Positions 1 to 64,000 of a stretch of DNA of 64,000 bases are shown one piece after another. The number at the start of each line of letters is the position of its first letter. Position 1 is the stretch's first letter. Both the position numbers and the translations under genes were made by a program. The notes below the pieces were generated by a model, which saw nothing but the letters and a program-made list of their open reading frames with translations, had not been told where the DNA came from and searched no databases. The stretch is from positions 9,838 to 73,837 of the forward strand of contig JAUWYR010000004.1 of assembly GCA_030615745.1 (NCBI GenBank), in the 5' to 3' direction. The stretch is from Candidatus Zixiibacteriota bacterium. GTDB taxonomy: Bacteria > Zixibacteria > MSB-5A5 > SM23-73-2.

Positions 1-3
1 AAG

Positions 4-231
4 ATGAAGGATAATCCATTTGCTTTAAAGCATGGGAAACAGGGATTGATTCTTTTTTTAATCGAGATCATTGCAGTTGTATTTCTATTGCCCAAAATCA
101 GCGATCTTTTCTGGACTGCTGTTCTAATTTTGTGTCTGGTTTTTGTCCTTTTGGGTATTCTTTATGTTCTTCAAGGGAAAACCTGGAAGATCCCCTATAT
201 TGGAGATTTAGCGGAGAAGCTAAAGATCTGA
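4..231 (+). CDS. small hydrophobic membrane protein, unknown function
   Basis: 75-aa ORF with two hydrophobic helices; no recognisable motif; may belong to a longer upstream gene context. Confidence 0.25.
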   Translation: MKDNPFALKHGKQGLILFLIEIIAVVFLLPKISDLFWTAVLILCLVFVLLGILYVLQGKTWKIPYIGDLAEKLKI

Positions 232-396
232 TTTTGTGTCTTTGGTTTAATAAAGATTTGAATCTATTGCTTCATCAACAATGTTTTCGTAAGTTTTTTA
301 ATTTGAGTCTGTAACTAAAGAGGTATTGTTGGTCGCTCTTGGACGGATGTTCTCATCCGTCCTCCCGTTCGGCTGGATGATTCGCATGAATGCCTC

Positions 397-418
397 AAGG
401 TCAAGAGACATACGCATA
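397..418 (+). repeat. copy of short dispersed repeat (AAGGTCAAGAGACATACGCA; CAAGAGA-core family)
   Basis: same string recurs at 39323-39345, 46009-46041 (rc) and related cores at 39384, 46199, 46446. Confidence 0.5.
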
Positions 419-494
419 ACATCCAGCCGGAGCACAAAAAAGTAACATTTTGTTAGTTGCTGGACACTATTTTTTAAAAAGTTTTAAGACTTTA

Positions 495-520
495 AAGCAG
501 GCAAAAGTCTGCTTTTTTGT
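495..520 (+). terminator. weak stem-loop plus T-run (GCAGGCAAAAGTCTGCTTTTTTGTG)
   Basis: short hairpin followed by TTTTTTGT downstream of ORF 4..231. Confidence 0.3.
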
Positions 521-570
521 GTTTGACAATTATACTCATAATCAATATTTTTATTAAAGAAAAGGTTAAA

Positions 571-2304
571 ATGAAATATTTGAATACAAAAGAATTGAAA
601 AAGCTAACTTTGACTCAGATACTCGAACTCAGCGCCAAGACCTACGCTGATCAAATATGCATGTACTATCACAAAGTGGATAAATTTGTTGGACTCAGCT
701 ATAGAGAGATAGATTTGAAATCAAAAGCTTTTGCCCGTGGTTTAATCGAGTTAGGAGTTGAAAAAGGGGATAGAATAGCAGTCTTATCAGAGAATAGACC
801 GGAGTGGGGAATATCATATTTTGGGATACTTTTAGCTGGAGGGATTGTTCTTCCTTTGGATCCTTGTTTGAAGATCTCAGAGCTCAAGCATATAATCCGG
901 GAAGCAAAAGCCAAGCTAGTGGTGACATCTGTAAAATTTATCTCAGACCTTGAGGAGATTTCAAATTCTTTAACTTTTCTTCAAAAAATAATCTGTATGG
1001 ATGATATGCCCCAAAAAAGCTCTGTTCCTTTTTCCCAGTTACTTAAAGTTAGAGGGGAATCTACAAAGGATGTGTTCTACCCGAAATTAGATGATATTGC
1101 TTCCGTGATCTATACCTCGGGCACTACCGGAAGCTCAAAAGGTGTGGTTTTGACTCATAAGAACATTATCTCCTGTATATGGGGTTTACAAAAGAGGATC
1201 GATTTTGATTCATCCGATAATTTTCTTTCGATTCTGCCTCTCCATCACGCTTTCGAGTGCACCTGCGGATTTTTGACCCCTATTTCAAAAGGTGCCAAGA
1301 TCACTTTCGCTCGCAGCCTGAAATCCAAAGAGATTTTAGAGGATATAAAAAATTCAGAGGCAACTATTATGTTAGGGGTCCCTTTGCTTTTTGAGAAGAT
1401 GCTTTCAGGTATTTTCAGAGCGGTAAAAAGGCGTCCTTTTTTTGTTCGGGCTCTTTTCAAAGCCAACTTAGGAGTGGTTAAATTTTTGAAGAAAGCTTTT
1501 AAGATAAATTTTGGGAAGGCTCTATTTAAAGGGTTACGCAAAAAGGCAGGACTGTCCAGCTTACGTCTATTTTTCTGTGGAGGAGCGCCTTTAGATCCAA
1601 AAGTTGCCCAGGGTTTTGATCTTTTGGGGATAAAGTTTTTGCAAGGATATGGTTTGACTGAGACCTCTCCGGTCTTAACAGTTAATCCCCAAAAAAATCC
1701 CAAACACGAATCTGTGGGGCTCCCTATCCCTGGAGTTGAGCTGAAGATTTTAAATCCGGATAAAAAAGGTATCGGCGAAATTGCTGCCAGGGGGGATTTG
1801 GTGATGGAAGGATATTATAACAACGAGAAGGCGACATCAGAAGTTTTTAAAGATGGCTGGTTTTTAACCGGGGATTCCGGGTGGGTGGACCGGAATGGAT
1901 ACTATTATGTTGTGGGTAGGTTAAAAAATGTGATCGTTACTCGGGCTGGCAAAAATGTCTATCCTGAGGAGTTAGAAAATGAATTAAACAAATCTCCTTT
2001 TATCTTAGAATCTTTAGTTTTAGGAAGACCTACTCCTGGGGGAAAAGGGGAGGAGCCCTATGCCATAATCGTTCCGGACTATGACTATTTTGACCAGGTA
2101 GCGGAAAAGGATGGGGTGGTCTTTGATGAGGAGAAGATAGAGATGACCATAAAATCTGAGATTGTGGAATGCTGTTCCAACATCGCAGATTACAAAAGGA
2201 TCAAAGGATTTAAAATAAGAGAGGAGGAGTTCGAGAAGACGACTACCAAGAAGATAAAAAGGTATCTTTATGAGCATAAGGTGGTGAGAGTGTCAGCGGA
2301 TTGA
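571..2304 (+). CDS. AMP-dependent synthetase/ligase (long-chain fatty acid-CoA ligase-like)
   Basis: AMP-binding signature YTSGTTGSSKGV, adenylate-forming core (GYGLTE, TGD, ...GRLK); start moved to ATG 571 with AAGG RBS. Confidence 0.8.
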   Translation: MKYLNTKELKKLTLTQILELSAKTYADQICMYYHKVDKFVGLSYREIDLKSKAFARGLIELGVEKGDRIAVLSENRPEWGISYFGILLAGGIVLPLDPCLKISELKHIIREAKAKLVVTSVKFISDLEEISNSLTFLQKIICMDDMPQKSSVPFSQLLKVRGESTKDVFYPKLDDIASVIYTSGTTGSSKGVVLTHKNIISCIWGLQKRIDFDSSDNFLSILPLHHAFECTCGFLTPISKGAKITFARSLKSKEILEDIKNSEATIMLGVPLLFEKMLSGIFRAVKRRPFFVRALFKANLGVVKFLKKAFKINFGKALFKGLRKKAGLSSLRLFFCGGAPLDPKVAQGFDLLGIKFLQGYGLTETSPVLTVNPQKNPKHESVGLPIPGVELKILNPDKKGIGEIAARGDLVMEGYYNNEKATSEVFKDGWFLTGDSGWVDRNGYYYVVGRLKNVIVTRAGKNVYPEELENELNKSPFILESLVLGRPTPGGKGEEPYAIIVPDYDYFDQVAEKDGVVFDEEKIEMTIKSEIVECCSNIADYKRIKGFKIREEEFEKTTTKKIKRYLYEHKVVRVSAD

Positions 2305-2385
2305 ACGGATTTAGCGGAGAAATTCGCAGCAGATGGAACAGATGAATTCACAGCAGATTAAGCAGATTGAACGGATAATTATTTT
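2304..2385 (+). repeat. left copy of ~100-nt direct repeat flanking the 2475-4409 gene (ACGGATTTAGCGGA...CAGATGGAACAGATGAATTCACAGCAGAT)
   Basis: strings GAACGGATTTAGCGGA and CAGATGGAACAGATGAATTCACAGCAGAT also at 4420-4520. Confidence 0.6.
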
Positions 2386-2441
2386 GTAGGGGCGGGGCTT
2401 GTTGAGCTTGGCGAAATCCCGATTTATCGGGGTCCCCGCCC
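2386..2441 (+). repeat. REP-like GC-rich hairpin element (GTAGGGGCGGGG...CCCCGCCC)
   Basis: near-identical copy at 25643-25697, rc-variant at 18298-18396, short forms at 4540-4562 and 25748-25773; GGGGCGGGG/CCCCGCCCC can pair. Confidence 0.65.
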
Positions 2442-2474
2442 TGAGGCAGAGAAATGTTTAACAAAGGGGAAAGG

Positions 2475-4409
2475 ATGAAAAAGATATTTGTTTTTGTGAT
2501 TTTGGCTTTGGTTCTTGTTGGTTTTGTTGGGGGGCAGGAAAGAGATACCCTCAAAGTTTCGCAACAAGTGGAGAGTTTGAAAGCTGAGATTGAGGAACTT
2601 AAAAAGGATGTGTATGAGAAAAGCATTGAGGGAATCAACAGAAGTATAAGCAATGTGAATACGGTTGCCACAGTCATAGGAGCAGTTGTTGTGTTACTTG
2701 GTATCATAGGCGGCATTACCCTGTGGAGGGCTGCTAAAGCTGAACGAGAACTTAGAACAGACGTGAAGGATACGAGGCGGGAACTCAGGGAGGACACAAA
2801 GGATATGAAACAGGAACTTAGAGAAGATATAAAGGAAATGAGGGGAAGAGTAGAAAGTGAATGCCAAAGAGTGGAGAATATGGCAGACAAAATTGCAACA
2901 GTAAAAGATGAGGTAGAAGAAGCTAAAAAGAACATGACAAAAATCCTTATAAAGGAAACCGAGAAAGCAGGTAAATCAAGAGAGGAGATAGAGGCTATAA
3001 AATCTTCGGCTGACAAAACGGTTAAAGAGATGGAAAGTAAGTATAAAGAAATGGTGGAACTTGTAGAAGAAGCGAAATCGATCTTACAGGACACCACAGA
3101 GCAAAAGAAAGCGGCTGAGGAAGCGGCAAGAAAAGCTGAAGCAGAAAGACTTTTTGCGGAAGCGTATTCGTTAGTTGAAAGAGGAAGGTTGGAGGAAGGC
3201 ATAGAAACGTATGAGAAAGTAATAAAGTTAACTCCTAAGGATGCAGATGCCTATAACAACTGGGGTGTTGCTCTTTCAGATTTAGCGGATTTGAAAGAAG
3301 ATGAGGCTTTATATCGAGAGTCTTTTGAGAAGTATGCTTTAGCAGTAAAATATAAAAAGGATTATCATGAAGCCTATTACAACTGGGGTCTAACTCTTAC
3401 TGACTTAGCAGATTTAGAGGAAGGTGAGGGTTTATACAGAGAATCTTTTAAGAAATATGCTTTAGCTGTGAAATACAAAAAGGATGATCATGAAACCTAT
3501 TACAACTGGGGTGTTGCTCTTTCAAATTTAGCGGATTTGAAAAAGGATGAGACTTTATATCGAGAATCTTTTGAGAAGTATGCTTTAGCAGTAAAATACA
3601 AAGAGGACGATCATTTAGTCTATAACAACTGGGGTTTAACCCTTTCTAAGTTAGCCGATTTTAAAAAGGATGAAAGACTTTATGGTGAATCTTTTGAGAA
3701 GTTTGTTTTAGCAGTAAAATACAAAGAGGATTTTGATGGAGCCTATTACAACTGGGGTAATGCCCTATCTGCCTTAGCAAAGTTGAAGAAGGATGAAACT
3801 CTTTATCGTAAATCTTTTGAGAAGTTTGCTTTGGCAGTAAAATACAAAGAGGATTTTCATGAAGCCTACAACAACTGGGGTTTAGCTCTTTCTGACTTAG
3901 CAGATTTAGAGCAAGATGAGGGTTTATACCAAGAATCTTTTAAGAAGTATGCTTTGGCTGTAAAATATAAAAAGGGTGATTATGAAACCTATTACAACTG
4001 GGGTGATGCTCTTTCAGATTTAGCGGATTTGAAAAAGGATGAGGCTTTATATCGAGAATCTTTTGAGAAGTATGCTTTAGCAGTAAAATACAAAAAGGAT
4101 TATCATGAAGCCTATTTCGACTGGGGTACTGTGCTATTAGAGTTTGGAAAACTAACAAAAGAAAAGCAGTTCTTTATACAGGCTTTAGAAAAAATTGAAA
4201 AAACTATTGAGATTAAAAAAGAAGATGTAGATGCTTGGTATAATAAAACCTGTGCTTACTCATTATTAAATGAAAAAGATAAAGCATTAGAATGTCTCAA
4301 AAAAGCAATTGAATTGGACCCATCGTTGAAAGAATATGCCAGAAAAGATAAAGATGAGGATTTCAAGTGGTTGTGGAAGGACGAGGATTTTAAGAAGTTG
4401 GTGGAGTAG
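2475..4409 (+). CDS. membrane-anchored repeat protein: N-terminal TM/signal, coiled-coil (RELREDTKDMKQELREDIKEMR), 8 x 40-aa TPR/Sel1-like repeats (YNNWGxALSDLADLKxDExLYRESFEKYALAVKYKxDxHEAY)
   Basis: repeat periodicity visible in protein and as ~120-nt near-identical DNA repeats 3240-4140; no specific family recognised. Confidence 0.6.
   Translation: MKKIFVFVILALVLVGFVGGQERDTLKVSQQVESLKAEIEELKKDVYEKSIEGINRSISNVNTVATVIGAVVVLLGIIGGITLWRAAKAERELRTDVKDTRRELREDTKDMKQELREDIKEMRGRVESECQRVENMADKIATVKDEVEEAKKNMTKILIKETEKAGKSREEIEAIKSSADKTVKEMESKYKEMVELVEEAKSILQDTTEQKKAAEEAARKAEAERLFAEAYSLVERGRLEEGIETYEKVIKLTPKDADAYNNWGVALSDLADLKEDEALYRESFEKYALAVKYKKDYHEAYYNWGLTLTDLADLEEGEGLYRESFKKYALAVKYKKDDHETYYNWGVALSNLADLKKDETLYRESFEKYALAVKYKEDDHLVYNNWGLTLSKLADFKKDERLYGESFEKFVLAVKYKEDFDGAYYNWGNALSALAKLKKDETLYRKSFEKFALAVKYKEDFHEAYNNWGLALSDLADLEQDEGLYQESFKKYALAVKYKKGDYETYYNWGDALSDLADLKKDEALYRESFEKYALAVKYKKDYHEAYFDWGTVLLEFGKLTKEKQFFIQALEKIEKTIEIKKEDVDAWYNKTCAYSLLNEKDKALECLKKAIELDPSLKEYARKDKDEDFKWLWKDEDFKKLVE
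3240..4140 (+). repeat. intragenic tandem repeats, ~120 nt period x ~8
   Basis: e.g. GATGAGGCTTTATATCGAGA(A/G)TCTTTTGAGAAGTATGCTTTAGCAGTAAAATA recurs at ~3300, ~3545, ~4025. Confidence 0.6.
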
Positions 4410-4539
4410 GTCAGCGGATTTATCAACGGATAGAACGGATTTAGCGGATGGATTCCCAACAGATGGAATAGATGGATTCACAGCAGATGGAACAGATGAA
4501 TTCACAGCAGATGAAACGGATTAAGCGGATGATTATATT
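4410..4539 (+). repeat. right copy of direct repeat flanking the repeat-protein gene, with internal CAGATGGAA(T/C)AGATG(G/A)ATTCACAG sub-repeats
   Basis: shares ACGGATTTAGCGGATGG and CAGATGGAACAGATGAATTCACAGCAGATGAAACGGAT with 2304-2385. Confidence 0.6.
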
Positions 4540-4562
4540 GTAGGGGCGGGGGGGTCCCCGCC
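4540..4562 (+). repeat. short REP-like hairpin GTAGGGGCGGGGGGGTCCCCGCC
   Basis: same ends as 2386-2441 element without the internal loop. Confidence 0.55.
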
Positions 4563-4608
4563 TATGGGTGGAGACAAGCTCCACTCCTACAAGAGAGGAA
4601 GGAAAAGT

Positions 4609-5811
4609 ATGCAGCCGAAAATTTACACGGTTACTGAAATCACCAGAGAGGTTAAAGATTTATTAGAGGAAAATATACCTCCTGTCTGGGTTGAGGGAGA
4701 AATCTCCAATTATACCTTGCACTCATCCGGACACCGTTATTTCTCCTTGAAAGATGAGAACTCACAGATAAGGTGCGTTTTCTGGAGATGGCAGGCTTTC
4801 TCCCTTTCTTTTGAGCCTGAGGATGGGATGAAAGTCATTGCCCTGGGAAATATAACAGTCTATGAGAAAGCAGGTCAATATCAGCTTTATGTGGAAAAGC
4901 TTCATCCCTTAGGAATCGGTAAATTAGAGCTCGAATTTCAAAGATTAAAAGAAAGACTTTATAAAGAGGGTCTTTTCGATGAACAACACAAAGTCCCCAT
5001 TCCAGAATTTCCACAAGTTATAGGAGTGGTGACCTCACCAACTGGCGCAGCCATCAGAGACATCGTGAAAATTATCCAAAGAAGGGCACCGGATGTTAAT
5101 ATAATATTAAATCCGGTCAGAGTTCAGGGCAAAGGGGCGAAAGAGGAGATCGCCCAGGCAATAAGAGATTTTAACCAATACAAAAAAGTCGACCTTTTAA
5201 TAGTTGGAAGGGGCGGAGGGTCTTTGGAAGACCTGTGGGCTTTTAATGAGGAGGTTGTTGTTAGAGCAATTTATGATTCGAAGATACCGATTATATCCGC
5301 AGTTGGTCATGAGATAGATTTCACCATATCAGATTTCGTAGCAGACTTAAGAGCACCAACACCTTCTGCTGGAGCTGAACTTGCAGTGAGGGACAGAACA
5401 GAGTTAATAAAAGAGATGAATTCACTTTTGAATAAATTAGTCAGTTTACAAAAATCGACCATTGATCTTTTTAAAAGAGAAGTTGAATCTTTAGTAAAAT
5501 CTTATGGATTTAAGCGTCCTTTGGATATGTTGACACAACTCTCCCAGAGAACAGATGAGCTTTACAAAGCTTTATCAAAAGGGGTAAAAAATTTCTTTGA
5601 ATTTAAGAAAAAATCCTTATCTTTGGTTTTGGGTAAGCTGAACGTCTTGTCACCCCTTTCTGTTTTTGAGAGGGGATTCAGCTTAACCCGCAAGTTGCCC
5701 GAGCTTATGATAATTAAGGATGCGGGTTTGCTTAAAAAAGATGATAGGGTAGAGGTCAAATTCCTTAAGGGGAAAATTGAGTCAAAGGTGGAGAAGATTG
5801 AAAAGGAATAA
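4609..5811 (+). CDS. xseA: exodeoxyribonuclease VII large subunit
   Basis: N-terminal OB-fold, GVVTSPTGAAIRDI and RGGGSLEDLWAFNEE motifs; followed by xseB. Confidence 0.9.
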   Translation: MQPKIYTVTEITREVKDLLEENIPPVWVEGEISNYTLHSSGHRYFSLKDENSQIRCVFWRWQAFSLSFEPEDGMKVIALGNITVYEKAGQYQLYVEKLHPLGIGKLELEFQRLKERLYKEGLFDEQHKVPIPEFPQVIGVVTSPTGAAIRDIVKIIQRRAPDVNIILNPVRVQGKGAKEEIAQAIRDFNQYKKVDLLIVGRGGGSLEDLWAFNEEVVVRAIYDSKIPIISAVGHEIDFTISDFVADLRAPTPSAGAELAVRDRTELIKEMNSLLNKLVSLQKSTIDLFKREVESLVKSYGFKRPLDMLTQLSQRTDELYKALSKGVKNFFEFKKKSLSLVLGKLNVLSPLSVFERGFSLTRKLPELMIIKDAGLLKKDDRVEVKFLKGKIESKVEKIEKE

Positions 5812-5814
5812 AAG

Positions 5815-6048
5815 ATGGGAAAAGAAAAAAGCTTTGAAGAGGCTTTAAAAAGATTAGAGGAGATTGTTCAAAAATTAGAGGGAGGAGACCTATCCCTGGA
5901 TGAGTCCCTTTCACTTTTTGAAGAGGGGATAAATCTTTCACGATTTTGCACAAAAAAACTTGCTCAGGCAGAGAAAAAGGTGGAGAAGCTTTTAAAATTG
6001 GGAGAGGAGTTCAAATTAGAACCTCTGGATCTTGAAGAAGAGGAGTGA
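5815..6048 (+). CDS. xseB: exodeoxyribonuclease VII small subunit
   Basis: 77 aa, [33 protein letters not shown] typical XseB. Confidence 0.85.
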
Positions 6049-6049
6049 A

Positions 6050-6910
6050 ATGGATTTCAAAAAATATCTTGAGGAAAAAAGAAAATTAGTTAACGAAACA
6101 CTCGACACTTTTCTGCCCGAAGAAAAAGAGAAGCCAAAGATTATTCATAAGGCCATGAGATATTCAGTCTTTGCAGGTGGTAAAAGATTAAGACCGATCT
6201 TAGCAATAGCGGTATTTGAGCTTTTAGGGGGTAAAGGGAAAAAAATTTTACCTTCTGCTTGTGCCTTAGAGCTTATCCACACCTATTCTTTGATCCACGA
6301 TGACTTACCTTGTATGGATGACGATGACTTAAGAAGGGGTAAGCCCACTTTGCACAAGGTATTTGGAGAGGGGATAGCTGTTTTAGCAGGTGATGCTCTG
6401 CACGCCTTAGCTTTTGAGCTTTTGATCTCTACCAAAAGACCAGATGTCGCCTTAGAAGTTGCAAAGGCTATCGGGACCAAAGGTATGATCGGAGGACAGG
6501 TTGCTGATCTTGAAGCTGAGGGAAAATCCAGAATAACGCTTCCTGAGGTCAAATATATCCACCAACACAAAACAGGAGCTTTGATAAAAGGATCGGTTAT
6601 GGCAGGTGCGCTCTTAGCAGATGCCTCTCCCAAAAAGCTTTCCAAATTATCTGAATTTGGTCAAAATATAGGCTTGGCTTTCCAGATAATAGATGATATA
6701 TTAGATGTGATCGGTAAAGAGAGATTAGTCGGAAAGAAAATCAAAAAAGATAAGCTCAAGGCTACTTATCCTAAACTTATAGGAGTGGAAAAATCAAAAA
6801 AAATGGCAGAAAAGCTCATCCAACAGGCTAAAGACCAGCTCGGTATATTTAAAAGGAATGGAGCTATCTTAAAGAATTTAGCTGACTTTGTGGTGAATCG
6901 GAGCTTTTGA
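6050..6910 (+). CDS. ispA: polyprenyl synthetase (farnesyl/geranylgeranyl diphosphate synthase)
   Basis: FARM DDxxD (LIHDDLPCMDDDDLRRGKPT) and SARM (FQIIDDILD); classic xseB-ispA-dxs order. Confidence 0.85.
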   Translation: MDFKKYLEEKRKLVNETLDTFLPEEKEKPKIIHKAMRYSVFAGGKRLRPILAIAVFELLGGKGKKILPSACALELIHTYSLIHDDLPCMDDDDLRRGKPTLHKVFGEGIAVLAGDALHALAFELLISTKRPDVALEVAKAIGTKGMIGGQVADLEAEGKSRITLPEVKYIHQHKTGALIKGSVMAGALLADASPKKLSKLSEFGQNIGLAFQIIDDILDVIGKERLVGKKIKKDKLKATYPKLIGVEKSKKMAEKLIQQAKDQLGIFKRNGAILKNLADFVVNRSF

Positions 6911-8853
6911 AGATGGAAAACCTTTTAGATAAAATCAACTCACCTGCGGACTTAAAAAAGATCCCTTTAGAAAAACTTCCCCAATTAGCTGAAAAGATAA
7001 GGGGAAAAATCATATCAGTTGTTTCAAAAAACGGAGGACACCTGTCCTCGAATTTAGGTGCGGTTGAACTGACGCTTGCCCTGCATTATGTGTTTGACTC
7101 GCCCAAGGATAAAATCGTCTGGGATGTGGGGCACCAGTGTTACACTCATAAGCTTTTAACTGGAAGAAAAGAGAAATTTGAAACCATAAGAAAATACCTT
7201 GGACTTTCAGGATTTCCAAAAAAGGATGAATCAGAGCACGATGTTTTCGATGTTGGACATGCCTCTACATCCATCTCCTCCGCTCTTGGATTAGTCTGCG
7301 CAAGAGATTTAAAAGGGGAGGACTTTTCTGTAATTGCTGTTATCGGGGATGGAGCATTAAGTGGTGGATTGTCCTTTGAGGGACTTAACAATGCTGGAGC
7401 GCAGAAAAAAGACTTAATCGTGATCTTAAATGATAACTCCATGTTCATATCAAAGAACGTGGGGGCTATGGCTAAATATCTGACTGACCTTTTGACTGAT
7501 GAGAAGTATAACAAGCTCAAAGCAGAAGTTTGGGAGCTTGTGGGTAAGTTTAAACGAAGAGATAAGATCAGAGCTATGGTTCAGCAAGTTGAGGAGTCAG
7601 TGAAGGGTTTTTTAGTTCCCGGGATTATATTTGAGAAATTAGGTTTCAGATATTTCGGACCTATAGATGGGCATCACCTTCCTCAATTGATCAAGACATT
7701 ATCCCATCTCAAGACTTTAAAAGGACCGATATTTCTTCATGTTCTGACTAAAAAAGGGAAGGGATATAAATATGCTGAGGAGGATGCCCCCCGTTTTCAT
7801 GGTATAGGCTCTTTTGACAAGGTAACTGGAAATTCCAACTCTGAGAAAGGAAGAAAGGCTTTCACCGATGTGTTCTCAGAAGCGATGGTGGAGATAGGAG
7901 AAAAAGATGAGAAAGTTGTTGCGATAACTGCTGCTATGTCTTTAGGCACCGGACTTTACTCTTTTGCCCAGAAGTTCCCACAAAGATTTTTCGATGTTGG
8001 AATAGCAGAACAGCATGGCGCCGCATTCTCTGCTGGCTTAGCTCGTCAAGGCTTAAAGCCTGTTTTTGCGGTCTATTCAACATTTTTGCAAAGGGCTTTT
8101 GATCAGGTTATTCATGATATCGCCTTGCAAAATCTTCCGGTGACTTTAGCAATAGATAGAGCAGGAATAGTTGGTGAGGATGGACCCACTCATCACGGCT
8201 TTCTTGATTTATCATATCTTCGTGGAATTCCCAATTTTGTGATTGCCTCCCCCAAAGATGGAAAGGAGCTAAAGGATTTACTTTACACCGCAGTCAACTG
8301 GAAAAAATCTCCTTTTGCATTGAGGTATCCGAGATGTCCTGTTCCTGATCAACCTGAAAAAGTCGGTATCGATCAAGAGAAAAGTTTTGGAAAGATAGAG
8401 GTGGGGAGCTGGGAGGTTTTGAGAGAGGGGAATGATATTTTGATCTTAGCCACAGGCTCTGTGGTTATTCCTTCGGTTGAGGCTTCTTTTAAACTCACAA
8501 AAGATTATATTGATGCCACTGTGGTAAATTGCAGGTTTATAAAACCTCTGGATGAGACCCTTCTTTTTTCACTTTTAAAAAAGCATGAATTTGTTTTAAC
8601 AGTTGAGGAGAATTCGCTTCTGGGTGGATTTGGCTCTGCGATTTTGGAGTTTATCCAAAAAAACAGCTTAAATAATATCCATTTGAAAATGCTGGGAATT
8701 CCGGATAAATTCATCCAGCATGGTAAAAGGGGTCTCCTTTTAAAAGATCTGGGGCTTGACCCTGATGGGATTTTTAAAGCTGTAAAAGAATTGTTAAAGA
8801 CAAAAAGGGGGAAATTAAAGTTTCAGATCTCAAAACAAAACAAATTAAAATGA
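6907..8853 (+). CDS. dxs: 1-deoxy-D-xylulose-5-phosphate synthase
   Basis: TPP-binding GHxSSxLG...GDGxxxGG, transketolase-like domains; contains in-frame 16-mer repeat at 8365-8380. Confidence 0.9.
   Translation: MKMENLLDKINSPADLKKIPLEKLPQLAEKIRGKIISVVSKNGGHLSSNLGAVELTLALHYVFDSPKDKIVWDVGHQCYTHKLLTGRKEKFETIRKYLGLSGFPKKDESEHDVFDVGHASTSISSALGLVCARDLKGEDFSVIAVIGDGALSGGLSFEGLNNAGAQKKDLIVILNDNSMFISKNVGAMAKYLTDLLTDEKYNKLKAEVWELVGKFKRRDKIRAMVQQVEESVKGFLVPGIIFEKLGFRYFGPIDGHHLPQLIKTLSHLKTLKGPIFLHVLTKKGKGYKYAEEDAPRFHGIGSFDKVTGNSNSEKGRKAFTDVFSEAMVEIGEKDEKVVAITAAMSLGTGLYSFAQKFPQRFFDVGIAEQHGAAFSAGLARQGLKPVFAVYSTFLQRAFDQVIHDIALQNLPVTLAIDRAGIVGEDGPTHHGFLDLSYLRGIPNFVIASPKDGKELKDLLYTAVNWKKSPFALRYPRCPVPDQPEKVGIDQEKSFGKIEVGSWEVLREGNDILILATGSVVIPSVEASFKLTKDYIDATVVNCRFIKPLDETLLFSLLKKHEFVLTVEENSLLGGFGSAILEFIQKNSLNNIHLKMLGIPDKFIQHGKRGLLLKDLGLDPDGIFKAVKELLKTKRGKLKFQISKQNKLK
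8365..8380 (+). repeat. GGTATCGATCAAGAGA 16-mer (dispersed repeat, in-frame in dxs)
   Basis: identical 16-mer at 8979-8994 (in nadK) and 10564-10579 (intergenic). Confidence 0.55.
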
Positions 8854-9734
8854 AAAGCATAGGTATAATCGCTAATCCTAAAAAGCCGAAGGTAAAAAAG
8901 ATAATAGAACAGATGATTTTGTGGGCTGAAAAAAATAAAATCGACTGCTATCTTTCCGATGAGCTAAAAGATTTGGTCGGTATCGATCAAGAGATTGGAA
9001 AAAAAGAAAAACTCTTACCTTTATCTTCACTCCCTGATAAATCAGAGGTTTTAATATCTTTGGGCGGGGATGGAACTATGCTCAAAACTGCGAGAACAGC
9101 GGGAGAAAAGTGTAATCCAATACTTGGAATAAATCTTGGAAGCTTAGGATTTATCACCGAGACAACGACAAACGATCTTGAGAAGACCTTAAATCGTTTG
9201 TTAAAAAAGGAATTCCAACTCGAAAAAAGAATGGTTTTGAAGGCGAAAATCGATTTGATGGACCAGCCATATGTTTTCGCTTTAAATGATGTAGTTTTGG
9301 ACAAAGGAGGTGTTGCCAGATTAATTCAGATGCACCTTTACGACAAGGATGAGTTCGTCTGTTCATATTCTGCTGATGGATTAATAATCTCCACGCCCAC
9401 CGGTTCAACCGCATATTCTTTAGCTTCAGGTGGACCGATAATAAATCCCAAAATAAACGCAATTATTGTTGCACCGATCTGCCCCCATACCCTTGCCTCC
9501 AGGCCAATCATCTTTTCAGAAAAAGGTAATTTGAAAATTGTTGTTGAATGCGACCAGAGAGATGCTCTGCTCACCATAGATGGGCAGATCGCCAAAACAT
9601 TAAAGTCTGGAACCTCGGTTTTAGTAAGCAAAGCAGAGCACACTGTTAATCTTATAAAATTTCCAGAATCTTCCTTTTACTCTGTTTTAAGAAAGAAGCT
9701 CCACTGGGGTGCAAGACCGAGGACAGAGGAGTAA
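8850..9734 (+). CDS. nadK: NAD+ kinase
   Basis: [34 protein letters not shown] motifs. Confidence 0.9.
   Translation: [294 protein letters not shown]
8979..8994 (+). repeat. GGTATCGATCAAGAGA 16-mer (in-frame in nadK)
   Basis: exact copy of 8365-8380. Confidence 0.55.
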
Positions 9735-9905
9735 TTTTTTTATAGAGGGAAAGATATAAAAAGGGGAAAGGACGCTTTTACAGGATAAAGAAAAATTAAA
9801 ACCGCAGTAAAGTTTAAAAAGCAAAATTAAAAAATTTAAAAAAATATTTATGAAAAGATGAAGATATTTTATGGTAATGCTCTGCAAAAGGTCAAAAAGT
9901 TCTAA

Positions 9906-10451
9906 ATGGCCATTAAAAAATCTGAAATTTTTCTAATTCCAAATCTTTTAACCCTTCTCCGCCTTATCTTACTCCCTTTTATCTTTTACTTCCTTTTAAA
10001 AAACACAACCAAAGATTTAATTTACGCCATAATACTTATGGGAATAGTATATTTTTCAGATATCTTCGATGGGTATTTAGCTCGAAAGCTGAATCAAAAG
10101 TCAGATTTCGGGAAGATTTTAGACCCGATTGTTGATAAAATAGTCATCTTTTGCTTTGGTTTATATGTTCTTTTTTATAAAGGATTTCCGCTCTGGGCTT
10201 TTGTGTTAATATTGATTAAAGACATTTCAATTCTTTCTGGTGGTCTATATCTTATCAAAAAGAAAAATGTAATTCCAACTCCTAATTTTTGGGGGAAATA
10301 CACTGCCTCAGTCTTAGGAGTAGTTTTGTTTTTGTATATACTGGAAATCGATTCTTTAAAAATTTTGGGTTTATGGATTGGTGTAGGAATGGTTCTGATT
10401 ACAATTTTTACCTATGTAAAACTTTTTATTCATAGCATGCAAAAAAGTTAA
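9906..10451 (+). CDS. pgsA: CDP-alcohol phosphatidyltransferase (PgsA-like)
   Basis: DG(x2)AR(x7)G(x3)D(x3)D motif DGYLARKLNQKSDFGKILDPIVDKI; multiple TM helices. Confidence 0.75.
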   Translation: MAIKKSEIFLIPNLLTLLRLILLPFIFYFLLKNTTKDLIYAIILMGIVYFSDIFDGYLARKLNQKSDFGKILDPIVDKIVIFCFGLYVLFYKGFPLWAFVLILIKDISILSGGLYLIKKKNVIPTPNFWGKYTASVLGVVLFLYILEIDSLKILGLWIGVGMVLITIFTYVKLFIHSMQKS

Positions 10452-10563
10452 AAGTCAAAGGTAAATCTTTTAGCTGATAATTTTTTTCAATAACAACAAG
10501 GATAATAATCTCTGAAGCTGAAAAAAAGTTTTTAAAAATTTTTTCAAACGAAACTTTATTCTC

Positions 10564-10588
10564 GGTATCGATCAAGAGATAAGATTTT
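10564..10588 (+). repeat. GGTATCGATCAAGAGATAAGATTTT dispersed repeat copy (intergenic)
   Basis: 16-mer identical to 8365/8979; 3' part ATCAAGAGATAAGATTT identical to 37844-37860. Confidence 0.55.
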
Positions 10589-10618
10589 CGTAAGTTTTAT
10601 CAAAAAAGGAGGATTTTT

Positions 10619-10801
10619 ATGTTTTATGGTCAACCCTGGTTTACATTTATAAACATTGGCAGAATGATTTTTTCATTAGTCCTTTTAGCATTAGTTATAA
10701 TAATTCCCATCGTCATCTACAATCTCGGTTCCAAGCTCGATAAGATAAATCAGAAACTTGACTACATCGGGGAGCTTTTAAGAACACAGCAAAGGGCATA
10801 A
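10619..10801 (+). CDS. small membrane protein, unknown function
   Basis: 60-aa ORF with one TM helix, GGA RBS upstream; weak support. Confidence 0.3.
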   Translation: MFYGQPWFTFINIGRMIFSLVLLALVIIIPIVIYNLGSKLDKINQKLDYIGELLRTQQRA

Positions 10802-10905
10802 GGTTATTTGAAAAACTGAATTTTTATATAAAATCCCCATTCTTACTCTCATGCGATTGTTATCTCTCTACTCAGCAAAGGGTAAGTTGGGATGGACTTT
10901 AAACT

Positions 10906-10927
10906 CCCTCTCCACAAGTGGAGAGGG
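10906..10927. other. perfect 10-bp-stem palindrome CCCTCTCCACAAGTGGAGAGGG
   Basis: intergenic hairpin; no T-run so not a classic terminator. Confidence 0.3.
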
Positions 10928-11045
10928 AAAAGGGTGAGGAAAGATCATTCATATAAAAAATAACGCGAAAAGCTTTCAATAAAACAGTTGCGAAACTTGG
11001 CTAAAATACTTATCTTGATTTTGAAAATTAGATAAAGGAGAAGCT

Positions 11046-11711
11046 ATGAGAAAGACGATAATTTTTATTTTAGCTTTATTTTTTCTTTTTGCAATTTTTC
11101 AAACATCTTTTGGCAAAAAGGAAAAGACCGGGAAAGTTAAAGGGAACGTTTTTACTGACAAAAAATTCGGATACCAGCTCACCTTTTTGGAAAACTGGAA
11201 GCTTTCAACTGAAAAAGAGCCCTCTCTGGTCCGGGCAACCTTGATGAAAAAAAACTACCAGGTTGACAGATCCACGAGATTCGGAGGGTATGAGGTAAAC
11301 ATCCCGACAATAATTATCTTAGCTGATACCACCTCCCTATCTCTGGAGGAGTTCAAAAATGCACTTCTGGAGGAGAGCAAAAAGATAAAGAATTTGGATA
11401 AGTATAGGCTGAAACTTGAGTTTTTAACCAACTCAGAGCTTTTGCAGGAAAGGGAGACCTTAGTCGATTCTATTCCAGCTTTTATTTTGACCTTTAAGAA
11501 AAGATATTTTAAGACCACTGTAGATGAAACCCGGGGTATAACTCCTGAGGGAACTGAAGTAATAGTTGAAGAGTTTATCGTCGGTCATATCGTTTTTTTC
11601 AAAAAGGAAAAAAATATTTTTTTGGTGCATTTTTCCTGTGAGCGACAATTCATCGGACCGAATCATCGTGAATTTACCAATATTATGAATGGATGGGAAT
11701 TTAAAGATTAA
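11046..11711 (+). CDS. secreted hypothetical protein
   Basis: N-terminal signal peptide (MRKTIIFILALFFLFAIFQTSFG); no recognisable domain. Confidence 0.5.
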   Translation: MRKTIIFILALFFLFAIFQTSFGKKEKTGKVKGNVFTDKKFGYQLTFLENWKLSTEKEPSLVRATLMKKNYQVDRSTRFGGYEVNIPTIIILADTTSLSLEEFKNALLEESKKIKNLDKYRLKLEFLTNSELLQERETLVDSIPAFILTFKKRYFKTTVDETRGITPEGTEVIVEEFIVGHIVFFKKEKNIFLVHFSCERQFIGPNHREFTNIMNGWEFKD

Positions 11712-11713
11712 AA

Positions 11714-11750
11714 TCCTAAATTCTAAATTCTAAATTCAAAATTCAAAATA
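11714..11750 (+). repeat. 7-nt microsatellite (TAAATTC/AAAATTC) x5
   Basis: CCTAAATTCTAAATTCTAAATTCAAAATTCAAAAT. Confidence 0.5.
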
Positions 11751-11843
11751 GAATATAAGCCTTCTTAATTGATCAATCGATAAAATGCTTGCTGATTAAC
11801 TTTTTAAGATTAAAGAAAATTTTTTAAAAAGTCCTCTTTTTGA

Positions 11844-11871
11844 TTGACAATAACTCTTTCAGATATTAATT
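11844..11871 (+). promoter_or_regulatory. possible sigma70-like promoter (TTGACA ... TATTAAT) upstream of lapA
   Basis: TTGACA at 11844-11849 with AT-rich -10-like hexamer about 15-17 nt downstream; spacing imperfect. Confidence 0.25.
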
Positions 11872-11896
11872 TAGAAATTAAATCGAAGGAGGTTGT

Positions 11897-12202
11897 ATGT
11901 GGGCTGTAAGATTTTTTCTGATTATAGTGATTATCATCTTGGTCATTGGCTTCTCCATATATAATTCAGCTGAGACGGTCGATGTTAATCTATTTGGCAA
12001 GGTGTATATAGATGTTCCAATGATCTACCTTGCTTTCTGGGCATTTGTCATCGGTATGTTGATTTCATTTCTTTTAGGCATAACCCACTACCTCAAATTT
12101 CAATCTGAACTCAGAGAACAGAAAAAGGGAAACAAAAGCCTAATGGAGGAGATCACCACTTTAAGAAATATCCCCTTGGAGGAGGATATAGAGGAAAAAT
12201 AG
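11897..12202 (+). CDS. lapA: lipopolysaccharide assembly protein A (LapA/DUF1049)
   Basis: two TM helices then coiled-coil; immediately upstream of lapB. Confidence 0.65.
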   Translation: MWAVRFFLIIVIIILVIGFSIYNSAETVDVNLFGKVYIDVPMIYLAFWAFVIGMLISFLLGITHYLKFQSELREQKKGNKSLMEEITTLRNIPLEEDIEEK

Positions 12203-12217
12203 TTGGGAGGATAAAAA

Positions 12218-13363
12218 GTGGAATATGTGCTTAACTGGTGGATTTTAGCGGGTATAGTAATTGTTATTTTTGTTTTAATCCTTTTCTGGTTTGGTTCAAA
12301 AAGAAAAAAAGCCAAGCCAGCAGAAAAAATCTATATTGAAGGATTAAAAGCTTTGGTGTCTGGCGAGGACAGGATAGCTTTTCAAGAATTCAGGAAGGTT
12401 GTCGATTTAGATACGAATAACATCGATGCTTATCTTAAATTGGGGGACCTTTTCAGAAAAAGAAAAAGGTTTGATCGAGCGCTTCAGATTCACAAACAGC
12501 TCCTTTTGCGGCATAATCTCACTTTTGAATCAAAAAAGGAGATAAAAAAAGCTATAGCCTCTGATTACATAGAATCTAAAGACTACAACCAGGCTTGCGC
12601 TGTTTTGGAGGATTTGTTGAAATCAGATGAAAAGGACTTCTGGGTGCTCTCGAAACTTTTAGCTGAATATGAGGAAAAAGAGGATTGGGAGAAAGCTTTC
12701 TACTTAAGAGAAAAATTTTTCAAAGACAAAAAAGAGAAAAGTCAGAAAATCTTAGCGCTTTATAAGGTCTTTATGGGTAAGAAATTAGCCTCTGAAAAAG
12801 AGTTCCACAAAGCAAGGATCTCTTATAAGGAGGCTTTGCATAAAGATGTTGGCTGTGTTCCAGCCTTAATCTTTTTGGGCGATGCATACTATGAGGAGAA
12901 AAGGGTAGAGGAGGCGATTTCATCCTGGAAAAAGCTTTTGGAGATAGCGCCGAAGTCCTCTTATCTGGTTTTCGAAAAGCTCGAAAAAGCTTTATTCGAA
13001 TTGGGAAACTACGGGGAGATAGAGAAAATCTATGACCTGGTATTAAGAAACGACCCCCAGAACATACAGGCGCTTTTCGCATTATCAATTTTAGATGAGA
13101 AAAGAGGGAGAAAATCTCAGGCAGAACAGAAACACCTGCAGATTTTAGACTCAGACCCTGATTTTTTACCTTCAAGGCTCAGCTTGATAAAGATATATCA
13201 GGATAAAGGGGAAAAAACTAAAGCTAAGGAGATGGTCGATTCTTTGTTTGATGACTTTTTTACCCAATCTGAGAAATTTTTCTGCGAGAGGTGTGGATAT
13301 AGCTCAACTGAGCCTTTGTGGAGATGCCCTTCTTGTAAGGAGTGGAATAGCTTCGGGATTTAA
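12218..13363 (+). CDS. lapB: lipopolysaccharide assembly protein B (YciM; TPR + C-terminal rubredoxin-like zinc ribbon)
   Basis: N-terminal TM, TPR repeats, C-terminal CERCGYSSTEPLWRCPSCKEWNSF; GTG start with GGGAGG RBS. Confidence 0.8.
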   Translation: MEYVLNWWILAGIVIVIFVLILFWFGSKRKKAKPAEKIYIEGLKALVSGEDRIAFQEFRKVVDLDTNNIDAYLKLGDLFRKRKRFDRALQIHKQLLLRHNLTFESKKEIKKAIASDYIESKDYNQACAVLEDLLKSDEKDFWVLSKLLAEYEEKEDWEKAFYLREKFFKDKKEKSQKILALYKVFMGKKLASEKEFHKARISYKEALHKDVGCVPALIFLGDAYYEEKRVEEAISSWKKLLEIAPKSSYLVFEKLEKALFELGNYGEIEKIYDLVLRNDPQNIQALFALSILDEKRGRKSQAEQKHLQILDSDPDFLPSRLSLIKIYQDKGEKTKAKEMVDSLFDDFFTQSEKFFCERCGYSSTEPLWRCPSCKEWNSFGI

Positions 13364-13431
13364 AAAAATAGTTTTTTTATCCTCTATTTAAAAAAGTTTT
13401 AATAACTAAAGAAAGTATCCTTTCGGTTCAG

Positions 13432-16047
13432 ATGGAGAAGATAGGAACCCCATTGATGAATCAATATTGTAAAATAAAATCTCTGTATCCACAAGAGATT
13501 TTGTTTTTCAGAATGGGGGATTTCTATGAGATGTTCGGAGAGGACGCCAAGATCGCATCAAAGATTTTGGGTATAGCTTTAACTTCACGGGCACATGGAA
13601 AATCGGAAAAAGTTCCTTTAGCTGGTGTCCCTTATCATTCAGCTGAAAAATATATATCACAATTATTAAGGGCCGGAAAGAAAGTGGTTATCTGTGAGCA
13701 AACAGAGGACCCCAAAACCGCAAAAGGGATTGTTAAAAGAGAGGTGGTTGAGCTTATCACCCCGGGAACAATAACCATCGATAGCCTTTTTGACTCGGAT
13801 GAAAAAATTTTTTTAGCAAGCCTTACCTTTGATGAACAAAATGCTGGTCTGGCAGTTTTAGACCTTTCCACAGGCGAGTTCAAAGTTGAGGAGGATTCTT
13901 TTCAGAAAGTAGTGGAGAAAATAAACGCGATAAAGCCAAAGGAGATACTTCTGCCTCAAAGACTCTCTGAGAAAAAATCACTTGAGCTTGAAGATTTAAA
14001 AAATCAAGCGACCCTTACCTTTCTTGATGATTACAAGTTCAGCTATGATTATGCTTATCAAACCATCACCAGCCACTTCAAGACAGCATCTCTGGATGGC
14101 TTTGGGATCTCGGATTTAAACTTGGGAATCTCGTCTGCTGGAAGCATCCTTTCTTATCTTGAGCAGACCAAAAAGACTTTCCTTTTGCACATCAATAAGA
14201 TAACAAAGGCATCTTATGATGAGTGTATGTTTTTGGACTTCACCACCTTGAGAAATCTGGAGATATTTTCTCCTTTCAGCTCAACTGATTCAAAGGATTT
14301 TTCTTTTAAGAAAAATAGTCTATTCCACATTCTGAATAAGACCAAAACCGCGATGGGAGCAAGGCTTTTAAAGGAATGGTTGAAAGCTCCCCTTTATAAT
14401 GTGGAAAAGATAAAACAAAGGCAAAACTCAGTATCTGAGCTTTTGGAAAAAAGGGATAAAACGTTTGATCTTACAAAACTTTTAGACAAAATCCAGGATA
14501 TAGAGAGGCTTGCTGGAAAGCTCGGTTATGGTAAAGCCAATCCAAAAGACCTTGTCGCACTGGGTTTGTCTTTGAAAAATGTTCCGGAGATTAAAAATCT
14601 TTTAAAAGAGTTTAACTCCGCTCTTTTGAAAAACATAAAAGAAAAACTACCCGATACCTCTGAGATAGTCGATCTGATCCAATCCTCAATTGTGGATGAC
14701 CCTCCTTCGGTTTTAACTGAGGGTGGAATTATAAAAAAAGGATACAGCCAAAAGCTTGATGAGTTAAAAGAAAAGATAAAAACATCCAGGGATTGGATAG
14801 CCACCCTTCAACAGACCGAGAGGGAAAAAACAAAAATCCCTACACTTAAGGTTGGTTTTAACCGGGTGTTCGGATATTATATAGAGATCACCAAGCGCCA
14901 TCTTTCCAAGGTTCCAGAGGGGTATATACGAAAGCAGACTCTAATAAATGCTGAGAGATTTGTCACCGAGGAGTTGAAAAAAAGGGAAGAGATAATCTTA
15001 GGTGCTGAGGAGAAAATCTTTGAACTCGAGCATGATCTTTTTTTAGAGATAAGGTCTAAGGTTGCAAAAAAAATTAAGGATATTCAGAAAACCTCTGAAT
15101 ACTTAGCCACTTTAGATATCTTGTTAAGTTTTAAGGAGGTGGTTTTAAATTATCGTTATGTTCGTCCTGAAATCGATTTAAGTGATGATATAATAATCGA
15201 GGATGGGAGACATCCGATTCTTGAACATCTGCTCGAAAAAGGATTTGTTCCAAATGATACAATAATCAATTCAGACGAAAAGATTCACATCATAACCGGA
15301 CCGAATATGGCTGGAAAGTCAACCTATTTGAGGCAGGTTGGACTTATAGTGCTTTTGGCTCAAGTTGGCTGTTTTGTTCCAGCTAAGAAAGCAAAAGTAG
15401 GTCTGGTGGACAGAATATTCACCAGGGTGGGTGCCTTGGATAGTATCGCAACAGGCAAAAGCACATTTTTGGTGGAGATGAACGAAACAGCCAATATATT
15501 AAACAATGCCACCTCGAAAAGCTTAATCCTTTTGGATGAGATCGGTAAGGGAACATCAACTTTTGATGGGCTTTCCATTGCCTGGGCTACAACTGAGTAT
15601 ATCCACTATCATCCCAAGCTTTGTTCCAGGACTTTAGTTGCAACCCATTTCCACGAGTTAACTGAGTTAGCCAAACTTCTTCCAAAGGTAAGAAACTATC
15701 AGATAAAGGTTAAGGAATGGAAAGATGAGATAATATTTTTAAGAAAGATCGTCCCCGGAGGATGCGATGACTCATTCGGAATTTATGTGGCAAAATTAGC
15801 TGGAGTTCCAAAGGAGGTCCTGGAAAGGTCAAGGGAGATATTGTTGAAATTAGAAGGAGAGGAGCTTTCTTACAAGAGGGTTTCAAAACCAGGGGCTTTC
15901 TCGCAAAAAAAATCTTATCAGTTAAGTATTTTTTCAGCTAAGGATAACGAACTTGCTCAGGATTTGAAGAAAATTAATATAAATAAGTTGACACCTCTGG
16001 AGGCTTTGAATAAGTTGGAGGAGTTGAAGAGGAAAGCGGAAGAATAA
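13432..16047 (+). CDS. mutS: DNA mismatch repair protein MutS
   Basis: mismatch-binding N-term, Walker A GPNMAGKSTYLRQV, DEIGKGTSTFDGLSIAWA. Confidence 0.92.
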   Translation: MEKIGTPLMNQYCKIKSLYPQEILFFRMGDFYEMFGEDAKIASKILGIALTSRAHGKSEKVPLAGVPYHSAEKYISQLLRAGKKVVICEQTEDPKTAKGIVKREVVELITPGTITIDSLFDSDEKIFLASLTFDEQNAGLAVLDLSTGEFKVEEDSFQKVVEKINAIKPKEILLPQRLSEKKSLELEDLKNQATLTFLDDYKFSYDYAYQTITSHFKTASLDGFGISDLNLGISSAGSILSYLEQTKKTFLLHINKITKASYDECMFLDFTTLRNLEIFSPFSSTDSKDFSFKKNSLFHILNKTKTAMGARLLKEWLKAPLYNVEKIKQRQNSVSELLEKRDKTFDLTKLLDKIQDIERLAGKLGYGKANPKDLVALGLSLKNVPEIKNLLKEFNSALLKNIKEKLPDTSEIVDLIQSSIVDDPPSVLTEGGIIKKGYSQKLDELKEKIKTSRDWIATLQQTEREKTKIPTLKVGFNRVFGYYIEITKRHLSKVPEGYIRKQTLINAERFVTEELKKREEIILGAEEKIFELEHDLFLEIRSKVAKKIKDIQKTSEYLATLDILLSFKEVVLNYRYVRPEIDLSDDIIIEDGRHPILEHLLEKGFVPNDTIINSDEKIHIITGPNMAGKSTYLRQVGLIVLLAQVGCFVPAKKAKVGLVDRIFTRVGALDSIATGKSTFLVEMNETANILNNATSKSLILLDEIGKGTSTFDGLSIAWATTEYIHYHPKLCSRTLVATHFHELTELAKLLPKVRNYQIKVKEWKDEIIFLRKIVPGGCDDSFGIYVAKLAGVPKEVLERSREILLKLEGEELSYKRVSKPGAFSQKKSYQLSIFSAKDNELAQDLKKININKLTPLEALNKLEELKRKAEE

Positions 16048-16097
16048 TGAAGAATGACGGATGAAGAATGATTAATGACGAATGACGGATGACGAAT
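16041..16097 (+). repeat. GAATGA/ATGACGAAT iteron-like repeat block (left inverted repeat of 4HB cassette)
   Basis: 2x ATGACGAAT here vs 2x ATTCGTCAT at 16471-16500 and 18422-18452. Confidence 0.55.
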
Positions 16098-16472
16098 ATG
16101 GCGGTTTATAAAAAGTTTGAGGATTTGCCTGTGTGGATTTTGGCGAAGGATTTGGCGGTAAAAATATATCAGGTGAGCAAGGGAGAAAAATTTCGTAAGG
16201 ATTATGCTTTGGTTGACCAGATTCGAAGGGCATCTATTTCTATTTCGAGTAATATCGCTGAGGGGTTTGAAAGGGGATCGAAAAAAGAATTTATTCAATT
16301 TCTCTATATAGCCAAGGGTTCTTTAGGTGAAGTGAGAAGTCAATTGCAAGTTTGCTTTGAACTGGGTTATATGAATGAGCAAAACCTGAAAACTCTTTTA
16401 TTGCAGAGTTATGACCTCTCGAATCAATTAGGTGCTTTTATTTCATCAATTAAGAAGAGGATTAGAATTTAA
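16089..16472 (+). CDS. four-helix-bundle protein (TIGR02436 / 23S rRNA intervening-sequence protein family; Avd-like)
   Basis: KFEDLPVW...YQVSKGEKFRKDYALVDQIRRASISISSNIAEGFERGSKKEFIQFLYIAKGSLGEVRSQL is the hallmark of this family. Confidence 0.85.
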   Translation: MTNMAVYKKFEDLPVWILAKDLAVKIYQVSKGEKFRKDYALVDQIRRASISISSNIAEGFERGSKKEFIQFLYIAKGSLGEVRSQLQVCFELGYMNEQNLKTLLLQSYDLSNQLGAFISSIKKRIRI

Positions 16473-16522
16473 TTCGTCATCATTCATCAATCATTCGTCA
16501 TAATTTAAGGATGAAAAATAAG
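16460..16522 (+). repeat. 63-nt direct repeat, copy 1 (GATTA(G)AATTTAATTCGTCATCATTCATCAATCATTCGTCATAATTTAAGGATGAAAAATAAG)
   Basis: 62/63 identical to 18412-18474; includes mutL RBS and first four codons. Confidence 0.8.
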
Positions 16523-16562
16523 CTTATCATATTACTCGCAGTTGACAGGAGGTTGGTTAAAA

Positions 16563-18287
16563 ATGGGGAATAAAAAACAAAAGCCTGCAAAAATCTTGTT
16601 GGATGTTCCTGTTGATGATGGGGTTTTAGGTTTTGATAATTATAGGGATGCTTTGATAAATATTATCAAAAGCTCCGAACCAAGGTTCACTATTGGAATC
16701 TTCGGTGGCTGGGGAACTGGGAAGACTACTTTGATGAAGATGATGAAGAAAAAGTTGGATGATGAGGGAGAGGCTACGGTTTGGTTTAATCCCTGGGAAT
16801 ATGAGAAAGAGGAGCATTTGATAATTCCATTATTGCAAACAATTAATTTTGAGCTTAAAGATAAGAAACTACTAAATCCTCAAACACTTAAAAAGTTTGG
16901 CAAAGCTATACTTGCTTTAACCTCTGGCTTTACCGCAAAAATACCGGTAATTGGAGTGGAACTTAGCCCTAAAGATGCTATAGAATCTTACCAGAAACTT
17001 TTCGAAAGTAAAAACCTTTCATCCCTTTATTTTGACCTTAAGCAACAGTTGAAGGATATCATTAAAGAACTTAAAGAAAAAGAGAAATCAAGAATGATAA
17101 TCTTTGTTGATGACCTCGATAGATGTTTACCAGATAGGGCACTTCAGGTGTTAGAATCAGTGAAATTATTTTTGGATGCAGAAGGTTATGTTTTTGTATT
17201 GGGTTTAGACCGCAGTATCATTGAAAAGTGTGTTAACAGAAAATATGGCGAAAACTCAGGAATTAGTGGGACTGACTATATAAAGAAGATGATTCAGGTT
17301 CCTTTTAATTTACCTGGATTAAGGGAGCAGGAAGTTAAGGCTTATGTTAAACGATTACGAGACGAGATAAAAGGGACAGACGTAGAGGTATATGTTGAAA
17401 AGTATATTGACATAATTTCTAAAGGAATGGAGGCGAATCCGAGGGAGATAAAAAGATTTATAAATAATTTCATTTTAATAAATCAAATAAGCGCAGGAGA
17501 AACAGAGCCCGATAAGTTATTAGTTTTGTTAATAATCCAGTTCAGATGGGAGGGATTTTACAATGCACTAGCTGAATATAAGACAGATTTTCTGGCTTCG
17601 GTACTAGCATATACGGAGGAAGATAGAGACGTAAAATCTGAGCAGGGAAGAAAACAATTCCTAGAGCACTGGGGATACTTAGAGTTATTAGAAAAGACCT
17701 TAGATGATGACTTAAACTCTTTTTTGAAGGGGGAAGGTAAAATCTTATTCGGAATCCAAGATTTAGACCCCTATATCCATTTTTCCAAAGCTGCAAAGAT
17801 ACCTGAAGCAGAAGTAAAAGCTCTTACAAAAGAAAAGTTAATTTCTTTATTAAGAAATGGAAGAATAGATGAGTTTAATAAAATTCGTCCACGCCCGACA
17901 GTAGATTTGGCAGGAGCTGATCTGAGCGGAACTCATTTAAGTGAAGCTAATCTGAGAGGAGCTAATCTGAGAGAAGCTAAGATGAGCGAATCTGATCTGC
18001 GCGGAGCCAATCTAGCGGAAGCAGATATAGGGAAAGCCCGCTTTTGGCGATCTAATCTAAGCGGAGCTGATTTAAATAGAATCATAATTGATGATTACAC
18101 TATTTTTTTCAAAACAATCATTGAGAATGTCAAGAATCTATCGGAAGAAATAAGAGAGACATTAGATATTGAAATAGAAGACGGTGTTGAAAAAGCTACA
18201 AGCAAAGGGCTTTTCGAGAAAAAGGCGAAGGAAGAAAAGGTAGAATCGTCGGATATGAAATCTGACGCTACGAAAGAAAAATCATAA
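16563..18287 (+). CDS. KAP-family P-loop NTPase fused to C-terminal pentapeptide repeats
   Basis: Walker A GIFGGWGTGKTTLMKMM, Walker B IIFVDDLDRC, KAP-type architecture; C-term AGADLSGTHLSEANLRGANLREAKMSESDLRGANLAEADIGKARFWRSNLSGADL; ATG 16563 with AGGAGG RBS preferred over TTG 16542. Confidence 0.8.
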   Translation: MGNKKQKPAKILLDVPVDDGVLGFDNYRDALINIIKSSEPRFTIGIFGGWGTGKTTLMKMMKKKLDDEGEATVWFNPWEYEKEEHLIIPLLQTINFELKDKKLLNPQTLKKFGKAILALTSGFTAKIPVIGVELSPKDAIESYQKLFESKNLSSLYFDLKQQLKDIIKELKEKEKSRMIIFVDDLDRCLPDRALQVLESVKLFLDAEGYVFVLGLDRSIIEKCVNRKYGENSGISGTDYIKKMIQVPFNLPGLREQEVKAYVKRLRDEIKGTDVEVYVEKYIDIISKGMEANPREIKRFINNFILINQISAGETEPDKLLVLLIIQFRWEGFYNALAEYKTDFLASVLAYTEEDRDVKSEQGRKQFLEHWGYLELLEKTLDDDLNSFLKGEGKILFGIQDLDPYIHFSKAAKIPEAEVKALTKEKLISLLRNGRIDEFNKIRPRPTVDLAGADLSGTHLSEANLRGANLREAKMSESDLRGANLAEADIGKARFWRSNLSGADLNRIIIDDYTIFFKTIIENVKNLSEEIRETLDIEIEDGVEKATSKGLFEKKAKEEKVESSDMKSDATKEKS

Positions 18288-18297
18288 TGGAGTCAAT

Positions 18298-18396
18298 GTA
18301 GGGACGGTCCTCGTGGCTGTCCGCCTAAGGATTCGGACAGGGACCCCCCGCCAGAGGCGGGGGATTTCGCTATGCTCAACAAACCCTGTCCTTACG
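18298..18396 (-). repeat. REP-like element, inverted-orientation variant
   Basis: rc contains GGGTTTGTTGAGCATAGCGAAATCCC matching GGGGTTTGTTGAGCGAAGCGAAATCCC of 25650-25676; CCCCCGCC...GGCGGGGG stem. Confidence 0.55.
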
Positions 18397-18411
18397 TAAA
18401 ACCAAAAAAAG

Positions 18412-18474
18412 GATTAAAATTTAATTCGTCATCATTCATCAATCATTCGTCATAATTTAAGGATGAAAAATAAG
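18412..18474 (+). repeat. 63-nt direct repeat, copy 2 (overlaps authentic mutL start)
   Basis: see 16460-16522. Confidence 0.8.
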
Positions 18475-20223
18475 ATCACCATACTTCCCCAAGATTTGGT
18501 TAACAAAATCGCTGCTGGTGAGGTGGTGGAGCGTCCGGCATCTGTTGTCAAGGAGCTGGTTGAGAATTCGATCGATGCTAAGGCTAAAAGTATTAAGGTG
18601 AAAATAAGATTCGGCGGGGTGAAATTAATAGAAGTTACAGATGATGGGGAAGGGATGAATCCTGAGGATGCGGAGCTTTCTTTAAAAAGACATGCGACAA
18701 GCAAGATAAAAGAAAAAGACGACCTTTATAATATAAAAACCTTAGGTTTCAGAGGGGAAGCTCTACCATCCATTGCCTCTGTTTGCTTTTTGGAACTTTT
18801 AACAAGACAAAAAGATGCACTTTCAGGAACTTTTCTAAGCTTAGAAGCAGGTATGATAAAACAAAAAAAAGAGATCGGCGCGCCTTGTGGAACATCTGTA
18901 ACTGTAAAAGAGCTTTTTTATAATACCCCTGCAAGGCTTAAGTTTTTAAAATCCAAACTCACTGAAACCAAACATATAATCGACCTTATACAGAATTATG
19001 CCTTAGCATATCCATCTCTATTATTTGAGCTCGAATCTGACCAGAGAACTCTTCTGAATTTACCAGCTTCAATTTTAAAACAGAGAATAGCTGACATCTG
19101 GGGAAATGATCTGAAATCAAAATTGGTAGAGATGGAAAAAGAAAGGTCCGACCCTGAGATTTTCGGATTTTTAGGAAAGCCTGAACTCACAAGGTCTAAT
19201 CGTTCTGAAATACGCATTTTCGTTAACAGAAGACCTGTGGTCTCAAGGGTCTTAAATCATGCTATACAATCGGGATATAGAGACCTTCTTCCACAGGGGA
19301 AATTTCCCTTTGCTTTTGCCTTTTTCGAGATAGACCCGGAAAAGATCGATGTGAACGTTCATCCAACAAAAAGGGAGATCAAATTCTCAAATGAACATCA
19401 AATCTACAATCTGCTATATTTGAAAGTGAAAAAGTCACTTAAGAGTTTTCAGACTATCCCTTCATACAATCTTTCATCTGAAAAATTGGTATCTGAAAAG
19501 TCCGAAAAAGCTAAAGTTGGAGAAAAAATAATTGATTATAGCACAAAAATGCAAAAACCCGACTTTATTCAGGAAAAGATAATTGATAAAATCTATCCTG
19601 CTGAAAAAAGGAAAGAAATTGAGCCAGAAGAAAAAACAACTTTTCAGAAAATTTGGCAAATCTTTGATCAATATATATTGGTCCAGAACGAAGATGAGTT
19701 ATGGATTATCGACCAGCACGCAGCACATGAGAGGATACTTTATGAAGAAATAAGTGAGAATATAGGCAAAAGTGGTCTATTATCACAAAAGCTGCTTTTT
19801 CCAGAGACACTTGAGCTCTCTCCAAAAGAGTTTTTGATCTACCGGGAAAATTCCGATATTTTACTAAAGTTAGGATTTGAGGTGGAGCTTTTCGGTAAGA
19901 ACAGCCTTTTAATTTCTGGGGTTCCATCTCTTTTAAAAAACCGGTCTGAAAAAAACTTTTTCTGTGAGCTTTTATCTGAGCTGGATGAAAATTTAAAAAA
20001 AGAAGGGGACAGGATAAAATCGGTTGCTAAAGCTTTTGCCTGTAAATCAGCGATAAAATCAGGCCTGAGGCTTTCTTATGAGGAGATAAAAACACTTTAC
20101 CAGAGTCTTTTATCAACAAAAAATCCCTTCAGTTGTCCTCATGGCAGACCAACCATTATAAAAATATCACTTGAAGAGCTCGATAAAAAGTTTATGCGAA
20201 GCATTCTTCGAAAAAGAACCTGA
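18463..20223 (+). CDS. mutL: DNA mismatch repair protein MutL
   Basis: GHKL ATPase N-term (AAGEVVERPASVVKELVENSIDA), GFRGEALPSIASV, C-terminal dimerisation domain. Confidence 0.92.
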   Translation: MKNKITILPQDLVNKIAAGEVVERPASVVKELVENSIDAKAKSIKVKIRFGGVKLIEVTDDGEGMNPEDAELSLKRHATSKIKEKDDLYNIKTLGFRGEALPSIASVCFLELLTRQKDALSGTFLSLEAGMIKQKKEIGAPCGTSVTVKELFYNTPARLKFLKSKLTETKHIIDLIQNYALAYPSLLFELESDQRTLLNLPASILKQRIADIWGNDLKSKLVEMEKERSDPEIFGFLGKPELTRSNRSEIRIFVNRRPVVSRVLNHAIQSGYRDLLPQGKFPFAFAFFEIDPEKIDVNVHPTKREIKFSNEHQIYNLLYLKVKKSLKSFQTIPSYNLSSEKLVSEKSEKAKVGEKIIDYSTKMQKPDFIQEKIIDKIYPAEKRKEIEPEEKTTFQKIWQIFDQYILVQNEDELWIIDQHAAHERILYEEISENIGKSGLLSQKLLFPETLELSPKEFLIYRENSDILLKLGFEVELFGKNSLLISGVPSLLKNRSEKNFFCELLSELDENLKKEGDRIKSVAKAFACKSAIKSGLRLSYEEIKTLYQSLLSTKNPFSCPHGRPTIIKISLEELDKKFMRSILRKRT

Positions 20224-20231
20224 ATTTTATT

Positions 20232-21149
20232 ATGGATAAGGTTTTGGTTATCACCGGTCCAACTGGTGTTGGTAAAACCAAAGTCTCAATTGAAGTTGCC
20301 GATATATTAAAAGGTGAGATAATTTCTTGCGATTCAAGGCAGATTTATCGAGGAATGGATATTGGCACAGCCAAACCCAGAAAAGACCAAAGAAAAAAAG
20401 TTTTACATCATCTTTTAGACCTTGCCTTTCCAGACCAGAAATTCTCAGCAGCAGATTATGCAAAAGAGGCAAAAAAGAAAATAAAGGATGTGATAAAAAA
20501 AGGGAAAATCCCTGTAGTTGTCGGAGGTTCTGGATTATATCTTAGGGCACTTTGCAAAGGATTTTTTAAAGGTCCTAAAGGGGATGAAAGAATTAGACGA
20601 AAACTGAAAAAAGAAATGGAAAGCTTTGGTAAAAATTATCTTTACCTGAAGCTAAAACAAATCGATCCGGAGGCTGCTTTAAGAATACATCCAAATGATG
20701 AACATAGAATCATAAGAGCTCTGGAAGTATATGAACTCACAGGTAAAAAGATCTCCCAGTTTCAAAAAGAAGGGGAGTATGAGCCAGAGGAGTTTAAATT
20801 TATTAAGTTCGGTCTAACTTTAAAAAGGGATAAGCTATACCAAAGAATCGACCAGAGAGTTGACCAGATGATAAAAGATGGTCTTTTAGAAGAAGTAAAA
20901 CAGTTGAAAAAGATGGGTTATTCTCCTGAACTTTTGCCCCTCAGGACTTTTGGTTATAAGGAGTTATTTTCTTATCTTGGGGGGAAAATCGATCTGGAAG
21001 AAGCAATTGAACTGATTAAACTTAACACTCATCATTATGCAAAAAGACAGATCACCTGGTTCAAAAAGGAAAAAGATATAATTTGGCTCGATGCAGAGAA
21101 AAACAATTTGGTATCTGAGATCGTTCAAATATTTTCAAAAAATGCTTGA
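20232..21149 (+). CDS. miaA: tRNA dimethylallyltransferase
   Basis: P-loop GPTGVGKT, ISCDSRQIYRGMDIGTAKP; conserved mutL-miaA adjacency. Confidence 0.9.
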   Translation: MDKVLVITGPTGVGKTKVSIEVADILKGEIISCDSRQIYRGMDIGTAKPRKDQRKKVLHHLLDLAFPDQKFSAADYAKEAKKKIKDVIKKGKIPVVVGGSGLYLRALCKGFFKGPKGDERIRRKLKKEMESFGKNYLYLKLKQIDPEAALRIHPNDEHRIIRALEVYELTGKKISQFQKEGEYEPEEFKFIKFGLTLKRDKLYQRIDQRVDQMIKDGLLEEVKQLKKMGYSPELLPLRTFGYKELFSYLGGKIDLEEAIELIKLNTHHYAKRQITWFKKEKDIIWLDAEKNNLVSEIVQIFSKNA

Positions 21150-21174
21150 CACTATTTTTGAATTTATATATATA
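21146..21174 (+). promoter_or_regulatory. sigma70-like promoter candidate TTGACA-N17-TATATA upstream of mltD-like gene
   Basis: TTGACA 21146-21151, TATATA 21169-21174, 30 nt upstream of RBS/ATG at 21204. Confidence 0.35.
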
Positions 21175-21203
21175 TCAACAAGTTATCTTTTAAGGAGAAG
21201 AAA

Positions 21204-23354
21204 ATGATAAAAAAAGCCTTATTTTTCCTTCTTATACTTGTGATTTTTGGTGGATGTTCAAGGCAAGCTATAAAGCCAAATGTTTTAACCCCTCCTGCCA
21301 AAAAAGATATAACTTTTGAAAAAGACACAGATACCTTATCCCTTTTGGACCAGATGTTTTTTTTGCAATTGAAGGAGGCAGAAAACTATTATGCCTTGGG
21401 AGTAAGAGCTAATCAAGAGAGTGAGTGGGAAAAGGCTCAAGAAAACTTCGAGAAGGCTTTAGAGATAATATCAAATTTGAGTCTTGATGGGGATGCTGAG
21501 TCCAAATGGAGCACCAGAATAGATAAGCTTTTGCATGAGATCTCAGCAGACTATAAGATAACATTATTATATTTGGGTGCTCTTTCATCTGATGCTTCAA
21601 TTTCTGCTTTTGTTGAGAGGTTTAAGGATATTCATAACTTCAAAAAATTAAGAGAGGAATATAAACCCAAAAAACCCTCTATTGAAGAAAAGACCATAAT
21701 AACCTATGATATGCCAATATTCTTAAATGAACAGGTGGAAAACTGCATTCTCTATTTCCAGACCATAGCGCGAGAACCTTTTAAAAAATATCTGGCAAGG
21801 TCTGGAAAGTATATACCCTTAATGTCGGAGATCATAAAAGAAAAAGAATTGCCTCATGATTTAGTCTATCTTCCTTTGATCGAGTCCGGATTTAATCCAA
21901 AAGCCTATTCCTGGGCACATGCAGTAGGTCCCTGGCAATTCATACGTTCAACCGGAAGAATATATGGTCTTAGAAGAAACCACTGGTATGATGAGCGCAG
22001 AGACTTCGTCAAATCGACCTATGCTGCCTGTGACTATCTAAAATTCCTCTATGGCAAGTTCGGAAACTGGCTTCTGGCTTTAGCCGCTTACAACGGAGGG
22101 GAAGGTAGGGTAGCAAAACAGATAAAAAGACAGAAGACCAAAGATTTTTGGAAACTGAGTTTGAAAAAACAGACCCGAAACTATGTTCCTTTATACATAG
22201 CTGCTACTATAATCGCCAAAAATCCTCAAGAATACGGGTTTTCTGTGGAATATGAAGACCCTTTGGAGTTCGATGTTGTTAAAGTGAATAAAGTCATAGA
22301 TTTGAAAGTAGTTGCTGATGCTTTAAATGTCTCTTTAGATACGATAAAGGAGCTAAATCCAAAGCTTTTGAGAGGAGTTACACCTCCCGGCTATAAGAAT
22401 TTCCCATTGAGGATTCCCAGGGGAGCAAGAAACCTTTTTGTTCAGAAATATGACAGTATCCCTGAAAAAGACCTTTATGTTTTACATAAGATAAAGTGGG
22501 GAGAGACAGTATCTTCCATAGCAAAAAAATATGGTGTATCTCCTTTCAGCATCATCGAGACTAATAATCTGTCCAGAAGATACAAAATTTATGCTGGCGA
22601 TTATCTTAAGATACCCAGATTCAAAAGCAAAGGCTCAAGAAAAAAACCCTCCGACTTTAAGTATACGTTCGATTCCAAAGGGCAGAAAATCTACACGGTG
22701 AAAAAGGGAGATACTCTCACAGAGATTGCACAAGCTTTTGGAACTACCACAAAAAAATTAGCCTCTTTTAACAGAATAAAAATAAAAAATCCTATCTATC
22801 GTGGTCAAAAACTTAGGATTCCAACTTCGTTTGAGTCTAATTATAAGGTCAATTCAATAGGAGAAAAAGTTTACGCTGTGAAAAGGGGAGATACGCTCTC
22901 AAAGATTGCCCGAGCTTTTGGGACTACTCCAGAAAAATTAGCCTCATATAATGGAATAAATATAAAAGACCCTATCTATCGTGGTCAGAAACTTAGGATT
23001 CCAACTTCCTCCGGAAAAATTGTGGTTTATACAGTTAAAAAAGGGGAGACCCTTTGGGACATAGGCAATAAGTTCAAGGTTACTCCCTATGAAATAGCGC
23101 AGATTAATGATATAAAGGAAAAAAATTATATAAAGGAAGGGCAGAAGTTAAAAATTCCATCGAATGGGAAAGGTTATACTTCAAAACAGAGCTCAGATGG
23201 CAAAGTTATCTTTTATATGGTCAAAAGGGGTGATAGCTTGTGGAAAATCGCCAGACTTTTCGGGGTATCCTTGAAAAACCTTTTGAGCTGGAATACCATA
23301 GCTGACCCAAAATCGATTAGAGCAGGGGATAAGATAAAGATTTATCTGAGATAA
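21204..23354 (+). CDS. mltD: membrane-bound lytic murein transglycosylase D-like (SLT domain + 5-6 LysM repeats)
   Basis: lipoprotein-type signal (FGGCS), SLT core ESGFNPKAYSWAHAVGPWQF, repeated LysM units YTVKKGDTL..IA..FG....L...N.I. Confidence 0.85.
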   Translation: MIKKALFFLLILVIFGGCSRQAIKPNVLTPPAKKDITFEKDTDTLSLLDQMFFLQLKEAENYYALGVRANQESEWEKAQENFEKALEIISNLSLDGDAESKWSTRIDKLLHEISADYKITLLYLGALSSDASISAFVERFKDIHNFKKLREEYKPKKPSIEEKTIITYDMPIFLNEQVENCILYFQTIAREPFKKYLARSGKYIPLMSEIIKEKELPHDLVYLPLIESGFNPKAYSWAHAVGPWQFIRSTGRIYGLRRNHWYDERRDFVKSTYAACDYLKFLYGKFGNWLLALAAYNGGEGRVAKQIKRQKTKDFWKLSLKKQTRNYVPLYIAATIIAKNPQEYGFSVEYEDPLEFDVVKVNKVIDLKVVADALNVSLDTIKELNPKLLRGVTPPGYKNFPLRIPRGARNLFVQKYDSIPEKDLYVLHKIKWGETVSSIAKKYGVSPFSIIETNNLSRRYKIYAGDYLKIPRFKSKGSRKKPSDFKYTFDSKGQKIYTVKKGDTLTEIAQAFGTTTKKLASFNRIKIKNPIYRGQKLRIPTSFESNYKVNSIGEKVYAVKRGDTLSKIARAFGTTPEKLASYNGINIKDPIYRGQKLRIPTSSGKIVVYTVKKGETLWDIGNKFKVTPYEIAQINDIKEKNYIKEGQKLKIPSNGKGYTSKQSSDGKVIFYMVKRGDSLWKIARLFGVSLKNLLSWNTIADPKSIRAGDKIKIYLR

Positions 23355-23380
23355 CCTGTCCGATCAGGAAAGGAGTATTT

Positions 23381-24265
23381 TTGGCTAAAAAGAAAGACAT
23401 TATAGTAGGTGTAATTATCGGGTTAAGCTTTTTGATCTTTATCCTGATTTTGCTTTTAGGTGTTTCAAGTCTCTATACAGATCGAGATATTTATTTTGGT
23501 GGGTTTGGTAAAAAAGTAGCGATAATAGATATATTTGGAGTAATCTCTTCCTCTGATGATGTGGTAAGGCAGTTAAAAAAATACAGGGATGATTCCTCTG
23601 TTCCCTCCATTGTTTTGAACATAGACAGTCCTGGTGGTGGTATAGCTGCATCCCAGGAGATATTTGAGGAGATAAAGAAGGTAAGACAAAAGGGTAAAAA
23701 GGTTGTTGCTTCGATGAGGTCTGTGGCTGCATCAGGTGGTTATTATATAGCCTGTGCAGCTGACACCATCGTGGCAAATCCCGGGACGATCACAGGATCA
23801 ATAGGGGTGATATTCGAATTTCCTGTTGCTGAGAAGCTTTTTAAAAAGATAGGAGTTGAGTTTGAAGTTGTCAAATCTGGCGAGGTTAAGGATATGGGAA
23901 CTTTCACTCGACCCATGACCAAAAAGGAAAGAGAGCTCCTTCAGTCAGTTATTGATGATGCCTATTATCAATTCGTAGATGTGTTGGTAAAGATGAGAAA
24001 TCTACCTGAAAAAGAGGTTTTGAAAATCGCGGATGGTAGAATTTTCACCGGGTCTCAGGCTAAAAAACTTGGATTGATCGATGTTTTGGGTAATTTTGAG
24101 GATGCCATAAGGATTGCTGGTGAGATGGGAGGGATTGAAGGTCCACCAAAGATTATCAAGGAGAGAAAAAGAAAACTTACAATTTTTGATCTCTTAACTA
24201 AAAATTTTAGTAATCTTTTAAGTCAAGAGAACTTTGCTCCAAAATTTGAATATATATTCAAGTAG
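23381..24265 (+). CDS. sppA: signal peptide peptidase SppA (36K type)
   Basis: N-terminal TM, SPGGG, SMRSVAASGGYYIA serine-protease core. Confidence 0.85.
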   Translation: MAKKKDIIVGVIIGLSFLIFILILLLGVSSLYTDRDIYFGGFGKKVAIIDIFGVISSSDDVVRQLKKYRDDSSVPSIVLNIDSPGGGIAASQEIFEEIKKVRQKGKKVVASMRSVAASGGYYIACAADTIVANPGTITGSIGVIFEFPVAEKLFKKIGVEFEVVKSGEVKDMGTFTRPMTKKERELLQSVIDDAYYQFVDVLVKMRNLPEKEVLKIADGRIFTGSQAKKLGLIDVLGNFEDAIRIAGEMGGIEGPPKIIKERKRKLTIFDLLTKNFSNLLSQENFAPKFEYIFK

Positions 24266-24275
24266 GTGAAAAGGG

Positions 24276-24497
24276 TTGCCAATTTTCGAATATAGATGCA
24301 AATCATGTGATCATAGATTTGAAGTTCTCATACGTTCTTCTAATGAAAAAAACCCTGTTTGTCCTCTCTGCAAAGAAGAGGTGGAAAGGATTTTCTCAGT
24401 TTTCGGTTTTTCAAAAGGAAAAAGATTTATATCTTCTTCTGTGAAGACATCTTGCGGAAGTTGCATAACCAAAAGATGTGACAGTTGTGGAATTTAA
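24276..24497 (+). CDS. FmdB-family zinc-ribbon protein
   Basis: MPIFEYRCKSCDHRFEV...CPLC; Ser-rich C-terminus ending with CxxC-like cysteines. Confidence 0.7.
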   Translation: MPIFEYRCKSCDHRFEVLIRSSNEKNPVCPLCKEEVERIFSVFGFSKGKRFISSSVKTSCGSCITKRCDSCGI

Positions 24498-24527
24498 AGT
24501 AAATCAAAAATTAAAAGGAGGTAAAAA

Positions 24528-24812
24528 GTGACGAAAGCAGATTTAGTTGAAAGGGTTACAGAAAAAACAGGACTTACAAGAACCGATGTTGCGGTGGTAG
24601 TGGATGGTCTTTTGGAAACAATAAAGAGTGCCATGGAGGAAGGAAACAATATCGAGCTCAGAGGATTTGGCACTTTTAAAATCAAGACAAGAAAGGCAAG
24701 AAAAGCCAGAAACCCGAGGACCGGTGAGGAGGTGCCGGTGCCTGACCGTAAGGTCCCCGTTTTTAAGCCATCTAACGAATTCAAGAATTTAATTACTAAG
24801 CAACCTTTGTAA
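24528..24812 (+). CDS. HU/IHF-family DNA-binding protein
   Basis: MTKADLVERV...RGFGTFKIKTRKARKARNPRTGEEVPVPDRKVPVFKP; GTG start with AAGGAGG RBS. Confidence 0.85.
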   Translation: MTKADLVERVTEKTGLTRTDVAVVVDGLLETIKSAMEEGNNIELRGFGTFKIKTRKARKARNPRTGEEVPVPDRKVPVFKPSNEFKNLITKQPL

Positions 24813-24822
24813 AAGGGGTGAA

Positions 24823-24918
24823 ATGCCGAGCGGTAAAAAAAGAAAAAGACTGAAGATAAAGACCCACAAAAGAAAAAAAAGGCTAAGAAGGGATCGGCAC
24901 AAAAAGAAAAAAAGATAA
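24823..24918 (+). CDS. tiny basic protein MPSGKKRKRLKIKTHKRKKRLRRDRHKKKKR, candidate ribosomal protein bS22 (AURKAIP1/COX24-like)
   Basis: 31-aa ORF below the ORF-track cutoff; AAAGGGG RBS; K/R-rich with KxHxRKK pattern reminiscent of bS22; stop overlaps next ATG (TAATG). Confidence 0.45.
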   Translation: MPSGKKRKRLKIKTHKRKKRLRRDRHKKKKR

Positions 24919-25403
24919 TGAGAATTTTTGTCATCTCCGACACCCATGTGCCTGAAAGAGCTAAAGGACTCCCAGAGAAATTTCTATCGTTATTAAAACC
25001 AGATGACTTTATCTTTCATGCAGGTGATTTCACCACTCTGGATACTCTAAAAAAGCTGGAGAAAAAAGCAAAAACAATAGCAGTGCACGGAAATATGGAT
25101 GATCCGGAGATTAAAAAATCTTTGCCCGAGAAGAGAGTGGAAGTTATTGCTGGAAGAAAAATAGGACTTATTCACGGGTTTGGAGGACCTCTTGGTATAC
25201 CTAAAAGGGTTTATCAGGAGTTTAATGAGAAACCGGATGTGATTCTTTTTGGTCATTCTCATAACCCCTATCACAAGAAAATAGATGGGACCCTCCTTTT
25301 CAATCCGGGAAGCTTATCTGGAAACCTTTTTTCCTGGAAAAAATCATACGGTATCCTGAAGATTGAACAGGACAAAATATGGGGAGAGATTATTTATATC
25401 TGA
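24918..25403 (+). CDS. metallophosphoesterase (YfcE/MJ0936-family phosphodiesterase)
   Basis: DTH, GDF, HGNMD, GHSHNP calcineurin-like motifs. Confidence 0.8.
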   Translation: MRIFVISDTHVPERAKGLPEKFLSLLKPDDFIFHAGDFTTLDTLKKLEKKAKTIAVHGNMDDPEIKKSLPEKRVEVIAGRKIGLIHGFGGPLGIPKRVYQEFNEKPDVILFGHSHNPYHKKIDGTLLFNPGSLSGNLFSWKKSYGILKIEQDKIWGEIIYI

Positions 25404-25458
25404 GAGGAGGGGCAGGGTAAACTAAAAACTATGAACTAACAGCTATCTACTAAAAAAA

Positions 25459-25531
25459 GCCCCTGTAGCTCAGTTGGATAGAGCAGCGGCCTCCGGAGCC
25501 GCGTGCACCCGTTCGAGTCGGGTCAGGGGTA
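25459..25531 (+). tRNA. tRNA-Arg (anticodon CCG)
   Basis: cloverleaf folded by eye: acceptor GCCCCTG/CAGGGGT, D-arm GCTCAGTTGGATAGAGC, anticodon stem-loop GCGGC-CTCCGGA-GCCGC, T-arm CACCC GTTCGAGT CGGGT. Confidence 0.85.
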
Positions 25532-25585
25532 GGATGAAAGTTTAAAATTAAAAATTTAAAGTTCAAAATTAAAAGAAACGGGTAT

Positions 25586-25780
25586 TAGAAAAGACAGGTT
25601 ATAGGTTATAGGTCATAGGTTGTAGGTGTTAGGGAAATAAATGTATGGGCGGGGTTTGTTGAGCGAAGCGAAATCCCGATTTATCGGGGTCCCCGCCTGA
25701 AAAAAACAGGTCATAGGTTATAGGTGGTAGGTGATAGGAAAATAAATGTAGGGGCGGGGTTTATCCCCGCCCGAGGAAAC
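25586..25780 (+). repeat. tandem duplication (~115 nt x2): (GGTTATAGG)n tract + REP-like GGGGCGGGG hairpin
   Basis: AGGTTATAGGTTATAGGTCATAGGTTGTAGGTGTTAGGGAAATAAATGTATGGGCGGGG vs CAGGTCATAGGTTATAGGTGGTAGGTGATAGGAAAATAAATGTAGGGGCGGGG. Confidence 0.6.
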
Positions 25781-25827
25781 TGAAAATGTAGAAAGTTTTA
25801 AAAAACATTTGAGCGAAAAGTTAAATC

Positions 25828-27573
25828 ATGAAATGGTCTGAAACCTACATTCCGACTTTAAGAGAGTTTCCAGCTGAGGCTGAGATCATCTCACATAAGC
25901 TTCTGATCAAGGCTGGGTATATCAGAAAATTAACCTCCGGGGTGTATAACTATCTTCCACTTATGCAATCAGTCCTTTTAAAAATCACAAACATTGTCAG
26001 AGAGGAGATGAACAAATCCGGTGCCCAGGAGATTTTAATGCCGGTTTTGCATCCAGCTGAGCTCTGGCAGAAATCTGGAAGATGGGAGACCGTTGGTAAA
26101 GAACTGATGAGAATGAGGGATAGACATCAGAGGGATCTGGTCTTAGGAGGAACTCATGAGGAAGTTGTAACAAATTTGATAAAGGGAGAGATACGCTCCT
26201 ACCGTCAACTCCCTGTAAATTTATATCAGATTCAAACTAAATTCAGAGATGAGATAAGACCGAGGTTCGGCTTGATGAGAGGAAGGGAATTTCTGATGAA
26301 GGATGCCTATACCTTTGATGCGAATGAGAAAAGCTTCAATATAAGTTATCAGAAGATGGTAGATGCCTACTTTAAGATTTTCAAAAGATGCGGTTTGGAA
26401 ACCAAGATGGTTGAATCGGACACTGGAGCAATGGGAGGAAAAGCCGCTCATGAATTTATGGTGATAGTTGATACCGAAGGAGGCGAAAACATCATCTTTT
26501 ATTGTGACAGGTGCGACTACTCAGCAAATATTGACAAAGCGAGCTCTTTTGATTTGAAAGAGATAAAATCCGAAGGATTCACAGAAAAAGAAACTTTCAA
26601 AAAAATGGAGAAAGTCCATACTCCAGATAAAAAGACGATCGAGGAGGTAACTTTATTTTTAAATCAGCCACCGGAGAAACTTGTTAAAACTTTAATATAT
26701 AGAGCGGATGGAAATTTAGTTGCCGCATTGATAAGGGGAGACAAGGAGATAAATGAGGTGAAATTGAAAAATGCGCTCGGATGTATCCAGTTGGAGATGG
26801 CTGACTCCGAATCAATCAAAAAATTAACGAAAGCAGAAGTTGGATTCTCAGGTCCTGTGGGTCTGAAAGGTGTAAAAATGATAGTGGATGAGCAGATACC
26901 AAACCTTTTCAACTTCGTTACCGGAGCAAATCAAAATGATTACCACCTTGTAAACGTCAATTCAGAAAGGGATTTTAAAATCGACCAGGTAGCTGATATA
27001 AAAACCGCAAAGGAGGGCGAGGGTTGTCCAAAATGTAAAAAAGGTAGACTTAAAACTGATAGGGGAATTGAGGTTGGGAATACATTCATGCTCGGAACAA
27101 AATATAGCCAGTCCCTGGGAGCCACTTTTATAGATAAAGATGGAAAAGAGAAACCATTTATTATGGGCTCCTATGGTGTGGGGATAACTCGAACAGCTCA
27201 GGCTGCTGTGGAAAAATATCACGACGAAAAGGGGATAATCTGGCCAGTTTCAATTGCTCCTCTGCATATAAATATTCTTCCAGTGAATATCCAGGACCAA
27301 ACACAAAAAAATGTTGCCTTCGATATCTATCAAAGGATGAAAGAAAATAAAATGGAGGTTCTAATAGATGATAGGGATGAAAGGGCAGGGGTTAAGTTCA
27401 ACGATTCTGATCTGATCGGTCTACCCCTGAGGATAACAGTAGGAGAAAAATATCTTAAAAAGAAAAAAGTAGAGCTTACACTAAGAGGAAAAAACGAAAC
27501 TTTATTTTGCCCAAAAGAGGAGGTTTTAGAAAAGAGCAAAAAGATTTTAGAAAAACTAAAGGCTGTGTTTTAA
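25828..27573 (+). CDS. proS: prolyl-tRNA synthetase (bacterial type with editing domain)
   Basis: class II aaRS motifs, N-term MKWSETYIPTLREFPAEAEIISHKLLIKAGYIRKL. Confidence 0.92.
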   Translation: MKWSETYIPTLREFPAEAEIISHKLLIKAGYIRKLTSGVYNYLPLMQSVLLKITNIVREEMNKSGAQEILMPVLHPAELWQKSGRWETVGKELMRMRDRHQRDLVLGGTHEEVVTNLIKGEIRSYRQLPVNLYQIQTKFRDEIRPRFGLMRGREFLMKDAYTFDANEKSFNISYQKMVDAYFKIFKRCGLETKMVESDTGAMGGKAAHEFMVIVDTEGGENIIFYCDRCDYSANIDKASSFDLKEIKSEGFTEKETFKKMEKVHTPDKKTIEEVTLFLNQPPEKLVKTLIYRADGNLVAALIRGDKEINEVKLKNALGCIQLEMADSESIKKLTKAEVGFSGPVGLKGVKMIVDEQIPNLFNFVTGANQNDYHLVNVNSERDFKIDQVADIKTAKEGEGCPKCKKGRLKTDRGIEVGNTFMLGTKYSQSLGATFIDKDGKEKPFIMGSYGVGITRTAQAAVEKYHDEKGIIWPVSIAPLHINILPVNIQDQTQKNVAFDIYQRMKENKMEVLIDDRDERAGVKFNDSDLIGLPLRITVGEKYLKKKKVELTLRGKNETLFCPKEEVLEKSKKILEKLKAVF

Positions 27574-27674
27574 TTAAAAATAGCAAAGAAAAATTGAAAA
27601 TATTACGTATAAATAAATTAATTTAAATCAGTTTTTTGTTGCATTTTTGAACTTAAGCTTTTATATTTTAAAAA

Positions 27675-27700
27675 AGAGTGGGAAGCTTCCCACTCTTTTA
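27675..27700 (+). terminator. rho-independent terminator candidate AGAGTGGGAAGCTTCCCACTCT + TTTA
   Basis: 9-bp perfect stem, short T-run; lies between proS and rimP. Confidence 0.4.
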
Positions 27701-27729
27701 CCTAATAGTTAAAAGTCAGGTTAAACAAA

Positions 27730-28179
27730 ATGAAAGAACTTGAGGATAAAATAAAAAAGTCACTTTTACCATTGATTGAAAAAGAAGGTTTCGATTTAGT
27801 CGATCTTGAGTTAAAAGGACTTGCCCCTACATCTATTTTAAGGGTTTATGTTGATAGAGCTGGAGGGATAACTTTAAATGAGTGTGCTAAGCTTTCAGGG
27901 AAGCTCTCTGATTACTTAGACTTAGAGGATTTAATCCCTCACCATTACACATTAGAGGTCTCCTCACCGGGATTGGACCGACCATTGACTTCAGAGGGCG
28001 ATTTCAAAAGGAAGATCGGGGAGAAAGTGAAAGTTTTCCTTAAATCTCCATTAGAGGAAAAAATCGAGTTTGAGGGGAAAATAGTGAACTTTCAAGATAA
28101 AAAAGTTTTTCTGGATAAGGGAGAGGAAATAAAGGTTATTCCTTTTGAAAAAATCGAAAAAGCTAAAATTGTCTTTTAG
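27730..28179 (+). CDS. rimP: ribosome maturation factor RimP
   Basis: conserved rimP-nusA-infB order; LVDLELKG...LRVYVDRAGGITLNEC. Confidence 0.85.
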   Translation: MKELEDKIKKSLLPLIEKEGFDLVDLELKGLAPTSILRVYVDRAGGITLNECAKLSGKLSDYLDLEDLIPHHYTLEVSSPGLDRPLTSEGDFKRKIGEKVKVFLKSPLEEKIEFEGKIVNFQDKKVFLDKGEEIKVIPFEKIEKAKIVF

Positions 28180-28188
28180 GGAGGGAAA

Positions 28189-29448
28189 ATGGATACCTAC
28201 GAGATTTTAGAGGCACTAACTCAGATAACTAAAAGTAAAAACATAGATATGGAGTTTGTGATCGAGACCTTAGAGCAAAGTCTTTTGTCTGCAGCCAAGA
28301 AGAAATTTGGAGATTCCGACAACATAGAGGTAGAAGTTGACACAAAAACCGGTGAAATCGAGATGTATGCTTTAAAGAAAGTTGTGGAACAGGTCTCAGA
28401 TCCAAACCAAGAGATCTCTTTACCCCAGGCTCAAGAAATCAATCATCAGGTCAAATTGGATGAAAAAGTCAAGGTGCCAATAAGTTTTGATGAATTTGGA
28501 AGAAACGCTATTCTTACCGCTAAGCAGATCATGATTCAGAGAGTCAGGGAAGCAGAAAGGGATAAAATATATGAGGAATATAAGGATAAAATAGGAATAG
28601 TTGTTACCGGCTCTGTTCAACAGGTTAACAAGGGTAACATAATAGTCAATTTGGGGAAAGCAGAGGCGCTCCTTCCTCCCAAAGAGCAAATTCAAAAGGA
28701 ACGCTATCGCCAGGGTGATAGAATAAGAGCTTATATTTTGAATGTTGAGAAAAGCTCTCGTGGTCCCCAGATAATTTTGTCCAGGACTCATCCCGATCTT
28801 TTAAAAAAATTGTTTGAGCTTGAGGTTCCTGAGATTTTCGAAAGGATAATCGAGATAAAAGCAATTGTCAGAGAACCTGGAGAAAGAGCCAAAATCGCTG
28901 TTAGCTCAATAGATGATCGAGTGGATCCAGTTGGCGCTTGTGTTGGGATTAAGGGAGCAAGGGTTCAGAGCATAGTCAGAGAACTCAACAATGAGAGAAT
29001 AGATATTATCCTTTGGCATCCTGACCCTCAAACTTTTGTCACCAGAGCATTATCCCCTGCTAAGATTGCAAAAATCGACGTCTTTCCTGAAAAAGAGGAG
29101 ATGGCCGTGGTGGTTGAAGATGATATGTTATCCTTAGCTATTGGAAGGGGTGGACAAAATGCGAGATTGGCTGCCAAACTAACTGGCTGGAAGATAAATA
29201 TTCTGAGTGTCACTGAGTATAAAGAAGAAAGAAAGCTTGGAGAAGAACCAAAAATGAAGATTTCTCTTCTGTCTGGCATTGGAAAAAAATTGGAGGAGAA
29301 GTTAGCAAAAGCAAAGATCGAAACCATTCAGGATCTCGCAAAGACAGATGTTAAAACTTTGTCTGAAATCGAAGGAATTGGTAAAAAGAAAGCAGAATCT
29401 TTGATAGAGAAAGCTCAGGAATATATGACCACAAAGCCAGTGAGCTAA
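28189..29448 (+). CDS. nusA: transcription termination/antitermination factor NusA
   Basis: N-terminal domain, S1, two KH domains (GxxG), C-terminal HhH. Confidence 0.9.
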   Translation: MDTYEILEALTQITKSKNIDMEFVIETLEQSLLSAAKKKFGDSDNIEVEVDTKTGEIEMYALKKVVEQVSDPNQEISLPQAQEINHQVKLDEKVKVPISFDEFGRNAILTAKQIMIQRVREAERDKIYEEYKDKIGIVVTGSVQQVNKGNIIVNLGKAEALLPPKEQIQKERYRQGDRIRAYILNVEKSSRGPQIILSRTHPDLLKKLFELEVPEIFERIIEIKAIVREPGERAKIAVSSIDDRVDPVGACVGIKGARVQSIVRELNNERIDIILWHPDPQTFVTRALSPAKIAKIDVFPEKEEMAVVVEDDMLSLAIGRGGQNARLAAKLTGWKINILSVTEYKEERKLGEEPKMKISLLSGIGKKLEEKLAKAKIETIQDLAKTDVKTLSEIEGIGKKKAESLIEKAQEYMTTKPVS

Positions 29449-29498
29449 GATAAGAGTAAAAGCTTTCGAAAAAATTACAAAAGGTAAATTAAAAGATT

Positions 29499-31730
29499 AT
29501 GGTCAAAAAAAGAGTCCACCAAATAGCTAAAGAATATAAAGTCTCCAGTGAGGCTTTGCTTTCGATTTTGAGGGAGTTGGGTTTTAAAGTTAGGTCTCAC
29601 ATGAGCGTGGTGGATGATAAAATGGCTTTAGCTGTTGAGAAGAAATTCGAACAGGAGAAAGAAGCTGTTAAAAAGGAGTATGCCTGGAAAAGGCAAAAAA
29701 AAGAGGAAAGGGAGAAAAGAGAAGAGCTTTACAAAAAGATTGAGAAAATAAAATCGAGACTGAAAGCTAAAGAACTGGAATTGAAGAGAAAAGAGGGGAT
29801 AAAGAGATTTGATAAAAGGAAAGATACAAGAATAAGGTTTAAAAAGCCAAAGAAGTTTGTTGATAAAAAGCAAGTCAAACAAAGTGTTAAAAAGACATTT
29901 GCTCAGATCGAATCTTTCAAAAAAATCAAAAGATATAGAAAGAAGACCACGGAGGAGCTTGGGGTTGAGGAGCCGACTAATGTTATCCAGGTAAGCGAGT
30001 ACGCCTCTGTAGCAGAGCTGGCAAGTCTGTTGGGAGTTAAGCCAGCAGAACTTATTGCAAAACTCTTGGAGCTGGGTGTTATCGCCAGCATGAACCAGAG
30101 GCTCGATATGGACACTATCCAAACAGCGGCCTTGGAGTTCGGATATAATGTTGAAGAGGTAAAAGAGGTGGGGATAGAGGAGGAGGAGGAAAAGGAAGAT
30201 GGGAAGGATTTATTATCTCGCGCACCGGTTATAACTATAATGGGGCATGTTGATCATGGGAAAACTTCCCTTCTGGATTACATCAGAAAGAGCAATATAA
30301 TTGCCGGGGAATCAGGGGGTATTACCCAGCACATTGGCGCTTACGAGGTGAATTCGTCTAAAGGGAAAATAACCTTTCTTGATACACCGGGCCATGAGGC
30401 ATTTACAGCCATGAGAGCAAGAGGGGCTCAGATAACTGACATCGTGGTTTTAATGGTGGCTGTGGATGATGGAGTTATGCCTCAGACAACAGAGGCAATA
30501 GACCATGCAAAAGCAGCAGGGGTTCCAATTATAGTTGCGATTAACAAAATGGATCTACCTGGAGCAGATTCAGAGATGGTGAAAAATCAGCTCTCCAAAC
30601 AGGGGCTTGTTCCCGAGGAGTGGGGTGGAAAGGCAATAATAGTGGAGACATCTGCAAAAACAGGAATGGGAGTGGATAAGCTTTTGGAGATGATTTTGCT
30701 TCAAGCCGAGATGATGGAGTTAAAGGCTAATCCCAATCGTCGTGCCCAGGGGGTGGTGGTCGAATCGAGACTGGACCGTGGAAGAGGTCCTATCGCAACT
30801 GTCCTAATCCAGAAGGGGACCTTAAAAAATGGAGACCCTTTTGTTACTGGAATTTATTATGGAAAGGTGAGAGCCATGTTAGATGACAAGGGTATACAAC
30901 TTACCTCTGCTGGACCTGCCCAACCTGTTTTGATTTTAGGTGCCTCAGGAGTTCCACAGGCTGGGGATAGTTTTATTGTCACTGAATCGGATCAGGAGGC
31001 AAAAGAGCTGAGCCTGAAAAGAATGAGGCTTTACCGGGAAAAAGAACTAAGAAGAAAAAAGCAAATTAGTTTACCCACTCTCAAAGAGCACGCTGTTGAG
31101 GAAGGGGTTAAAGAATTGAAATTGATCATCAAGGCAGATGTGGTGGGCTCAATTGAGGCGCTCTCCGATTGTTTGGAAAAACTCTCTGTCCCTGATCTCA
31201 AGGTGAATATAATCCATAAAGGAACTGGCGCAGTAAACGAATCTGATGTCTTGCTTGCAGCTGCCTCTGATGCAGTTGTTATCGGATTTCATATTCGACC
31301 AGATATGCGGGCTAAAGAGGCAGCCCAAAGGGAAAAAGTTGATATAAGGCTTTATGATGTGATCTATGAAATTGAAAAGGAGATAAAAGCTGCTTTAGAG
31401 GGGATGCTGGAACCTGAGATAAAAGAGGTGATAACCGGAACCGCTGAGGTAAGGGAAATCTTCAGGATCCCAAAAGTTGGACAGGTGGCAGGATGCTATG
31501 TACAGGAAGGGAGTTTAATAAGAGGTGATAAAGTCAGGGTGATAAGAGATGGAGTGGTGATCTACGACAGCACCCTCTCATCTTTGAGAAGGTTTAAAGA
31601 TGATGTGAAAGAAGTCACCTCGGGTTTTGAATGTGGAGTTAAAGTGGAGAACTTCGAGGATTTAAAGCCGGACGACATTTTAGAAAGCTATCAAATTGTT
31701 AAAATAGCTAAGAAGTTGGAAGAGGCATGA
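29499..31730 (+). CDS. infB: translation initiation factor IF-2
   Basis: Lys/Glu-rich N-term, G-domain GHVDHGKTSLLD, DTPGH, NKMD. Confidence 0.92.
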   Translation: MVKKRVHQIAKEYKVSSEALLSILRELGFKVRSHMSVVDDKMALAVEKKFEQEKEAVKKEYAWKRQKKEEREKREELYKKIEKIKSRLKAKELELKRKEGIKRFDKRKDTRIRFKKPKKFVDKKQVKQSVKKTFAQIESFKKIKRYRKKTTEELGVEEPTNVIQVSEYASVAELASLLGVKPAELIAKLLELGVIASMNQRLDMDTIQTAALEFGYNVEEVKEVGIEEEEEKEDGKDLLSRAPVITIMGHVDHGKTSLLDYIRKSNIIAGESGGITQHIGAYEVNSSKGKITFLDTPGHEAFTAMRARGAQITDIVVLMVAVDDGVMPQTTEAIDHAKAAGVPIIVAINKMDLPGADSEMVKNQLSKQGLVPEEWGGKAIIVETSAKTGMGVDKLLEMILLQAEMMELKANPNRRAQGVVVESRLDRGRGPIATVLIQKGTLKNGDPFVTGIYYGKVRAMLDDKGIQLTSAGPAQPVLILGASGVPQAGDSFIVTESDQEAKELSLKRMRLYREKELRRKKQISLPTLKEHAVEEGVKELKLIIKADVVGSIEALSDCLEKLSVPDLKVNIIHKGTGAVNESDVLLAAASDAVVIGFHIRPDMRAKEAAQREKVDIRLYDVIYEIEKEIKAALEGMLEPEIKEVITGTAEVREIFRIPKVGQVAGCYVQEGSLIRGDKVRVIRDGVVIYDSTLSSLRRFKDDVKEVTSGFECGVKVENFEDLKPDDILESYQIVKIAKKLEEA

Positions 31731-31731
31731 G

Positions 31732-32013
31732 GTGATGGTAGGAACTCTTCTAATCGACATTCATTTTCCTGAAAGTAGCTCATTAAAAGCCAAAAGACAA
31801 CACTTGAGAAGGATAAAGGACAAGCTCAGAAACAAACTTAATGTATCGGTGGCGGAAGTTGGTAATAACGATCTTTGGCAAAGGACTATCATGGGAGTGT
31901 GTGTTATAGCAAATGAAAAAAGATTTGCTAACGAGATTTTGTCAAAAGCGGTTAAGCAGGTCTCTGAGGAAAATGGGATTGTTATCTTAAATTATTCAAT
32001 GGAATTTTATTAA
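31732..32013 (+). CDS. DUF503 protein (YlxP-like)
   Basis: ~90 aa between infB and rbfA, typical position and size. Confidence 0.7.
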   Translation: MMVGTLLIDIHFPESSSLKAKRQHLRRIKDKLRNKLNVSVAEVGNNDLWQRTIMGVCVIANEKRFANEILSKAVKQVSEENGIVILNYSMEFY

Positions 32014-32015
32014 AG

Positions 32016-32381
32016 ATGACTCTTAGAAGAAAGGAGAGGGTGGAAGACCAGATCAAAAAAGAGGTCTCAAAGATTATCGGTCAGAATCTTAAAGACCCGC
32101 GAGCTGGTTTTATCACAATAACCTCGGTGGAACTATCCTCAGATCTGAGATTTGCTAAAATCTTTTTTACAGTCTTAGGAGATGAAAAAGAGAAGGAGGA
32201 CTCAGAGAAGGCGCTTACAAGCGCTACTAAATTCGTTCAACAGAAGATGGCTACGAGGATAAGGTTGAAATATACTCCTCAGATTGTCTTCAGATATGAC
32301 CACACACTTGAGCAGGCTTTAAGAATAGAAAAGATCTTATCTAAGATACAAAATGAGAAAAGGAAAAAGATTAGAGACTAA
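32016..32381 (+). CDS. rbfA: ribosome-binding factor A
   Basis: RVEDQIKKEVSKII...DPRAGFITITSVELSSDLRFAKIF. Confidence 0.85.
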   Translation: MTLRRKERVEDQIKKEVSKIIGQNLKDPRAGFITITSVELSSDLRFAKIFFTVLGDEKEKEDSEKALTSATKFVQQKMATRIRLKYTPQIVFRYDHTLEQALRIEKILSKIQNEKRKKIRD

Positions 32382-33432
32382 AGAAATTCTTAAAAAAATC
32401 GAGCAAAGCAAAAAGATACTTATAACATCACACACAGATCCAGATGGAGATTCTTTCTGTTCACAGCTTGCTTTAGCTAATTTTTTGGATAGTCTTGGCA
32501 AGACCTATGAAATTTTTAACCAGGGAGAAATCTCGAGCAAATATCTTTTTTTAGATGAGAAAAGAAGAATAAAAAACAAATCTCTTGATGCATACGCAAA
32601 AACAGTTCAAAATCTTTTATCTTCTCCTAAAGATTATGATTTAGTTATATTCATTGAGTGCTCTAATCTGGATCGAGTTGGGTGGGTTAAAAATTTGATA
32701 CCAGAGGATAGTTTTTTGATAAACATAGACCATCACCGGGATAACACCTTTTTCGGCAGTATAAATTATGTTGACCCAAAAGCTTCTGCTACCGGTGAGA
32801 TGATCTATGATATTATGAAAACCTTTGGATTTTCTTTTGATAAAAAAACTGCTGAGTTAATCTATGTAGCTATAATGACCGATACAGGAAGATTCAAATA
32901 CTCCAATACCACTCCCAAATCTCTGAGGGTATGTGCTGATTTGTTAGGATATGGAGTGGACATTCGCTTTTTAACAGAAAAGATCTATTTCAATTTTTCT
33001 GAACCTGCTTTGAGGCTTTTAGGAACTACTTTGGAAAACTTAGAGCTTTTCGCAGGTAATAAAATATCTTTTTTGACCATTACTTATCCTATGCTGGAAA
33101 AGTTTAAAGTCCCACATCAGGATATTGATGGGTTTGTTGAATTTTCGTTATCTTTAGAAGATAGTAAAGTTGGAGCACTTTTTTTGGAGACAAAAAAGGG
33201 GTTCGCTCAAGTGAGCTTGAGGTCTTGTGATTTTATGGATGTTTGCCAAATAGCTAAAAGCTTTGGTGGAGGAGGTCACAAAAACGCATCAGGTTTTTTA
33301 TCTGAGGGAAAAATCGATGTGGTTAAAAGAAAAGTTTTAGATTCCCTTTTAAAAAAGCTTAAGGAGAAATCCTCAAGCTTCTCTAAAAAAAAGATGTCAT
33401 ACAAAATCGAAAATCGAAAAGAAAAAAGATGA
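32353..33432 (+). CDS. nrnA: DHH/DHHA1 phosphoesterase, bifunctional oligoribonuclease/pAp phosphatase NrnA
   Basis: HTDPDGDS, DHH (IDHH), DHHA1 GGGGHKNASG; start may be a few codons downstream (overlaps rbfA). Confidence 0.8.
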   Translation: MRKGKRLETKEILKKIEQSKKILITSHTDPDGDSFCSQLALANFLDSLGKTYEIFNQGEISSKYLFLDEKRRIKNKSLDAYAKTVQNLLSSPKDYDLVIFIECSNLDRVGWVKNLIPEDSFLINIDHHRDNTFFGSINYVDPKASATGEMIYDIMKTFGFSFDKKTAELIYVAIMTDTGRFKYSNTTPKSLRVCADLLGYGVDIRFLTEKIYFNFSEPALRLLGTTLENLELFAGNKISFLTITYPMLEKFKVPHQDIDGFVEFSLSLEDSKVGALFLETKKGFAQVSLRSCDFMDVCQIAKSFGGGGHKNASGFLSEGKIDVVKRKVLDSLLKKLKEKSSSFSKKKMSYKIENRKEKR

Positions 33433-34448
33433 CTCAGAATTTAGCTAAAAAGACAAATGCTTTTTCCTTACGTAACTCTACGGGTCTTTTTAATGGAAAA
33501 AAAATTCTTGATGGTCTTTTGATAGTAAACAAAAAAAGGGGTCCCACCTCTTTTGATGTCGTCCAAAAGTTGCGTAATATACTAAATTACAAAAGGATAG
33601 GACATACAGGGACACTCGACCCCTTTGCCTCAGGTGTATTGGTTTGTTGTCTTGGCAAGGGAACAAAAATTGTCCAGTTTATAACTTTTTGGGAAAAAGA
33701 ATATATCGCAAAGATTAAGTTAGGTGAACAGACCGATACATACGACTCTCAGGGAAAGATTGTGAAAAAATTCGAAGAATGCTTCGCAAATGAGGGATTT
33801 GTGCTCGAAGAAAATAAAATACAAAGTGTGATAGATTCTTTTAAAGGTGAAATTTGGCAAACTCCTCCTTTGTATTCAGCAATAAAATATAAGGGAAAAA
33901 AACTGTACCAATTTGCAAGAGAGGGAAAAGAGGTTAAAATTAAAAAAAGAAAAGTAAAAATTGAAAATATTGAGATTTTAAAGATAAAGCTCCCCTTTGT
34001 TTGGATAAAAGTAAGGTGTTCTAAAGGAACCTATATCAGGAGCTTAGGTTTTGATATTGGTAAAAAGTTAGGTTGCGGAGCATATCTAATTTCTCTATGT
34101 CGAACCAAGGTGGGTCCATTTGAGCTAAAAGATTCTTTCACTCTCGATGCAATAAGAAAAATAAAAGATGAGGGTAAATTGAACAAAATCGTTGTCTCTA
34201 TGGAAAAAGCACTCGAAAATCTCCCATCTCTTGTGGTCTCAGATGAGAACAAATTCAAAATAAAGCATGGTCAAGACCTTAAAGTAAAGGATATAAAATC
34301 TGTGAAAAAAGATTTCTCAAAAAAAGATAGGGTGGTTTTAAAGGATGGCTCTGGGAAAATCTTGGCAATAGGGGAAAGTCTGGTCTCCTCTGAAGAGATC
34401 TCAGATGAACAAAAAGTAATTTTTAGATACATGAGGGTAGTTGTTTGA
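33429..34448 (+). CDS. truB: tRNA pseudouridine(55) synthase TruB with PUA domain
   Basis: GHTGTLDPFASGVL catalytic-Asp motif; N-terminal ~25 aa extension, true start possibly later. Confidence 0.85.
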   Translation: MTQNLAKKTNAFSLRNSTGLFNGKKILDGLLIVNKKRGPTSFDVVQKLRNILNYKRIGHTGTLDPFASGVLVCCLGKGTKIVQFITFWEKEYIAKIKLGEQTDTYDSQGKIVKKFEECFANEGFVLEENKIQSVIDSFKGEIWQTPPLYSAIKYKGKKLYQFAREGKEVKIKKRKVKIENIEILKIKLPFVWIKVRCSKGTYIRSLGFDIGKKLGCGAYLISLCRTKVGPFELKDSFTLDAIRKIKDEGKLNKIVVSMEKALENLPSLVVSDENKFKIKHGQDLKVKDIKSVKKDFSKKDRVVLKDGSGKILAIGESLVSSEEISDEQKVIFRYMRVVV

Positions 34449-35506
34449 TGGAGGTCATTTTCGACATAACAAAAATCGATTCATCTTTTTTCAAAAGACC
34501 GGTGGTAACTTTAGGGACATTCGATGGAGTCCATCTCGGGCATCAGTTAATAATAAGAAAAGTGGTTGAAAAGGCAAAAAAGAAAAAGAAAAAAAGCGTT
34601 CTGGTCACCTACGAGCCACATCCTCAATGGATTATTGACCCAGAAACTGCCCCTTTTATTCTTACAACCCTTGATGAAAAATTATTGTTTCTCGAAAAAT
34701 TAGGGCTGGACCTGACCATAGTGGTTAATTTTGATAAAAACTTTTCAAAAACCTCAGCTGAAGAATTCATAAAAAAGATTTTGGTGGAAAAATTAAATAT
34801 AGGTGAATTGGTGGTTGGATATGACCACGCATTTGGAAAAAACAGAAAGGGACGCCTGCCACTTTTGAAAAAGAAAGCTAAGGAGTATCGATTTGGATTG
34901 GAGGTTATCTCTCCTATTAAAAATGACGATTTACCCATAAAAAGCACAAAAATAAGATTTGAACTCAAATCAGGGGACTTTCAAAAAGCTGTTAAGATGT
35001 TGGGTCACGCTTATCCGATCTTGGGTAAAAAAGTGGAGGGCAAAGGCAGAGGATATAAGCTCGGCTTTCCCACCATAAATCTAAAGGTTCCTGAAAGAAA
35101 GCTTCTCCCTCAAGACGGGGTCTTTTCAGCAGAGGTGAAAATTAAAGAGGAGTTTTATCGGGGAATGGTTTATTACGGGAAAAGTCCTACTTTTGAATAC
35201 AAATCAAAATCTTTGGAAGTGAATATATTCGACTTCGAACCAGAAGAAGATGTTGAAAAAGTCTTCCTTTCTCTTTTTGACTGGATTAGACCTGATATCA
35301 AATTCGATAATTTAGATGCATTAAAAAGAAAGCTTAAAGAGGATGAGAAAAAAGTCAAAAGATTACTTATGCGAAGCCTTAGGAGTCCTTCGGACATTTC
35401 GTCAAGATGTCGTCAAGACTCTTCGAGCTTCGCACATACGAAAAGAAAAAATTTAAAAGGAGGTTTTTTTGCCAATAGAGAAACAAAGAAGACAAAAGCT
35501 TGTTGA
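34445..35506 (+). CDS. ribF: bifunctional riboflavin kinase / FAD synthetase
   Basis: FAD-synthetase [11 protein letters not shown], riboflavin kinase domain; unusual ~45-aa C-terminal tail encoded by a dispersed-repeat copy (35375-35450) and overlapping rpsO. Confidence 0.8.
35375..35450 (+). repeat. degenerate copy of GACTCTTCGAGC / GTCAAGA short-repeat family
   Basis: CTTCGGACATTTCGTCAAGATGTCGTCAAGACTCTTCGAGC related to 37882-37917 and 39310-39350. Confidence 0.4.
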
Positions 35507-35738
35507 AGAATTTCAACATCACCAAAAAGATACCGGCTCTCCTGAGATTCAGATTGCTTTATTAACTGAGAAAATCTCTGCGTTAACCGAACATCTCAAA
35601 GCCTCTCCCAAGGATTTCAGTTCGAGAAGGGGGCTTTTGAAGATGGTTGGAAAAAGGAGAAGGCTTTTGGATTATTTAAAAAAGAATGAGCTTGAAAGTT
35701 ATAAAAAGATTATAGAGAAGCTGAACATCAGAAAATAG
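35469..35738 (+). CDS. rpsO: 30S ribosomal protein S15
   Basis: [53 protein letters not shown]; TTG start with AAAGGAGG RBS. Confidence 0.9.
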
Positions 35739-35752
35739 AGGTATTTGAATAA

Positions 35753-37855
35753 ATGAATGAGACAAAAAAGATCGACTTAGAAGGAAAAAAACTTATCTTT
35801 GAGACCGGGCGGATGGCGAAGCAAGCAGATGGAGCTTGCCTGGTAAAACTTGGTGACACTATGGTCTTAGCTACCGCAGTGGTAGATAAAGAGGAAAAAG
35901 AGGAAAACAAGTTCAGGGGATTTTTCCCTCTGACTGTTGATTACAGAGAGAAGGCTTATGCTGCTGGCAAAATACCTGGAGGATTTTTCAAAAGGGAGGG
36001 AAGACCTTCTGAAAAAGAGATCTTATCCTCAAGACTTATTGACCGCTCCTTAAGACCTCTTTTTCCTGAAGGCTATCATAAAGAGGTTCAGGTAGTAGCG
36101 ATGGTCTTATCATCTGATCAGGAAAATGATGGAGACATTTTGGGAATCAATGGTGCCTCTATCGCATTATCCCTTTCATCTATTCCTTTCTGCGGACCGA
36201 TTGGAGCTGTAAGAATCGGAAGAGTAAGTCATAAATATGTGATAAACCCAACTTTCTCAGAGCTGGAGCAAAGCGATATGAATATTGTTGCCGCGGGAAC
36301 AGAGGAGAGCATAATAATGGTTGAAGGCTTTTGTAATGAGGTATCAGAGGATGAGTTCTTTTTTGCATTAGAATTATCTTTTCAACAGATAAAAAAGATC
36401 ATCGAGACACAGAAAGAGTTGATTTCAAGTTGTGGTCAGCCTAAAGAAAAAGTGAAAAAAATGCTCATCGAAGAAGACCTTAAGAAAACGCTTAAAGAAA
36501 TGTCTTTGGATCAAATAAAAAAAGCCAATCATACAGGTGATAAGAACACTCGTCAAGAGATATTGGAAAATCTTTTCGAATCGATTAAAGAGAAGTTAGC
36601 TTCATCTTTTCCAGAAAAAGAAGCTGAGATATCCTATATTTTGACAGAACTGGAAAGAGAAGAACTTCGAAGGATGATATTAGAGGAGAGGCTGAGGTCA
36701 GATGGAAGGGACTACGATACTATAAGACCCATAACTTGTGAGGTAGGGGTTTTGCCTCGCGCACATGGGTCAGCATTATTTACTCGGGGTCAAACCCAGT
36801 CTCTTGTTGCAACTACCCTCGGCACAAAAATCGATGAACAGATAGTAGATGACCTCGAAGGTGAATCGAGTAAAAGCTATATGCTACATTACAATTTTCC
36901 TCCTTTTTCGGTAGGGGAGGTTAGATACCTTCGAGCTCCTCAAAGAAGGGAGATCGGACATGGGGCTTTAGCTGAAAGAGCTATTCAACCGATGATTCCA
37001 AAGGAGGAGGTATTTCCATATACCATTCGTGTCGTTTCAGATATTCTGGAATCAAATGGCTCCTCCTCCATGGCAACAGTTTGCGGTGGCTCTTTATCTC
37101 TGATGGATGCCGGTATTCCAATCAAAGCCCCGGTAGCAGGAATCGCTATGGGTCTTTTGAAAAAGGAAGAAAAGGTGGTTATTCTCACCGACATCTTAGG
37201 TGTTGAGGACCATTTTGGAGATATGGACTTCAAGGTGGCTGGAAGCAGACAGGGGATAACAGCTTTTCAGATGGATATAAAAATATCTAAAATTGAGCTT
37301 GCTATTTTAAGAAAGGCTCTTTCTAAAGCTAAGGATGCATACTTGTTCATCTTGGATGTTATGGAAAAAACGATTTCTGAGCCGAGGGAAAACCTCTCGG
37401 TCTATGCTCCGCGAATAATCATTTTTAAGATAAAATCAGATAAGATCGGAGACGTGATAGGTCCTGGAGGGAAAACGATAAGAGGAATAATTAAGCAAAC
37501 CGGTGCAAAAATTGACATTGAAGATGATGGCTCAATATTTATAGCTACCCCTGACCAGAAGGCAGCAGAACTGGCTCACGATTTAATTCTGAGACTGGTG
37601 GAAGAGCCCGAGATCGGGAAAGTCTATACTGGAAAGGTGAAAAGGATTTTACCATTTGGGGCTTTGGTGGAGATACTCCCCGGACAGGAGGGTTTAGTCC
37701 ATATATCTGAATTGGACCATAAAAGGGTATACAAGGTCGAGGACGTTATTAATTTAGGTGATGAGGTTAAGGTTAAGATTTTAGGAATAGAGCCAGATGG
37801 AAAAATCAAGCTTTCAAGAAAGGCATGTCTCAGACCATCATCTATCAAGAGATAA
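35753..37855 (+). CDS. pnp: polynucleotide phosphorylase (PNPase)
   Basis: two RNase PH domains, KH and C-terminal S1; rpsO-pnp adjacency. Confidence 0.92.
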   Translation: MNETKKIDLEGKKLIFETGRMAKQADGACLVKLGDTMVLATAVVDKEEKEENKFRGFFPLTVDYREKAYAAGKIPGGFFKREGRPSEKEILSSRLIDRSLRPLFPEGYHKEVQVVAMVLSSDQENDGDILGINGASIALSLSSIPFCGPIGAVRIGRVSHKYVINPTFSELEQSDMNIVAAGTEESIIMVEGFCNEVSEDEFFFALELSFQQIKKIIETQKELISSCGQPKEKVKKMLIEEDLKKTLKEMSLDQIKKANHTGDKNTRQEILENLFESIKEKLASSFPEKEAEISYILTELEREELRRMILEERLRSDGRDYDTIRPITCEVGVLPRAHGSALFTRGQTQSLVATTLGTKIDEQIVDDLEGESSKSYMLHYNFPPFSVGEVRYLRAPQRREIGHGALAERAIQPMIPKEEVFPYTIRVVSDILESNGSSSMATVCGGSLSLMDAGIPIKAPVAGIAMGLLKKEEKVVILTDILGVEDHFGDMDFKVAGSRQGITAFQMDIKISKIELAILRKALSKAKDAYLFILDVMEKTISEPRENLSVYAPRIIIFKIKSDKIGDVIGPGGKTIRGIIKQTGAKIDIEDDGSIFIATPDQKAAELAHDLILRLVEEPEIGKVYTGKVKRILPFGALVEILPGQEGLVHISELDHKRVYKVEDVINLGDEVKVKILGIEPDGKIKLSRKACLRPSSIKR

Positions 37856-37860
37856 GATTT
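37844..37860 (+). repeat. ATCAAGAGATAAGATTT dispersed repeat (at pnp stop)
   Basis: identical to 10572-10588. Confidence 0.5.
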
Positions 37861-37881
37861 GGGCTTTATATAATAGGCTTT

Positions 37882-37917
37882 TCCGAAGGATTTCCGAAGG
37901 ACTCTTCGAGCATAGAA
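37882..37917 (+). repeat. 36-nt dispersed repeat TCCGAAGGATTTCCGAAGGACTCTTCGAGCATAGAA (intergenic copy)
   Basis: 36/36 identical copy inside murI at 48107-48142. Confidence 0.75.
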
Positions 37918-37918
37918 T

Positions 37919-39214
37919 ATGAAAACGAAATTCGATGGAAAGTATAATAAAACGATATTGCAAAATGGGATAAGGGTTGTCTCTGAGAAGATCCCCTGGG
38001 TTAGTTCTGTTTGTGTTGGTGCATGGGTTGATGTAGGGTCAAGAGATGAAAATCAGAAAGAAGGCGGATTGTCTCATTTAATTGAGCATATGCTTTTTAA
38101 GGGGACTAAAAAAAGGTCAGCAAAACAGATTGCCTTAGCCTTGGAGTCGATAGGAGGAAGTCTCAATGCTTTTACAGGGAGGGAGAACACCTGCTATTAT
38201 GCTAAGGTCTTGGATGAGAATCTTGATTCAGCAATTGACCTCTTATCTGACATTTTAAAAAACCCTCTTTTCGACCCGGTTGATTTCAAAAAGGAAAAAA
38301 GAGTGATAATAGAGGAGATCAAAGACGCTGAGGATACTCCATCTGATCTGGTCTTTGACCTTTTTATGGAGGCTTTGTGGAAGAATCAAACCTTAGGAAA
38401 ACCGATTTTAGGAACTGTGGAAAGTGTAAAAAGAATTAAAAGAACAAACCTCTTAGCATATTTTAAACGCAATTATATTCCACCTAAAATAGTTGTTTGT
38501 GCCTCAGGAAACCTAAGTCATAAAAATTTAGTCAGGATGGTGAGAAAAAAGTTTGATAAAAATTTTAGAGCTTTTTCTTTTCACCGAACTGACCCAAAGA
38601 TAGAAAAAAAGCCCATACCTTATACCCGGAAGATGGTAACTGAGAAAGGGATTGCCCAAACTCATATCTGTATTGGATTCCCTGCTTTTGATTTCAACCA
38701 TCCACAAAAATATCCAGCTTTAGTTTTGAGCAATATCTTGGGTGGAGGAATGAGTTCTCGCCTTTTCCAAACAGTTAGGGAGAAATTAGGACTTGTTTAT
38801 AATATATATAATTTTTTCGACTTCTATTTTGATTCAGGAACATTCGGTGTATATCTCGGAACCAACCAGGAGGATATCCAGATGGCAGTGAAGGCGGTTT
38901 TGAGGGAATTTTCCAAAATAAAAAATGACAGATTGCCAAAGACAGAACTTAAGAATGCTAAATATCAGCTAAAGGGTAATCTGATATTGGGAGCTGAGAG
39001 CATCTCTTATCGGATGAGTAGATTAGCTCGTCATGAGCTATATTCTCAAGATTACTGGAGTTTGAAAAAATCTATCTTGGCTATTGAAGGGGTAAAAGCA
39101 AAAGAAGTAAAAGAGGTTGCTGAAAAGATCTTAGACTCTGATAAAGTCTGCATAACCATTTTGGGTCCGGTAAAAACAGGGGTGATAAAAAAAATAGATT
39201 GGGGACTTTTTTAA
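37919..39214 (+). CDS. M16-family zinc peptidase (pitrilysin-like)
   Basis: inverted zincin HLIEHMLFKGT (HxxEH); common gene downstream of pnp. Confidence 0.85.
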   Translation: MKTKFDGKYNKTILQNGIRVVSEKIPWVSSVCVGAWVDVGSRDENQKEGGLSHLIEHMLFKGTKKRSAKQIALALESIGGSLNAFTGRENTCYYAKVLDENLDSAIDLLSDILKNPLFDPVDFKKEKRVIIEEIKDAEDTPSDLVFDLFMEALWKNQTLGKPILGTVESVKRIKRTNLLAYFKRNYIPPKIVVCASGNLSHKNLVRMVRKKFDKNFRAFSFHRTDPKIEKKPIPYTRKMVTEKGIAQTHICIGFPAFDFNHPQKYPALVLSNILGGGMSSRLFQTVREKLGLVYNIYNFFDFYFDSGTFGVYLGTNQEDIQMAVKAVLREFSKIKNDRLPKTELKNAKYQLKGNLILGAESISYRMSRLARHELYSQDYWSLKKSILAIEGVKAKEVKEVAEKILDSDKVCITILGPVKTGVIKKIDWGLF

Positions 39215-40233
39215 CTTCTATTCAGAAAATGAAACCTATTTTATTTCCCCTTTTTTTTCTTTTAATTTTAAGTTTATCACTTTTTTTTATCTGGAGAATT
39301 GTGTATGCGCGTATGCGTCAAGAGACCGAAGGTCAAGAGACATCAAGAGAAAGGTTTAAATCCCAACAATTTTCATCCGAAAATGCGTATGCATCAAGAG
39401 ATAAAAATAATATTTTACTCTATCATAAAATAGAAGATAAGTGGGAGTGGGGAATCACCCGACAAAGGATAAGCCAATTTGAAAAGCAGATGAAATTTCT
39501 TTATAAGCAGGGTTATAAATTGATGAGGTTGGACCTGTCCGGTCAGGAAAAAAATTTCACTAATGACTTTGATTCTGAGAACAAAAAGATTTTTTTGACC
39601 TTTGATGATGGTTATGAATCTGTCTATACTCATGCTTTTCCTATTCTTGAGAAGTTTGGTTTTTCTGCAACTGTTTTTCTTATCACAGGATGGGTAGGAA
39701 AAAAGAATTTGTGGGATATAAACTGGGGGAAAAAGTTTAATCACCTCTCTTGGTCACAGATAGAAGAGCTTAAAAAATTCGGATTTAATTTTGGTTCTCA
39801 TACTGTGAATCATCCTGATCTAACTAAACTTAATGGAAAAGAAGTTGAATATGAGCTTTTGAATTCAAAAAATATGATAGAAGATAGGTTAGGGGAGAGG
39901 GTTGAGTTTTTATCCTATCCATTTGGAAAATATAATAGATCAGTTCAAAGAATTGCTGAAGATATTGGTTATAAAAACGCGTTCACTATTTGCTCTGGAC
40001 CAAAAAAATTTTCCGACCCATATGCTTTAGGACGATTAGGGATCTATCTTTTTGATTCGAGCTTGACTTTACATATAAAATTGAACCAAACACCAATTTT
40101 TTGGATAGAGGATATGAAAGGAAGGATAATTAACCAATTTGCCAATGGGACAACTCTTTTCAAGTCAAAACCAAAATACGATTTTTGCTTAAAAAGTGAA
40201 AAGCCTAAAAGTATCTTCGTAAAAAAGGTATGA
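39199..40233 (+). CDS. polysaccharide deacetylase (NodB homology) with N-terminal TM anchor
   Basis: TFDDGY, HTVNHPDL motifs; aa ~30-70 (ARMRQETEGQETSRERF...NAYASRDKN) encoded by CAAGAGA-family repeats 39301-39402; start may be ATG 39229. Confidence 0.75.
   Translation: MGTFLTSIQKMKPILFPLFFLLILSLSLFFIWRIVYARMRQETEGQETSRERFKSQQFSSENAYASRDKNNILLYHKIEDKWEWGITRQRISQFEKQMKFLYKQGYKLMRLDLSGQEKNFTNDFDSENKKIFLTFDDGYESVYTHAFPILEKFGFSATVFLITGWVGKKNLWDINWGKKFNHLSWSQIEELKKFGFNFGSHTVNHPDLTKLNGKEVEYELLNSKNMIEDRLGERVEFLSYPFGKYNRSVQRIAEDIGYKNAFTICSGPKKFSDPYALGRLGIYLFDSSLTLHIKLNQTPIFWIEDMKGRIINQFANGTTLFKSKPKYDFCLKSEKPKSIFVKKV
39301..39402 (+). repeat. cluster of CAAGAGA-family short repeats inside deacetylase ORF
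   Basis: GTGTATGCGCGTATGCGTCAAGAGACCGAAGGTCAAGAGACATCAAGAGA ... TGCGTATGCATCAAGAGAT; matches 397-418, 46009-46041(rc), 46199-46218. Confidence 0.6.
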
Positions 40234-40577
40234 AAATGAGAGCATTTTTCTTGCGGTGGTTTGTTTTGAGCCTGGCAATTTTTATCGTTGCTAACATAAC
40301 TAATCTTATATATATTAACAATTTAAAAACTTTGATCTTGGGAAGCTTGATTTTGGGCATTCTTAACGTGTTCCTTAAGCCGATTTTGATTTTTTTCACT
40401 TTGCCTTTGAGCATAATGACTTTAGGTCTTTTCATACTGATTATTAATGGAGTTGTTCTTTATCTGGTCTCTTTTTTGGTCTCTGGTTTTGAAATTCAAA
40501 GTTTTGGAAAAGCTTTTTTAGCAGCTTTTTTGATAACGATATTGGGTGCCTTTATTAATTGGATAGTCAAAGACTGA
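40230..40577 (+). CDS. phage-holin-family membrane protein (DUF360/YvlD-like, 4 TM)
   Basis: 115 aa, four TM helices, GxxxG-rich; family assignment by general resemblance only. Confidence 0.5.
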   Translation: MKMRAFFLRWFVLSLAIFIVANITNLIYINNLKTLILGSLILGILNVFLKPILIFFTLPLSIMTLGLFILIINGVVLYLVSFLVSGFEIQSFGKAFLAAFLITILGAFINWIVKD

Positions 40578-40611
40578 ACATAAGAAGGTAAGATGGGTCT
40601 ACGATTTCTAC

Positions 40612-40676
40612 ACAGATTCTAAGGTATCGGAGCCATAAAGGCTCCGCTAAGCGTAGCAGAGGGTTTATCCCTCTGA
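40612..40676 (+). promoter_or_regulatory. two consecutive stem-loops (GGAGCCATAAAGGCTCC; CAGAGGGTTTATCCCTCTG) in asnS 5' leader
   Basis: seen directly; possible attenuator/leader structure; no T-run. Confidence 0.25.
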
Positions 40677-40683
40677 GAAAAAG

Positions 40684-41982
40684 ATGATAAGCCATTGTTA
40701 CATTGAAGATATTGGGACGCACCTTGGAGGGGAGATTTTGCTTAAGGGTTGGTTATACAACAAGCGCTCCAAAGGTAAGATACATTTTCTCTTGGTGCGA
40801 GATGGAACAGGAATTATTCAATGTGTAATGAGTGAGGGAGAGGTTTCCGAAGATGTCTTCAACACTTATGATAAGTTAACTCAGGAGTCATCCCTTGAGG
40901 TCAAGGGTAAGGTGAGGGAGGATAAGCGTGCTCCTGGAGGATATGAGCTGGAGTTATCTGATATTAAAATCATTCAGATCGCCGAAGATTATCCTATTAC
41001 ACCCAAATCCCATGGAACAGCATTTTTGATGGATCACCGTCACCTGTGGTTAAGATCAAAACGTCAGCATGCAATTTTAAAAATAAGAAACGAGCTGGTG
41101 TTTGCGATAAGGGATTTCTTTTACCGCAATAAGTTCATTCTCGTTGATGCTCCGATTCTAACCGGCGCAATTGGGGAGACCGCCTCAACATTGTTCGAGA
41201 CCCAATATTACGACGAAGGCAAAGCTTATCTTGCTCAGACAGGTCAACTATATAATGAAGCAGCTTGCATGGCTTTTGGCAAAATATATTGTTTTGGACC
41301 AACTTTCAGGGCGGAAAAATCTAAGACCAGACGTCATCTAACAGAGTTCTGGCAGGTTGAGGCTGAGATGGCATATTATGAGCAGGAGGACAATTTAGAA
41401 CTTCAAGAAAAATTGGTGGAATACATTATAAGTTGGGTCTTGAAAAAAAATAAAAAGGAGCTTGAACTCTTAGAAAGGGATCTTTCAAAACTTGAGAAAA
41501 TAATTGCTCCATTTCCTAAGATTTTATATGATGACGCAGTAAAAATTTTAAAAAAAGAGGGAGGCGATATAGAGTGGGGTTCTGATTTGGGTGGGGATGA
41601 TGAGACGATATTATCTAATATGTATGAAAAGCCGGTTTTCGTATGTAATTATCCTAAAAAGGCCAGGGCATTTTATATGAAGCCCCATCCGGAAAGAGAG
41701 GATCTGGTATTGTGCGCTGATCTTCTGGCTCCAGAGGGATATGGTGAGATAATCGGAGGTTCGCAGAGAAACGATGATTACGATAGCCTGGTTCAAAGGA
41801 TAAAAGAGGAAAATCTCCCTTTAGATGCATATGAATGGTTTCTGGACTTAAGAAAATATGGCTCTGTTCCTCATTCTGGTTTCGGATTAGGAGTTGAGAG
41901 GACTTTAGCCTGGATATGTAAGCTTCCACATATAAGGGAGTCGATACCATTTCCGAGGATGCTTTATCGACTATATCCTTAG
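40684..41982 (+). CDS. asnS: asparaginyl-tRNA synthetase
   Basis: N-terminal OB-fold, class II motifs [30 protein letters not shown]. Confidence 0.9.
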
Positions 41983-42014
41983 AAGATTGAATTAAAAGAG
42001 ATAAAAGGATTAAA

Positions 42015-44468
42015 ATGCAAATGTATCCTTTTAAAGAAATAGAGGAGAGGTGGCAGAAAAGATGGGAAAAGCAAAAGCTCTACCTTACCCCTGATCCTCC
42101 CAAGAAGAAATATTACATGCTGGTTATGTTCGCCTATACCTCTGGTGATATTCACATAGGTCATTTCAGAAATTACATAATAGGTGATGTGATTGCCAGA
42201 TACAAGACGATGAATGGATTCGATGTTCTGCATCCGTTTGGATGGGACGCTTTTGGTCTTCCAGCAGAGGAGGCGGCAATAAAACACGGTGTTAATCCAG
42301 AGGAGTGGGCTTTAAAAAATATAGAGGTCTCAAGAAAGACTATACAGAAAAGCGGGGTATCTTTTGATTGGGAAAGGGAGGTCATAACCTGCCTTCCTGA
42401 TTACTACAAATGGACTCAATGGATGTTTCTGAGACTTTATGAGAATAACTTAGCTTATCGAGGTAAATCATTTGTGAATTGGTGTCCACATTGCAATACT
42501 GTTTTAGCTAATGAGCAGGTTGTCGGGAGGAGGTGCTGGAGATGTGAACATGAGGTTACCAAAAAGGAGCTTTCGCAATGGTTTTTTAAAATCACCGCCT
42601 ACATCCAGAGATTACTTTCTGATCTTTTTAAGCTTAAAGACTGGCCCGAACCAATAAAAATAATGCAAAGAAACTGGATCGGTAAATCAGAGGGGACAGA
42701 GATAGATTTCACAATAGAAGGAACTGGCGAGAAAATCTCTGTTTTCACCACACGATCTGATACTATATATGGAGTTACATTTATGGCAATCTCTCCGGAA
42801 AATCCCCTTTTGCAAAAATTAAATATTGAGCCCAAATACAAAAAAGATGTTGATGATTATATAAGAAAATCTGCTTTTAGAAATGAGGCTGAAAGAGTTT
42901 CTGCAGCAGAAAAAGATGGTGTTTTCACTGGAAGATTTGCTATAAACCCACTCTCTGGTGAAAAGATACAGTTATGGGTAGCGGATTACGTGGTAGGCAC
43001 CTATGGAACTGGAATCGTGATGGGTGTTCCAGGACATGACCAGAGAGATTTCGAGTTCTGTAAAAAGTATAAAATCCCCATAAAAGTAGTTATACAGCCA
43101 AAGGGTCTTACTTTTTCTCCCAATAAGATGAAAAAGGCATACGTTGAACCGGGAGTGATGGTCAACTCAGACAGATTCAATGGACTTTGGTCTGAAAAGG
43201 GAATTGAGAAGATAACAGAATATGTAGAATTAAAAAAACTTGGGAGGAAAAAAATAAATTATAAGCTGAGAGACTGGCTTATCTCTCGTCAGAGATTTTG
43301 GGGAGCGCCAATTCCTATGATTCACTGCGAAAAATGCGGGATGGTTCCTGTGCCTGAAAAAGATTTGCCTGTTCTTTTGCCTAAAAGTAACATAGACTTT
43401 TTTCCAAAAGGCAGGTCTCCTTTAGCTGATGTGGATGAGTTTATCAAGACTACCTGCCCTAAGTGTAAAGGTAAAGCTAAAAGAGACCCTGACACGATGG
43501 ATACGTTTGTCTGTTCCTCCTGGTATCTTTTCAGATACACTGATCCTAAAAATAAAAACCAGCCTTTTGCAAAAAAGAAAGTTTCCCGGTGGTTGCCAGT
43601 GGATAAATACATCGGAGGTGCAGAACATGCAACAGGTCATCTTTTGTATTTCAGATTCTTTACCAAGTTTTTACACGACATCGGGTATTTGTCAGTCGAT
43701 GAGCCAGCAATTGAGCTTTTTAACCATGGGATGGTTTTGGATTCAAAAGGTGAGGTGATGTCAAAATCGAAGGGAAATGCAGTTTCTCCGATCGATTTGA
43801 TGAACCAGAAAGGTGTAGATGTTTCAAGAATTGCGGTCTATTTTGCTGCCCCTTCTGAGAAGGAGATATTGTGGACAGGCGAAGGGATTACAGGTGCATC
43901 GAGATTTCTGAATAAAATTTATAATTTAGCACAAAAAGTTAAGCCAAAAGACTTAAATTATAATATCAAGTTTAATGACTTAACTGATACTGAAAAAACA
44001 ACTTACAGAAAATTACATCAGACGATAAAAAAGGTTAATGAAGACATAGAGACTCTACAATTTAACACTGCTATTGCTTCTATGATGGAGTTTTTGAACC
44101 TGTTTAGCTCAATATCTTCTGATTCAAGGATTTATACCTATTGTCTTAAGAATTTAATCCAGCTTTTAGCTCCATTTGCTCCACATTTAGCAGAGGAGTT
44201 ATGGGAGAAATTGGGTTTTAAACAGAGTGTTTTCAAATCCAAATGGCCCGCTTATGATAAAGACGCAGTGATCGAAGAATTAGTTACTATCGTAGTTCAG
44301 GTAAATGGCAAGCTCAGGACGTCTTTTGAGGTTCCATTGAATACTGATAAGGAGAAGATCGAGAGAATAGCTTTGGAGAATGAGAAAATTAAGAAATTTA
44401 CTAAGGATAAAAGGGTTTTAAAGACTATTTTTATTCCTAATAAATTGATAAATCTGGTGGTGGGGTAG
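42015..44468 (+). CDS. leuS: leucyl-tRNA synthetase
   Basis: HIGH (GDIHIGHFRNY), KMSKS (VMSKSKGN), CP1 editing and zinc-binding CxxC pairs. Confidence 0.92.
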   Translation: MQMYPFKEIEERWQKRWEKQKLYLTPDPPKKKYYMLVMFAYTSGDIHIGHFRNYIIGDVIARYKTMNGFDVLHPFGWDAFGLPAEEAAIKHGVNPEEWALKNIEVSRKTIQKSGVSFDWEREVITCLPDYYKWTQWMFLRLYENNLAYRGKSFVNWCPHCNTVLANEQVVGRRCWRCEHEVTKKELSQWFFKITAYIQRLLSDLFKLKDWPEPIKIMQRNWIGKSEGTEIDFTIEGTGEKISVFTTRSDTIYGVTFMAISPENPLLQKLNIEPKYKKDVDDYIRKSAFRNEAERVSAAEKDGVFTGRFAINPLSGEKIQLWVADYVVGTYGTGIVMGVPGHDQRDFEFCKKYKIPIKVVIQPKGLTFSPNKMKKAYVEPGVMVNSDRFNGLWSEKGIEKITEYVELKKLGRKKINYKLRDWLISRQRFWGAPIPMIHCEKCGMVPVPEKDLPVLLPKSNIDFFPKGRSPLADVDEFIKTTCPKCKGKAKRDPDTMDTFVCSSWYLFRYTDPKNKNQPFAKKKVSRWLPVDKYIGGAEHATGHLLYFRFFTKFLHDIGYLSVDEPAIELFNHGMVLDSKGEVMSKSKGNAVSPIDLMNQKGVDVSRIAVYFAAPSEKEILWTGEGITGASRFLNKIYNLAQKVKPKDLNYNIKFNDLTDTEKTTYRKLHQTIKKVNEDIETLQFNTAIASMMEFLNLFSSISSDSRIYTYCLKNLIQLLAPFAPHLAEELWEKLGFKQSVFKSKWPAYDKDAVIEELVTIVVQVNGKLRTSFEVPLNTDKEKIERIALENEKIKKFTKDKRVLKTIFIPNKLINLVVG

Positions 44469-44821
44469 AGGCAAAACCAGGGATTTTTGATGATTGATGA
44501 TTAATGAAGATTTTTAAATTGCGAGGTGAGTTTACATAATGTTTATTATAAGACCTTTTATGGTTCGCTTTATCTTGAGTTCTTAAAAGATAAAGTTCGC
44601 ATTCCTTCTTTTTTAGAGGGAAACTTTTGTTCGCTTTTTTTAGCCTGGTCAAATGGAAGAAATTTTAAAACCCAGTTCCCTGACGTTAGGAGGATTCCAT
44701 TATGAAGTCATTATCTGTAAAAGGAGCCGGCAGAGCTTCCCAGAAATCCCAGCCCACGTATGTCAAACTCTTAATGGAATGCGAACCTTTCAGGTTTGCC
44801 TTTCCTTATAGTTTTTCTTAA

Positions 44822-44890
44822 AAGTAAAGCTGAAGCTTTACACTCCATATCTCACCTTATAGATTTGGTTTTTTCAGAAATCTCTTATTT
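44822..44890 (+). repeat. repeat GTAAAGCTGAAGCTTTACACTCCA...TTTTTTCAGAAAT (copy 1)
   Basis: related copy at 49111-49185 (GTAAAGCTAAAGCTTTACACTCCA...TTTTTCTGAAAAG). Confidence 0.5.
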
Positions 44891-44911
44891 TAAGATTATG
44901 TGGGTTATTGA

Positions 44912-45148
44912 CTTAAACTAAAACTTTAAGTCATAATAATATATTATCTGGAGTGCAACAACTTGTTGTTGCAACTCTATGCGAAAACAAGTTTTCGCAC
45001 TACCTAAGAGAAAAGCAGAGCAAGGGTGCTCTGCGCTATGAGGTTTTGTGTTTTTTGAACAGACAGGAATGTCTGTTCTACCTTCGGTTATTTTTTAACA
45101 TCGGGCATGTTCGAAGAATGCTTCGCAAAGCCCGACGCTACATTTAAA
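44912..45148 (+). repeat. nested repeat, long form (CTTAAACTAAAACTTTAAGTC ... CCCGACGCTACATTTAAA) with ~180-nt highly structured interior
   Basis: termini identical to short form 45233-45289; interior carries perfect hairpins TGCAACAACTTGTTGTTGCA, GCGAAAACAAGTTTTCGC, GCAGAGCAAGGGTGCTCTGC, GAACAGACAGGAATGTCTGTTC. Confidence 0.55.
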
Positions 45149-45232
45149 AAAATTTATCAAACACAAAAATTGGGATTACTAACTATCTTTGCAAACGTTT
45201 TTTATTTTTCAGCAAACCTCTCCCCTATCAGA

Positions 45233-45289
45233 CCTAAACTAAAACTTTAAGTCGAACGTCGGGTATGAAACCCGACGCTACGCTTAAAT
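45233..45289 (+). repeat. nested repeat, short form (CCTAAACTAAAACTTTAAGTC-GAACGTCGGGTATGAAA-CCCGACGCTACGCTTAAAT)
   Basis: see 44912-45148. Confidence 0.55.
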
Positions 45290-45545
45290 TTTCTGTGCTG
45301 GTCAAGTCCCCTGACTCGACCAGAAAATCTCTGTTCCGCGGGGATGTTATCTCTGGCCAGCCAGGCATCCCCGCAAATAAATTCTGGGTGGATGATAACA
45401 TCCGCCCAGAACAAAGAAATATATGTACGTAATCTTTTGTCCCTAAATCCTTTTTTTAGGAACAATTATTATTAATTAGTATATAAGTATATGATATGCT
45501 CAAATTTCCTTGCAACATGATTTTCATTTTGATATATTAAAAAAG

Positions 45546-46016
45546 ATGGAAAAAAAAGAAGAGATAAAAATAGTAGCGACTAACAGGAAGGCTCATCACG
45601 ACTATACTATAGTTGAGACCTATGAGGCTGGGTTGGAACTAAAGGGGAGCGAGGTTAAATCTTTAAGGGAAGGTAAAGTCTCTTTGAGGGACTCCTTTGC
45701 CAGGATAGTTGATGAACAGCTACATTTATTAAATATGCACATAAGCTCCTATGAGAAGGCATCTAAGTTTGGACATGATCCAAAAAGAACAAAAAAATTG
45801 TTGATGCATAAAAGGGAAATAAAAAGACTTATGGGCAAAACTTTTGAAAAGGGATACACCTTAGTCCCTTTAAAAATCTACTTTAAAGGAAGTTTTGCCA
45901 AGGTGGAATTAGCCCTAGTCACTGGTAAAAGAAAATATGATAAAAGGAGAGCCCTGGCTGAAAAAGAGGCTAAAAGAAAAATAGAAAGAGCCTTTAAAGA
46001 GAGACAAATCTCTTGA
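45546..46016 (+). CDS. smpB: SsrA-binding protein
   Basis: IVATNRKAHHDYTIVETYEAGLELKGSEVKSLR...; start placed at MEKKEE (ORF-track start 45510 extends into non-coding repeat). Confidence 0.88.
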   Translation: MEKKEEIKIVATNRKAHHDYTIVETYEAGLELKGSEVKSLREGKVSLRDSFARIVDEQLHLLNMHISSYEKASKFGHDPKRTKKLLMHKREIKRLMGKTFEKGYTLVPLKIYFKGSFAKVELALVTGKRKYDKRRALAEKEAKRKIERAFKERQIS

Positions 46017-46041
46017 TGTCTCTTGACCTTCGGCATACGCA
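46009..46041 (-). repeat. CAAGAGA-family repeat (rc orientation) spanning smpB stop / amidase upstream
   Basis: TCTCTTGATGTCTCTTGACCTTCGGCATACGCA = rc of TGCGTATGCCGAAGGTCAAGAGACATCAAGAGA (cf. 39316-39350). Confidence 0.55.
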
Positions 46042-46047
46042 AATAAG

Positions 46048-47514
46048 ATGGCAAAAAAAGTAGCTTTTTTAACAATCTTTTTAGTGTCGTCGTTTGCCTT
46101 TACATCTTTATCCCAAAGCATTTATGAACTTTCAAACTTACCTAAAGTAAAAATAGATAAAGTTGATTATGTTTGTTTAGATGAAGTTGTCCGGGTTTTG
46201 CGTATGCATCAAGAGATAGGTGGTAAGATTTATCAGGATGAAAAAGAGGGAAAAGCGATATGGTATTATAAGGGTCAAAGATTGGAATTTACACCCTTTT
46301 CCCCTTACGTTTTAATTGATAACTCAATCTATGATCTTTTGTTCGAGGTAAAATTAAAGAAAGGGGAAATCTTTGTTCCTCAAAAAAATTTCTTTTCCCT
46401 TTTAAAAGAGTTAAAAAAGCAAAGCAAAAAATTCAAGGAAAACTTATCTCTTGATGCATACGCATTTTCAAAACCCTCTTATCTTGAGTATAACATCACA
46501 GATATTTTTGCATCTAAAAAGCTCAATGGAATTTTAATCGAGATATTTATTTCCTATCCCATAAATTATGAGGTTTTTAAAAGTGAGAATAACTGTATCA
46601 ACATTTTCTTCTATGAGGGGAAAATCGACACCGGTTATTTTAATTTCAAAGAAATTCCAAGTATAATAAAAAAGATAACGGCTTATCAATACGGAAACTC
46701 AGTCCAGGTCTCCTTATGGACGAAAAAGTCCTTTCATACACTATCCCACAATCTGGAATCTTTTCCTTTTCGTATTCAAATCTCCTTGGAGGATACAACC
46801 GAGATTGCTAAAAGTGCACAAGATGATCTAATCGACGTGGTGGTCATTGACCCAGGTCATGGTGGGGTCGATTTTGGATTTTTTGGTCAAAGGAGTCTTT
46901 GGGAAAAAGATATCACTTTAGATATAGCCTTAAGGTTAAAAAAGCTTTTAGAGAAAGAAACTGATTTAAAAGTTGTCCTTACAAGAGATTATGATGTTTT
47001 TATTCCTCTTAAAAAAAGAGCAAGAATAGCAAATAAAGAGGGTGGAGACCTGTTAATAAGCATTCACTGTGAATTTTCTGAGGACGAAAATGAATCTGGA
47101 TTTGAAATCTTCTTTTTCGGAGAGTCTCAAAAAGATAAAGAAACGACTTTAACTTTTAAAGAGGATTTAGAAAAAACCAATGAAATTTTTTCTGATTCGA
47201 TTTTTATTCTCCCTGACACCACCCAATACCTGTTCTTTGAACAGTCAAAAAATTTAGCTTTTATAGTTTGTGAGGAGATGGAAAAAAAACTTAAAATGTT
47301 TTCAAAGGGAATTTTTCAAGAAAAGTTTTTAGTTTTGAAAAAAGCCTATATGCTTGGAATTTTAGTTAATTGTGGATTTATCTCCAATCCAGATGAGGAA
47401 AAGCTTTTGGCACAAAGTCCTTTTAGAGAAAAAATTGCAGAGGCTCTGTTTTTTGGAATAATGAGGTTTAAAATTGAGGGTGAGCACGAAAAAAGCTATG
47501 AAGCTAAAAGATGA
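46048..47514 (+). CDS. N-acetylmuramoyl-L-alanine amidase (AmiC-like: AMIN domain + amidase_3)
   Basis: signal peptide, amidase_3 core VVIDPGHGG...DLLISIHCE; contains two in-frame CAAGAGA-family repeats (46199-46218, 46446-46464). Confidence 0.8.
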   Translation: MAKKVAFLTIFLVSSFAFTSLSQSIYELSNLPKVKIDKVDYVCLDEVVRVLRMHQEIGGKIYQDEKEGKAIWYYKGQRLEFTPFSPYVLIDNSIYDLLFEVKLKKGEIFVPQKNFFSLLKELKKQSKKFKENLSLDAYAFSKPSYLEYNITDIFASKKLNGILIEIFISYPINYEVFKSENNCINIFFYEGKIDTGYFNFKEIPSIIKKITAYQYGNSVQVSLWTKKSFHTLSHNLESFPFRIQISLEDTTEIAKSAQDDLIDVVVIDPGHGGVDFGFFGQRSLWEKDITLDIALRLKKLLEKETDLKVVLTRDYDVFIPLKKRARIANKEGGDLLISIHCEFSEDENESGFEIFFFGESQKDKETTLTFKEDLEKTNEIFSDSIFILPDTTQYLFFEQSKNLAFIVCEEMEKKLKMFSKGIFQEKFLVLKKAYMLGILVNCGFISNPDEEKLLAQSPFREKIAEALFFGIMRFKIEGEHEKSYEAKR

Positions 47515-48349
47515 AAAAAAAATAGGGATATTCGACTCAGGTGTGGGTGGTTTAACTGTTGCTCGCGAGATTCTTAAAATCCTCCCCTTTGAACAGATAA
47601 TCTATTTTGGCGATACTGCGCGTTGCCCATATGGTCCGAGATCGAAAAAAATTGTCAGGGAATTTTCATTGCAGAATGTGAATTTTTTATTATCTCAAAA
47701 TGTTAAATTCATCGTAGTGGCTTGTAATACTTCCTCAGCTTTGGCTTTGGATTTTTTAAAAAAAAGGTTTGAAATTCCCATGATGGGAGTTATCGAGCCA
47801 GGAGCAAAAGGAGCAGTCGAGGCAACTAAAAATAAAAAGGTAGGGGTGATCGGAACTTTAGGAACAATTTCATCTGGTTCTTATGTTAAAGCTATTCATA
47901 AAATGGACAAAAAGATTATAATTTATCCTCTGTCCTGCCCTCTTTTTGTCAGCTTGACTGAGGAGGGTTTTATTAACAAAAAAGCGACCTATCTTATCGC
48001 TGAGGAATACTTGAAGCCTTTGAAGAAAAAAAGAATCGATACTTTGATCTTAGGATGCACCCACTATCCTTTGTTAAAAGGGGTTATAAGAAATGCGATG
48101 AAAAAATCCGAAGGATTTCCGAAGGACTCTTCGAGCATAGAAAATGTAACGTTGATCGACTCAGCTGAAAAGACAGCTTTGGATGTCAAAAGGTTTTTAT
48201 TAGAAAAAGACCTTTTAAGAAAATCTGATAAAGAACCTTCTCATAAATTTTTTGTCTCAGACCAGCCGGATAAATTCAAAAAACTCGGACAAAGATTTTT
48301 AGGGAAAAAGATAAAAAGGGTTGAATTAGTGGACATAAACAAATACTAA
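47498..48349 (+). CDS. murI: glutamate racemase
   Basis: IGIFDSGVGGLTV, CNTSS and GCTHYPLL cysteine motifs; carries 36-nt repeat insertion (KSEGFPKDSSSIE) at 48107-48142. Confidence 0.88.
   Translation: MKLKDEKKIGIFDSGVGGLTVAREILKILPFEQIIYFGDTARCPYGPRSKKIVREFSLQNVNFLLSQNVKFIVVACNTSSALALDFLKKRFEIPMMGVIEPGAKGAVEATKNKKVGVIGTLGTISSGSYVKAIHKMDKKIIIYPLSCPLFVSLTEEGFINKKATYLIAEEYLKPLKKKRIDTLILGCTHYPLLKGVIRNAMKKSEGFPKDSSSIENVTLIDSAEKTALDVKRFLLEKDLLRKSDKEPSHKFFVSDQPDKFKKLGQRFLGKKIKRVELVDINKY
48107..48142 (+). repeat. 36-nt dispersed repeat, in-frame inside murI
   Basis: identical to 37882-37917. Confidence 0.75.
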
Positions 48350-48352
48350 ATT

Positions 48353-48940
48353 ATGAAAATAGTTTTAGCCACAAATAATCAACATAAAATAAAAGAGATA
48401 AAAGAAATTTTAAAAGATCCCAATTTAGAGATTTTAACCCTTGCTGATTTTCCTGATTTTCCAAAGCCAGAGGAAACCGGAAAGACCTTTGAGGAAAATG
48501 CAACTATTAAAGCAAAGTCAGTCTATGATTTTACAAAAATTGCCTCGATTGCTGATGATTCAGGGTTAGAGGTGGACGCTTTAAATAATATGCCGGGAAT
48601 TTTATCCGCAAGATTTGCAGGGGAGGGTTGTAGTTATGAAGATAACAATTTAAAGCTTTTAAATTTGATGAAAGATATTCCCTGGGACAAAAGGAGTGCA
48701 ACTTTTGTTTGCGTTGTGGCAATAGCTTACGATTTTAAAAATATAAAAATTGTTGAGGGGAAAGTCAAAGGTGTAATCGCACAGAAACAGATGGGAAAAA
48801 ATGGCTTCGGCTACGACCCTTTGTTTTATTATCCTCCATTGAGTAAAACATTTGCTCAACTTGCGCTTGATGTGAAAAACGAAATAAGCCACAGGGCAAT
48901 TGCATTCAGAAAGGCCAAAAAACTTCTATCTTCTTTTTAA
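48353..48940 (+). CDS. rdgB: non-canonical purine NTP pyrophosphatase (dITP/XTP; RdgB/Ham1)
   Basis: MKIVLATNNQHKIKE, SGxE, FGYDPLF. Confidence 0.88.
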   Translation: MKIVLATNNQHKIKEIKEILKDPNLEILTLADFPDFPKPEETGKTFEENATIKAKSVYDFTKIASIADDSGLEVDALNNMPGILSARFAGEGCSYEDNNLKLLNLMKDIPWDKRSATFVCVVAIAYDFKNIKIVEGKVKGVIAQKQMGKNGFGYDPLFYYPPLSKTFAQLALDVKNEISHRAIAFRKAKKLLSSF

Positions 48941-49110
48941 AATCAAATTTCCAAATGAGGTTTTGAGTAAAACCAAAGTTTTGCACTCAAGGAAAGATAA
49001 CATAAAGCTTGTAAGCACGAATTCATTCGTGCATTTTATTTGCACAGATAGAATCTGTGCCTACAAATCTAACTTCTTTTCAAAAGCAGATTTATAAGTG
49101 AGGTTTTCAG

Positions 49111-49185
49111 GTAAAGCTAAAGCTTTACACTCCAAAAAGATAGACTGAGTTTTTTGTTTTTCTGAAAAGATAAAACTTTCTTGAC
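49111..49185 (+). repeat. repeat GTAAAGCTAAAGCTTTACACTCCA...TTTTTCTGAAAAG (copy 2)
   Basis: see 44822-44890. Confidence 0.5.
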
Positions 49186-49280
49186 AACTATCCTAAATCT
49201 TTTATATTTTTAACCGTAATAAATGGGTGGGGTGGTGGGGTTCTAATACCTAATACCTACCACCTAACACCTAAAAGAAC

Positions 49281-49357
49281 CGGGGTGTAGCGCAGTCTGG
49301 TAGCGCACATGGTTTGGGACCATGGTGTCGGAGGTTCAAATCCTCTCACCCCGACCA
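49281..49357 (+). tRNA. tRNA-Pro (anticodon TGG), CCA encoded
   Basis: acceptor CGGGGTG/CACCCCG, D-arm GCGC-AGTCTGGTA-GCGC, anticodon arm CATGG-TTTGGGA-CCATG, T-arm GGAGG-TTCAAAT-CCTCT, ACCA. Confidence 0.85.
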
Positions 49358-49450
49358 GAGAAAGTTGGAAAACAGCAAACTGTTCACAGCTAACAGTAGA
49401 AAGTTTCGTAAAAACTGTGAACTGTTAACCGTTTACTGTGAACAGAAACT

Positions 49451-49524
49451 GCCCCCGTAGCTCAGTTGGATAGAGCATCTGCCTTCTAAGCAGAGGGTCG
49501 CCTGTTCGAGTCAGGCCGGGGGTA
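49451..49524 (+). tRNA. tRNA-Arg (anticodon TCT)
   Basis: acceptor GCCCCCG/CGGGGGT, anticodon arm TCTGC-CTTCTAA-GCAGA, T-arm GCCTG-TTCGAGT-CAGGC. Confidence 0.85.
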
Positions 49525-49615
49525 GCTGGAGTAAGTAAACAGAAAACAGTATACGGTAAACAGTAAAAGATTTTTTTCTGTATACTGTTTACTGTGAACT
49601 GTCTACTGACAACAC

Positions 49616-49693
49616 GGTGGGTGTAGCTCAGTTGGTTAGAGCACCAGGTTGTGGCCCTGGTGGTCGCGGGTTCAAGTCCCGTCATCCACCCCA
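49616..49693 (+). tRNA. tRNA-His (anticodon GTG) with encoded G-1 and CCA
   Basis: G-1 + acceptor GTGGGTG/CATCCAC, anticodon arm CCAGG-TTGTGGC-CCTGG, T-arm GCGGG-TTCAAGT-CCCGT, discriminator C, CCA. Confidence 0.85.
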
Positions 49694-50420
49694 TTTTTCA
49701 GTTTTGTTCCCTTCGGCTAATAAGTCGAAGGGCTTTCTGTATGTGGGATAAAGAGTTCCGTCAATTACTTGACAGTTCGAAAGTAGAAAATTGAGAAGTT
49801 TCCTTTTCTCTGGGGCTTCTTGCTTCTGATATAGAAAATACGCTTTGCTGGCGAGTTCTAAGATTTTGATTCCCTCATCGAAGTAGCTTTTATTGGCATT
49901 TTGATGACATTGAATTTCGGATAGTATTCTTGACTGCTCCTCTATCCATTGTTCTGATTTTCTGTTCCAGAATTCCTCTGTGATTTTACCTTCGAGTTTG
50001 TCCTCATAGGCTTGGTCAAGCTTTTGTTGAAGTTTTTTATGCCGTAAGGTGAGCTTGCCTATCATCTCATCGTGATATGCTTTCTCGTCAACGTGACTTG
50101 CTTTTAAGGCTTCTTTGATCCATTCCAGTTTTGCATCATCGATTACTATTTTTTTAACCACCTGACCAAGTTTGTCCTCAAGTAACTCTTCCCGGATATA
50201 TGCTTTCTCACATTTTCCCTTGGAACCGGTGCAGTGATAGTAGATGTATCTATTCTTCTGTATTTCTGCGGTGATGGAACAACCGCAGCGTCCACAGGTC
50301 AAAAGTCCAACAAAGGCGAAATTCCTCTTTTTCGGCTTGGGCTTATTGTGGTTTTTGAATACTTCCTGAACTTTTTCGAAAAGCTTTTTAGTTATGATCG
50401 GTGGATGCTTGCCTGAATAT
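49682..50420 (-). pseudogene. large serine recombinase, C-terminal fragment only (recombinase domain end + zinc beta-ribbon + coiled-coil); N-terminal catalytic domain missing
   Basis: zinc ribbon CGRCGCSITAEIQKNRYIYYHCTGSKGKCEK; open frame continues upstream to 50420 (...KPKPKKRNFAFVGLLTCGRCG) without ATG or resolvase catalytic domain; 3' end overlaps tRNA-His by 12 nt. Confidence 0.7.
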
Positions 50421-50608
50421 CAAAAGCGCTAAAGTCATGATAACAGATTTATTTTAAGAGAATGGGATTATTTTATTTCGGTCACTTTTTTTACTTGACA
50501 AAAATTGTGGTTGTATTATATTTTAATAAAGAGAGCAAGTCATTTTAACAATAAACTTTATAAGAATTGAATGGCGCAAACCTTGAAAAAACAAGGAGGC
50601 GATTTTAA

Positions 50609-52261
50609 ATGAAGAAAAAACTTCTTGTCGTTCTTTTGTGTTTGACTTTCCTGCTTATCTTTCCGGGACTGGCAAAAGCTCAGTTCGGTTCGATTTCTGG
50701 GAAAGTAACAGATGAAGAGACTGGGTTTCCTATCATGGGAGCTCACGTTTGGGCAAGAGCAGATACTACCCAACCGGGGGGATATGGATTCGGTATAACC
50801 GATACTTTAGGATTGTATGTAATTGACAGTCTCGATGCTGGAGAATTTCTGGTCTCGTCTTCTGCCCTGGGATATGAAGACGAGAATTATCCTGAATCCG
50901 TGATTGTGGCAGCTGCTGAGAATACGCCAGATATCGATTTTGCTCTCACCCCTGCAGAAGCGACCGGTTCTATTTCCGGGATGGTTACAGATGGAGAAAC
51001 CGGTCTCCCACTTCCTATGGCTCACGTCTGTGCTTATGGTAGTACTCATGTCGAAGGGGATGCTTGGACGGACACTGCCGGATATTATCTCATACAGAAC
51101 CTTGTCGCTGGACAGTATATAGTAGGAGTTCATAAGAACGGATATGAAGATGAGGTCTATCCCGAATCGGTGACTGTTGAGGAGGGGCAGAATATACCTG
51201 ATATAGATTTCGCTTTGACCCCCATAGGTGAATATGGTTCAATTTCAGGTTGGGTAACAGACGAACAGACAGCACTCCCACTTCCCATGGCTCATGTCTG
51301 GGCATATGATAGCGTTGCTCGCTTCGGAGAGGATAGTTGGACCGATACAGCTGGATACTATCTCATACAAAACCTAACAGCTGGGCAGTATGCAGTTGGA
51401 GCTCATAAGAGTGGATACGAAATTGGGTTTTATCCGGAATTGGTTGCTGTTGAGGAGGGACAGAATACGCCTGATATAGATTTCGCTTTGACTCCAACAG
51501 GTGAGTACGGCTCAATTATAGGCTGGGTCGGTGATGAAGAGACCGGTCTCCCCATTATCATGGCTTACCTGAGAGCCATAGGTTTGGATGATGAAATTTG
51601 CGGGGAGGCTTGGAGCGATACCAGCGGTCAATACGGAATCTTAGATCTTCCCCCCGGGATTTACCGCGTCGTGGTCAGCAAAGATGGTTATGCTCCAGAA
51701 ACCTATCCTGATTCGGTAATTGTGGTTGCCGGGCAGAATACACCCCATATTGATTTTTCTCTGACTCCAATAGGTGAGTACGGATCAATTTCTGGGAGGG
51801 TTACCGATGAAGAGACTGGTCTTCCGATCAGCATGGCTTATCTTTTAGCCATAGGCTTGGATAACTGGTGTTATGCAGAGGCCTGGAGTGATACCAGCGG
51901 TTATTATACTATCCAATACCTGTGTACTGGCATTTACCAGGTCAACGTGCATGTAATAGGCTATATTCCAGAAAGCTATCCCGATTCAGTGATGGTGTTA
52001 GCTGGTGAAAATACCTCAGACATCGACTTTGCTCTTACATCTATTTATTTTGGTGATGTTACTGGAGATGGAAATATCAACCTTACTGACGCTATCTATC
52101 TGGCAAATTATTGTCTAAAAGCTGGTCCTGCTCCTGAACCTTTAGAAGCCGGAGAGGTCAACTGCGACGACGAAATAAATTTATCAGATGTGATATACTT
52201 GGCGAACTATTTGTTGAAAGGTGGACCCGCTCCACACCATTGCGGAAACTATCAATTTTAG
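50609..52261 (+). CDS. secreted protein: signal peptide, 5 x CarboxypepD_reg-like ~91-aa repeats, C-terminal dockerin (two EF-hand-like segments)
   Basis: repeats GSISGxVTDEETGLPxxMAHVWA...GYEDExYPESVxV..GQNxPDIDFALTP; dockerin GDVTGDGNINLTDAIYLANYCLK / VNCDDEINLSDVIYLANYLLKGG. Confidence 0.75.
   Translation: MKKKLLVVLLCLTFLLIFPGLAKAQFGSISGKVTDEETGFPIMGAHVWARADTTQPGGYGFGITDTLGLYVIDSLDAGEFLVSSSALGYEDENYPESVIVAAAENTPDIDFALTPAEATGSISGMVTDGETGLPLPMAHVCAYGSTHVEGDAWTDTAGYYLIQNLVAGQYIVGVHKNGYEDEVYPESVTVEEGQNIPDIDFALTPIGEYGSISGWVTDEQTALPLPMAHVWAYDSVARFGEDSWTDTAGYYLIQNLTAGQYAVGAHKSGYEIGFYPELVAVEEGQNTPDIDFALTPTGEYGSIIGWVGDEETGLPIIMAYLRAIGLDDEICGEAWSDTSGQYGILDLPPGIYRVVVSKDGYAPETYPDSVIVVAGQNTPHIDFSLTPIGEYGSISGRVTDEETGLPISMAYLLAIGLDNWCYAEAWSDTSGYYTIQYLCTGIYQVNVHVIGYIPESYPDSVMVLAGENTSDIDFALTSIYFGDVTGDGNINLTDAIYLANYCLKAGPAPEPLEAGEVNCDDEINLSDVIYLANYLLKGGPAPHHCGNYQF
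50684..52043 (+). repeat. intragenic ~273-nt tandem repeats x5
   Basis: near-identical DNA blocks e.g. GAGGAGGGGCAGAATA(C)CCTGATATAGATTTCGCTTTGACCCC at 51180 and 51455. Confidence 0.6.
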
Positions 52262-52881
52262 CTTTGGGGAAGTTTTGATCAATTACCAATGCTGTGAAAA
52301 GGTTTTAAAGATTAAGCAATCATAAAAAGCCTTTAGATTTTTGTTGAATTTTACACGCACAAGGGTTCCCTTATTCAAAAAGAAAGGGGCAGGGGGTGGA
52401 CATACCCCCTCCGACGATTGAGATTATATAGATTCCAACAGCTGAGAAGTATCAGGTATCTGTTCTTCTGTTGTTGCCAAATAAGTTCTAAGACCGTCCA
52501 CTACTCCACCCTTTGTTTTAATTGAACTCAGATTTTTGTGTATTTTTATGGATTATTAAATTGCTACACCGCACCCTTTGATCCTTAGAGAAAAAAATAT
52601 AGGCAAAGTCCTCTTCAAAAAACTTTTCAAGCCGACCATCTCATTTCTCTTGAAAAAATGTCTTGATTTATATTCTTTAGTAGGGATCGAGCAAAGTTTA
52701 GCTAAAACGTAACCAAGACTTTTTCTGGATTTTTTCATAATCTTTGATTATCTATGCAACAATTCATCTAAACTCAGAGTATATAGAATTTAAAGCGGAA
52801 TGATCTCCATTCTGCGCAAGACTTGAACTCGATAAAAAGAGGTATTTTGTGGAAAAGCACTAAAAGCCTAAAGGAGCTGTT

Positions 52882-53775
52882 ATGAAAAAGTATTTTGTAT
52901 TTTTAGTGATATTTTTAATCATCAATGTTCATAATTCCTTGGCTTCTTATTTAAATATCACTTTTCGGGGTATTGGTTTAAGTATAGGAAATTCAAAGAA
53001 AGCGAATGGAATACGTTTGAATTTTGTTGATAATGAGGTTGAAAAAATAAATGGTCTCAACTTAACGTTATGGAAGCCAAAAGATAACTCAGATGCTATA
53101 ATGAATGGTTTTGCCTTGGGAGTAATAGGACCAGAAGTCAAGGATATAAACGGTCTTGCCTTGGGTGGAGTTGGAGTGGTCACAGAAAAGATGAATGGTG
53201 TTTCTTTTGGGTTAATTGGAGTTACGTCCACGGAAATAAATGGAATAACAATTGGAGGTATCGGGGTGGCAAATGATAACTTAAAGGGAATAGCAATCGG
53301 AGGGATCGGAGTGGCAAATCAAGACGTCAATGGAATAACAGTTGGTGGTGTCGGGGTAGCAAACCAGAACTTAAATGGAATAGCGATAGGTGGTATTGGT
53401 GTGGCAAATCAAGATGTGGATGGGATAGCAATAGGAGGGATCGGAGTGGCAAATCAAGACCTGAATGGGATAGCCATCGGTGGTATTGGGGTAGGTAGCC
53501 AGAATGTAAATGGAATAGTAATCGGAGGGGTAGGGGTAGGGGCACAGGACATAACAGGTTTTGTATTCGGAGGAGTACATGTGAAGTCTAATAGTTTAAC
53601 TGGCTTAGGAATAGGAGGATACTGCAAGCTAAAAGAAAACCTGAATGGCGTTTCTATTGGAATATTTAATTATACCAGACATCTTGAGGGTGTGCAAATC
53701 GGTATTCTTAATTACTGTGGAAACAACCCGAAGCCTTTGAGATTATTGCCGATTATCAATGTGCATATTGATTGA
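52882..53775 (+). CDS. secreted protein built of 14-aa repeats (NGIAIGGIGVANQD)n; unknown family
   Basis: signal peptide; >=12 consecutive 14-aa units, 7 nearly perfect; C-terminal GVQIGILNY motif. Confidence 0.65.
   Translation: MKKYFVFLVIFLIINVHNSLASYLNITFRGIGLSIGNSKKANGIRLNFVDNEVEKINGLNLTLWKPKDNSDAIMNGFALGVIGPEVKDINGLALGGVGVVTEKMNGVSFGLIGVTSTEINGITIGGIGVANDNLKGIAIGGIGVANQDVNGITVGGVGVANQNLNGIAIGGIGVANQDVDGIAIGGIGVANQDLNGIAIGGIGVGSQNVNGIVIGGVGVGAQDITGFVFGGVHVKSNSLTGLGIGGYCKLKENLNGVSIGIFNYTRHLEGVQIGILNYCGNNPKPLRLLPIINVHID
53245..53548 (+). repeat. 42-nt perfect-period tandem repeat x7
   Basis: AATGGAATAGCAATCGGAGGGATCGGAGTGGCAAATCAAGAC-type units in register. Confidence 0.75.
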
Positions 53776-53851
53776 AGGCGTGGATTTCACCTTGTTATAA
53801 TAGACAATATTAGATAGCCACTGTCTATTCAAAACCCTAACTTTAATTAGT

Positions 53852-53881
53852 TGTGTCAGGAGCTTTACTCCTGACACAACC
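53852..53881. other. hairpin TTGTGTCAGGAGCTTTACTCCTGACACAAC, repeated downstream of both island genes
   Basis: related copy GGTGTCAGGACTGAGAGATCCTGACACAAC at 55968-55997. Confidence 0.45.
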
Positions 53882-54197
53882 CAAAAATGGAGTGTAATCA
53901 TTTATGATTGCAGGGATACCGTTTTGGTGGGATGCATTCCTTTCTTTCGTTTGTCAGCATTAGGAAATCCCGACGACAACCAGCCTTAGTAATTCCTATA
54001 CTCAAGGCATCAAAAAGTTCCTTAAAATTTTGAGGGGTTGATGTTCGGTTCCGATTCCCAATTCAAATGAATATTAATATTGACTTTTAGAAAGAACCAA
54101 TTATACTTAGCCTAATCAAGAAGGTGGCTTTAGCTTTGAATAATGTGGTTTTCTCAGTTGGTTTTATATTTAACTTAAATTTCTTTGGAGGTAAGTT

Positions 54198-55808
54198 TTG
54201 CCTAAAATTAAGTCAAGACCTCGATATAGAAAGGCACTAACACCTGCACTCATTATTTGTTTTATAATCGCGGTAATCCTGATTATAGTTTTCAATAAAG
54301 CTTTTTTTCAACCGGTATTTAAAAGAGAGGTTACTATTAAACCTGAGTATCTTGAAAATGAAAGTGAGGAATTGTGGGTTTCCAGATATAACGGACCAGC
54401 AGATGGTAATGATTGGGCTAAGGCTCTGGTGGTGGATGGGTTCGGCAATATCTACGTGACTGGAGAAAGCGAAGGTAAGACCACAGGTAAGGATGTTGCC
54501 ACCATAAAGTACAATGGAAAAGGAGATACCTTATGGGTAAAAAGATACAATGGACCCGTAAATGGCGACGATTGGGGTGCTTTCTTAGCCATAGATGAAT
54601 CTGGAAACGTCTATCTGGCTGGGGGAAGCGAAGGAGAGGGGACAGGTCTTGATTATCTCACCATAAAATATACCCCTTCCGGAGAGGTTATCTGGATGAA
54701 AAGGTATAATGGTTCTGGAAACTCATCTGACAGAGCTTCAGCTTTGGCCATAGACGACTCCGGAAACGTTTACCTTACCGGCGAAAGCGAGGGGGAAGGC
54801 TCAGGCTTTGACTATGCCACTTTGAAGTATGACAAAAATGGTGAGGTTGTTTGGGTCAGAAGATATAATGGGTCTGAAAACGGAAATGACTGCGCTTATG
54901 CTTTAGCTGTTGACGCTTATGGCAATGTTTACCTGACCGGTTACAGCTATGGGGGGTCAACGAGATCCGACTATCTTACCTTAAAATATAATACTTCGGG
55001 TGATCTCCTGTGGGTTAAAAGATTCGATGGATCCCAAAACTCTGTTGACAGAGCTTATGCTTTAGCTGTGGGTATCTCCGGAGATGTATATGTAACCGGA
55101 TATAGTCATGGAGACCAAACAGACAAAAACATTCTTACGATAAAGTACAATTCTTACGGAAAGCTACTCTGGGCGAAAAGATACAATGGATCGGCCAATG
55201 GATTGGACCGGACTCATGCCTTAACTTTGGACAGCTCTGGTAATGTCTATGTAGCTGGACAGAGCCACGGTGTGGTTACCGGCTCTGATTTTGTTACTAT
55301 TAAATATAATCCTTCAGGCGATACTCTCTGGGTGAGAATATACGAAGGTCCTGGAAACCACAACGATTGGGATTTAGCTCATGCTATGGCAGTAGATGAT
55401 TTTGGCAGCATCTATGTTACCGGCGAGAGTCAGGGGACCGGAACAGATCACGACTACGCCACGATAAAGTACGATCTCTCTGGTAATCTCCTCTGGGTTA
55501 GAAGATATAATCAGCCCTCTATTGATAATGCTTTTGCCTTAGCTGTAGATCCCTCTGGTAACGTCTATGTGACCGGATTCAGCTACGGCCCCGGGACCAC
55601 TTCTGATTATGCCACTATCAAATATGGGCAGTTTATAAGAGGAGATGTCAATGGAGATAAAACGATAGATTTAGCTGATGCAATCTACTTAGCAAACTAT
55701 TTACTTAAAGGCGGAGGCCAACCACCTGTCCCGATTTCTCGAGCTAATGCCAACGGGGATGATGCTGTCAACCTATTGGATGTGATACACATAGTGAGCT
55801 ATTATTAG
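54198..55808 (+). CDS. secreted SBBP (beta-propeller) repeat protein with C-terminal dockerin
   Basis: N-terminal TM/signal; ~9 repeats YNGxxNGxDxAxALAVDxSGNVYVTGxSxGxxTGxDYxTIKY; dockerin GDVNGDKTIDLADAIYLANYLLKGG / ANANGDDAVNLLDVIHIV. Confidence 0.75.
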   Translation: MPKIKSRPRYRKALTPALIICFIIAVILIIVFNKAFFQPVFKREVTIKPEYLENESEELWVSRYNGPADGNDWAKALVVDGFGNIYVTGESEGKTTGKDVATIKYNGKGDTLWVKRYNGPVNGDDWGAFLAIDESGNVYLAGGSEGEGTGLDYLTIKYTPSGEVIWMKRYNGSGNSSDRASALAIDDSGNVYLTGESEGEGSGFDYATLKYDKNGEVVWVRRYNGSENGNDCAYALAVDAYGNVYLTGYSYGGSTRSDYLTLKYNTSGDLLWVKRFDGSQNSVDRAYALAVGISGDVYVTGYSHGDQTDKNILTIKYNSYGKLLWAKRYNGSANGLDRTHALTLDSSGNVYVAGQSHGVVTGSDFVTIKYNPSGDTLWVRIYEGPGNHNDWDLAHAMAVDDFGSIYVTGESQGTGTDHDYATIKYDLSGNLLWVRRYNQPSIDNAFALAVDPSGNVYVTGFSYGPGTTSDYATIKYGQFIRGDVNGDKTIDLADAIYLANYLLKGGGQPPVPISRANANGDDAVNLLDVIHIVSYY

Positions 55809-55866
55809 AGAGTAAACGTTAAACGGAAAATAGAAAACAGTTAAAGATGAAAGAAATCCAATTGTT

Positions 55867-55900
55867 GGTGCAGGGGTTTAACCCCTGCACCAGCTTTTGT
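55867..55900 (+). terminator. rho-independent terminator GGTGCAGGGGTTTAACCCCTGCACC + AGCTTTTGTG
   Basis: 10-bp GC-rich stem, T-run; 60 nt after dockerin-protein stop. Confidence 0.45.
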
Positions 55901-56046
55901 GACCATACTCGAACAACTCTTTGCAAATTTCAAACAGTTGCGTCAAAAGCTTTTCTCCTGACGCTTAAAAAGGTGTCAGGACTGAGAGATCCTGACACAA
56001 CACAAAATCATCCAAAGAACCCACCCTTATTAATTTTTCTTGTGTT

Positions 56047-56090
56047 TTCTCTGTTGGTCTTAAGACCAACAGAGAACTAAAATTTTTTAA
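56047..56090. terminator. 14-bp palindrome TTCTCTGTTGGTCTTAAGACCAACAGAGAA + AAATTTTTT at the convergent +/- gene boundary
   Basis: sits between last + gene cluster and stop of pitA (-); plausible bidirectional terminator. Confidence 0.35.
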
Positions 56091-56091
56091 C

Positions 56092-57081
56092 TCACGAAAA
56101 CAATTTTACAAGAAAGTAAAGAAAAGCGGCTATTGCTCCTGAGGCCGGGATGGTGATGACCCAGGCAACCACAATATTTTTAACTATCCCCCATCTCACC
56201 GCGGATAGCTTTTGAGAGGAGCCCGAGCCCATAATCGCTGTTGAGATCACATGGGTTGTGCTGATAGGAATTCCGAACCAGGATATTCCAGCGATAACCG
56301 TTGCTGCAGATGTTTCAGCTGAGAACCCATGAACTGGTTGGAGTTTGAACACTTTTGTTCCCATGGTCTTGATCACCTTCCACCCACCCAAACTGGTTCC
56401 TAAAGCCATGGCAAACGCACATGCTATCATAACCCAGAGTGGAACCTTAAATGCGTCTAGTGCTCCATAGCTTACCAAAGCCATAGTTATGATACCCATA
56501 GCGTTCTGAGCATCATTCATCCCGTGAGAAAAGGACATCCAGGCAGCGGATAATATCTGAAATTTTTTGAAATAATTGTTGACCTTTCTTGGATTCGACC
56601 TTTGGAAAAGCCATGATATAACAACGATCAATAAAATCCCTCCTAAAAACCCAAAAACAGGAGAAAGAATCATCGCAATTGCAATTTTTTTAATTCCACC
56701 TATCATTATAATTTTAAACCCTGCCTCAACGATGCCTACGCCTAAAAGTCCTCCTATTAAAGAATGGGTAACACTGACGGGAATACCGGAAAAGCTTGCA
56801 AGACCGGTCCAGAAACTGGCACCTAACAATGCCACTAAGACCATAACCAGATTCACATAAGAGGGATCAATCACCCCCTTCCCTATTGTAGCAGCAACTG
56901 CAGTATGGGATAAAGCACCAAAAAAATTCAAAGCCCTTGCCATGAAAATTGCACTTCGTGGGGAAAGCGCTTTGGTGGAAATGGTTGTGGCTATGGCATT
57001 AGCACAATCATTAAAACCATTAAAGAAATCGTAGACTAACGCCGCAAAGATTATAGCTAAAAGTAAAACAAACTCAGGCAC
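56092..57081 (-). CDS. pitA: inorganic phosphate transporter (PiT/PHO4 family)
   Basis: 10-12 TM, duplicated GANDxxN-like motifs (GFNDCANA; GMNDAQNA). Confidence 0.88.
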   Translation of the reverse strand: MPEFVLLLAIIFAALVYDFFNGFNDCANAIATTISTKALSPRSAIFMARALNFFGALSHTAVAATIGKGVIDPSYVNLVMVLVALLGASFWTGLASFSGIPVSVTHSLIGGLLGVGIVEAGFKIIMIGGIKKIAIAMILSPVFGFLGGILLIVVISWLFQRSNPRKVNNYFKKFQILSAAWMSFSHGMNDAQNAMGIITMALVSYGALDAFKVPLWVMIACAFAMALGTSLGGWKVIKTMGTKVFKLQPVHGFSAETSAATVIAGISWFGIPISTTHVISTAIMGSGSSQKLSAVRWGIVKNIVVAWVITIPASGAIAAFLYFLVKLFS

Positions 57082-57700
57082 TTTTTACTACCACACTCTC
57101 TATAGCTACTGCGATATTCTCACAATGGTCAGCTGCTGTTTCCAGACGACCATATATCTCTTTCCATTTTATTGCCATCCTCCAATCCGGCTCACTATCT
57201 AATAGCTCTGCTGTTGCTTTTCTGGTGATCTCATCTGCTTGATTTTCTAAAGAATTAATCTCAATAAAGAAGGGCAAAAGATTCTCTAAATGCTCTAAAT
57301 CTGATATTGCTTTCTCTATTTGCTCAACCGCTTTATATATGATATTGATCAATTCAATACATTCAGGAGTGAGCTTTTCTATTTTGAAAAAATAAAGCCT
57401 CGCAGAGATACCTTCAATTGCATCCAGAACATCGTCGAGCTCAGATGCTAAAATATGAATATCCTCCCTGTCTATTGGGGTGATAAATGTCTGATTTAAT
57501 TTCTTTATGATCTCATGAATGATTCTGTCCCCCTCGTGCTCTATCTCTTTTATCCTCTTAACCTTCGCTTCAACATCAGTGTAATCATCTGCAAGACTTT
57601 TTAAAGTCTTAGCCCCCTCCAAAAGATTTTTCGCAGATTTTCTGAGTAGCTCAAAAAATTTCTCCTCTTTAGGTAGAAGTCTTGGAAGTTTTATCATCAA
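57074..57700 (-). CDS. DUF47 (PhoU-like Pit accessory protein, YkaA family)
   Basis: 208-aa helical protein directly upstream of and overlapping pitA, canonical pair. Confidence 0.75.
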   Translation of the reverse strand: MMIKLPRLLPKEEKFFELLRKSAKNLLEGAKTLKSLADDYTDVEAKVKRIKEIEHEGDRIIHEIIKKLNQTFITPIDREDIHILASELDDVLDAIEGISARLYFFKIEKLTPECIELINIIYKAVEQIEKAISDLEHLENLLPFFIEINSLENQADEITRKATAELLDSEPDWRMAIKWKEIYGRLETAADHCENIAVAIESVVVKSA

Positions 57701-57766
57701 ATCTTCTCCTTAGCTAAAATTTAAGAACTGAATATAATAAAAAACTTCAAAAATCCAAAAGTTTTT

Positions 57767-59548
57767 TTATTTTTTTAAAAAAGTTAAAAGTTTTTTTATA
57801 AGCTTCTCCTTAGTAAAAATCTCAGATTCAATTTTAAATCCAGCTTTTTGTAATTTTTTAACCAGCTCCAGAATTCTTGGAGACTTTAGCCCGTAAAAGC
57901 CTAAATTCTTTAGATCTTCAAAAAAATTCTCTTTTTTACAAAAACAAACTAACCTCCCTGTGCTTAATAACATAATCTTTTTTGCAAGCTCTGCTACCAG
58001 ATCGATGTCGTGAGAGATAAGGATTAAGGTCTTTCTTTTTGAGGAGAGCTTTTTCAAAAGATTTTTTATATCTTCTATTCCTCTGAGGTCAAGTCCACAG
58101 GTGGGTTCATCCAGAATCAAAACTTCTGGGTCCAGTGCTAAAATTCCAGCAATGGCAACTTTTCTTTTCTCACCGTCAGATAAAGAATATGGGGAGCGAA
58201 AAGCGAACTTTTCGAAATCGAGCCCAACTAATAATAAGGACTCTTTTACTCTATTTTTAATTTTTCCATCAGGCAAATTTATGTTCTTTGGACCAAAAGC
58301 AACATCTTCGAAAACTGTCTCCTCAAAAAGTTGAAGCTCTGGAAACTGAAAGGATAAACCCACAATCTTTCGAAGCTTTTTAAAATCTATATTTTTCTTT
58401 GCATATTTTTTCGAAAGACTTATGTTGTCAACAATAACTTCCCCTTCAGTTGGAAATAGGAGCGCATTCAGATGTTGAACTAAAGTTGACTTTCCTGACC
58501 CTGTAGGACCAATAATTCCTAAAAAGTCACCTTTTTCGATTTCGAAGCTGACATTATCCAAGGCTCTTTTCTCTTGTGGAAGCTTTTGGTCATAAACAAA
58601 GCTTAAATTTTTAGATTGAATAATCTTAAAAAAAGACTCTTTTTTTTTAACTTTAGATTCTTTTGTTGAAAAAACTTCAAGTGTTTGTTGAACTTCTGAA
58701 AAGTTATTTTTCAGGCTTTTTAACTCATCTACCAAACCATCAACATCGTGCACCTTTTTTTTAAATTTGATTCCAAATTTGTTAAGCTCAAAAAGAATCT
58801 CTTGTGTCAAAGGGACTCCCAGTCCAATCTTTTTTAATTCTTCTATTTTGCTAAAAACCTCATCATAGCCTCCATCCAGAAAGATTTTTCCTTGGTCTAA
58901 GACCAATATCCTCTGAGCAGACATTGCCTCCTCTGGAAATTGGGTGATGTGAAAGATGGTAAGCTTTTTTTTAAGGAGGCTTTTTTCGAATAAATTCTTA
59001 ACAAGAATATTAAACTCCTCCCTTCCTTTTGGGTCTAAAAGGGAGGTCGGTTCATCCAGAACAAGATATTTAGGGCGCATAGCTAAAACTGATGCTAAAG
59101 CAACCTTCTGTTTTTCCCCTCCTGAGAGTTTATGAGGAGAATGTCTTTTTAGCTTTTCAAGATTGAATGTTGAAAGTGCCCACCCTACCCTTTGTTTTAT
59201 CTCTTGATGGGACAAAGCTAAATTCTCCAATCCGAAAGCTATCTCTCTTTCAACAGTTGTGGAGATGAACTGATTATCCGGATTTTGAAATACCATCCCT
59301 ACCAGAAGCCTTATTCTTTTCTGATCCTCTTTACTTACAGTATCCAAGCCATCCACAAAAACCTTTCCCTTTGAGGGTAAAAGCAAAGCATTCAAAAGCC
59401 TTGCCAGGGTAGTCTTGCCTGAGCCATTTGGACCAATTATTGCAACAAATTCACCCTCATTAAACTTCAGATCGATATTATCCAAAGCTAAAAGGAGGCT
59501 ATCCTTATCCAATTTATATTGAAATGAGACATCCCTTAGTTCAATCAT
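57767..59548 (-). CDS. fused tandem ABC ATPase (ECF/cobalt-type transporter EcfA1-EcfA2 fusion)
   Basis: two sets of Walker A (GPNGSGKTT; GPTGSGKST), signature (LSGGEKQKVALA; LSDGEKRKVAIA), Walker B (LVLDEPT; LILDEPT). Confidence 0.85.
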   Translation of the reverse strand: MIELRDVSFQYKLDKDSLLLALDNIDLKFNEGEFVAIIGPNGSGKTTLARLLNALLLPSKGKVFVDGLDTVSKEDQKRIRLLVGMVFQNPDNQFISTTVEREIAFGLENLALSHQEIKQRVGWALSTFNLEKLKRHSPHKLSGGEKQKVALASVLAMRPKYLVLDEPTSLLDPKGREEFNILVKNLFEKSLLKKKLTIFHITQFPEEAMSAQRILVLDQGKIFLDGGYDEVFSKIEELKKIGLGVPLTQEILFELNKFGIKFKKKVHDVDGLVDELKSLKNNFSEVQQTLEVFSTKESKVKKKESFFKIIQSKNLSFVYDQKLPQEKRALDNVSFEIEKGDFLGIIGPTGSGKSTLVQHLNALLFPTEGEVIVDNISLSKKYAKKNIDFKKLRKIVGLSFQFPELQLFEETVFEDVAFGPKNINLPDGKIKNRVKESLLLVGLDFEKFAFRSPYSLSDGEKRKVAIAGILALDPEVLILDEPTCGLDLRGIEDIKNLLKKLSSKRKTLILISHDIDLVAELAKKIMLLSTGRLVCFCKKENFFEDLKNLGFYGLKSPRILELVKKLQKAGFKIESEIFTKEKLIKKLLTFLKK

Positions 59549-59726
59549 TTAATCGAAATATAGGGTAATCGAAAAATGAAGTCAAATGAAAAGAAGATTC
59601 AGAACACCTCTTGTGGATGATAACATCCACAAGGAGCAGAAAATAACTTTTAACTTTAACTTTGAGAATAAAAAAACAATCCTTTATGCTTATTCAGTGA
59701 AGGATTAAGTTACAACTAATTTTGTA

Positions 59727-59751
59727 GCCCCACCTTGCCCCAAGGTGGGGC
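59727..59751. other. GC-rich hairpin GCCCCACCTT-GCCCC-AAGGTGGGGC
   Basis: 10-bp perfect stem between ecfA start and small basic gene; no adjacent T-run. Confidence 0.3.
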
Positions 59752-59816
59752 TTAGTTAATAAACAAAGGACTGGATCAAAATGACCCAGTCCTTTGAAAA
59801 GCAAACTCAAAGCTTC

Positions 59817-60011
59817 CTACCATCTTCTTCTTTTGGCTTTTTTAACCTTCTTAGCCTTCTTACCCTTTTTGGGTTTACCAGCAGTTTTGCAGAAGTTGCA
59901 CATCTTCTTTCCGCCAGTTCCCCCAATTCTGTTCTTTTTCCCTACAGCTTTACCAACAGGGCAAGTGGGAAGGGTATGATAGACCTTTGATCTTTTTGAA
60001 TGGTATGCCAA
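59817..60011 (-). CDS. small Lys-rich basic protein with H/C-x-C cluster (possible zinc-ribbon nucleic-acid binder)
   Basis: 64 aa, TTG start 7 nt after AAGGAGGTG RBS; HTLPTCP...CNFC; KKGKKAKKVKKAKRRRW tail. Confidence 0.45.
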   Translation of the reverse strand: MAYHSKRSKVYHTLPTCPVGKAVGKKNRIGGTGGKKMCNFCKTAGKPKKGKKAKKVKKAKRRRW

Positions 60012-60035
60012 CTTTTTTCACCTCCTTTTGTTTTT

Positions 60036-60080
60036 TAAGATTCAAAAATTTTGGCAAACCTAAAAAGAAAAGTTTGCCAA
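60036..60080 (-). terminator. hairpin TTGGCAAAC...GTTTGCCAA followed by T-run on minus strand, downstream of gcvPB
   Basis: 9-bp stem, loop 12 nt, rc reads ...GTTTGCCAAAATTTTTGAA. Confidence 0.4.
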
Positions 60081-60084
60081 AACC

Positions 60085-61545
60085 TCATTTTGGGTTCTTT
60101 TCCCATCTTACATCGAGCTCCCTCGAAGCTTTTACCTCATCAAGTCTCAAAACAGGGGTATTATGAGGAGCGGACTTTACTAACTCTGGATTTTCCTCCA
60201 CCTCCTTAGCGATCTTTATCATAAACTCGATAAACTCATCTAAACTTTCCTTGCTTTCAGACTCAGTTGGCTCAATCATCAAAGCCTCAGAAACTATCAG
60301 GGGGAAATAGATTGTGGGAGGATGCACACCATAATCCAAAAGCCTTTTTGCAATATCTAAAGTCCTCACTCCCTTTTCTTTCTGCTTTATTCCAGAAAGG
60401 ACAAACTCATGCATGCAGAAACTTTTGTATGGAAGATAAAAGAATTTTTCTAAGGTTGCCATAAGATAGTTGGCGTTGATAATCGAGGTCTCAGAGATAT
60501 TCTTTAATCCCGGTGCACCACACGCTCTGATATAAGCATAAGCCTTAACTAAAACACCGAAGTTTCCATAGAATGCTTGGATTTTACCAATTGAAAAAGG
60601 AAGATTGTAATTTAAAAAATACCTTTCTTTTTTGTTTTTTCTTTTTTCAACAACAGGAACAGGCAAAAAACAAGCTAAATTTCTTTTGACTCCTAAAGGA
60701 CCAGAACCAGGTCCTCCACCACCATGCGGGGTGGAAAAGGTTTTGTGCAAATTGAAATGAACTATATCGAACCCCATATCTCCGGGCCTGACTATTCCCA
60801 TCAAGGCATTTAGATTTGCTCCATCCATATATAACAAAGCTCCAGCATCATGAACAATCTTTTCGATCCTTTCAATCTGGGATTCGAAAAGACCTAAGGT
60901 ATTAGGATTTGTCAACATAAAAGCTGCAACATCCTCATCTGTAAGCTTTTTCAACTCCTCGACATCCACCAGACCTTTTCCGTTCGATTTCACCTGAACT
61001 GGAAGATAGCCAGAGGTTACAACCGAGGCTGGATTGGTCCCATGGGCTGAGTCAGGAATGATCACTTTTGATCTTTTTTGTTTGTTTTTTCTATGGTAAG
61101 CAGAGGTGATAAGGAGTCCAGCGAGTTCACCCTGAGCTCCGGCTGAAGGCTGTAAAGTAATAGAATCTACTCCTCCAATCTCTTTTAAATACTCTGATAA
61201 TTCGTACATCAACTTTAAAGCGCCTTGAACTGTTTCTTCTGGTTGTAGGGGATGAATATCGGAAAAACCCGCAAGTTTTGCTACATCCTCATCTACCTTA
61301 GGATTGTATTTCATTGTGCAGGACCCTAAAGGATAAAACCTTTTATCCACATGATGGTTAAGAATAGAAAGCCTGGTAAAATGCCTGACAACATCTACCT
61401 CTGAGACCTCGGGCAGACATAAATTTTTCCTTATTTTTTCCTGAGGCAGAATATCTGAGATCTCTTTTTGTGGCACATCTATCTCCGGTAATGAATAGCC
61501 ACATCTACCTTGTGATGAAAGCTCAAATATAAGTTTTTCTGGCAT
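60085..61545 (-). CDS. gcvPB: glycine dehydrogenase (aminomethyl-transferring) subunit 2
   Basis: PLP enzyme, [18 protein letters not shown]; start moved to [10 protein letters not shown] (ORF-track start 61605 overlaps upstream gene). Confidence 0.9.
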
Positions 61546-61562
61546 TTTTTGCTCAAATTTTT

Positions 61563-62432
61563 CTAATTTTTTTCTTTGAGTTTTTTTATCCTTTTTTCCA
61601 CCCACTCTCTTTCGCTTTCTTTTATTTTTGGATGCTCTTTTAAGAATTTCTCATAAAGCTTCAAAGCCTTAGTTGTATCTCCCATCTTTTCATAAATATA
61701 GGGAATATATTCCTCTGCCTCTAATCTAAGGTTGGATTCAGGAAAATCTTTTGAAAAACTTTGAAATTTTACCATTGCATCTTTATACTCTTTTTCCCTG
61801 TAATGAATATAAGCTAAGTTAAAAAGCGCACTATCTGTTTTCCCCCAATAGTTTTTTGAATCCAGATCATTTATTTTTCTAAAAAGTCTTTTAGCCTCAT
61901 CATATCTTTTTCGATCCATATATTTTTCTCCAATTTTCAGAAGAAGCACAACATCGGTAGAATCTTTTTTTAGCTTTTTCTCTAAATCAGCTAACGTGCC
62001 CCTACCTAAAAGATATGATTTTACGTTTTTAAAAAACTCTCTTGGGGAAAGGTAACCAACAATCCTTTCGATCTCCTCACCAGAGGATTTTAAAAGAATA
62101 ACAGTCGGATAAGCACTCACTTTATATTCTTCTACAAGTAAAGAATCTTTTTTCGCATCTATTTTAACGAAGACAAAATCTAATGATAAAGAGATTACAT
62201 CTCTATCTGTAAAGGTCGAATCATCCAATCTTTTACACCATTTGCAATCCTTTCTGTAAAAATCTACTAAAAGCTTTTTTTTCTCCTCATTTGCTAATTT
62301 AAAGCCTTCTTCAAGTGAAGTATTCCACTCGATTTTCTCAGGAATCTTTTTTACACAGGATGGGAAAAATAAGATTAAAAAACTCAAAACAAAAAACAGA
62401 GAAAATCTTTTAGGCATCTTTTCCATCTTCAT
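61563..62432 (-). CDS. thioredoxin-fold + TPR lipoprotein
   Basis: lipobox LFFPSC, CxxC ([14 protein letters not shown]), C-terminal TPR-like helices; inserted between gcvPA and gcvPB. Confidence 0.65.
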
Positions 62433-62434
62433 TT

Positions 62435-63775
62435 TTAAATCAGTTTTTTTAACTCTTCAACAAAATAATCTATTTGCTCTTTTGTCCTTTTCTCGGTAAC
62501 AGATATCAAAAGGCAGTTTTCCAAACCCAACTTAGATTTTTTTAGATCGATTCCAGCTAAGATTTTTCTTTTAAGAAGCTCTTTTATGATTTTTTCGGGT
62601 GGAAAAGGAGTTTGGACAACGAATTCTTTGAAAAAAGGGGAGTTAAATTTCATCTTGAATCCATCTAATTCTTCTATCCTTAAAGCTGTATAGTGGCTTT
62701 TTTGTAAACATAACTCTGCTACTTTTCTCAGCCCTGATTTTCCCAGAAGTGAAAGGTAAACACAGGAGGCAAGTGCGCACAGAGCTTGATTGGTGCAGAT
62801 ATTCGAGGTCGCCCTCTCCCTTCTTATGTGTTGCTCCCTTGTTTGTAAAGTCATAACGAATCCCCTTTTTCCCTCTTGGTCTTGGGTCGCTCCGATTATT
62901 CTACCCGGCATTCTTCGGATAAGACCTTTTTTAGCAGTAAAAAAGCCTAAAAAAGGTCCGCCGAAGCTTTGCCTGTTTCCTAAGCTTTGACCCTCCCCAA
63001 CTGCTATATCAGCTTTATATTCACCTGGTGGCTTCAAGATTCCGAGTGAGATGGGATCGCACACCATAATCAAAAGCGCACCAGAAGAGTGGACTGAAGG
63101 TTCAACCTCTTCGACATTTTCTAAAAGCCCAAAAAAATTAGGATTCTGGACTACAACGCATGCTGTTTTTTCTGAGACAGTCTTTTTTAAATCATCTAAG
63201 TCAACTATACCACCTTTGTTTTTCCTCAAATTGATTTTTAGATCAAGCCTTTGAGTATATGTTTTTAGAACATCAATATAAAAAGGATTTACAGAGTCGA
63301 AAATTATGACCTCTTCTCTTTTAGTTTGTGAGTGAGCAAGAAGTGCAGCTTCAGCTGTTGCTGAAGCGCAATCATACATCGATGCATTGGAAACCTCCAT
63401 CTCTGTGAGCTCACAGATAAGGGATTGATACTCATAGATGGGTTGAAGTGTGCCCTGACTAACCTCTGCCTGATAAGGTGTATAGGCAGTATAGAATTCA
63501 GCACGAGAGATAATATGCTCCACAACACTTGGAATAAAATGGTCGTAAGCTCCACCTCCTAAAAAACTTATTAGCTTTTCTGTGGATTTGTTTTCTTCGG
63601 ATAATTCTTTAAGATGAGTTTTTAGTTCAAGCTCTGATTTTGGAGGCGGTAGACTCAATTCCCTTTTTAATCTTAAAGACTCGGGGATTGATTCTAAAAG
63701 CTTTTCAAAACTTTCCACCCCTATTTTTTCAAGCATCTTCTTTTTATCTTCAAAAGTATGGGGAACGTAATCCAT
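62435..63775 (-). CDS. gcvPA: glycine dehydrogenase (aminomethyl-transferring) subunit 1
   Basis: N-terminal half of split P-protein; typical length and order. Confidence 0.9.
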   Translation of the reverse strand: MDYVPHTFEDKKKMLEKIGVESFEKLLESIPESLRLKRELSLPPPKSELELKTHLKELSEENKSTEKLISFLGGGAYDHFIPSVVEHIISRAEFYTAYTPYQAEVSQGTLQPIYEYQSLICELTEMEVSNASMYDCASATAEAALLAHSQTKREEVIIFDSVNPFYIDVLKTYTQRLDLKINLRKNKGGIVDLDDLKKTVSEKTACVVVQNPNFFGLLENVEEVEPSVHSSGALLIMVCDPISLGILKPPGEYKADIAVGEGQSLGNRQSFGGPFLGFFTAKKGLIRRMPGRIIGATQDQEGKRGFVMTLQTREQHIRRERATSNICTNQALCALASCVYLSLLGKSGLRKVAELCLQKSHYTALRIEELDGFKMKFNSPFFKEFVVQTPFPPEKIIKELLKRKILAGIDLKKSKLGLENCLLISVTEKRTKEQIDYFVEELKKLI

Positions 63776-63794
63776 TTTCTCTCGATTAAATTAA

Positions 63795-64000
63795 TTATTT
63801 TGCTTCAAGAAGTTTTTTGTACTCCTCTTCTGATAAAAGAGAGTCAAGCTCAGAAGGGTTTTCAGGTTTAACTTTTATGAACCATCCCTCTCCATAAGGA
63901 TCTTTATTTATAAGGTTAGGCTCAATTTCAAGTCTTTTGTTCATCTCAACTACCTCACCACTCAAAGGGGCGAAAAGGTCTGAGACAGCCTTAACCGCCT
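63795..64000 (-). CDS. gcvH: glycine cleavage system H protein (C-terminal part; gene continues beyond window)
   Basis: manual minus-strand translation ...AVKAVSDLFAPLSGEVVEMNKRLEIEPNLINKDPYGEGWFIKVKPENPSELDSLLSEEEYKKLLEAK*. Confidence 0.8.
   Translation of the reverse strand, partial: AVKAVSDLFAPLSGEVVEMNKRLEIEPNLINKDPYGEGWFIKVKPENPSELDSLLSEEEYKKLLEAK

What the first reader, a model, noticed from the sequence alone, without database searches (positions are those of the whole stretch)
2304..4562. Repeat-protein gene (8 x 40-aa units, coiled-coil, TM anchor) bracketed by ~100-nt direct repeats and REP hairpins on both sides
The left flank (2304-2385 + REP 2386-2441) and right flank (4410-4539 + REP 4540-4562) share long identical strings (GAACGGATTTAGCGGA; CAGATGGAACAGATGAATTCACAGCAGAT; ACGGAT(A/T)A...GTAGGGGCGGGG). 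Internally the gene carries eight ~120-nt repeats with very high nucleotide identity, implying recent homogenisation. Flanking direct repeats together with internal repeats suggest a recombination-prone contingency locus or a cassette acquired by repeat-mediated recombination. The protein type (YNNWG...LYRESFEKYALAVKYK units) is not one I can place. The right flank also contains a 15-nt periodic sub-repeat (CAGATGGAAxAGATGxATTCACAG).
Basis: seen in the sequence. Interest (0 to 1): 0.55.

Follow-up and report, generated by a model that had tools for sequence, protein, structure and literature searches.

The report
Hypervariable TPR gene between repeated spacers
A membrane-anchored TPR-repeat protein gene in a Zixibacteria genome has expanded its internal repeat array and differs sharply between close relatives; it lies between two copies of a conserved non-coding spacer ending in REP-type hairpins, so it is a recombination-prone variable locus and not a newly acquired cassette or an on/off switch.

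Summary
The gene (2475-4409) encodes a signal peptide, one TM helix, a long coiled coil, a TPR superhelix and a TPR end-of-group cap. The array has seven related 123-nt (41-aa) units that are 73-94% identical, plus one divergent terminal unit. It is not eight near-identical units. Both flanks are true homologues over about 95-130 nt. Each consists of RCNGAT nonamers and a 24-nt sub-repeat, followed by GTAG-tagged REP hairpins. The similarity therefore extends well beyond the hairpin.

The gene is not a recent cassette. The order acyl-CoA synthetase, TPR gene, xseA is conserved in four Zixibacteria clades. The array is extremely variable: orthologues carry 0, 1, 2 or 7 such units, or classical 34-aa TPRs instead. 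A strain 95% identical downstream (XseA 98%) carries a TPR protein only 32-41% identical, and homology is lost at the right flank. In two other lineages tandem TPR paralogues are each followed by the element (N genes, N+1 elements).

Best reading: this is an old, conserved, hypervariable locus, and its repeated spacers supply homology for allele replacement and duplication. The classic contingency-locus reading is not supported. The function of the spacer is unresolved.

The parts
571..2304 (+). Upstream neighbour: AMP-binding acyl-CoA synthetase. Its last codons (..VSAD, then stop) already lie inside the left flank element.
   Evidence: Pfam AMP-binding 5e-86. Same neighbour in L090, L092, L111, L112, L113 and L114.
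2293..2385 (+). Left copy of the flank element 'E': RCNGAT nonamers plus 2.0 copies of a 24-nt unit, then an AT-rich 9-mer.
   Evidence: Predicted unstructured as RNA.
2386..2441 (+). GTAG-tagged REP hairpin (GGGGCGGGG / CCCCGCCC) with a 36-nt insert (2398-2433) in its loop. Its position upstream of the TPR start is conserved in the orthologous loci.
   Evidence: Orthologues carry GTAGGGGCGGAG..CTCCGCCC at the same place.
2475..4409 (+). TPR-repeat membrane protein gene (644 aa).
2475..2537 (+). N-terminal signal peptide or anchor (aa 1-21).
   Evidence: Hydropathy. Conserved in the orthologues.
2655..2729 (+). Transmembrane helix (aa about 61-85), preceded by the conserved motif YEK.IEG.NRS.
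2751..3179 (+). Long helical or coiled-coil region (aa 93-235).
   Evidence: AF2 helices 93-165 and 169-235 at moderate confidence. DUF948-like match below threshold.
3249..4109 (+). Seven 123-nt (41-aa) extended-TPR units W1-W7.
   Evidence: TRF period 123/246. Identity matrix. TPR_10 32 bits against a cut-off of 27.5. AF2 pLDDT >95, with helices of 18 and 17 residues per unit.
4110..4232 (+). Eighth, divergent terminal 41-aa unit (W8). It is orthologous to the only unit of this kind in L112 and L111.
4233..4406 (+). Last canonical TPR plus the TPR end-of-group cap (..DEDFKWLWKDEDFKKLVE).
   Evidence: NCBIfam NF047558 70.8 bits against a cut-off of 32. TPR_1/TPR_8.
4410..4539 (+). Right copy of the flank element 'E', starting at the base after the stop codon. 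It contains the 24-nt tandem array at 4447-4521 (3.1 copies).
   Evidence: A shorter version is present in L001 and a related version in L112.
4540..4591 (+). REP doublet: a GTAG hairpin (4540-4562) and an inverted GTAG-type hairpin ending in CTAC (4566-4591).
   Evidence: Conserved in L001.
4609..5811 (+). Downstream neighbour: xseA (exonuclease VII large subunit), followed by xseB, ispA, dxs and nadK.

Best explanation
The region is an old, positionally conserved but hypervariable gene of Zixibacteria. It encodes a bitopic membrane protein. A short periplasmic N-terminal helix and one TM helix anchor a large domain made of a coiled coil, a TPR superhelix and a TPR end-of-group cap. I infer that this domain is cytoplasmic.

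In this genome the TPR array has grown by in-frame tandem duplication of a 41-aa 'long TPR' unit, partly in blocks of 2-4 units, to seven copies plus a terminal variant. This lengthens the binding superhelix. It does not switch the gene on or off.

The gene sits between two direct copies of a locus-specific, strand-specific non-coding element E. E is made of RCNGAT nonamers and a 24-nt minisatellite, and each copy is followed by GTAG-tagged REP hairpins. These copies are ancient duplicates of the spacer that separates the TPR gene from xseA.

Shown: the flank homology, the old age of the flank duplication, the variation in unit number, allele replacement between strains of about 95% identity with the homology break at E, and tandem paralogues with N+1 elements.

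Inferred: the roughly 100-nt E/REP copies act as portable homology for RecA-type recombination. That recombination would produce allele replacement, tandem duplication and potentially deletion of the TPR gene. Unequal recombination or slippage among the 123-nt units would produce the array length changes.
For: - Protein identity: Pfam TPR_11 at 3.9e-20 and other TPR models. TPR_10 matches the 41-aa units above its cut-off. PDB sequence hits to CTPR and OGT. The AF2 array has pLDDT >95, and Foldseek matches the OGT TPR domain at 1e-12. TPR_END_plus scores 70.8 bits.
- Synteny: the synthetase, TPR gene, xseA order holds in L090, L092, L111 and L112, with partial coverage in L113, L114 and L001.
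- Array variation: proteins of 306, 300, 308, 364, 389 and 644 aa carry 0, 0, 1, 1, 2(+1) and 7(+1) units. L093, L094 and L098 have 34-aa arrays. Within the L090 clade only the 5' and 3' ends of the gene align.
- Allele replacement: L001 is 95.4% identical to the window from 4514 to 10042, but the last 212 nt of its TPR gene are only 74.5% identical. The TPR protein is 32-41% identical against 98% for XseA.
- Flanks. E motifs occur only at this locus and only on the sense strand in 161 kb of Zixibacteria sequence.
- N+1 arrangement in L094 and L098.
- An IS630-like insertion sits in the left flank of L093.
- REP class: 7 of 22 perfect GC hairpins in the window carry GTAG or CTAC tags, P about 4e-8. 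This matches the GTAG REP superfamily (PMC3733652).
Against: - The left breakpoint of the allele replacement could not be seen. Contigs of relatives end in the flank or the REP.
- In the L090 clade the homology breaks lie inside the gene, not in E. E is therefore not the only recombination boundary.
- L111 has no E and L112 has E only on the right. The bracket is not universal.
- E is conserved across clades whose xseA is only about 70-74% identical. This fits selection for a function of its own as well as, or better than, a passive role as homology.
- No read-level or population data exist for unit number.
- The exact 644-aa product is not on record in any other assembly, so the copy number rests on this one assembly.
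Confidence: 0.55

Rival explanations
1. The flank element E plus REP is mainly a functional intercistronic RNA or regulatory module in a co-directional operon. It could be an unstructured, GGA/CNGAT-rich protein-binding platform followed by REP hairpins that set mRNA 3' ends, stability or translation of the neighbouring cistrons. Under this reading it appears on both sides of the TPR gene because each junction needs it, and recombination is incidental.
For: - E always starts 0-5 nt after a stop codon and is always on the sense strand.
- It is conserved between clades whose xseA is about 70-74% identical. For example, a 19-nt exact match GATGGATTCCCAACAGATG is shared between the window and L112.
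- The minisatellite part is predicted unstructured, while the REPs fold stably.
- E_right has 10 GGA and 10 CNGAT motifs in 130 nt, 3-fold and 16-fold over background.
- A nearly identical nonamer triplet, CAACGGATTAAACGGATTAAACGGATTATG, sits directly before start codons in four unrelated IMG/VR contigs.
- Heptamer arrays upstream of start codons have been proposed as sites for post-transcriptional regulators (PMC4679880).
Against: - There is no Rfam match, and the fold has no significant z-score.
- L111 lacks E altogether and L112 lacks the left copy.
- Many nonamers have AGA or TGA instead of GGA.
- No csrA-like gene is in the window.
- No expression data exist.
Confidence: 0.3
2. E is the recognition site of a site-specific recombinase. 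[TPR gene + E] would then be an excisable and insertable cassette, working like an integron cassette without being one. This would explain the N+1 arrangement and the allele swapping.
For: - N genes with N+1 elements in L094 and L098.
- The homology break at E between the window and L001.
- In L094 and L098 the element is a roughly 70-nt imperfect palindrome placed right after the stop codon, as attC sites are.
- In IMG/VR contig L123 the same modules occur as alternating direct and inverted copies in a 700-nt spacer of a polysaccharide locus, an arrangement that resembles invertible regions.
Against: - No recombinase lies next to any of the loci.
- There are no integron core sites at the boundaries.
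- The window's E is not palindromic.
- The paralogues between elements are old and divergent.
- Orthologous E copies are more similar than the paralogous ones.
Confidence: 0.08
3. One reading: a recently acquired cassette, or a classic contingency locus whose near-identical repeats slip at high frequency.
For: Flank direct repeats and internal tandem repeats are present.
Against: - Synteny is conserved in four clades.
- GC content is like the surroundings, 0.39 against 0.38.
- Units are 73-94% identical and each is 3x41 nt long.
- The flank duplication is older than the strain splits.
Confidence: 0.05
4. The seven-unit array, or its copy number, is an assembly artefact.
For: - The exact protein is not on record elsewhere.
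- Short-read contigs from the same strain stop in the left flank (L089 ends at window 2356) and resume only at 4750 (L002).
Against: - The units differ at 7-33 positions each, which is enough to assemble them.
- The reading frame is intact throughout.
- AF2 gives a regular superhelix.
- Orthologues with 1-3 units of the same sequence type exist.
Confidence: 0.07

Closest known systems
GTAG-tagged REP elements, REP doublets (REPINs) and BIME-like mosaics (Di Nocera et al. 2013, PMC3733652; Nunvar et al. 2010, PMC2817692)
   Same: - Short GC-rich palindromes carry an unpaired GTAG at one end.
- There are several copies in intergenic spacers, located downstream of co-directional genes.
- Pairs occur in inverted orientation (4540-4591).
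- Relatives carry genome-specific stem variants with compensatory changes (GGGGCGGGG vs GGGGCGGAG).
   Different: - No RAYT gene was seen in the window.
- The genome-wide copy number is unknown.
- Many different stems share the GTAG tag.
- Here the REPs are coupled to a locus-specific minisatellite (E) that is not part of described REP families.
TPR proteins with extended units (Pfam TPR_10 of 42 aa; plant Tom20-type TPR, PF06552) and the 'TPR end-of-group' cap (NF047558)
   Same: - Helix-turn-helix repeats form a superhelix.
- The consensus is AY.NWG.AL..L...ESFEKYALAVKYK.
- The same 41-aa units occur in hundreds of proteins, where they are fused to SIR2_2, MBL-fold, ParA-like or AAA domains.
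   Different: - The N-terminal module here is a signal peptide, a TM helix and a coiled coil, not an enzyme.
- TOM20_plant scores below its cut-off.
- There is no PADLOC defence-system match.
Repeat-number-variable surface or scaffold proteins, and contingency loci
   Same: In-frame tandem units vary in number between strains.
   Different: - Units are only 73-94% identical.
- The protein's repeat domain is inferred to be cytoplasmic.
- There is no frame switching.
- Whole alleles, not only copy number, differ between close strains.
Intergenic short-period direct repeats: TAACTGA heptamers of Beggiatoaceae, Cyanobacteria and Bacteroidetes (MacGregor 2015, PMC4679880); cyanobacterial STRR heptamers (from my own knowledge)
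   Same: These are arrays of 7-9-nt units in spacers, often just upstream of start codons and strand-specific. Post-transcriptional regulators have been proposed for them.
   Different: - The unit here is a 9-mer (RCNGAT + 3) combined with a 24-nt unit.
- The element is locus-specific in 161 kb of Zixibacteria sequence rather than dispersed.
- It is duplicated on both sides of one gene.
Integron gene cassettes (ORF + attC)
   Same: A recombination-site-like element lies directly after each ORF, giving N genes with N+1 elements. The element is palindromic in some lineages.
   Different: - No integrase is present.
- There are no R''/R' core sites.
- The locus is chromosomal, ancient and syntenic.

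Membership tests
TPR repeat proteins (Pfam clan TPR) | Sequence match to TPR models above the curated cut-off | tested here: met
   TPR_11 scores 71.7 bits against 26.8, and TPR_8, TPR_1 and TPR_2 are above cut-off. TPR_10 scores 32.0 against 27.5 on units W1-W4 alone.
TPR repeat proteins (Pfam clan TPR) | Antiparallel helix pairs stacked into a superhelix | tested here: met
   AF2 gives pLDDT >95 for residues about 230-620, with 18+17-residue helix pairs per 41-aa unit. Foldseek matches the OGT TPR domain at E 1e-12 and CTPR at TMt 0.77. This is a prediction, not an experiment.
Plant Tom20-type TPR (PF06552) | Score above the Pfam gathering threshold | tested here: not met
   16.2 bits against 20.6, and only on the last units. 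No hit at E<=0.1 on the whole protein.
TPR end-of-group domain (NCBIfam NF047558) | C-terminal 56-residue cap above cut-off | tested here: met
   70.8 bits against 32, residues 587-644. Also met in P0073 and in the L112 protein.
GTAG-tagged REP | GC-rich palindrome with an unpaired GTAG (or CTAC) tag | tested here: met
   Tagged hairpins at 2386, 4540, 4566-4591(inv), 25643 and 25748. In the window 7 of 22 perfect GC hairpins are tagged, P about 4e-8.
GTAG-tagged REP | High copy number in the genome (tens to hundreds) | not testable with these tools
   Only 64 kb is available. It holds 3 exact copies and 1 near-exact copy of the GGGGCGGGG type.
GTAG-tagged REP | Associated RAYT (Y1 transposase) gene | tested here: inconclusive
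   Ten small or unassigned ORFs of the window were scanned and none was Y1_Tnp. The rest of the genome is unseen.
Contingency locus (repeat-mediated phase variation) | Near-identical short repeats whose gain or loss shifts the frame or the promoter spacing | tested here: not met
   Units are 123 nt (3x41) and 73-94% identical.
Contingency locus (repeat-mediated phase variation) | Length polymorphism within a population | not testable with these tools
   No reads are available. Variation between genomes is shown.
Integron cassette | attC with RYYYAAC / GTTRRRY cores and a nearby intI | tested here: not met
   No core sites at the flank boundaries, and no integrase among the ORFs next to any locus.
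Known anti-phage defence systems (PADLOC) | Significant match to a defence protein model | tested here: not met
   Only weak coiled-coil matches, E >= 2e-4 to ZorA/PbeC.
Known RNA families (Rfam 15) | Covariance-model match on the flanks | tested here: not met
   No match at E<=1 in 2250-4650. Only tRNAs in the whole window.

The most novel reading that the evidence does not exclude
The element E (RCNGAT nonamers plus the CCCA-CAGATGG..ATTCACAG module) belongs to an undescribed family of strand-specific gene-junction elements, shared by FCB-group bacteria and some phages. In Zixibacteria it would mark the boundaries of an exchangeable TPR 'cassette'. It could act as a recombination site, or as a conserved RNA-level regulatory platform, and in either case it would keep a hypervariable gene embedded in a housekeeping operon.
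Probability: 0.12. Interest if true: 0.65.

Novelty: new variant of a known kind. Interest (0 to 1): 0.4.

Why it matters
The finding gives a concrete, bounded example, in an uncultivated phylum, of a gene that stays fixed in position inside a housekeeping gene string while its content turns over quickly. The turnover includes unit number, unit type and whole alleles. Repeated non-coding spacers and REP hairpins sit at its borders. If the spacers prove to be the recombination substrate or a regulatory element, they would add a new kind of gene-junction element to the REP/BIME repertoire. They would also provide a handle for finding other variable loci in Zixibacteria and related genomes. The same 41-aa TPR units are fused to SIR2 and other conflict-type domains elsewhere, which hints at a role in partner or ligand recognition under diversifying pressure. 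That role is not shown here.

Tried and rejected
- **Replication origin or DnaA-box cluster.** ATTCACA resembles some DnaA boxes, but GC skew is positive throughout and does not switch near 2-5 kb.
- **Known RNA family.** None matched.
- **Structured RNA in E.** Fold z-scores were -0.2 and -1.7, and only the REPs pair.
- **Coding potential of the flanks.** The 62-aa ORF at 4336-4524 is a by-product of the repeat. The frame that continues the synthetase contains stops.
- **Import of the 41-aa units from a P0001-type gene.** Nucleotide identity is only about 67%.
- **Defence-system membership.** None found.
- **CsrA sponge.** No csrA-like ORF is in the window, and many units lack GGA. This remains only a weak sub-hypothesis.
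- **Integron attC.** No core sites were found.
- **Ongoing concerted evolution of the two flanks.** Orthologous flanks are 91% identical against 84% for the paralogous pair.
- **Tandem paralogy as the explanation of the second bracketed gene (KAP NTPase / mutL).** The two proteins are unrelated.
- **Exact-protein look-ups of the TPR product.** Nothing was on record for either start codon.
- **Left breakpoint of the allele replacement.** Contigs of relatives end in the flank or the REP.
- **Isolated-phage database search for the nonamer triplet.** No real hit was found.
- **Full-text literature search for the motif.** No paper was found.

Full report
**What is there**

The window comes from a Zixibacteria genome. 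Its XseA is 82% identical to that of candidate division Zixibacteria SM23_73_2, and several Logan and NCBI contigs are 96-100% identical to the window DNA. The reported region holds one gene. The orthologues share the RBS and the N-terminus MKK(I/L)FVFGIL, which places the start at 2475. The gene lies between an AMP-binding acyl-CoA synthetase (571-2304) and xseA (4609-5811), and all three run in the same direction.

**The protein**

- Two hydrophobic segments are present, at aa 1-23 and about 60-85. Long helices follow.
- Pfam finds TPR_11 (3.9e-20) and other TPR models.
- TPR_10, a 42-aa model, matches the repeated units alone above its cut-off.
- PDB sequences of consensus TPR proteins and of OGT match.
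- AlphaFold2 predicts the array at pLDDT >95, with an 18-residue and a 17-residue helix per 41-aa unit. Foldseek places it with the OGT TPR superhelix at E 1e-12.
- The last 56 residues are the 'TPR end-of-group' cap, NF047558 at 70.8 bits.
- TOM20_plant, which annotates many homologues, stays below threshold here.
- No defence-system model matches.

From the signal peptide, the single TM helix and the positive residues after it, I infer that the coiled coil and the TPR domain are cytoplasmic. This is not shown.

**The internal repeats**

TRF gives period 123 nt (7.1 copies, 78% matches) and also 246 nt. In register there are seven related units, W1-W7 (3249-4109), and a divergent terminal unit, W8 (4110-4232). 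Nucleotide identities among W1-W7 range from 73 to 94%. W1/W7 (94%), W3/W7 (93%) and W2/W6 (88%) are the youngest pairs. W8 is about 50-56% identical to the others. Differences between units are at least as often non-synonymous as synonymous. The array is therefore a mixture of older and younger in-frame duplications, partly in blocks of 2-4 units (offset 492 nt). It is not a freshly homogenised set.

**The flanks**

- The left flank (2293-2385) and the right flank (4410-4539) align end to end, and the right one carries one extra 24-nt unit.
- The best gapless segments are 84% and 89% identical over 75-76 nt.
- A 29-mer is identical in both flanks and is never seen in shuffles.
- Each flank consists of nonamers of the form NNARCRGAT, plus a 24-nt unit (CAGATGGAA + CAGATGAATTCACAG), plus an AT-rich 9-mer. 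I call this element E.
- E is followed by a GTAG-tagged GC hairpin.
- On the right there is a second, inverted hairpin ending in CTAC, so GUAG and CUAC can pair.
- On the left the hairpin loop holds a 36-nt insert.
- E itself is predicted unstructured. Nothing in Rfam matches.

**The hairpins are REPs**

GTAGGGGCGGGG occurs at 2386, 4540 and 25748, with a one-mismatch copy at 25643. Of 22 distinct perfect GC-rich hairpins in the window, 7 carry a GTAG or CTAC tag, against an expected 0.35 (P about 4e-8). This is the signature of the GTAG REP superfamily, which lies mostly downstream of co-directional genes and often occurs in inverted pairs (PMC3733652). No RAYT gene was found among ten ORFs scanned. 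The rest of the genome is unseen.

**Relatives: the gene is old and its content is not**

Exact-protein and pattern searches recovered the locus from four clades. The order synthetase, TPR gene, xseA, xseB, ispA, dxs, nadK is kept. The N-terminal anchor and the C-terminal cap are conserved, but the middle is not:

| Locus | Protein length | Array |
|---|---|---|
| L112 | 306 aa | no W-type unit |
| L096 | 300 aa | no W-type unit |
| L097 | 308 aa | one |
| L111 | 364 aa | one |
| L090 / L092 | 389 aa | two plus a terminal variant |
| Window | 644 aa | seven plus one |
| L093, L094, L098 | 508, 471, 489 aa | classical 34-aa TPRs instead |

Within the L090 clade xseA is about 86-93% identical, yet only the first few hundred nucleotides (about 300-800) and the last 200-300 nt of the TPR gene align.

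The most telling comparison is with L001. It is 95.4% identical to the window from 4514 to 10042, and its XseA is 98% identical. The last 212 nt of its TPR gene are only 74.5% identical, and its TPR protein is 32-41% identical. Point mutation cannot produce that contrast. The allele was replaced, and on this side homology is lost in E.

**Relatives: the flanks**

- E follows the synthetase stop codon in L113 (synthetase 97% identical; E 91% identical to the window's left copy) and in L114 (77%).
- E, or parts of it, together with REPs, flanks the gene on both sides in L090, L092 and L096.
- L112 has E only on the xseA side, and L111 has none.
- In L094 and L098, two tandem, divergent TPR paralogues are each followed by a related element, with one more copy in front, giving N genes and N+1 elements.
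- In L093 an IS630-like transposase sits in the left flank.
- In 161 kb of Zixibacteria sequence the E motifs occur only at this locus and always on the sense strand.
- The orthologous left copies (91%) are more alike than the window's two copies (84%). The duplication therefore predates these strains, and there is no sign of ongoing homogenisation.

**Interpretation**

The 'recent cassette' and 'phase-variable contingency locus' readings do not fit. The gene is ancient at this position, the units are in frame and diverged, and the flank duplication is old. What does fit is a hypervariable gene held in a conserved gene string. Array length changes by unequal recombination or slippage among the units. 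Whole or partial alleles are replaced by recombination, and the roughly 100-nt E/REP copies are available as homology.

The direct evidence for a role of E is limited to three points: the one visible break at E, the N+1 pattern, and tandem duplication in two lineages. The other side of the replacement could not be seen, because contigs of relatives end in the repeats. In the L090 clade the breaks are intragenic.

A serious rival is that E is conserved for a function of its own at gene junctions. It begins right after stop codons, is strand-specific, and is kept across clades whose xseA is about 70-74% identical. An almost identical nonamer triplet sits directly in front of start codons in four unrelated IMG/VR contigs, and both E modules recur in a mosaic spacer of a polysaccharide locus. 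I could not discriminate between a protein-binding RNA platform, a DNA site and a passive repeat.

**Caveats**

The seven-unit count rests on one assembly. The exact protein is absent from other assemblies, and short-read contigs of the same strain break at the flanks. Structure and topology are predictions. No expression or population data were available.

**Verdict**

It consists of a TPR protein of a known kind with an expanded array, GTAG REPs of a known kind, and a locus-specific repeated spacer that I could not match to any known family or published description. Interest is moderate.

Noticed in passing
window 16452-16531 and 18404-18483 (gene 16542-18287): A second gene bracketed by long direct repeats. 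An 80-nt repeat (93% identical) contains a heptamer array, the RBS and the first five codons (MKNK). It flanks a KAP P-loop NTPase with pentapeptide repeats, inserted between mutS-like and mutL-like genes. The NTPase and MutL are unrelated, so this is not tandem paralogy.
   Followed up: partly
window 16042-16097, 16089-16472, 16472-16501: A 23S-rRNA-IVP / four-helix-bundle gene is flanked by inverted arrays of AATGACG-type heptamers. The same heptamers occur in the left flank of the TPR locus in L090 and L092, so these arrays behave as a dispersed repeat.
   Followed up: partly
window 25537-25775; 49243-49274; 49380-49610: Spacers around tRNA genes carry other heptamer arrays (AGGTTAT, CTAATAC, ACAGTAA/ACTGT-type). 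After tRNA-Arg two of them are each followed by AAATAAAT and a GTAGGGGCGGGG REP. This is the same 'short-period repeat + AT-rich 9-mer + REP' grammar as the finding's flanks. Compare the TAACTGA repeats of PMC4679880.
   Followed up: no
window 2398-2433, 25655-25690, 18298-18396: A 36-nt module (YTTGTTGAGCnnnGCGAAATCCC plus a small hairpin) sits inside the loop of two GGGGCGGGG REPs. It also occurs reversed inside a composite GTAGGGAC...GTCCTTAC element. REP-type elements are therefore nested in one another.
   Followed up: no
L118-L121 (IMG/VR contigs), e.g. L120 1279-1308: The nonamer triplet CAACGGATTAAACGGATTAAACGGATT lies directly upstream of an ATG start codon in four viral contigs with unrelated flanking genes. 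In one of them the upstream ORF ends at the TAA of the first nonamer. The triplet is 28/29 identical to the right flank of L092 (my count; motif contexts).
   Followed up: partly
L123 4200-4890: A 700-nt spacer in a glycosyltransferase / O-antigen-polymerase-like locus, labelled viral in IMG/VR, is a mosaic. It holds alternating direct and inverted AACAACGGATTAAGCGGATTAAACGGATT modules, CCCACAGATGG..CAGATTTACACAG modules and 45-nt repeats. These are the same two module types as in element E.
   Followed up: partly
L093 21-1099: An IS630-like transposase, read as two ORFs, is inserted in the left flank of the orthologous TPR locus and truncates a REP doublet there. The IS630 assignment is my reading of the ORFs, with no family search.
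   Followed up: no
homologues P0001, P0017, P0020, P0031 and others: Nearly the same 41-aa TPR units are fused in other phyla to SIR2_2 (Prevotella and Porphyromonas 'SIR2 family protein', with ThsA-like matches in PADLOC), to an MBL-fold / anti-Pycsar-like domain beside a PemK toxin and an integrase, and to ParA-like and AAA/NACHT domains.
   Followed up: partly
window 49682-50302 (-): An ORF with only a recombinase zinc-ribbon domain abuts tRNA-His. It may be the remnant of an integrated element.
   Followed up: no
window 44469-45509: A 1-kb spacer upstream of smpB is packed with different hairpins, several of them CTAC-tagged (45057-45078, 45257-45277). ARAGORN reported no tmRNA in the window, and Rfam at gathering threshold matched only tRNAs.
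   Followed up: no

Follow-up and report, generated by a model that had tools for sequence, protein, structure and literature searches.

An 18-nt hairpin element has recently entered many sites, essential genes included, in the DNA analyzed here (the window, a stretch of 64,000 nt from a Candidatus Zixiibacteriota bacterium), adding six amino acids to the proteins that it enters. Sister families of 17-18, 34, 36, and 51 nt show similar behavior. The reading that we favor, with a probability close to 60%, is that non-autonomous mobile DNA of ultra-short length is multiplying within one Zixibacteria lineage, presumably moved in trans.

Architecture and copies of the 18-nt unit

The basic unit was found to be T-SS-GTAT-SS-A, a 10-nt mini-hairpin with a 3-bp stem, followed by TCAAGAGA, which together with neighboring bases forms a second small hairpin, ATC-AAGA-GAT or GTC-AAGA-GAC. 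Subtypes were distinguished by compensatory stem changes, i.e., GC/GC, CG/CG, CC/GG, and CA/TG, all of them paired, and the outer stem pair, T:A or C:G, was paired throughout. The hairpin structure is based on covariation in a small sample, about 12 distinct variants, in which 96% of the cells were paired and both sides were changed in 11 cells. None of 500 shuffles reached the observed pairing score, and control pairings with partners shifted by 1-3 columns scored far lower. Nearest-neighbor hairpin energies were weak, -1.1 to -2.3 kcal/mol, and no better than those of shuffles. The core was nearly invariant and the flanks differed; the unit ends agreed base for base in more than 40 copies, flanks notwithstanding, and no terminal inverted repeats were seen in the 18-nt unit. 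The sequence-only reading had described a CAAGAGA core. This word is present, but it is too small a description of a two-hairpin 18-mer, which is itself part of a wider set of similar modules without CAAGAGA.

Subtype B, TCGGTATCGATCAAGAGA, is clustered, with three plus-strand copies within 2.2 kb. That at 8363..8380 encodes (V)GIDQE in Dxs, within the linker that joins the pyrimidine-binding domain to the C-terminal domain; the newest, a very recent insertion 614 bp from the older dxs copy, encodes GIDQEI in nadK (8977..8994); and the third, with a TAAGATTT tail (10562..10587), is intergenic, upstream of a small ORF, and is also carried by L080. The shared GGTATCGATCAAGAGA stretch had been placed at 8365, 8979, and 10564, which was borne out, and its true extent is the longer 18-mer at 8363, 8977, and 10562. 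Subtype A, TGCGTATGCATCAAGAGA plus T, lies on the plus strand in the polysaccharide deacetylase, where it is read AYASRD in the N-terminal linker (39384..39402), and in the amidase N-terminal region as RMHQEI (46199..46217); on the minus strand, it is antisense and read SLDAYA in the amidase gene (46446..46464) and in a DHH/NrnA-like gene (32580..32598). TGCGTATGCATCAAGAGAT is found at 39384 and 46199 on the plus strand and at 46446 and 32580 on the minus strand; the last had been overlooked, and the other three had been located correctly. There are also plus-strand partial copies: AAGGTCAAGAGACAT followed by ACGCAT (397..417, partial or composite), presumed intergenic and upstream of an AMP-binding-domain (acyl-CoA-synthetase-type) ORF, and the second hairpin with its tail, ATCAAGAGATAAGATTT (37844..37860), which provides the TAA stop of the PNPase gene. 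For these words, 397 and 37844 were right, but further AAGGTCAAGAGACAT copies start at 39329 and 46016 (minus strand), not at 39323 and 46009, and the other ATCAAGAGATAAGATTT copy starts at 10571, not 10572. The genes had been rightly assigned as dxs, nadK, polysaccharide deacetylase, amidase, and the smpB stop, and the PNPase stop copy and the 32580 copy in the DHH/NrnA-like gene complete these assignments.

Both window strands carry repeat copies. A longer, 25-nt match pairs 39326-39350 with 46009-46033, and the 9-mer ATCAAGAGA occurs 13 times in the window against 1.6 expected. When each exact repeat was tested against 100 dinucleotide-preserving shuffles, no match was obtained, in agreement with the earlier claim that chance recurrence is negligible.

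Intergenic DNA and genes both hold copies, in either orientation, and in-gene copies are about as often sense as antisense. Within genes, five frames out of six are used (RMHQE, AYASRD, CVCIKR, SLDAYA, and LLMHT); the sixth has a TGA and occurs only as a stop, at smpB. Since the 18-nt length is divisible by three and five frames are open, a hit in a loop or linker adds six residues only, and copies at such tolerant sites therefore survive in housekeeping genes, a survival that is in part shown and in part inferred. The idea that coding sequences have accommodated the motif holds as regards in-frame tolerance, but not as regards an origin in place, because the copies arrive as 18-nt insertions. 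Downstream of the unit, 26 of 43 copies had T-N-N-G at +1 to +4, where the background is 5.8% (p about 1e-21); when families were taken together, 41 of 55 copies had G at +4. TNNG was already present at both DNA-level empty sites. Part of this signal may be an element tail; TAAGATTT follows about eight copies.

Insertions, composites, and sister families

Compared with L080, L081, and L082 (96-97% nucleotide identity), nadK in the window has an insertion of exactly 18 nt, and the empty site reads GATTTGG^TTGGAAAA, with no target duplication. The insertion is absent from the aligned 288-aa NadK proteins of 72-98% identity, and among the NadK homologues listed (120, all but about 20 of 288 aa), only the window and P0121 have it, against about 118 others that do not. 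In the amidase, both copies are 6-aa insertions missing in homologues P0002-P0014 (at most 62% identity), and a third insertion, LLMHTH, in another reading frame, is present only in P0001/L029, a 95%-identical strain. L080, L081, and L082 share the Dxs copy, which has a single stem mutation in L081, and the Dxs linker in the window exceeds that of 12 distant Dxs proteins by 5-7 aa and that of the E. coli and P. aeruginosa proteins by 6 aa. The 32580 copy sits in a variable loop that exceeds its counterpart in Thermotoga TM1595 by about 10 aa; at the 39384 copy, the deacetylase linker varies in length among orthologues, and an insertion is not cleanly resolved there. Across strain comparisons, five independent element indels were found at about 3% divergence, and relatives at 60-70% protein identity are without any copies at the orthologous loci. 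No target-site duplication was seen at new insertions when the empty sites were compared, and donor-target flank microhomology was at most 1 nt at the nadK and L029 sites. Thus, the host-protein alignments, which the sequence-only reading had proposed to search for insertions, contain 6-aa (18-nt) insertions and orthologues without them, and the in-gene copies do not correspond to conserved orthologue residues, being absent even in 96-98% identical strains.

Insertions adjoining or within existing copies give tandem, nested, and composite forms of 34-52 nt. In the polysaccharide deacetylase N-terminal linker, a 51-nt composite, TGTGTATGC-GCGTATGC-GTCAAGAGAC-CGAAG-GTCAAGAGAC-ATCAAGAGA (39300..39350, plus strand), makes up 17 codons, and this 17-aa stretch is missing in the L032 and L033 orthologues. 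A 34-nt composite on the minus strand (46007..46040), in reverse complement GCGTATGC-CGAAG-GTCAAGAGAC-ATCAAGAGA-TT, supplies the smpB TGA stop and makes the smpB-amidase spacer; it is absent in strain L029, the two genes abut in distant relatives, and L076 has an extra 18-nt unit, GCGTATGCGTCAAGAGAC, nested within it. Family F2 (18 nt, TGCGAAGCATTCTTCGAA), which has a GCGAAGC mini-hairpin, was found near the mutL end (20195..20212, plus strand), inside truB as FEECFA (33771..33788, minus strand), and in an ORF-less region upstream of smpB (45110..45127, minus strand); a HMMER alignment with Thermotoga TruB places a 6-aa gap directly downstream of the truB copy. Family F3 (18 nt, TCCGAAGGA plus TTCACAGAA) lies inside the prolyl-tRNA synthetase gene (26569..26586, plus strand), and related copies are present in L040, L045, and L055. 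In the glutamate racemase gene, a 36-nt composite, TCCGAAGGATT-TCCGAAGGA-CTCTTCGAG-CATAG (48105..48140, plus strand), adds 12 aa (SEGFPKDSSSIE) and is absent from L029 at the DNA level and from L029, L030, and L032 at the protein level; the second copy of this family is intergenic, between the PNPase and M16 peptidase genes (37882..37915, plus strand). The ribF-rpsO interval holds a cluster of mini-hairpin modules (35363..35441, plus strand): GCGAAGC, TCCTTCGGA, GTCAAGA twice, CTCTTCGAG, and GCTTCGC. GTAG-headed REP-like hairpins, separate from the 18-nt unit, are present in the same window.

Beyond the window, the 18-mer was found at 45 metagenome loci. About 23 low-GC contigs of the same clade, mostly from sample Ga0114921, represent new genome sites, four further contigs overlap the window at 97-98% identity, and the host genes on the metagenome contigs are ordinary genes. 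One copy was also detected in a second Zixibacteria species, SM23_73_2 (NadK identity 78-79%). Different-site copies occur in independent assemblies, i.e., the window, Logan SRR14872670, SRR25383458, and SRR26549046, JGI Ga0114921 and Ga0209978, and GenBank SM23_73_2.

Possible routes of spread

The element may be copy-pasted as single-stranded DNA by a hairpin-recognizing enzyme acting in trans. The most likely kind, as a best guess, would be an HUH/Y1 transposase of the IS200/IS605 or RAYT type, which would cut beside the short tetranucleotide C-N-N-A on the strand reading TCTCTTGA..., this tetranucleotide being both the element's own 3' end (CGCA or CCGA) and the target. The lack of target duplication, the GTAG-headed hairpins of the window, and the hyper-stable stems are together consistent with a single-strand hairpin route. 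A search of the window ORFs and of 65 ORFs adjoining copies yielded no candidate enzyme, be it a transposase, a RAYT, a reverse transcriptase, or another kind. Of the earlier readings, a mini mobile element comes closest: the repeats are dispersed, mobile, very small, and tolerated in frame, as a mini-MITE would be, but a MITE in the strict sense is unsupported, the unit being 18 nt long with neither terminal inverted repeats nor target-site duplication.

The local clustering of subtype B would also be in keeping with replication or repair acting locally. Mini-hairpin flaps or oligonucleotides that resist nucleases could be ligated back or captured where nicks, gaps, or breaks occur, or short template switches to a nearby copy could occur, with no dedicated enzyme, and we regard such a by-product as a rather unlikely source of the copies. 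Besides the three B copies in 2.2 kb and the 614 bp between nadK and dxs, it would account for the tandem and nested copies and for the failure to find a mobilizing gene in the ORFs searched, and heptamer arrays of the same genome show slippage changes, with 14-nt indels. In PMC13037366, d(GCGAAGC), d(GCGNNAGC), and CCGAAGG are described as extraordinarily stable, nuclease-resistant DNA mini-hairpins, and the modules GCGAAGC, CCGAAGG, GCGAATGC, and GCGGAAGC are exactly those documented there; GCGTATGC, the stem-loop seen most often here, does not figure among the variants given in the available part of that review. Such mini-hairpins, as presented there, are a structural motif and, unlike the 18-nt unit, not a mobile element. 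However, base-exact ends in more than 40 copies irrespective of flanks, flank microhomology of at most 1 nt at the nadK and L029 sites, and copies on about 23 unrelated contigs argue against a repair by-product, and the specific T-N-N-G signature points to sequence-specific cleavage.

It is improbable that the repeats are a selected functional signal, such as a DNA uptake sequence, a motif of the Chi/KOPS/architecture type, or a protein-binding or priming site, whose abundance would reflect function and not selfish spread. The over-represented and nearly invariant core between differing flanks and the copy in SM23_73_2 would suit such a signal, as would mini-hairpins such as CCGAAGG, which serve in some replicons as primase recognition elements (PMC13037366). 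Nevertheless, the copies are 18-nt insertions polymorphic between 96-98% identical strains and not in-place substitutions, they occur in both orientations relative to genes and on both window strands, relatives at 60-70% protein identity are entirely without them at orthologous loci, and several unrelated sequence families act alike; moreover, mobility and function can coexist. As uptake and Chi motifs arise in place and the copies here are insertion/deletion polymorphisms in both orientations, the uptake-sequence and Chi-like readings offered earlier are unsupported.

Action or spread at the RNA level, whether as a terminator, stabilizer, or regulator binding site or through an RNA intermediate and a reverse transcriptase, has a similarly small chance of being correct. 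The small hairpins with compensatory changes, the copies at gene ends that supply stop codons, and a 23S-rRNA-IVP (Avd-like four-helix-bundle) gene in the window speak for it, but the similar numbers of sense and antisense in-gene copies favor no single RNA strand, no Rfam match was obtained, no reverse transcriptase was found among the ORFs searched, and no poly-A or target-primed signature accompanies the missing target duplication. A reading in which the repeats recur by chance, reflect plain coding similarity, or stem from an artifact of the assembly or the library has only the short length of the motif in its favor and is practically negligible: the zero shuffle matches, the residues missing in orthologues, the different-site copies in independent assemblies, and the preserved reading frames all count against it.

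Comparison with known systems

The closest analogues of the proposed mobile element would be REP/REPIN elements, cyanobacterial small dispersed repeats (SDRs), and Rickettsia palindromic elements (RPEs). REP/REPIN elements, which RAYT (TnpA-REP) transposases mobilize (Bertels & Rainey 2011, PMC3116915; Di Nocera et al. 2013, PMC3733652), resemble the 18-nt unit in being short, highly repeated mobile DNA that is non-coding, forms hairpins, and presumably moves in trans. REPs are likewise without MITE-type terminal inverted repeats, and some lie within ORFs or provide stop codons, as here (PMC3733652). However, REPs measure 20-40 nt, combine a long G+C-rich stem with a GTAG or CGTC tag that stays unpaired, are mainly extragenic, and form doublets as REPINs, whereas the 18-nt unit has two 3-bp stems, no such tag, and a large intragenic share, and no RAYT was found among the window ORFs and the 65 ORFs adjoining copies.

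IS200/IS605 elements and the non-autonomous PATEs also lack target-site duplication; IS200/IS605 recognition through DNA hairpins can be likened to the hairpins of the unit, and insertion beside a short specific oligonucleotide resembling the element's own end is comparable to what is seen here. Unlike the 18-nt unit, known IS200/IS605 elements have two ends of tens of nucleotides, 9-10-bp imperfect hairpins, and a length of at least about 100 nt, hairpins and ends are much longer in known HUH-mobilized elements, and no TnpA gene was found among the ORFs searched.

A 2008 article by Elhai et al. (Genome Res 18:1484, 'Very small mobile repeated elements') reportedly describes SDR1-8 of heterocystous cyanobacteria, with 21-27 nt and a mobility deduced from presence or absence between related strains. 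As far as the available account of them goes, SDR modules are mobile repeats far below MITE size with no mobilizing mechanism assigned, like the 18-nt unit, and enter particular short sequences with precision, as SDR5 does within HIP1, which is similar here; the unit differs from the SDRs in that account by its length of 18 nt, Zixibacteria host, unrelated sequence, and T-N-N-G target signature. RPEs measure roughly 100-150 bp and add dozens of residues, against only 6 for the 18-nt unit. Both are palindromic repeats lying in frame in host genes that stay functional (PMC3733652).

Neisseria DUS, Pasteurellaceae USS, and Chi/KOPS share with the 18-nt unit a short over-represented word in coding and intergenic DNA. 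These motifs of 8-12 nt arise in place and largely keep their positions between strains, and Chi and KOPS are strand-oriented; insertions of the 18-nt unit, unlike them, are polymorphic in near-identical strains and lie in both orientations.

Copies and anatomy of the 18-nt unit

All the repeats listed in the sequence-only reading were recovered from the window, where the chance expectation is none, and the host genes it had assigned were borne out by Pfam and PDB comparisons. The sequence GGTATCGATCAAGAGA, reported as occurring three times, does so, and the true common stretch of these copies is the 18-mer TCGGTATCGATCAAGAGA, at 8363, 8977 and 10562. The recurrence of TGCGTATGCATCAAGAGAT was likewise real, with one copy overlooked, on the minus strand at 32580, which brings the number to four; the three copies of AAGGTCAAGAGACAT are also present, at positions slightly different from those first reported (397, 39329 and 46016, the last on the minus strand). 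Copies of ATCAAGAGATAAGATTT were located at 10571 and 37844, and the 9-mer ATCAAGAGA was observed 13 times in the window against 1.6 expected. The element density was about one copy per 5 kb. The proposed family with a CAAGAGA core is real, and proved to be only the most abundant member of a wider set of short modules.

The heads of the unit were surveyed by collecting every sequence 5' of TCAAGAGA in the window and the clade contigs. The head TGCGTATGCA was found many times, a count that is inflated because the contigs were chosen with TGCGTATGCA; TCGGTATCGA, the head of subtype B, occurred nine times, TCCGTATGGA and TCAGTATTGA, both with a compensatory stem, once each, and CGCGTATGCG, with C:G as its outer pair, once, plus the nested copy in the close strain L076. 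Further loop variants were GAAT, GGAA, GGAC and GTAC. In the analysis of stem covariation, 96% of the cells were paired, 11 cells carried a two-sided change, and the score was reached by none of 500 shuffles and collapsed when control pairings were shifted by 1-3 columns. The head therefore consists of a 3-bp stem, varying in sequence only where the change is compensated, and a loop of 4 nt. The tail has a second small hairpin, ATC-AAGA-GAT or GTC-AAGA-GAC, likewise compensated. Thermodynamic folding gave weak predicted energies, too weak to argue either way, so the case for structure depends on the covariation; when F2, a sister family, was folded, it possibly formed one 5-bp hairpin instead of two. 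PMC13037366 describes nearest-neighbour models as known to miss mini-hairpin stability, and places GCGAAGC, CCGAAGG, GCGAATGC and GCGGAAGC among the documented hyper-stable, nuclease-resistant DNA mini-hairpins. These four are used as stems in the element superfamily. When mini-hairpins with 3-bp stems were counted in the window, the only enriched loops were GTAT (9 vs. 2.7) and AAGA (32 vs. 15), and GAA triloops were not among them; a genome-wide enrichment of mini-hairpins was dropped as an explanation since the GTAT and AAGA loops stem from the element family itself. Rfam and ARAGORN searches showed no RNA family over the element.

Many copies lie in long ORFs, where sense and antisense copies are about equally numerous and all five open frames are used (RMHQE, AYASRD, CVCIKR, SLDAYA and LLMHT). 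The frame containing TGA was used zero times inside ORFs and was seen solely as the smpB stop. Because 18 nt is a multiple of three and five frames are open, spread through essential genes is possible.

In-gene copies as insertions beside TNNG

The sequence-only reading had named a match of the in-gene copies to residues conserved in orthologues as fatal to its claim; clearly there is no such match, and the copies are insertions. In the amidase, RMHQEI (46199) and SLDAYA (46446, antisense) are 6-aa insertions missing in all nine homologues at ≤62% identity. The 95% identical amidase P0001 carries both of them and a third, LLMHTH, which is the 18-mer in a different reading frame, and the corresponding site in the window is empty. 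The length of NadK is mostly 288 aa among the 120 homologues listed, and 294 aa only in the window and its 99% twin; TCGGTATCGATCAAGAGA is exactly missing from nadK in three strain contigs of 96-97% nucleotide identity, where the empty site reads GATTTGG^TTGGAAAA, with no duplication. The Dxs copy is common to those three contigs, and the window's Dxs linker exceeds those of 12 distant Dxs proteins by 5-7 residues and those of the enzymes from E. coli and P. aeruginosa by six. In the deacetylase, a 51-nt composite accounts for 17 residues missing from orthologues. Relatives at 60-70% protein identity had no copies at the syntenic loci.

Differences were also observed at the DNA level. Comparison of the close strain L029 with the window showed an 18-nt ATCTCTTGATGCATACGC insertion on the L029 side, and the window has two elements that L029 lacks: a 34-nt composite at the smpB-amidase junction and, in the racemase gene, a 36-nt element of a different sequence family that adds 12 aa. 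In L076, a further 18-nt unit is nested within the 34-nt composite. Altogether, five independent presence/absence differences were detected among strains at about 3% nucleotide divergence (about 97% identity), and a filled site exceeded its empty counterpart by exactly 18 nt, without target-site duplication. A 4-nt duplication (AAAG...AAAG at dxs and TTGG...TTGG at nadK) was considered and rejected, because TTGGTTGG is already there in the empty allele of nadK. A template switch to nadK, with the dxs copy as its source, was rejected on a flank microhomology of ≤1 nt, and chance recurrence, coding conservation and artefact were excluded. Other strain differences were noted. An 18-nt indel, GCCGAGAGAAAGGGGAAA, near the start of the gene for the exonuclease VII large subunit (L081 130-147 vs. 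window 4590) belongs to no hairpin family, so not all 18-nt indels of the lineage are element copies. In L080 (5256-8196 vs. window 9743-9896), a strain 96-97% identical, nadK is separated from the gene for the CDP-alcohol phosphatidyltransferase by an island of 3 kb that is missing in the window; the island's genes encode an N6/N4 DNA methyltransferase-like protein, a GNAT acetyltransferase and a 421-aa unknown.

Directly 3' of the element, TNNG was present at 26 of 43 copies, against a background of 5.8% (p about 1e-21), and, with the families taken together, 41 of 55 copies had a G at +4; neither the left flank nor any other offset gave a signal. Both empty sites resolved at the DNA level already carry TNNG, which makes it a feature of the target. 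The motif also resembles the four bases with which the element itself starts (TGCG or TCGG), which explains tandem copies and insertions beside other modules. In the window, 8-9 copies lie on the plus strand and 3-4 on the minus strand, the GC skew of this region being uniformly positive. At about 56000, the GC skew changes from positive to negative exactly where gene orientation switches from plus to minus; this could be a replication landmark or merely a transcription-strand effect, and it is relevant to any strand-bias test of the elements.

Sister modules, lineage and surroundings

Other short modules share the behaviour of the CAAGAGA 18-mer. F2, TGCGAAGCATTCTTCGAA, has three copies in the window; the truB copy codes for FEECFA, and directly after it the alignment with Thermotoga TruB has a 6-aa gap. 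A third family, F3, consists of TCCGAAGGA and TTCATAGAA, and the related contig L075 has three occurrences of TCCGAAGGA followed by TCAAGAGA. The 36-nt composite of the racemase gene also counts among these modules. Two further kinds of repeat were observed. GTAG-headed, G+C-rich hairpin repeats (TGTAGGGGCGGGG...CCCCGCC, some with a common 30-nt insert, TTGTTGAGC..GCGAAATCCCGATTTATCGGGG) occur at 2385-2440, 4538-4562, 18290-18395 (reverse complement), 25642-25697 and 25747-25775; they look like classical REP elements and hint at a RAYT-type transposase somewhere in the genome. Degenerate intergenic tandem arrays of 7-9-nt words, such as GAATGAC/GGATGAA, GGTTATA/GGTCATA and CAGCAGAT/GAACGGAT, lie at 2293-2380, 4410-4530, 11691-11747, 16042-16097, 16470-16500, 18425-18455, 25601-25636, 25711-25738 and 49249-49273. 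These differ by 14 nt (two units) between strains, which marks them as slippage-prone microsatellites separate from the 18-nt elements.

The closest named homologues of the amidase and NadK belong to candidate division Zixibacteria, the NadK of Zixibacteria bacterium SM23_73_2 being 78-79% identical, and very close strain fragments (95-99% nucleotide identity) were found in Logan assemblies and in the JGI metagenomes Ga0114921 and Ga0209978. Scanning metagenomes with the 18-mer gave 45 loci. Of these, about 23 are low-GC contigs of the same clade with the element at new genomic sites, mostly from sample Ga0114921; the genes on these element-bearing contigs are ordinary housekeeping and regulatory ones. 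A 17-mer scan of reference genome contigs, in a collection that does not contain the genome of the window, gave 27 single matches; Zixibacteria SM23_73_2 is the only relative among them, and the other 26, in unrelated taxa, fit chance. Scans of viral contigs with three element sequences gave single matches at chance level, and thus no phage link.

Several other features of the region were recorded. The block between mutS and mutL (16089-18483) has the look of an inserted cassette: it contains a 23S-rRNA-IVP gene (four-helix-bundle, Avd-like) and one for a KAP-family P-loop NTPase that carries pentapeptide repeats, both enclosed by a pair of 80-nt direct repeats (16452-16531 and 18404-18483) that share 93% identity. 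The roughly 1-kb stretch preceding smpB (44468-45510) lacks any ORF above about 70 aa and gave no tmRNA or Rfam match; yet pieces of it are 68-79% identical to the equivalent intergenic region of the related contig L030, whose proteins are at about 60% identity. Perhaps the stretch is a decayed gene or an RNA gene that has escaped recognition. The tmRNA is often encoded beside smpB, and none was detected anywhere in the window. The intervals 49281-50302 and 49001-49147 take in a tRNA-Pro, tRNA-Arg and tRNA-His cluster, followed by a truncated serine-recombinase-like ORF on the opposite strand (Zn_ribbon_recom only) that abuts tRNA-His and is possibly what remains of an integrated element; L029 lacks a stretch of 147 nt immediately upstream. 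Long in-gene tandem repeats occur at 3126-4286, 50673-51838, 53147-53551 and 54501-55511. They include eight 41-aa TPR units, five CarboxypepD_reg domains with dockerin, 15-aa repeats from a 297-aa ORF that has no annotation, and SBBP beta-propeller repeats that also come with a dockerin, and these ORFs are surface or secreted repeat proteins.

Mobilisation and comparison with known systems

Copy number was raised through insertion, with exact ends and in both orientations, and some copies arise in tandem or nested in others. Such ends, together with the T-N-N-G target and the lack of duplication, point to a sequence-specific activity that cuts and joins single-strand DNA, with a minimal hairpin as its substrate. 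We infer mobilisation in trans through single-stranded DNA, and the mobilising enzyme would be of the hairpin-recognising HUH/Y1 type (IS200/IS605 or RAYT-like). Read along the TCTCTTGA... strand, the element terminates in C-S-S-A and inserts 3' of C-N-N-A, which is the cleavage-site geometry of IS200/IS605. Pfam searches of the window ORFs and of 65 ORFs adjoining copies detected no transposase, TnpA (Y1) or RAYT, and no transposase recurs beside the copies; the HUH/Y1 proposal is weakened by the lack of such a gene in the sequence searched and by known substrates being far larger. The main rival is that the copies are a by-product of replication or repair, in which, for example, nuclease-resistant hairpin DNA is captured or re-ligated, or local template switching takes place. 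Subtype B is clustered locally, as this rival would have it, but the rival poorly fits the exact ends, the missing microhomology and the target signature. Returning to enzymatic mobilisation, its fullest form is a tentative one, to which we give roughly one chance in four: the 18-nt double mini-hairpin would be smaller than any mobile DNA described so far, with base-exact ends, no target duplication and a recognised T-N-N-G target; its writer would be either an uncharacterised kind of enzyme system or a known HUH enzyme acting on a far smaller substrate than thought possible; and the superfamily (F1, the CAAGAGA 18-mer family, with F2, F3 and the composites) would be actively remodelling loops of housekeeping proteins in Zixibacteria.

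The lower size limit of mobile DNA would be pushed to 18 nt, and a cutting and joining activity of this kind would be of interest for DNA-insertion tools. The long-known, unexplained hyper-stable mini-hairpins (GCGAAGC, CCGAAGG) gain a natural genomic context. The element gives recurrent 6-aa indels in conserved proteins, can mislead annotation because it creates stop codons, gene starts and spacers, and fragments the metagenome assemblies of this lineage, a related sample being in 1-5-kb contigs.

Uptake-sequence and Chi-like explanations, both proposed from the sequence alone, are disfavoured together with RNA-level ones by the insertion origin and the orientation-independence of the copies. 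Chi/KOPS-type motifs are strongly co-oriented with replication, and origin by insertion is atypical of them. Uptake sequences (DUS/USS) arise in place in conserved coding sequence, keep their position among strains, occur about once per kb genome-wide and are accompanied by competence/uptake machinery with a matching receptor; the present copies are 18-nt insertions missing in orthologues and in 96-98% identical strains, and no competence genes were found within the 64-kb window. The third proposal, a mini-MITE, holds insofar as this is a small mobile repeat tolerated in genes, and fails in that the element has 18 nt and neither terminal inverted repeats nor target duplication, whereas a MITE has terminal inverted repeats matching an IS, a target-site duplication and roughly 50-500 bp. 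Like the Rickettsia palindromic elements (RPEs), the present elements make in-frame additions, of 6 or 12 aa (NadK, Dxs, amidase, racemase), and TruB has its 6-aa gap next to the F2 copy, but RPEs are about 100-150 bp long with their own RPE consensus, and here the element is 18 nt and the composites ≤52 nt. With IS200/IS605 (HUH/Y1) it shares insertion without target duplication beside a specific short oligonucleotide, here TNNG; single-strand transposition in that group involves a TnpA (Y1) gene and an insertion bias for the lagging-strand template. As in REP/REPINs, there is a short imperfect palindrome with hairpin potential, the element having a 3-bp stem with compensatory changes and weak predicted energy. 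REPs are 20-40 nt long and bear a terminal GTAG or CGTC tag that is conserved and stays unpaired, and copies of the repeat flank their cognate RAYT gene; the 18-nt unit is shorter, is often intragenic and lacks the tag, GTAT sitting in its loop. By description, it is also akin to the cyanobacterial SDRs, which Elhai et al. in 2008 reportedly called "very small mobile repeated elements", as a dispersed repeat of <30 nt that is mobile by presence/absence between strains. Collectively, the element is a real, active and unusually small mobile family in an uncultured phylum, working like REP/REPINs and SDRs.

What the first reader, a model, noticed from the sequence alone, without database searches (positions are those of the whole stretch)
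16041..18474. Cassette inserted between mutS and mutL: Avd-like four-helix-bundle protein + KAP P-loop NTPase/pentapeptide-repeat fusion, bounded by a 63-bp direct repeat that duplicates the mutL start
mutS is separated from mutL by a 2.4 kb insertion. The sequence 16460-16522 is repeated 62/63 at 18412-18474. The second copy contains the real mutL RBS and first codons (AAGGATGAAAAATAAG). The first copy therefore leaves a 'ghost' mutL start in front of the KAP NTPase gene, so the KAP gene plus an inverted REP element is exactly bracketed by the duplication. The upstream 4HB gene (23S-IVS/Avd family, the same fold as DGR accessory protein Avd) is itself flanked by inverted iteron blocks (2x ATGACGAAT on the left at 16041-16097, 2x ATTCGTCAT on the right). 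The right block forms part of the duplicated 63-mer. This architecture looks like sequential site-specific insertion next to DNA-repair genes. The pairing is mobilisable 4HB unit + KAP NTPase with a pentapeptide (DNA-mimic-like) tail. KAP NTPases are recurrent in defence islands, but a KAP-pentapeptide fusion partnered with an Avd-like protein has no assigned function.
Basis: partly seen in the sequence, partly recalled or inferred. Interest (0 to 1): 0.78.

Follow-up and report, generated by a model that had tools for sequence, protein, structure and literature searches.

The report
Old KAP NTPase insertion beside mutL
An orphan KAP-type ATPase gene, of a kind linked to phage defence, sits between the DNA-repair genes mutS and mutL of a Zixibacteria-like bacterium, bracketed by a real 80-bp duplication, but it is an old inherited insertion and not half of a new two-gene system with its four-helix-bundle neighbour.

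Summary
mutS (13432-16047) and mutL (18463-20223) are separated by a PF05635 four-helix-bundle (4HB) gene and a KAP_NTPase+pentapeptide gene. An 80-nt direct repeat (93%; core 62/63) occurs only twice in the window and brackets the KAP gene plus a GC-rich hairpin.

- Relatives at 73-84% nucleotide identity carry the same mutS-4HB-R1-KAP and KAP-hairpin-R2-mutL junctions, and KAP has diverged as much as its flanks. The insertion is old and vertically inherited.
- A more distant relative (L034) has 4HB, a single right array and mutL with no KAP, which looks like an empty site.
- The "iterons" are short tandem arrays. They pair across PF05635 genes in three phyla, as in a 23S-rRNA intervening sequence, and arrays of other units are common in this genome.
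- KAP homologues sit alone at other loci and 4HB occurs without KAP, so the two are not an obligate pair. No reverse transcriptase was found, so this is not a DGR.

KAP resembles the defence NTPases PDC-S20, QatA and PifA, and its pentapeptide tract varies greatly in length. R1 and R2 are far more alike than orthologous copies between genomes, which suggests homogenisation. Interest is moderate.

The parts
13432..16047 (+). mutS. Its stop codon runs into the left heptamer array.
   Evidence: Pfam MutS_I to MutS_V. Collinear with L032, L018, L034 and L035.
16041..16097 (+). Left heptamer array (ATGACGR units, about 7 copies). It forms the 5' arm of the stem that encloses the 4HB ORF.
   Evidence: TRF period 7, 7.4 copies. 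Inverted against 16472-16501. Duplex -31.1 kcal/mol, z -6.1, 0 of 300 shuffles as good. Present after the mutS stop in L032, L018, L034 and L035.
16098..16472 (+). Four-helix-bundle protein gene (PF05635 / TIGR02436, the 23S-rRNA-IVS protein family). It is the long-standing resident of this spacer.
   Evidence: Pfam E 4.8e-35. TIGR02436 E 1e-34. PDB 2gsc E 1.7e-15. 86% identical orthologue in L032. Intact in L034, with 5' remnants in L018 and L035.
16452..16531 (+). R1, the left copy of the direct repeat (core 16460-16522). It holds the last 4HB codons, the right inverted array (16472-16501) and a ghost mutL ribosome-binding site and start.
16511..16573 (+). Ghost mutL start, reused as a 20-codon upstream ORF (MKNKLIILLAVDRRLVKNGE*). 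Its stop overlaps the KAP ATG.
   Evidence: Translation. A 20-codon equivalent exists in L024 and a 14-codon one in L032, read.
16563..18287 (+). KAP-family P-loop NTPase fused to a pentapeptide-repeat beta-helix. Walker A is at nt 16704-16730, Walker B at 17103-17123 and the pentapeptide tract at about 17901-18098.
   Evidence: Pfam. PADLOC PDC-S20 5e-43, QatA 1e-38, PifA 5e-32. Invariant motifs and variable tract length. AlphaFold2 model with a confident beta-helix; best PDB analogue is RdrA.
18296..18400 (+). GC-rich composite hairpin (REP-like), lying between KAP and R2.
   Evidence: Fold -50.5 kcal/mol, z -3.5. Related copies at 2385-2440 and 25642-25697. Equivalent hairpins in L016, L017 and L024.
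18404..18483 (+). R2, the right copy of the direct repeat (core 18412-18474). It holds a decayed ghost of the 4HB 3' end, a second copy of the right array (18424-18453) and the functional mutL ribosome-binding site and start.
18463..20223 (+). mutL, followed by miaA at 20232-21149.
   Evidence: Pfam. The mutL-miaA-mltD order is shared with L016, L017, L018, L034 and L035.

Best explanation
The mutS-mutL spacer of this Zixibacteria-like lineage holds two unrelated tenants of different age.

1. The older tenant is an IVS-type unit. A PF05635 four-helix-bundle ORF is enclosed by inverted arrays of ATGACGR heptamers. In a transcript these arrays would pair into a long stem, as do the ends of 23S-rRNA intervening sequences. 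The stem is predicted, not shown, and its function is unknown.

2. The younger tenant is a single-gene KAP-family NTPase with a variable-length pentapeptide beta-helix. It is most likely a stand-alone anti-phage NTPase whose C-terminal module acts as sensor or effector. This is inferred from family resemblance and from published work on KAP fusions.

KAP and its REP-like hairpin entered at the junction between the right array and mutL. That event duplicated about 80 bp: the 4HB 3' end, the right array, and the mutL ribosome-binding site with its first four codons. After it, 4HB still had a closing array and mutL still had its native start. The left copy now supplies a ribosome-binding site and a short leader ORF overlapping the KAP start, which suggests translational coupling (inferred).

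The insertion predates the split of at least four sampled lineages and has been inherited vertically since. The two repeat copies in this genome have stayed nearly identical. The likeliest cause is gene conversion or recombination between them (inferred).
For: - Anatomy and domains.
- Age and vertical inheritance: L032 is 77% identical and collinear over window 12003-16912, including 4HB, R1 and the KAP N-terminus. L016 and L017 are 73-77% identical and collinear from KAP through mutL and miaA. L024 KAP is 84% identical.
- 4HB is older than KAP: it is intact directly upstream of mutL, without KAP, in L034 (MutL 57%), and survives as 5' remnants in L018 and L035.
- The mutL start is native: ATGAAAAAYAAC is present in L018 and L035, which lack the array.
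- The stem-enclosed ORF is a general feature: left and right arrays pair with z -5.6 to -7.9, with 0 of 300 shuffles as good, in 6 of 6 array pairings (five PF05635 units) from Zixibacteria, Nostoc and Riemerella.
- KAP is independent of 4HB: it stands alone at the msbA and hutU loci, and tblastn finds no 4HB in those loci.
- Defence affinity: PADLOC hits to PDC-S20, QatA and PifA. The best solved structural analogue is RdrA of RADAR. Single-gene KAP fusions gave Walker-B-dependent phage protection in bioRxiv 10.1101/2025.10.07.681051. The pentapeptide tract ranges from about 9 to about 30 repeats among close homologues, while the NTPase is strongly conserved.
- Homogenisation: R1 against R2 in the window is 62/63, whereas the same position between genomes is 50-55/63, and R1 copies are no closer to each other than to R2 copies.
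Against: - No contig other than the window shows both repeat copies, so concerted evolution is shown directly in one genome only.
- No promoter-like or terminator-like site was found in the repeat, and nothing is known about expression.
- The mechanism that produced an 80-bp duplication is not identified, and no recombinase or transposase lies nearby.
- ATGACGR arrays also sit just upstream of KAP at the msbA loci. This leaves room for a link between KAP and the arrays that the explanation does not need.
- L034 could be a post-excision site rather than a pre-insertion site.
- The defence role is by analogy only. The KAP AlphaFold2 model is of moderate quality (pLDDT 71.5, pTM 0.41).
Confidence: 0.6

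Rival explanations
1. One reading: 4HB and KAP-pentapeptide form a functional two-gene (defence) module, or travel together as one mobilisable unit.
For: Adjacency is conserved in the window and in L032. ATGACGR arrays of the type that flanks 4HB also lie directly upstream of KAP at the msbA loci of L011-13, L019, L020 and L023. This could be the footprint of a lost 4HB unit that travelled with KAP.
Against: KAP lies at four independent msbA loci and one hutU locus, with no PF05635 gene and no tblastn trace of one. 4HB occupies the same mutS-mutL site without KAP in L034. PF05635 units with their own arrays occur next to unrelated genes in Nostoc and Riemerella. No right-type (ATTCGTCAT) arrays are seen in the sequenced flanks of KAP at the msbA loci.
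Confidence: 0.1
2. The cassette is still mobile. R1 and R2 act as attL and attR, or as substrates for homologous recombination. KAP, the hairpin and one repeat copy excise as a circle of about 1.95 kb and re-insert, which also keeps the two copies identical.
For: The repeat brackets the cassette exactly and is 62/63 identical despite an old origin. In the Logan contig L024 the sequence upstream of the repeat and KAP is the R2-type left flank: the hairpin 3' arm plus AAAACCGAAAAAAGG, 92.7% identical to window 18379-18474. The contig ends in the 5' part of the same hairpin. That is the junction expected of a circle or a tandem duplication. L034 looks like the product of a precise deletion.
Against: No recombinase gene lies in or near the cassette. 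The site and orientation are the same in every relative, and KAP has co-diverged with its flanks. L024 is a short, probably low-coverage de Bruijn contig, and its junction could be a walk through identical repeats or a REP that replaced 4HB. The window's own Logan contig simply breaks inside both copies.
Confidence: 0.17
3. Two independent 4HB units once lay in tandem, and the second decayed to its last 20 nt plus the right array. On this view nothing was duplicated at insertion.
For: R2 begins with a decayed copy of the 4HB C-terminal codons (AAAAAAAGGATTAAAATTTAA), and PF05635 units are repeated elements.
Against: R1 also carries the mutL ribosome-binding site and ATGAAAAATAAG. That sequence is native to mutL in relatives without any array (L018, L035). 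The repeat therefore spans the 4HB/mutL junction and cannot be an element end alone.
Confidence: 0.04
4. Assembly artefact: the KAP segment was placed between two collapsed repeat copies by mistake.
For: A k=31 assembly of the same sequence breaks at both copies (L010 = window 16493-18439).
Against: Independent assemblies show both junctions: 4HB-R1-KAP in L032, and KAP-hairpin-R2-mutL in L016 and L017. The copies also differ in their outer 14-17 nt.
Confidence: 0.03

Closest known systems
Single-gene KAP P-loop NTPase defence proteins (PifA of the F plasmid; QatA of QatABCD; PADLOC candidate PDC-S20; EF_KAP and other KAP-effector fusions in bioRxiv 10.1101/2025.10.07.681051)
   Same: A KAP_NTPase domain with intact Walker A and DDLDR Walker B, followed by a variable C-terminal module. 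PADLOC hits at 5e-43, 1e-38 and 5e-32. It is a lone gene between housekeeping genes.
   Different: The C-terminal module here is a pentapeptide beta-helix. There is no clear transmembrane segment (maximum Kyte-Doolittle 1.46 over 19 aa). No QatBCD partners are present, and the QatA equivalog score is 145 against a cut-off of 600. No phenotype has been tested.
23S rRNA intervening sequences with an internal ORF (Leptospira, Coxiella 'S23p'; Pfam PF05635). Comparison from own knowledge.
   Same: The same protein family, with an ORF enclosed by inverted terminal sequences that can form a long stem.
   Different: It lies in a protein-coding operon spacer, not in rRNA. The arms are arrays of 7-nt tandem repeats. 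RNase III processing has not been tested.
Avd, the accessory protein of diversity-generating retroelements
   Same: The same Pfam family (PF05635), and presumably the same four-helix-bundle fold.
   Different: No reverse transcriptase was found in the 34 larger ORFs scanned with Pfam, and self-BLAST shows no TR/VR-like repeat pair. phmmer against the PDB finds 2gsc and 2rld but not Avd at E <= 0.01.
Integrative islands that insert into the end of a gene and restore it, such as dusA-5' or tRNA-3' islands with attL/attR direct repeats. Comparison from own knowledge.
   Same: The cargo is bracketed exactly by direct repeats that include the 5' end of the target gene, and the distal copy keeps the gene intact.
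   Different: No integrase is present, the cargo is a single gene, and it is inherited vertically at a fixed site in all relatives.
Pentapeptide-repeat proteins MfpA and Qnr (DNA mimics), HetL, Np275/276
   Same: A right-handed quadrilateral beta-helix is predicted with pLDDT of about 90.
   Different: The tract is short, about 13 repeats. It is fused to an NTPase, and its length is highly variable among homologues. DNA mimicry has not been tested.
Cyanobacterial STRR heptanucleotide repeats, and REP/RAYT elements. Comparison from own knowledge.
   Same: Intergenic arrays of 7-nt units with several different sequences. GC-rich REP-like hairpins are present, and a RAYT flanked by REPs sits in the same spacer in L018.
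   Different: The phylum is different. Here the arrays occur as inverted pairs around an ORF or between tRNA genes.

Membership tests
KAP family P-loop NTPase (PF07693) | Profile match above the curated threshold over the whole domain | tested here: met
   166.7 bits against a cut-off of 20, profile positions 1-288 of 293.
KAP family P-loop NTPase (PF07693) | Walker A GxxGxGK[ST] and Walker B hhhhDDLDR | tested here: met
   GGWGTGKTT (48-56) and FVDDLDR (181-187), invariant in 16 homologues.
KAP family P-loop NTPase (PF07693) | A helical, often transmembrane, insert between Walker A and Walker B | tested here: inconclusive
   The model has four helices between residues 87 and 172. The most hydrophobic 19-aa window scores only 1.46, so an insert is present but is probably not membrane-spanning.
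QatA (Qat system) / PifA | Equivalog-level similarity and the partner genes QatBCD | tested here: not met
   NCBIfam QatA scores 144.9 bits against a cut-off of 600. The neighbours are 4HB and mutL.
Anti-phage defence protein | Protection against phage that depends on the NTPase motifs | not testable with these tools
   Analogy only.
Pentapeptide repeat family (PF00805) | Tandem A(D/N)LXX repeats forming a beta-helix | tested here: met
   59.2 bits against 20.2. PDB matches to pentapeptide-repeat proteins (Np275/276, All3740, designed beta-solenoids) down to 1.7e-19. pLDDT is about 90 over residues 450-550.
23S rRNA-IVS protein / four-helix-bundle family (PF05635, TIGR02436) | Profile match above the curated threshold | tested here: met
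   120.4 bits against 33.8 and 118.9 against 24.
23S rRNA intervening sequence (element) | ORF flanked by inverted sequences able to form a stem | tested here: met
   Duplex -31.1 kcal/mol, z -6.1. The arms pair in the MFE and the centroid fold.
23S rRNA intervening sequence (element) | Located inside a 23S rRNA gene and excised by RNase III | tested here: not met
   It lies between mutS and KAP, and Rfam finds no rRNA in the window. Processing is not testable here.
Diversity-generating retroelement (Avd role) | An adjacent reverse transcriptase and a TR/VR repeat pair | tested here: not met
   No RT among the 34 larger ORFs scanned with Pfam. Self-BLAST shows no TR/VR-like pair.
Site-specific integrative element (attL/attR) | Direct repeats bracketing the insert and including the target-gene end | tested here: met
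Site-specific integrative element (attL/attR) | An integrase or recombinase gene in the element, and variable presence among close relatives | tested here: not met
   The only genes are KAP and, outside the bracket, 4HB. The cassette is present at the same site in all four closer relatives.
Transposon or insertion sequence with target-site duplication | A transposase, terminal inverted repeats of the insert, and a short duplication | tested here: not met
   There is no transposase, the duplication is 63-80 bp, and the ends of the KAP segment are not inverted repeats.

The most novel reading that the evidence does not exclude
Short-tandem-array sites in these genomes may be preferred entry points for a duplicative gene-capture process. 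Cargo genes would land in or beside an array, and 30-130 bp of array plus the adjacent gene end would be copied to both sides. The repeats would then keep recombining, giving homogenisation and occasional excision as circles. The PF05635 protein might be the nucleic-acid-binding factor of that process.

Three independent brackets fit this reading:
- KAP between R1 and R2 in the window.
- A TM+TPR_12 gene between copies of the mutS 3' end plus left array in L035 and L034.
- A TPR gene at window 2454-4409 between array-rich repeats at 2322-2397 and 4476-4551.

The hybrid junction in L024 also fits.
Probability: 0.15. Interest if true: 0.7.

Novelty: new member of a known kind. Interest (0 to 1): 0.4.

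Why it matters
If the reading is right, the locus adds one more orphan KAP-NTPase fusion, with a pentapeptide beta-helix of variable length, to a class only recently shown to protect against phage. It would be a reasonable candidate for a phage-challenge test.

The locus is also a clean natural example of how a foreign gene can be wedged between two essential-pathway genes without harm. The junction is duplicated, so the upstream stem-enclosed ORF and the downstream mutL both keep their signals, and the newcomer inherits a translation-initiation region.

Two side observations may interest people who study small genomic elements, though neither is established here. PF05635 genes in three phyla sit inside stems made of lineage-specific short tandem arrays. 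Several cargo genes in these genomes are bracketed by array-containing duplications.

Tried and rejected
- Genome collection scan with MutL: it returned only Flavobacteria at 32-38% identity and no close relative.
- Metagenome scan for the repeat pattern ATTCGTCATAN{8,9}ATGAAAAAYAAR: 9 loci, of which only L029 (the same contig as L017) and L032 are true relatives. No close-relative empty site was found.
- Rfam on the whole window: only four tRNAs. Neither the hairpin nor the arrays match a known RNA family.
- Promoter and terminator scan of 15800-18700: nothing in the repeat, and fewer promoter-like sites than in shuffles.
- Whole-unit fold of 16030-16530: the total energy is not better than shuffles (z +1.1). 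Only the arm-to-arm pairing is significant.
- Literature search on PF05635 and IVS proteins: nothing on non-rRNA units or their flanking arrays.
- Extension of the ghost beyond the core: the local alignment is weak (TTGGTTAAAAA against TTGGTTAACAA; 29 of 1000 shuffles as good). I treat it as suggestive only.
- Cluster look-up: no names or accessions.
- Comparison of the window TPR protein with the L035 TPR protein: only generic TPR similarity, so they are not the same cargo.
- Ideas considered and rejected: a DGR (no RT); two tandem 4HB units (the ghost mutL start argues against it); an assembly artefact (independent assemblies agree).

Full report
**1. The observation**

The region reads as follows:
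- mutS, 13432-16047
- a period-7 tandem array, 16046-16097
- a 124-aa ORF, 16098-16472
- an 80-nt repeat copy R1, 16452-16531
- a 574-aa ORF, 16563-18287
- a GC-rich hairpin, about 18298-18395
- repeat copy R2, 18404-18483
- mutL, 18463-20223, then miaA

Pfam confirms MutS and MutL. It calls the small ORF 23S_rRNA_IVP (PF05635, E 4.8e-35). It calls the large ORF KAP_NTPase (E 9e-49, nearly the full profile) plus Pentapeptide (E 3e-16).

The 63-nt core of the repeat is 62/63 identical, and the repeat extends to 80 nt at 93%. The core occurs exactly twice in 64 kb and never in shuffles. A self-BLAST of the window finds no third copy.

The left array is complementary to the array inside both repeat copies, 30 nt at 80%. 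ATGACGAATGA-like words occur nine times in the window, all at this locus, against 1.1 expected. Base composition does not set the insert apart.

**2. Organism and relatives**

MutL homologues place the window among candidate division Zixibacteria.

Closer relatives:
- L032, a 12-kb metagenome contig, is collinear with window 12003-16912 at 77% nucleotide identity. It carries mutS, an ATGACGR array, a 4HB gene (86% amino-acid identity), R1 with a ghost ATGAAAAATAAA, and the KAP N-terminus.
- L016 (MutL 79%) and L017 (MutL 77%) are collinear from the KAP C-terminus through a GC-rich hairpin, R2, mutL and miaA, at 73-77% identity.
- L024 carries a KAP gene 84% identical in DNA, preceded by the same repeat and a 20-codon leader ORF.

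KAP is as diverged as its flanks. The whole arrangement, with both junctions, therefore predates these lineages and has been inherited vertically.

The difference is that the relatives keep the flanking repeat copies, although each of their contigs shows only one copy.

**3. More distant relatives show the history of the site**

- L034 (MutL 57%) has mutS, REP hairpins, a TM+TPR_12 gene, a left array, an intact 4HB gene and a long right array. The right array abuts the mutL start directly. There is no KAP and only one copy of the junction.
- L035 has the same TPR gene, but only the first ~30 nt of 4HB survive.
- L018 (MutL 58%) has two ATGACGG units and a 4HB 5' remnant. These are followed by a REP-flanked RAYT (Y1_Tnp) gene.

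The 4HB unit is therefore the old resident of the mutS-mutL spacer, and the spacer has taken up different cargo in different clades.

mutL starts ATGAAAAAYAAC even where no array precedes it. The ATGAAAAATAAG in R1 is thus a true ghost of mutL and not part of an element end. This excludes the idea that R2 is just the stump of a second 4HB unit.

**4. What the 'iterons' are**

Left and right arrays pair strongly in every PF05635 unit I could examine:

| Unit | Duplex energy (kcal/mol) | z |
|---|---|---|
| window, left array against R1 | -31.1 | -6.1 |
| window, left array against R2 | -31.1 | -5.6 |
| L032 | -31.7 | -5.9 |
| L034 | -53.0 | -7.0 |
| Nostoc plasmid unit (GGGAAAA-type arrays) | -56.0 | -6.0 |
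| Riemerella unit (AAGGTTT-type arrays) | -42.5 | -7.9 |

No shuffle out of 300 did as well in any case.

The unit is an ORF inside a stem made of lineage-specific short tandem repeats. This is the architecture of 23S-rRNA intervening sequences, found here outside rRNA.

Heptamer arrays of many other units are common in intergenic DNA of this window. One forms an inverted-array hairpin between tRNA-Arg and tRNA-His. They are a genomic habit of this organism and not replication-type iterons.

No reverse transcriptase was found among the 34 larger ORFs scanned. The 4HB protein is therefore not acting as a DGR Avd here.

**5. KAP is not partnered with 4HB**

KAP homologues at 58-69% identity are lone genes:
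- downstream of msbA, in four independent lineages (L011-13, L019, L020-22, L023)
- downstream of hutU (L014/15)

None of these loci has a PF05635 gene or any tblastn trace of one.

L011 and L035 come from the same sample, as do L012 and L036. The organism with the TPR gene at mutS therefore probably keeps its KAP at msbA.

One point is unexplained. ATGACGR arrays lie directly after the msbA stop, upstream of KAP, at all msbA loci. I keep this as the main evidence for the rival view that KAP once travelled with a 4HB unit or favours such arrays.

At those loci KAP is bracketed by direct copies of REP modules, for example 67 nt at 96% in L019.

**6. What KAP probably does**

- Walker A (GGWGTGKTT) and Walker B (FVDDLDR) are invariant in 16 homologues. 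The pentapeptide tract ranges from about 9 to about 30 repeats.
- PADLOC models PDC-S20 (5e-43), QatA (1e-38) and PifA (5e-32) match the NTPase. The QatA equivalog threshold is far from met, and no Qat partners are present.
- The AlphaFold2 model is moderate overall (pLDDT 71.5, pTM 0.41) but confident for the beta-helix. Its best solved analogue is RdrA of RADAR, at low TM-score.
- No convincing transmembrane segment is present.
- A 2025 preprint reports that single-gene KAP NTPases fused to diverse C-terminal regions protect against phage, and that for the one protein tested by mutation (EF_KAP) protection depends on Walker B.

I therefore read this gene as a stand-alone defence-type NTPase whose variable beta-helix is the sensing or effector part. 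This is inference by family resemblance and has not been shown.

**7. The duplication**

The repeat contains the last 4HB codons, the right array, and the mutL ribosome-binding site with its first four codons. After the insertion both neighbours kept what they had.

The left copy gives KAP a ribosome-binding site followed by a 20-codon ORF whose stop overlaps the KAP ATG:
- window, 16511-16573: MKNKLIILLAVDRRLVKNGE*
- L024: MKNKLVISFVVYRRFIKNGQ*
- L032: a shorter version, MKNKIKNNLLLTGG*

Across genomes the core is 50-55/63 identical whether like or unlike positions are compared. Within the window R1 against R2 is 62/63. For an insertion older than lineages that differ by about 23%, this indicates homogenisation by gene conversion or recombination. 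It is shown directly in this genome only.

How an 80-bp duplication arose is not resolved. There is no recombinase or transposase nearby. A Campbell-type entry of a circle carrying a copy of the junction, or repair of widely staggered breaks, would both fit.

L024's contig begins with the R2-type left flank and ends in the 5' part of the same hairpin. That is what a circle or a tandem copy would give. A short low-coverage de Bruijn contig could also produce it artefactually.

The window's own Logan contig covers 16493-18439 exactly and breaks inside both copies.

**8. A wider pattern, not established**

Two other cargo genes are bracketed in the same style:
- The TPR gene of L035 lies between 30-nt copies (97%) of TAAAAAAGAAAATGACGAATGAATAAT. 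These copies encode the last seven codons of both mutS and the TPR gene.
- In the window, a TPR gene (2454-4409) lies between array-rich repeats 2322-2397 and 4476-4551, 89.5% over 76 nt and longer by eye.

This is the basis of the novel reading scored separately.

**9. Verdict**

The features are real and the domain calls are correct. The locus is best described as an old, vertically inherited insertion of an orphan KAP-pentapeptide NTPase next to a resident IVS-type 4HB unit, in a spacer that accepts cargo. The insertion is bracketed by a junction duplication that is kept homogeneous.

It is a new member of known kinds: a KAP-fusion defence candidate and a PF05635 stem-enclosed unit. It is not a new two-gene system. 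Interest is moderate.

Noticed in passing
window 2322-2397 and 4476-4551 (flanking ORF 2454-4409): A second bracketed cassette. A 651-aa TPR-repeat gene and a REP hairpin (2386-2440) lie between array-rich direct repeats, 76 nt at 89.5% by BLAST and about 100-130 nt by eye, running from GTCAGCGGATT to TTGTAGGGGCGGGG. The left copy overlaps the last codons of the AMP-binding gene 517-2304.
   Followed up: partly
L035 2570-2599 and 4701-4730; L034 2537-2563 and 4439-4465: In relatives with MutL at 57% identity, a TM+TPR_12 gene sits between mutS and the 4HB unit. It is bracketed by a repeat that contains the last seven codons and stop of mutS (KKKMTNE*), and these codons also end the TPR gene.
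   Followed up: partly
L018 6200-6990: The same mutS-mutL spacer in another relative holds a RAYT (Y1_Tnp) gene flanked by REP hairpins. It lies just after two ATGACGG units and a remnant of the 4HB 5' end about 40 nt long.
   Followed up: partly
window 49243-49608: Heptamer arrays of different units fill the spacers of a tRNA-Pro/Arg/His cluster. 49534-49567 (AGTAAAC x4.9) and 49574-49608 (TTTACTG x5) form an inverted-array hairpin between tRNA-Arg and tRNA-His, like a 4HB unit without its ORF.
   Followed up: no
window 25537-25762: Downstream of tRNA-Arg (25459-25531) there are two tandem modules of a heptamer array (AGGTTAT / AGGTGAT) plus a REP-like hairpin. They form a 55-nt direct repeat at 89%, and the REP part is 91% identical to 2385-2440.
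   Followed up: no
window 37882-37924 and 48107-48149: A 43-nt repeat (95%) contains the TTTCCGAAGGA tandem and the start region of the M16 peptidase gene (ATG at 37919). The second copy lies inside the racemase ORF 47474-48349. This may be another displaced gene-start ghost.
   Followed up: no
window 39326-39404 versus 46009-46033 and 46444-46469: Two perfect inverted matches of 25 and 26 nt link the polysaccharide-deacetylase ORF with the amidase ORF region. They are unexplained.
   Followed up: no
L024 1-103 and 2040-2095: In this Logan contig the KAP cassette looks circularly permuted: hairpin 3' arm, repeat, KAP, hairpin 5' arm. This is compatible with a circle or a tandem copy, or it may be an assembly artefact.
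   Followed up: partly
L011 5912-5940; L019 742-830; L020 2925-2945; L023 111-142: ATGACGR heptamer arrays start at or in the stop codon of msbA, directly upstream of the lone KAP genes. At these loci KAP is flanked by direct copies of REP modules, for example 67 nt at 96% in L019.
   Followed up: partly
window 17901-18098 and homologues P0002-P0017: The pentapeptide tract of close KAP homologues varies from about 9 to about 30 repeats, while the NTPase part is highly conserved. The DNA is a period-15 tandem.
   Followed up: partly
L037 1435-1912 (Nostoc plasmid) and L038 1105-1680 (Riemerella): PF05635 genes in two other phyla are also enclosed by inverted short-tandem arrays, of GGGAAAA type and AAGGTTT type. 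This suggests a general architecture that I could not find described in the searchable literature.
   Followed up: partly
window 27672-27699 and 56047-56076: Perfect 28-nt and 30-nt palindromes lie in intergenic DNA. They are probably terminator hairpins.
   Followed up: no
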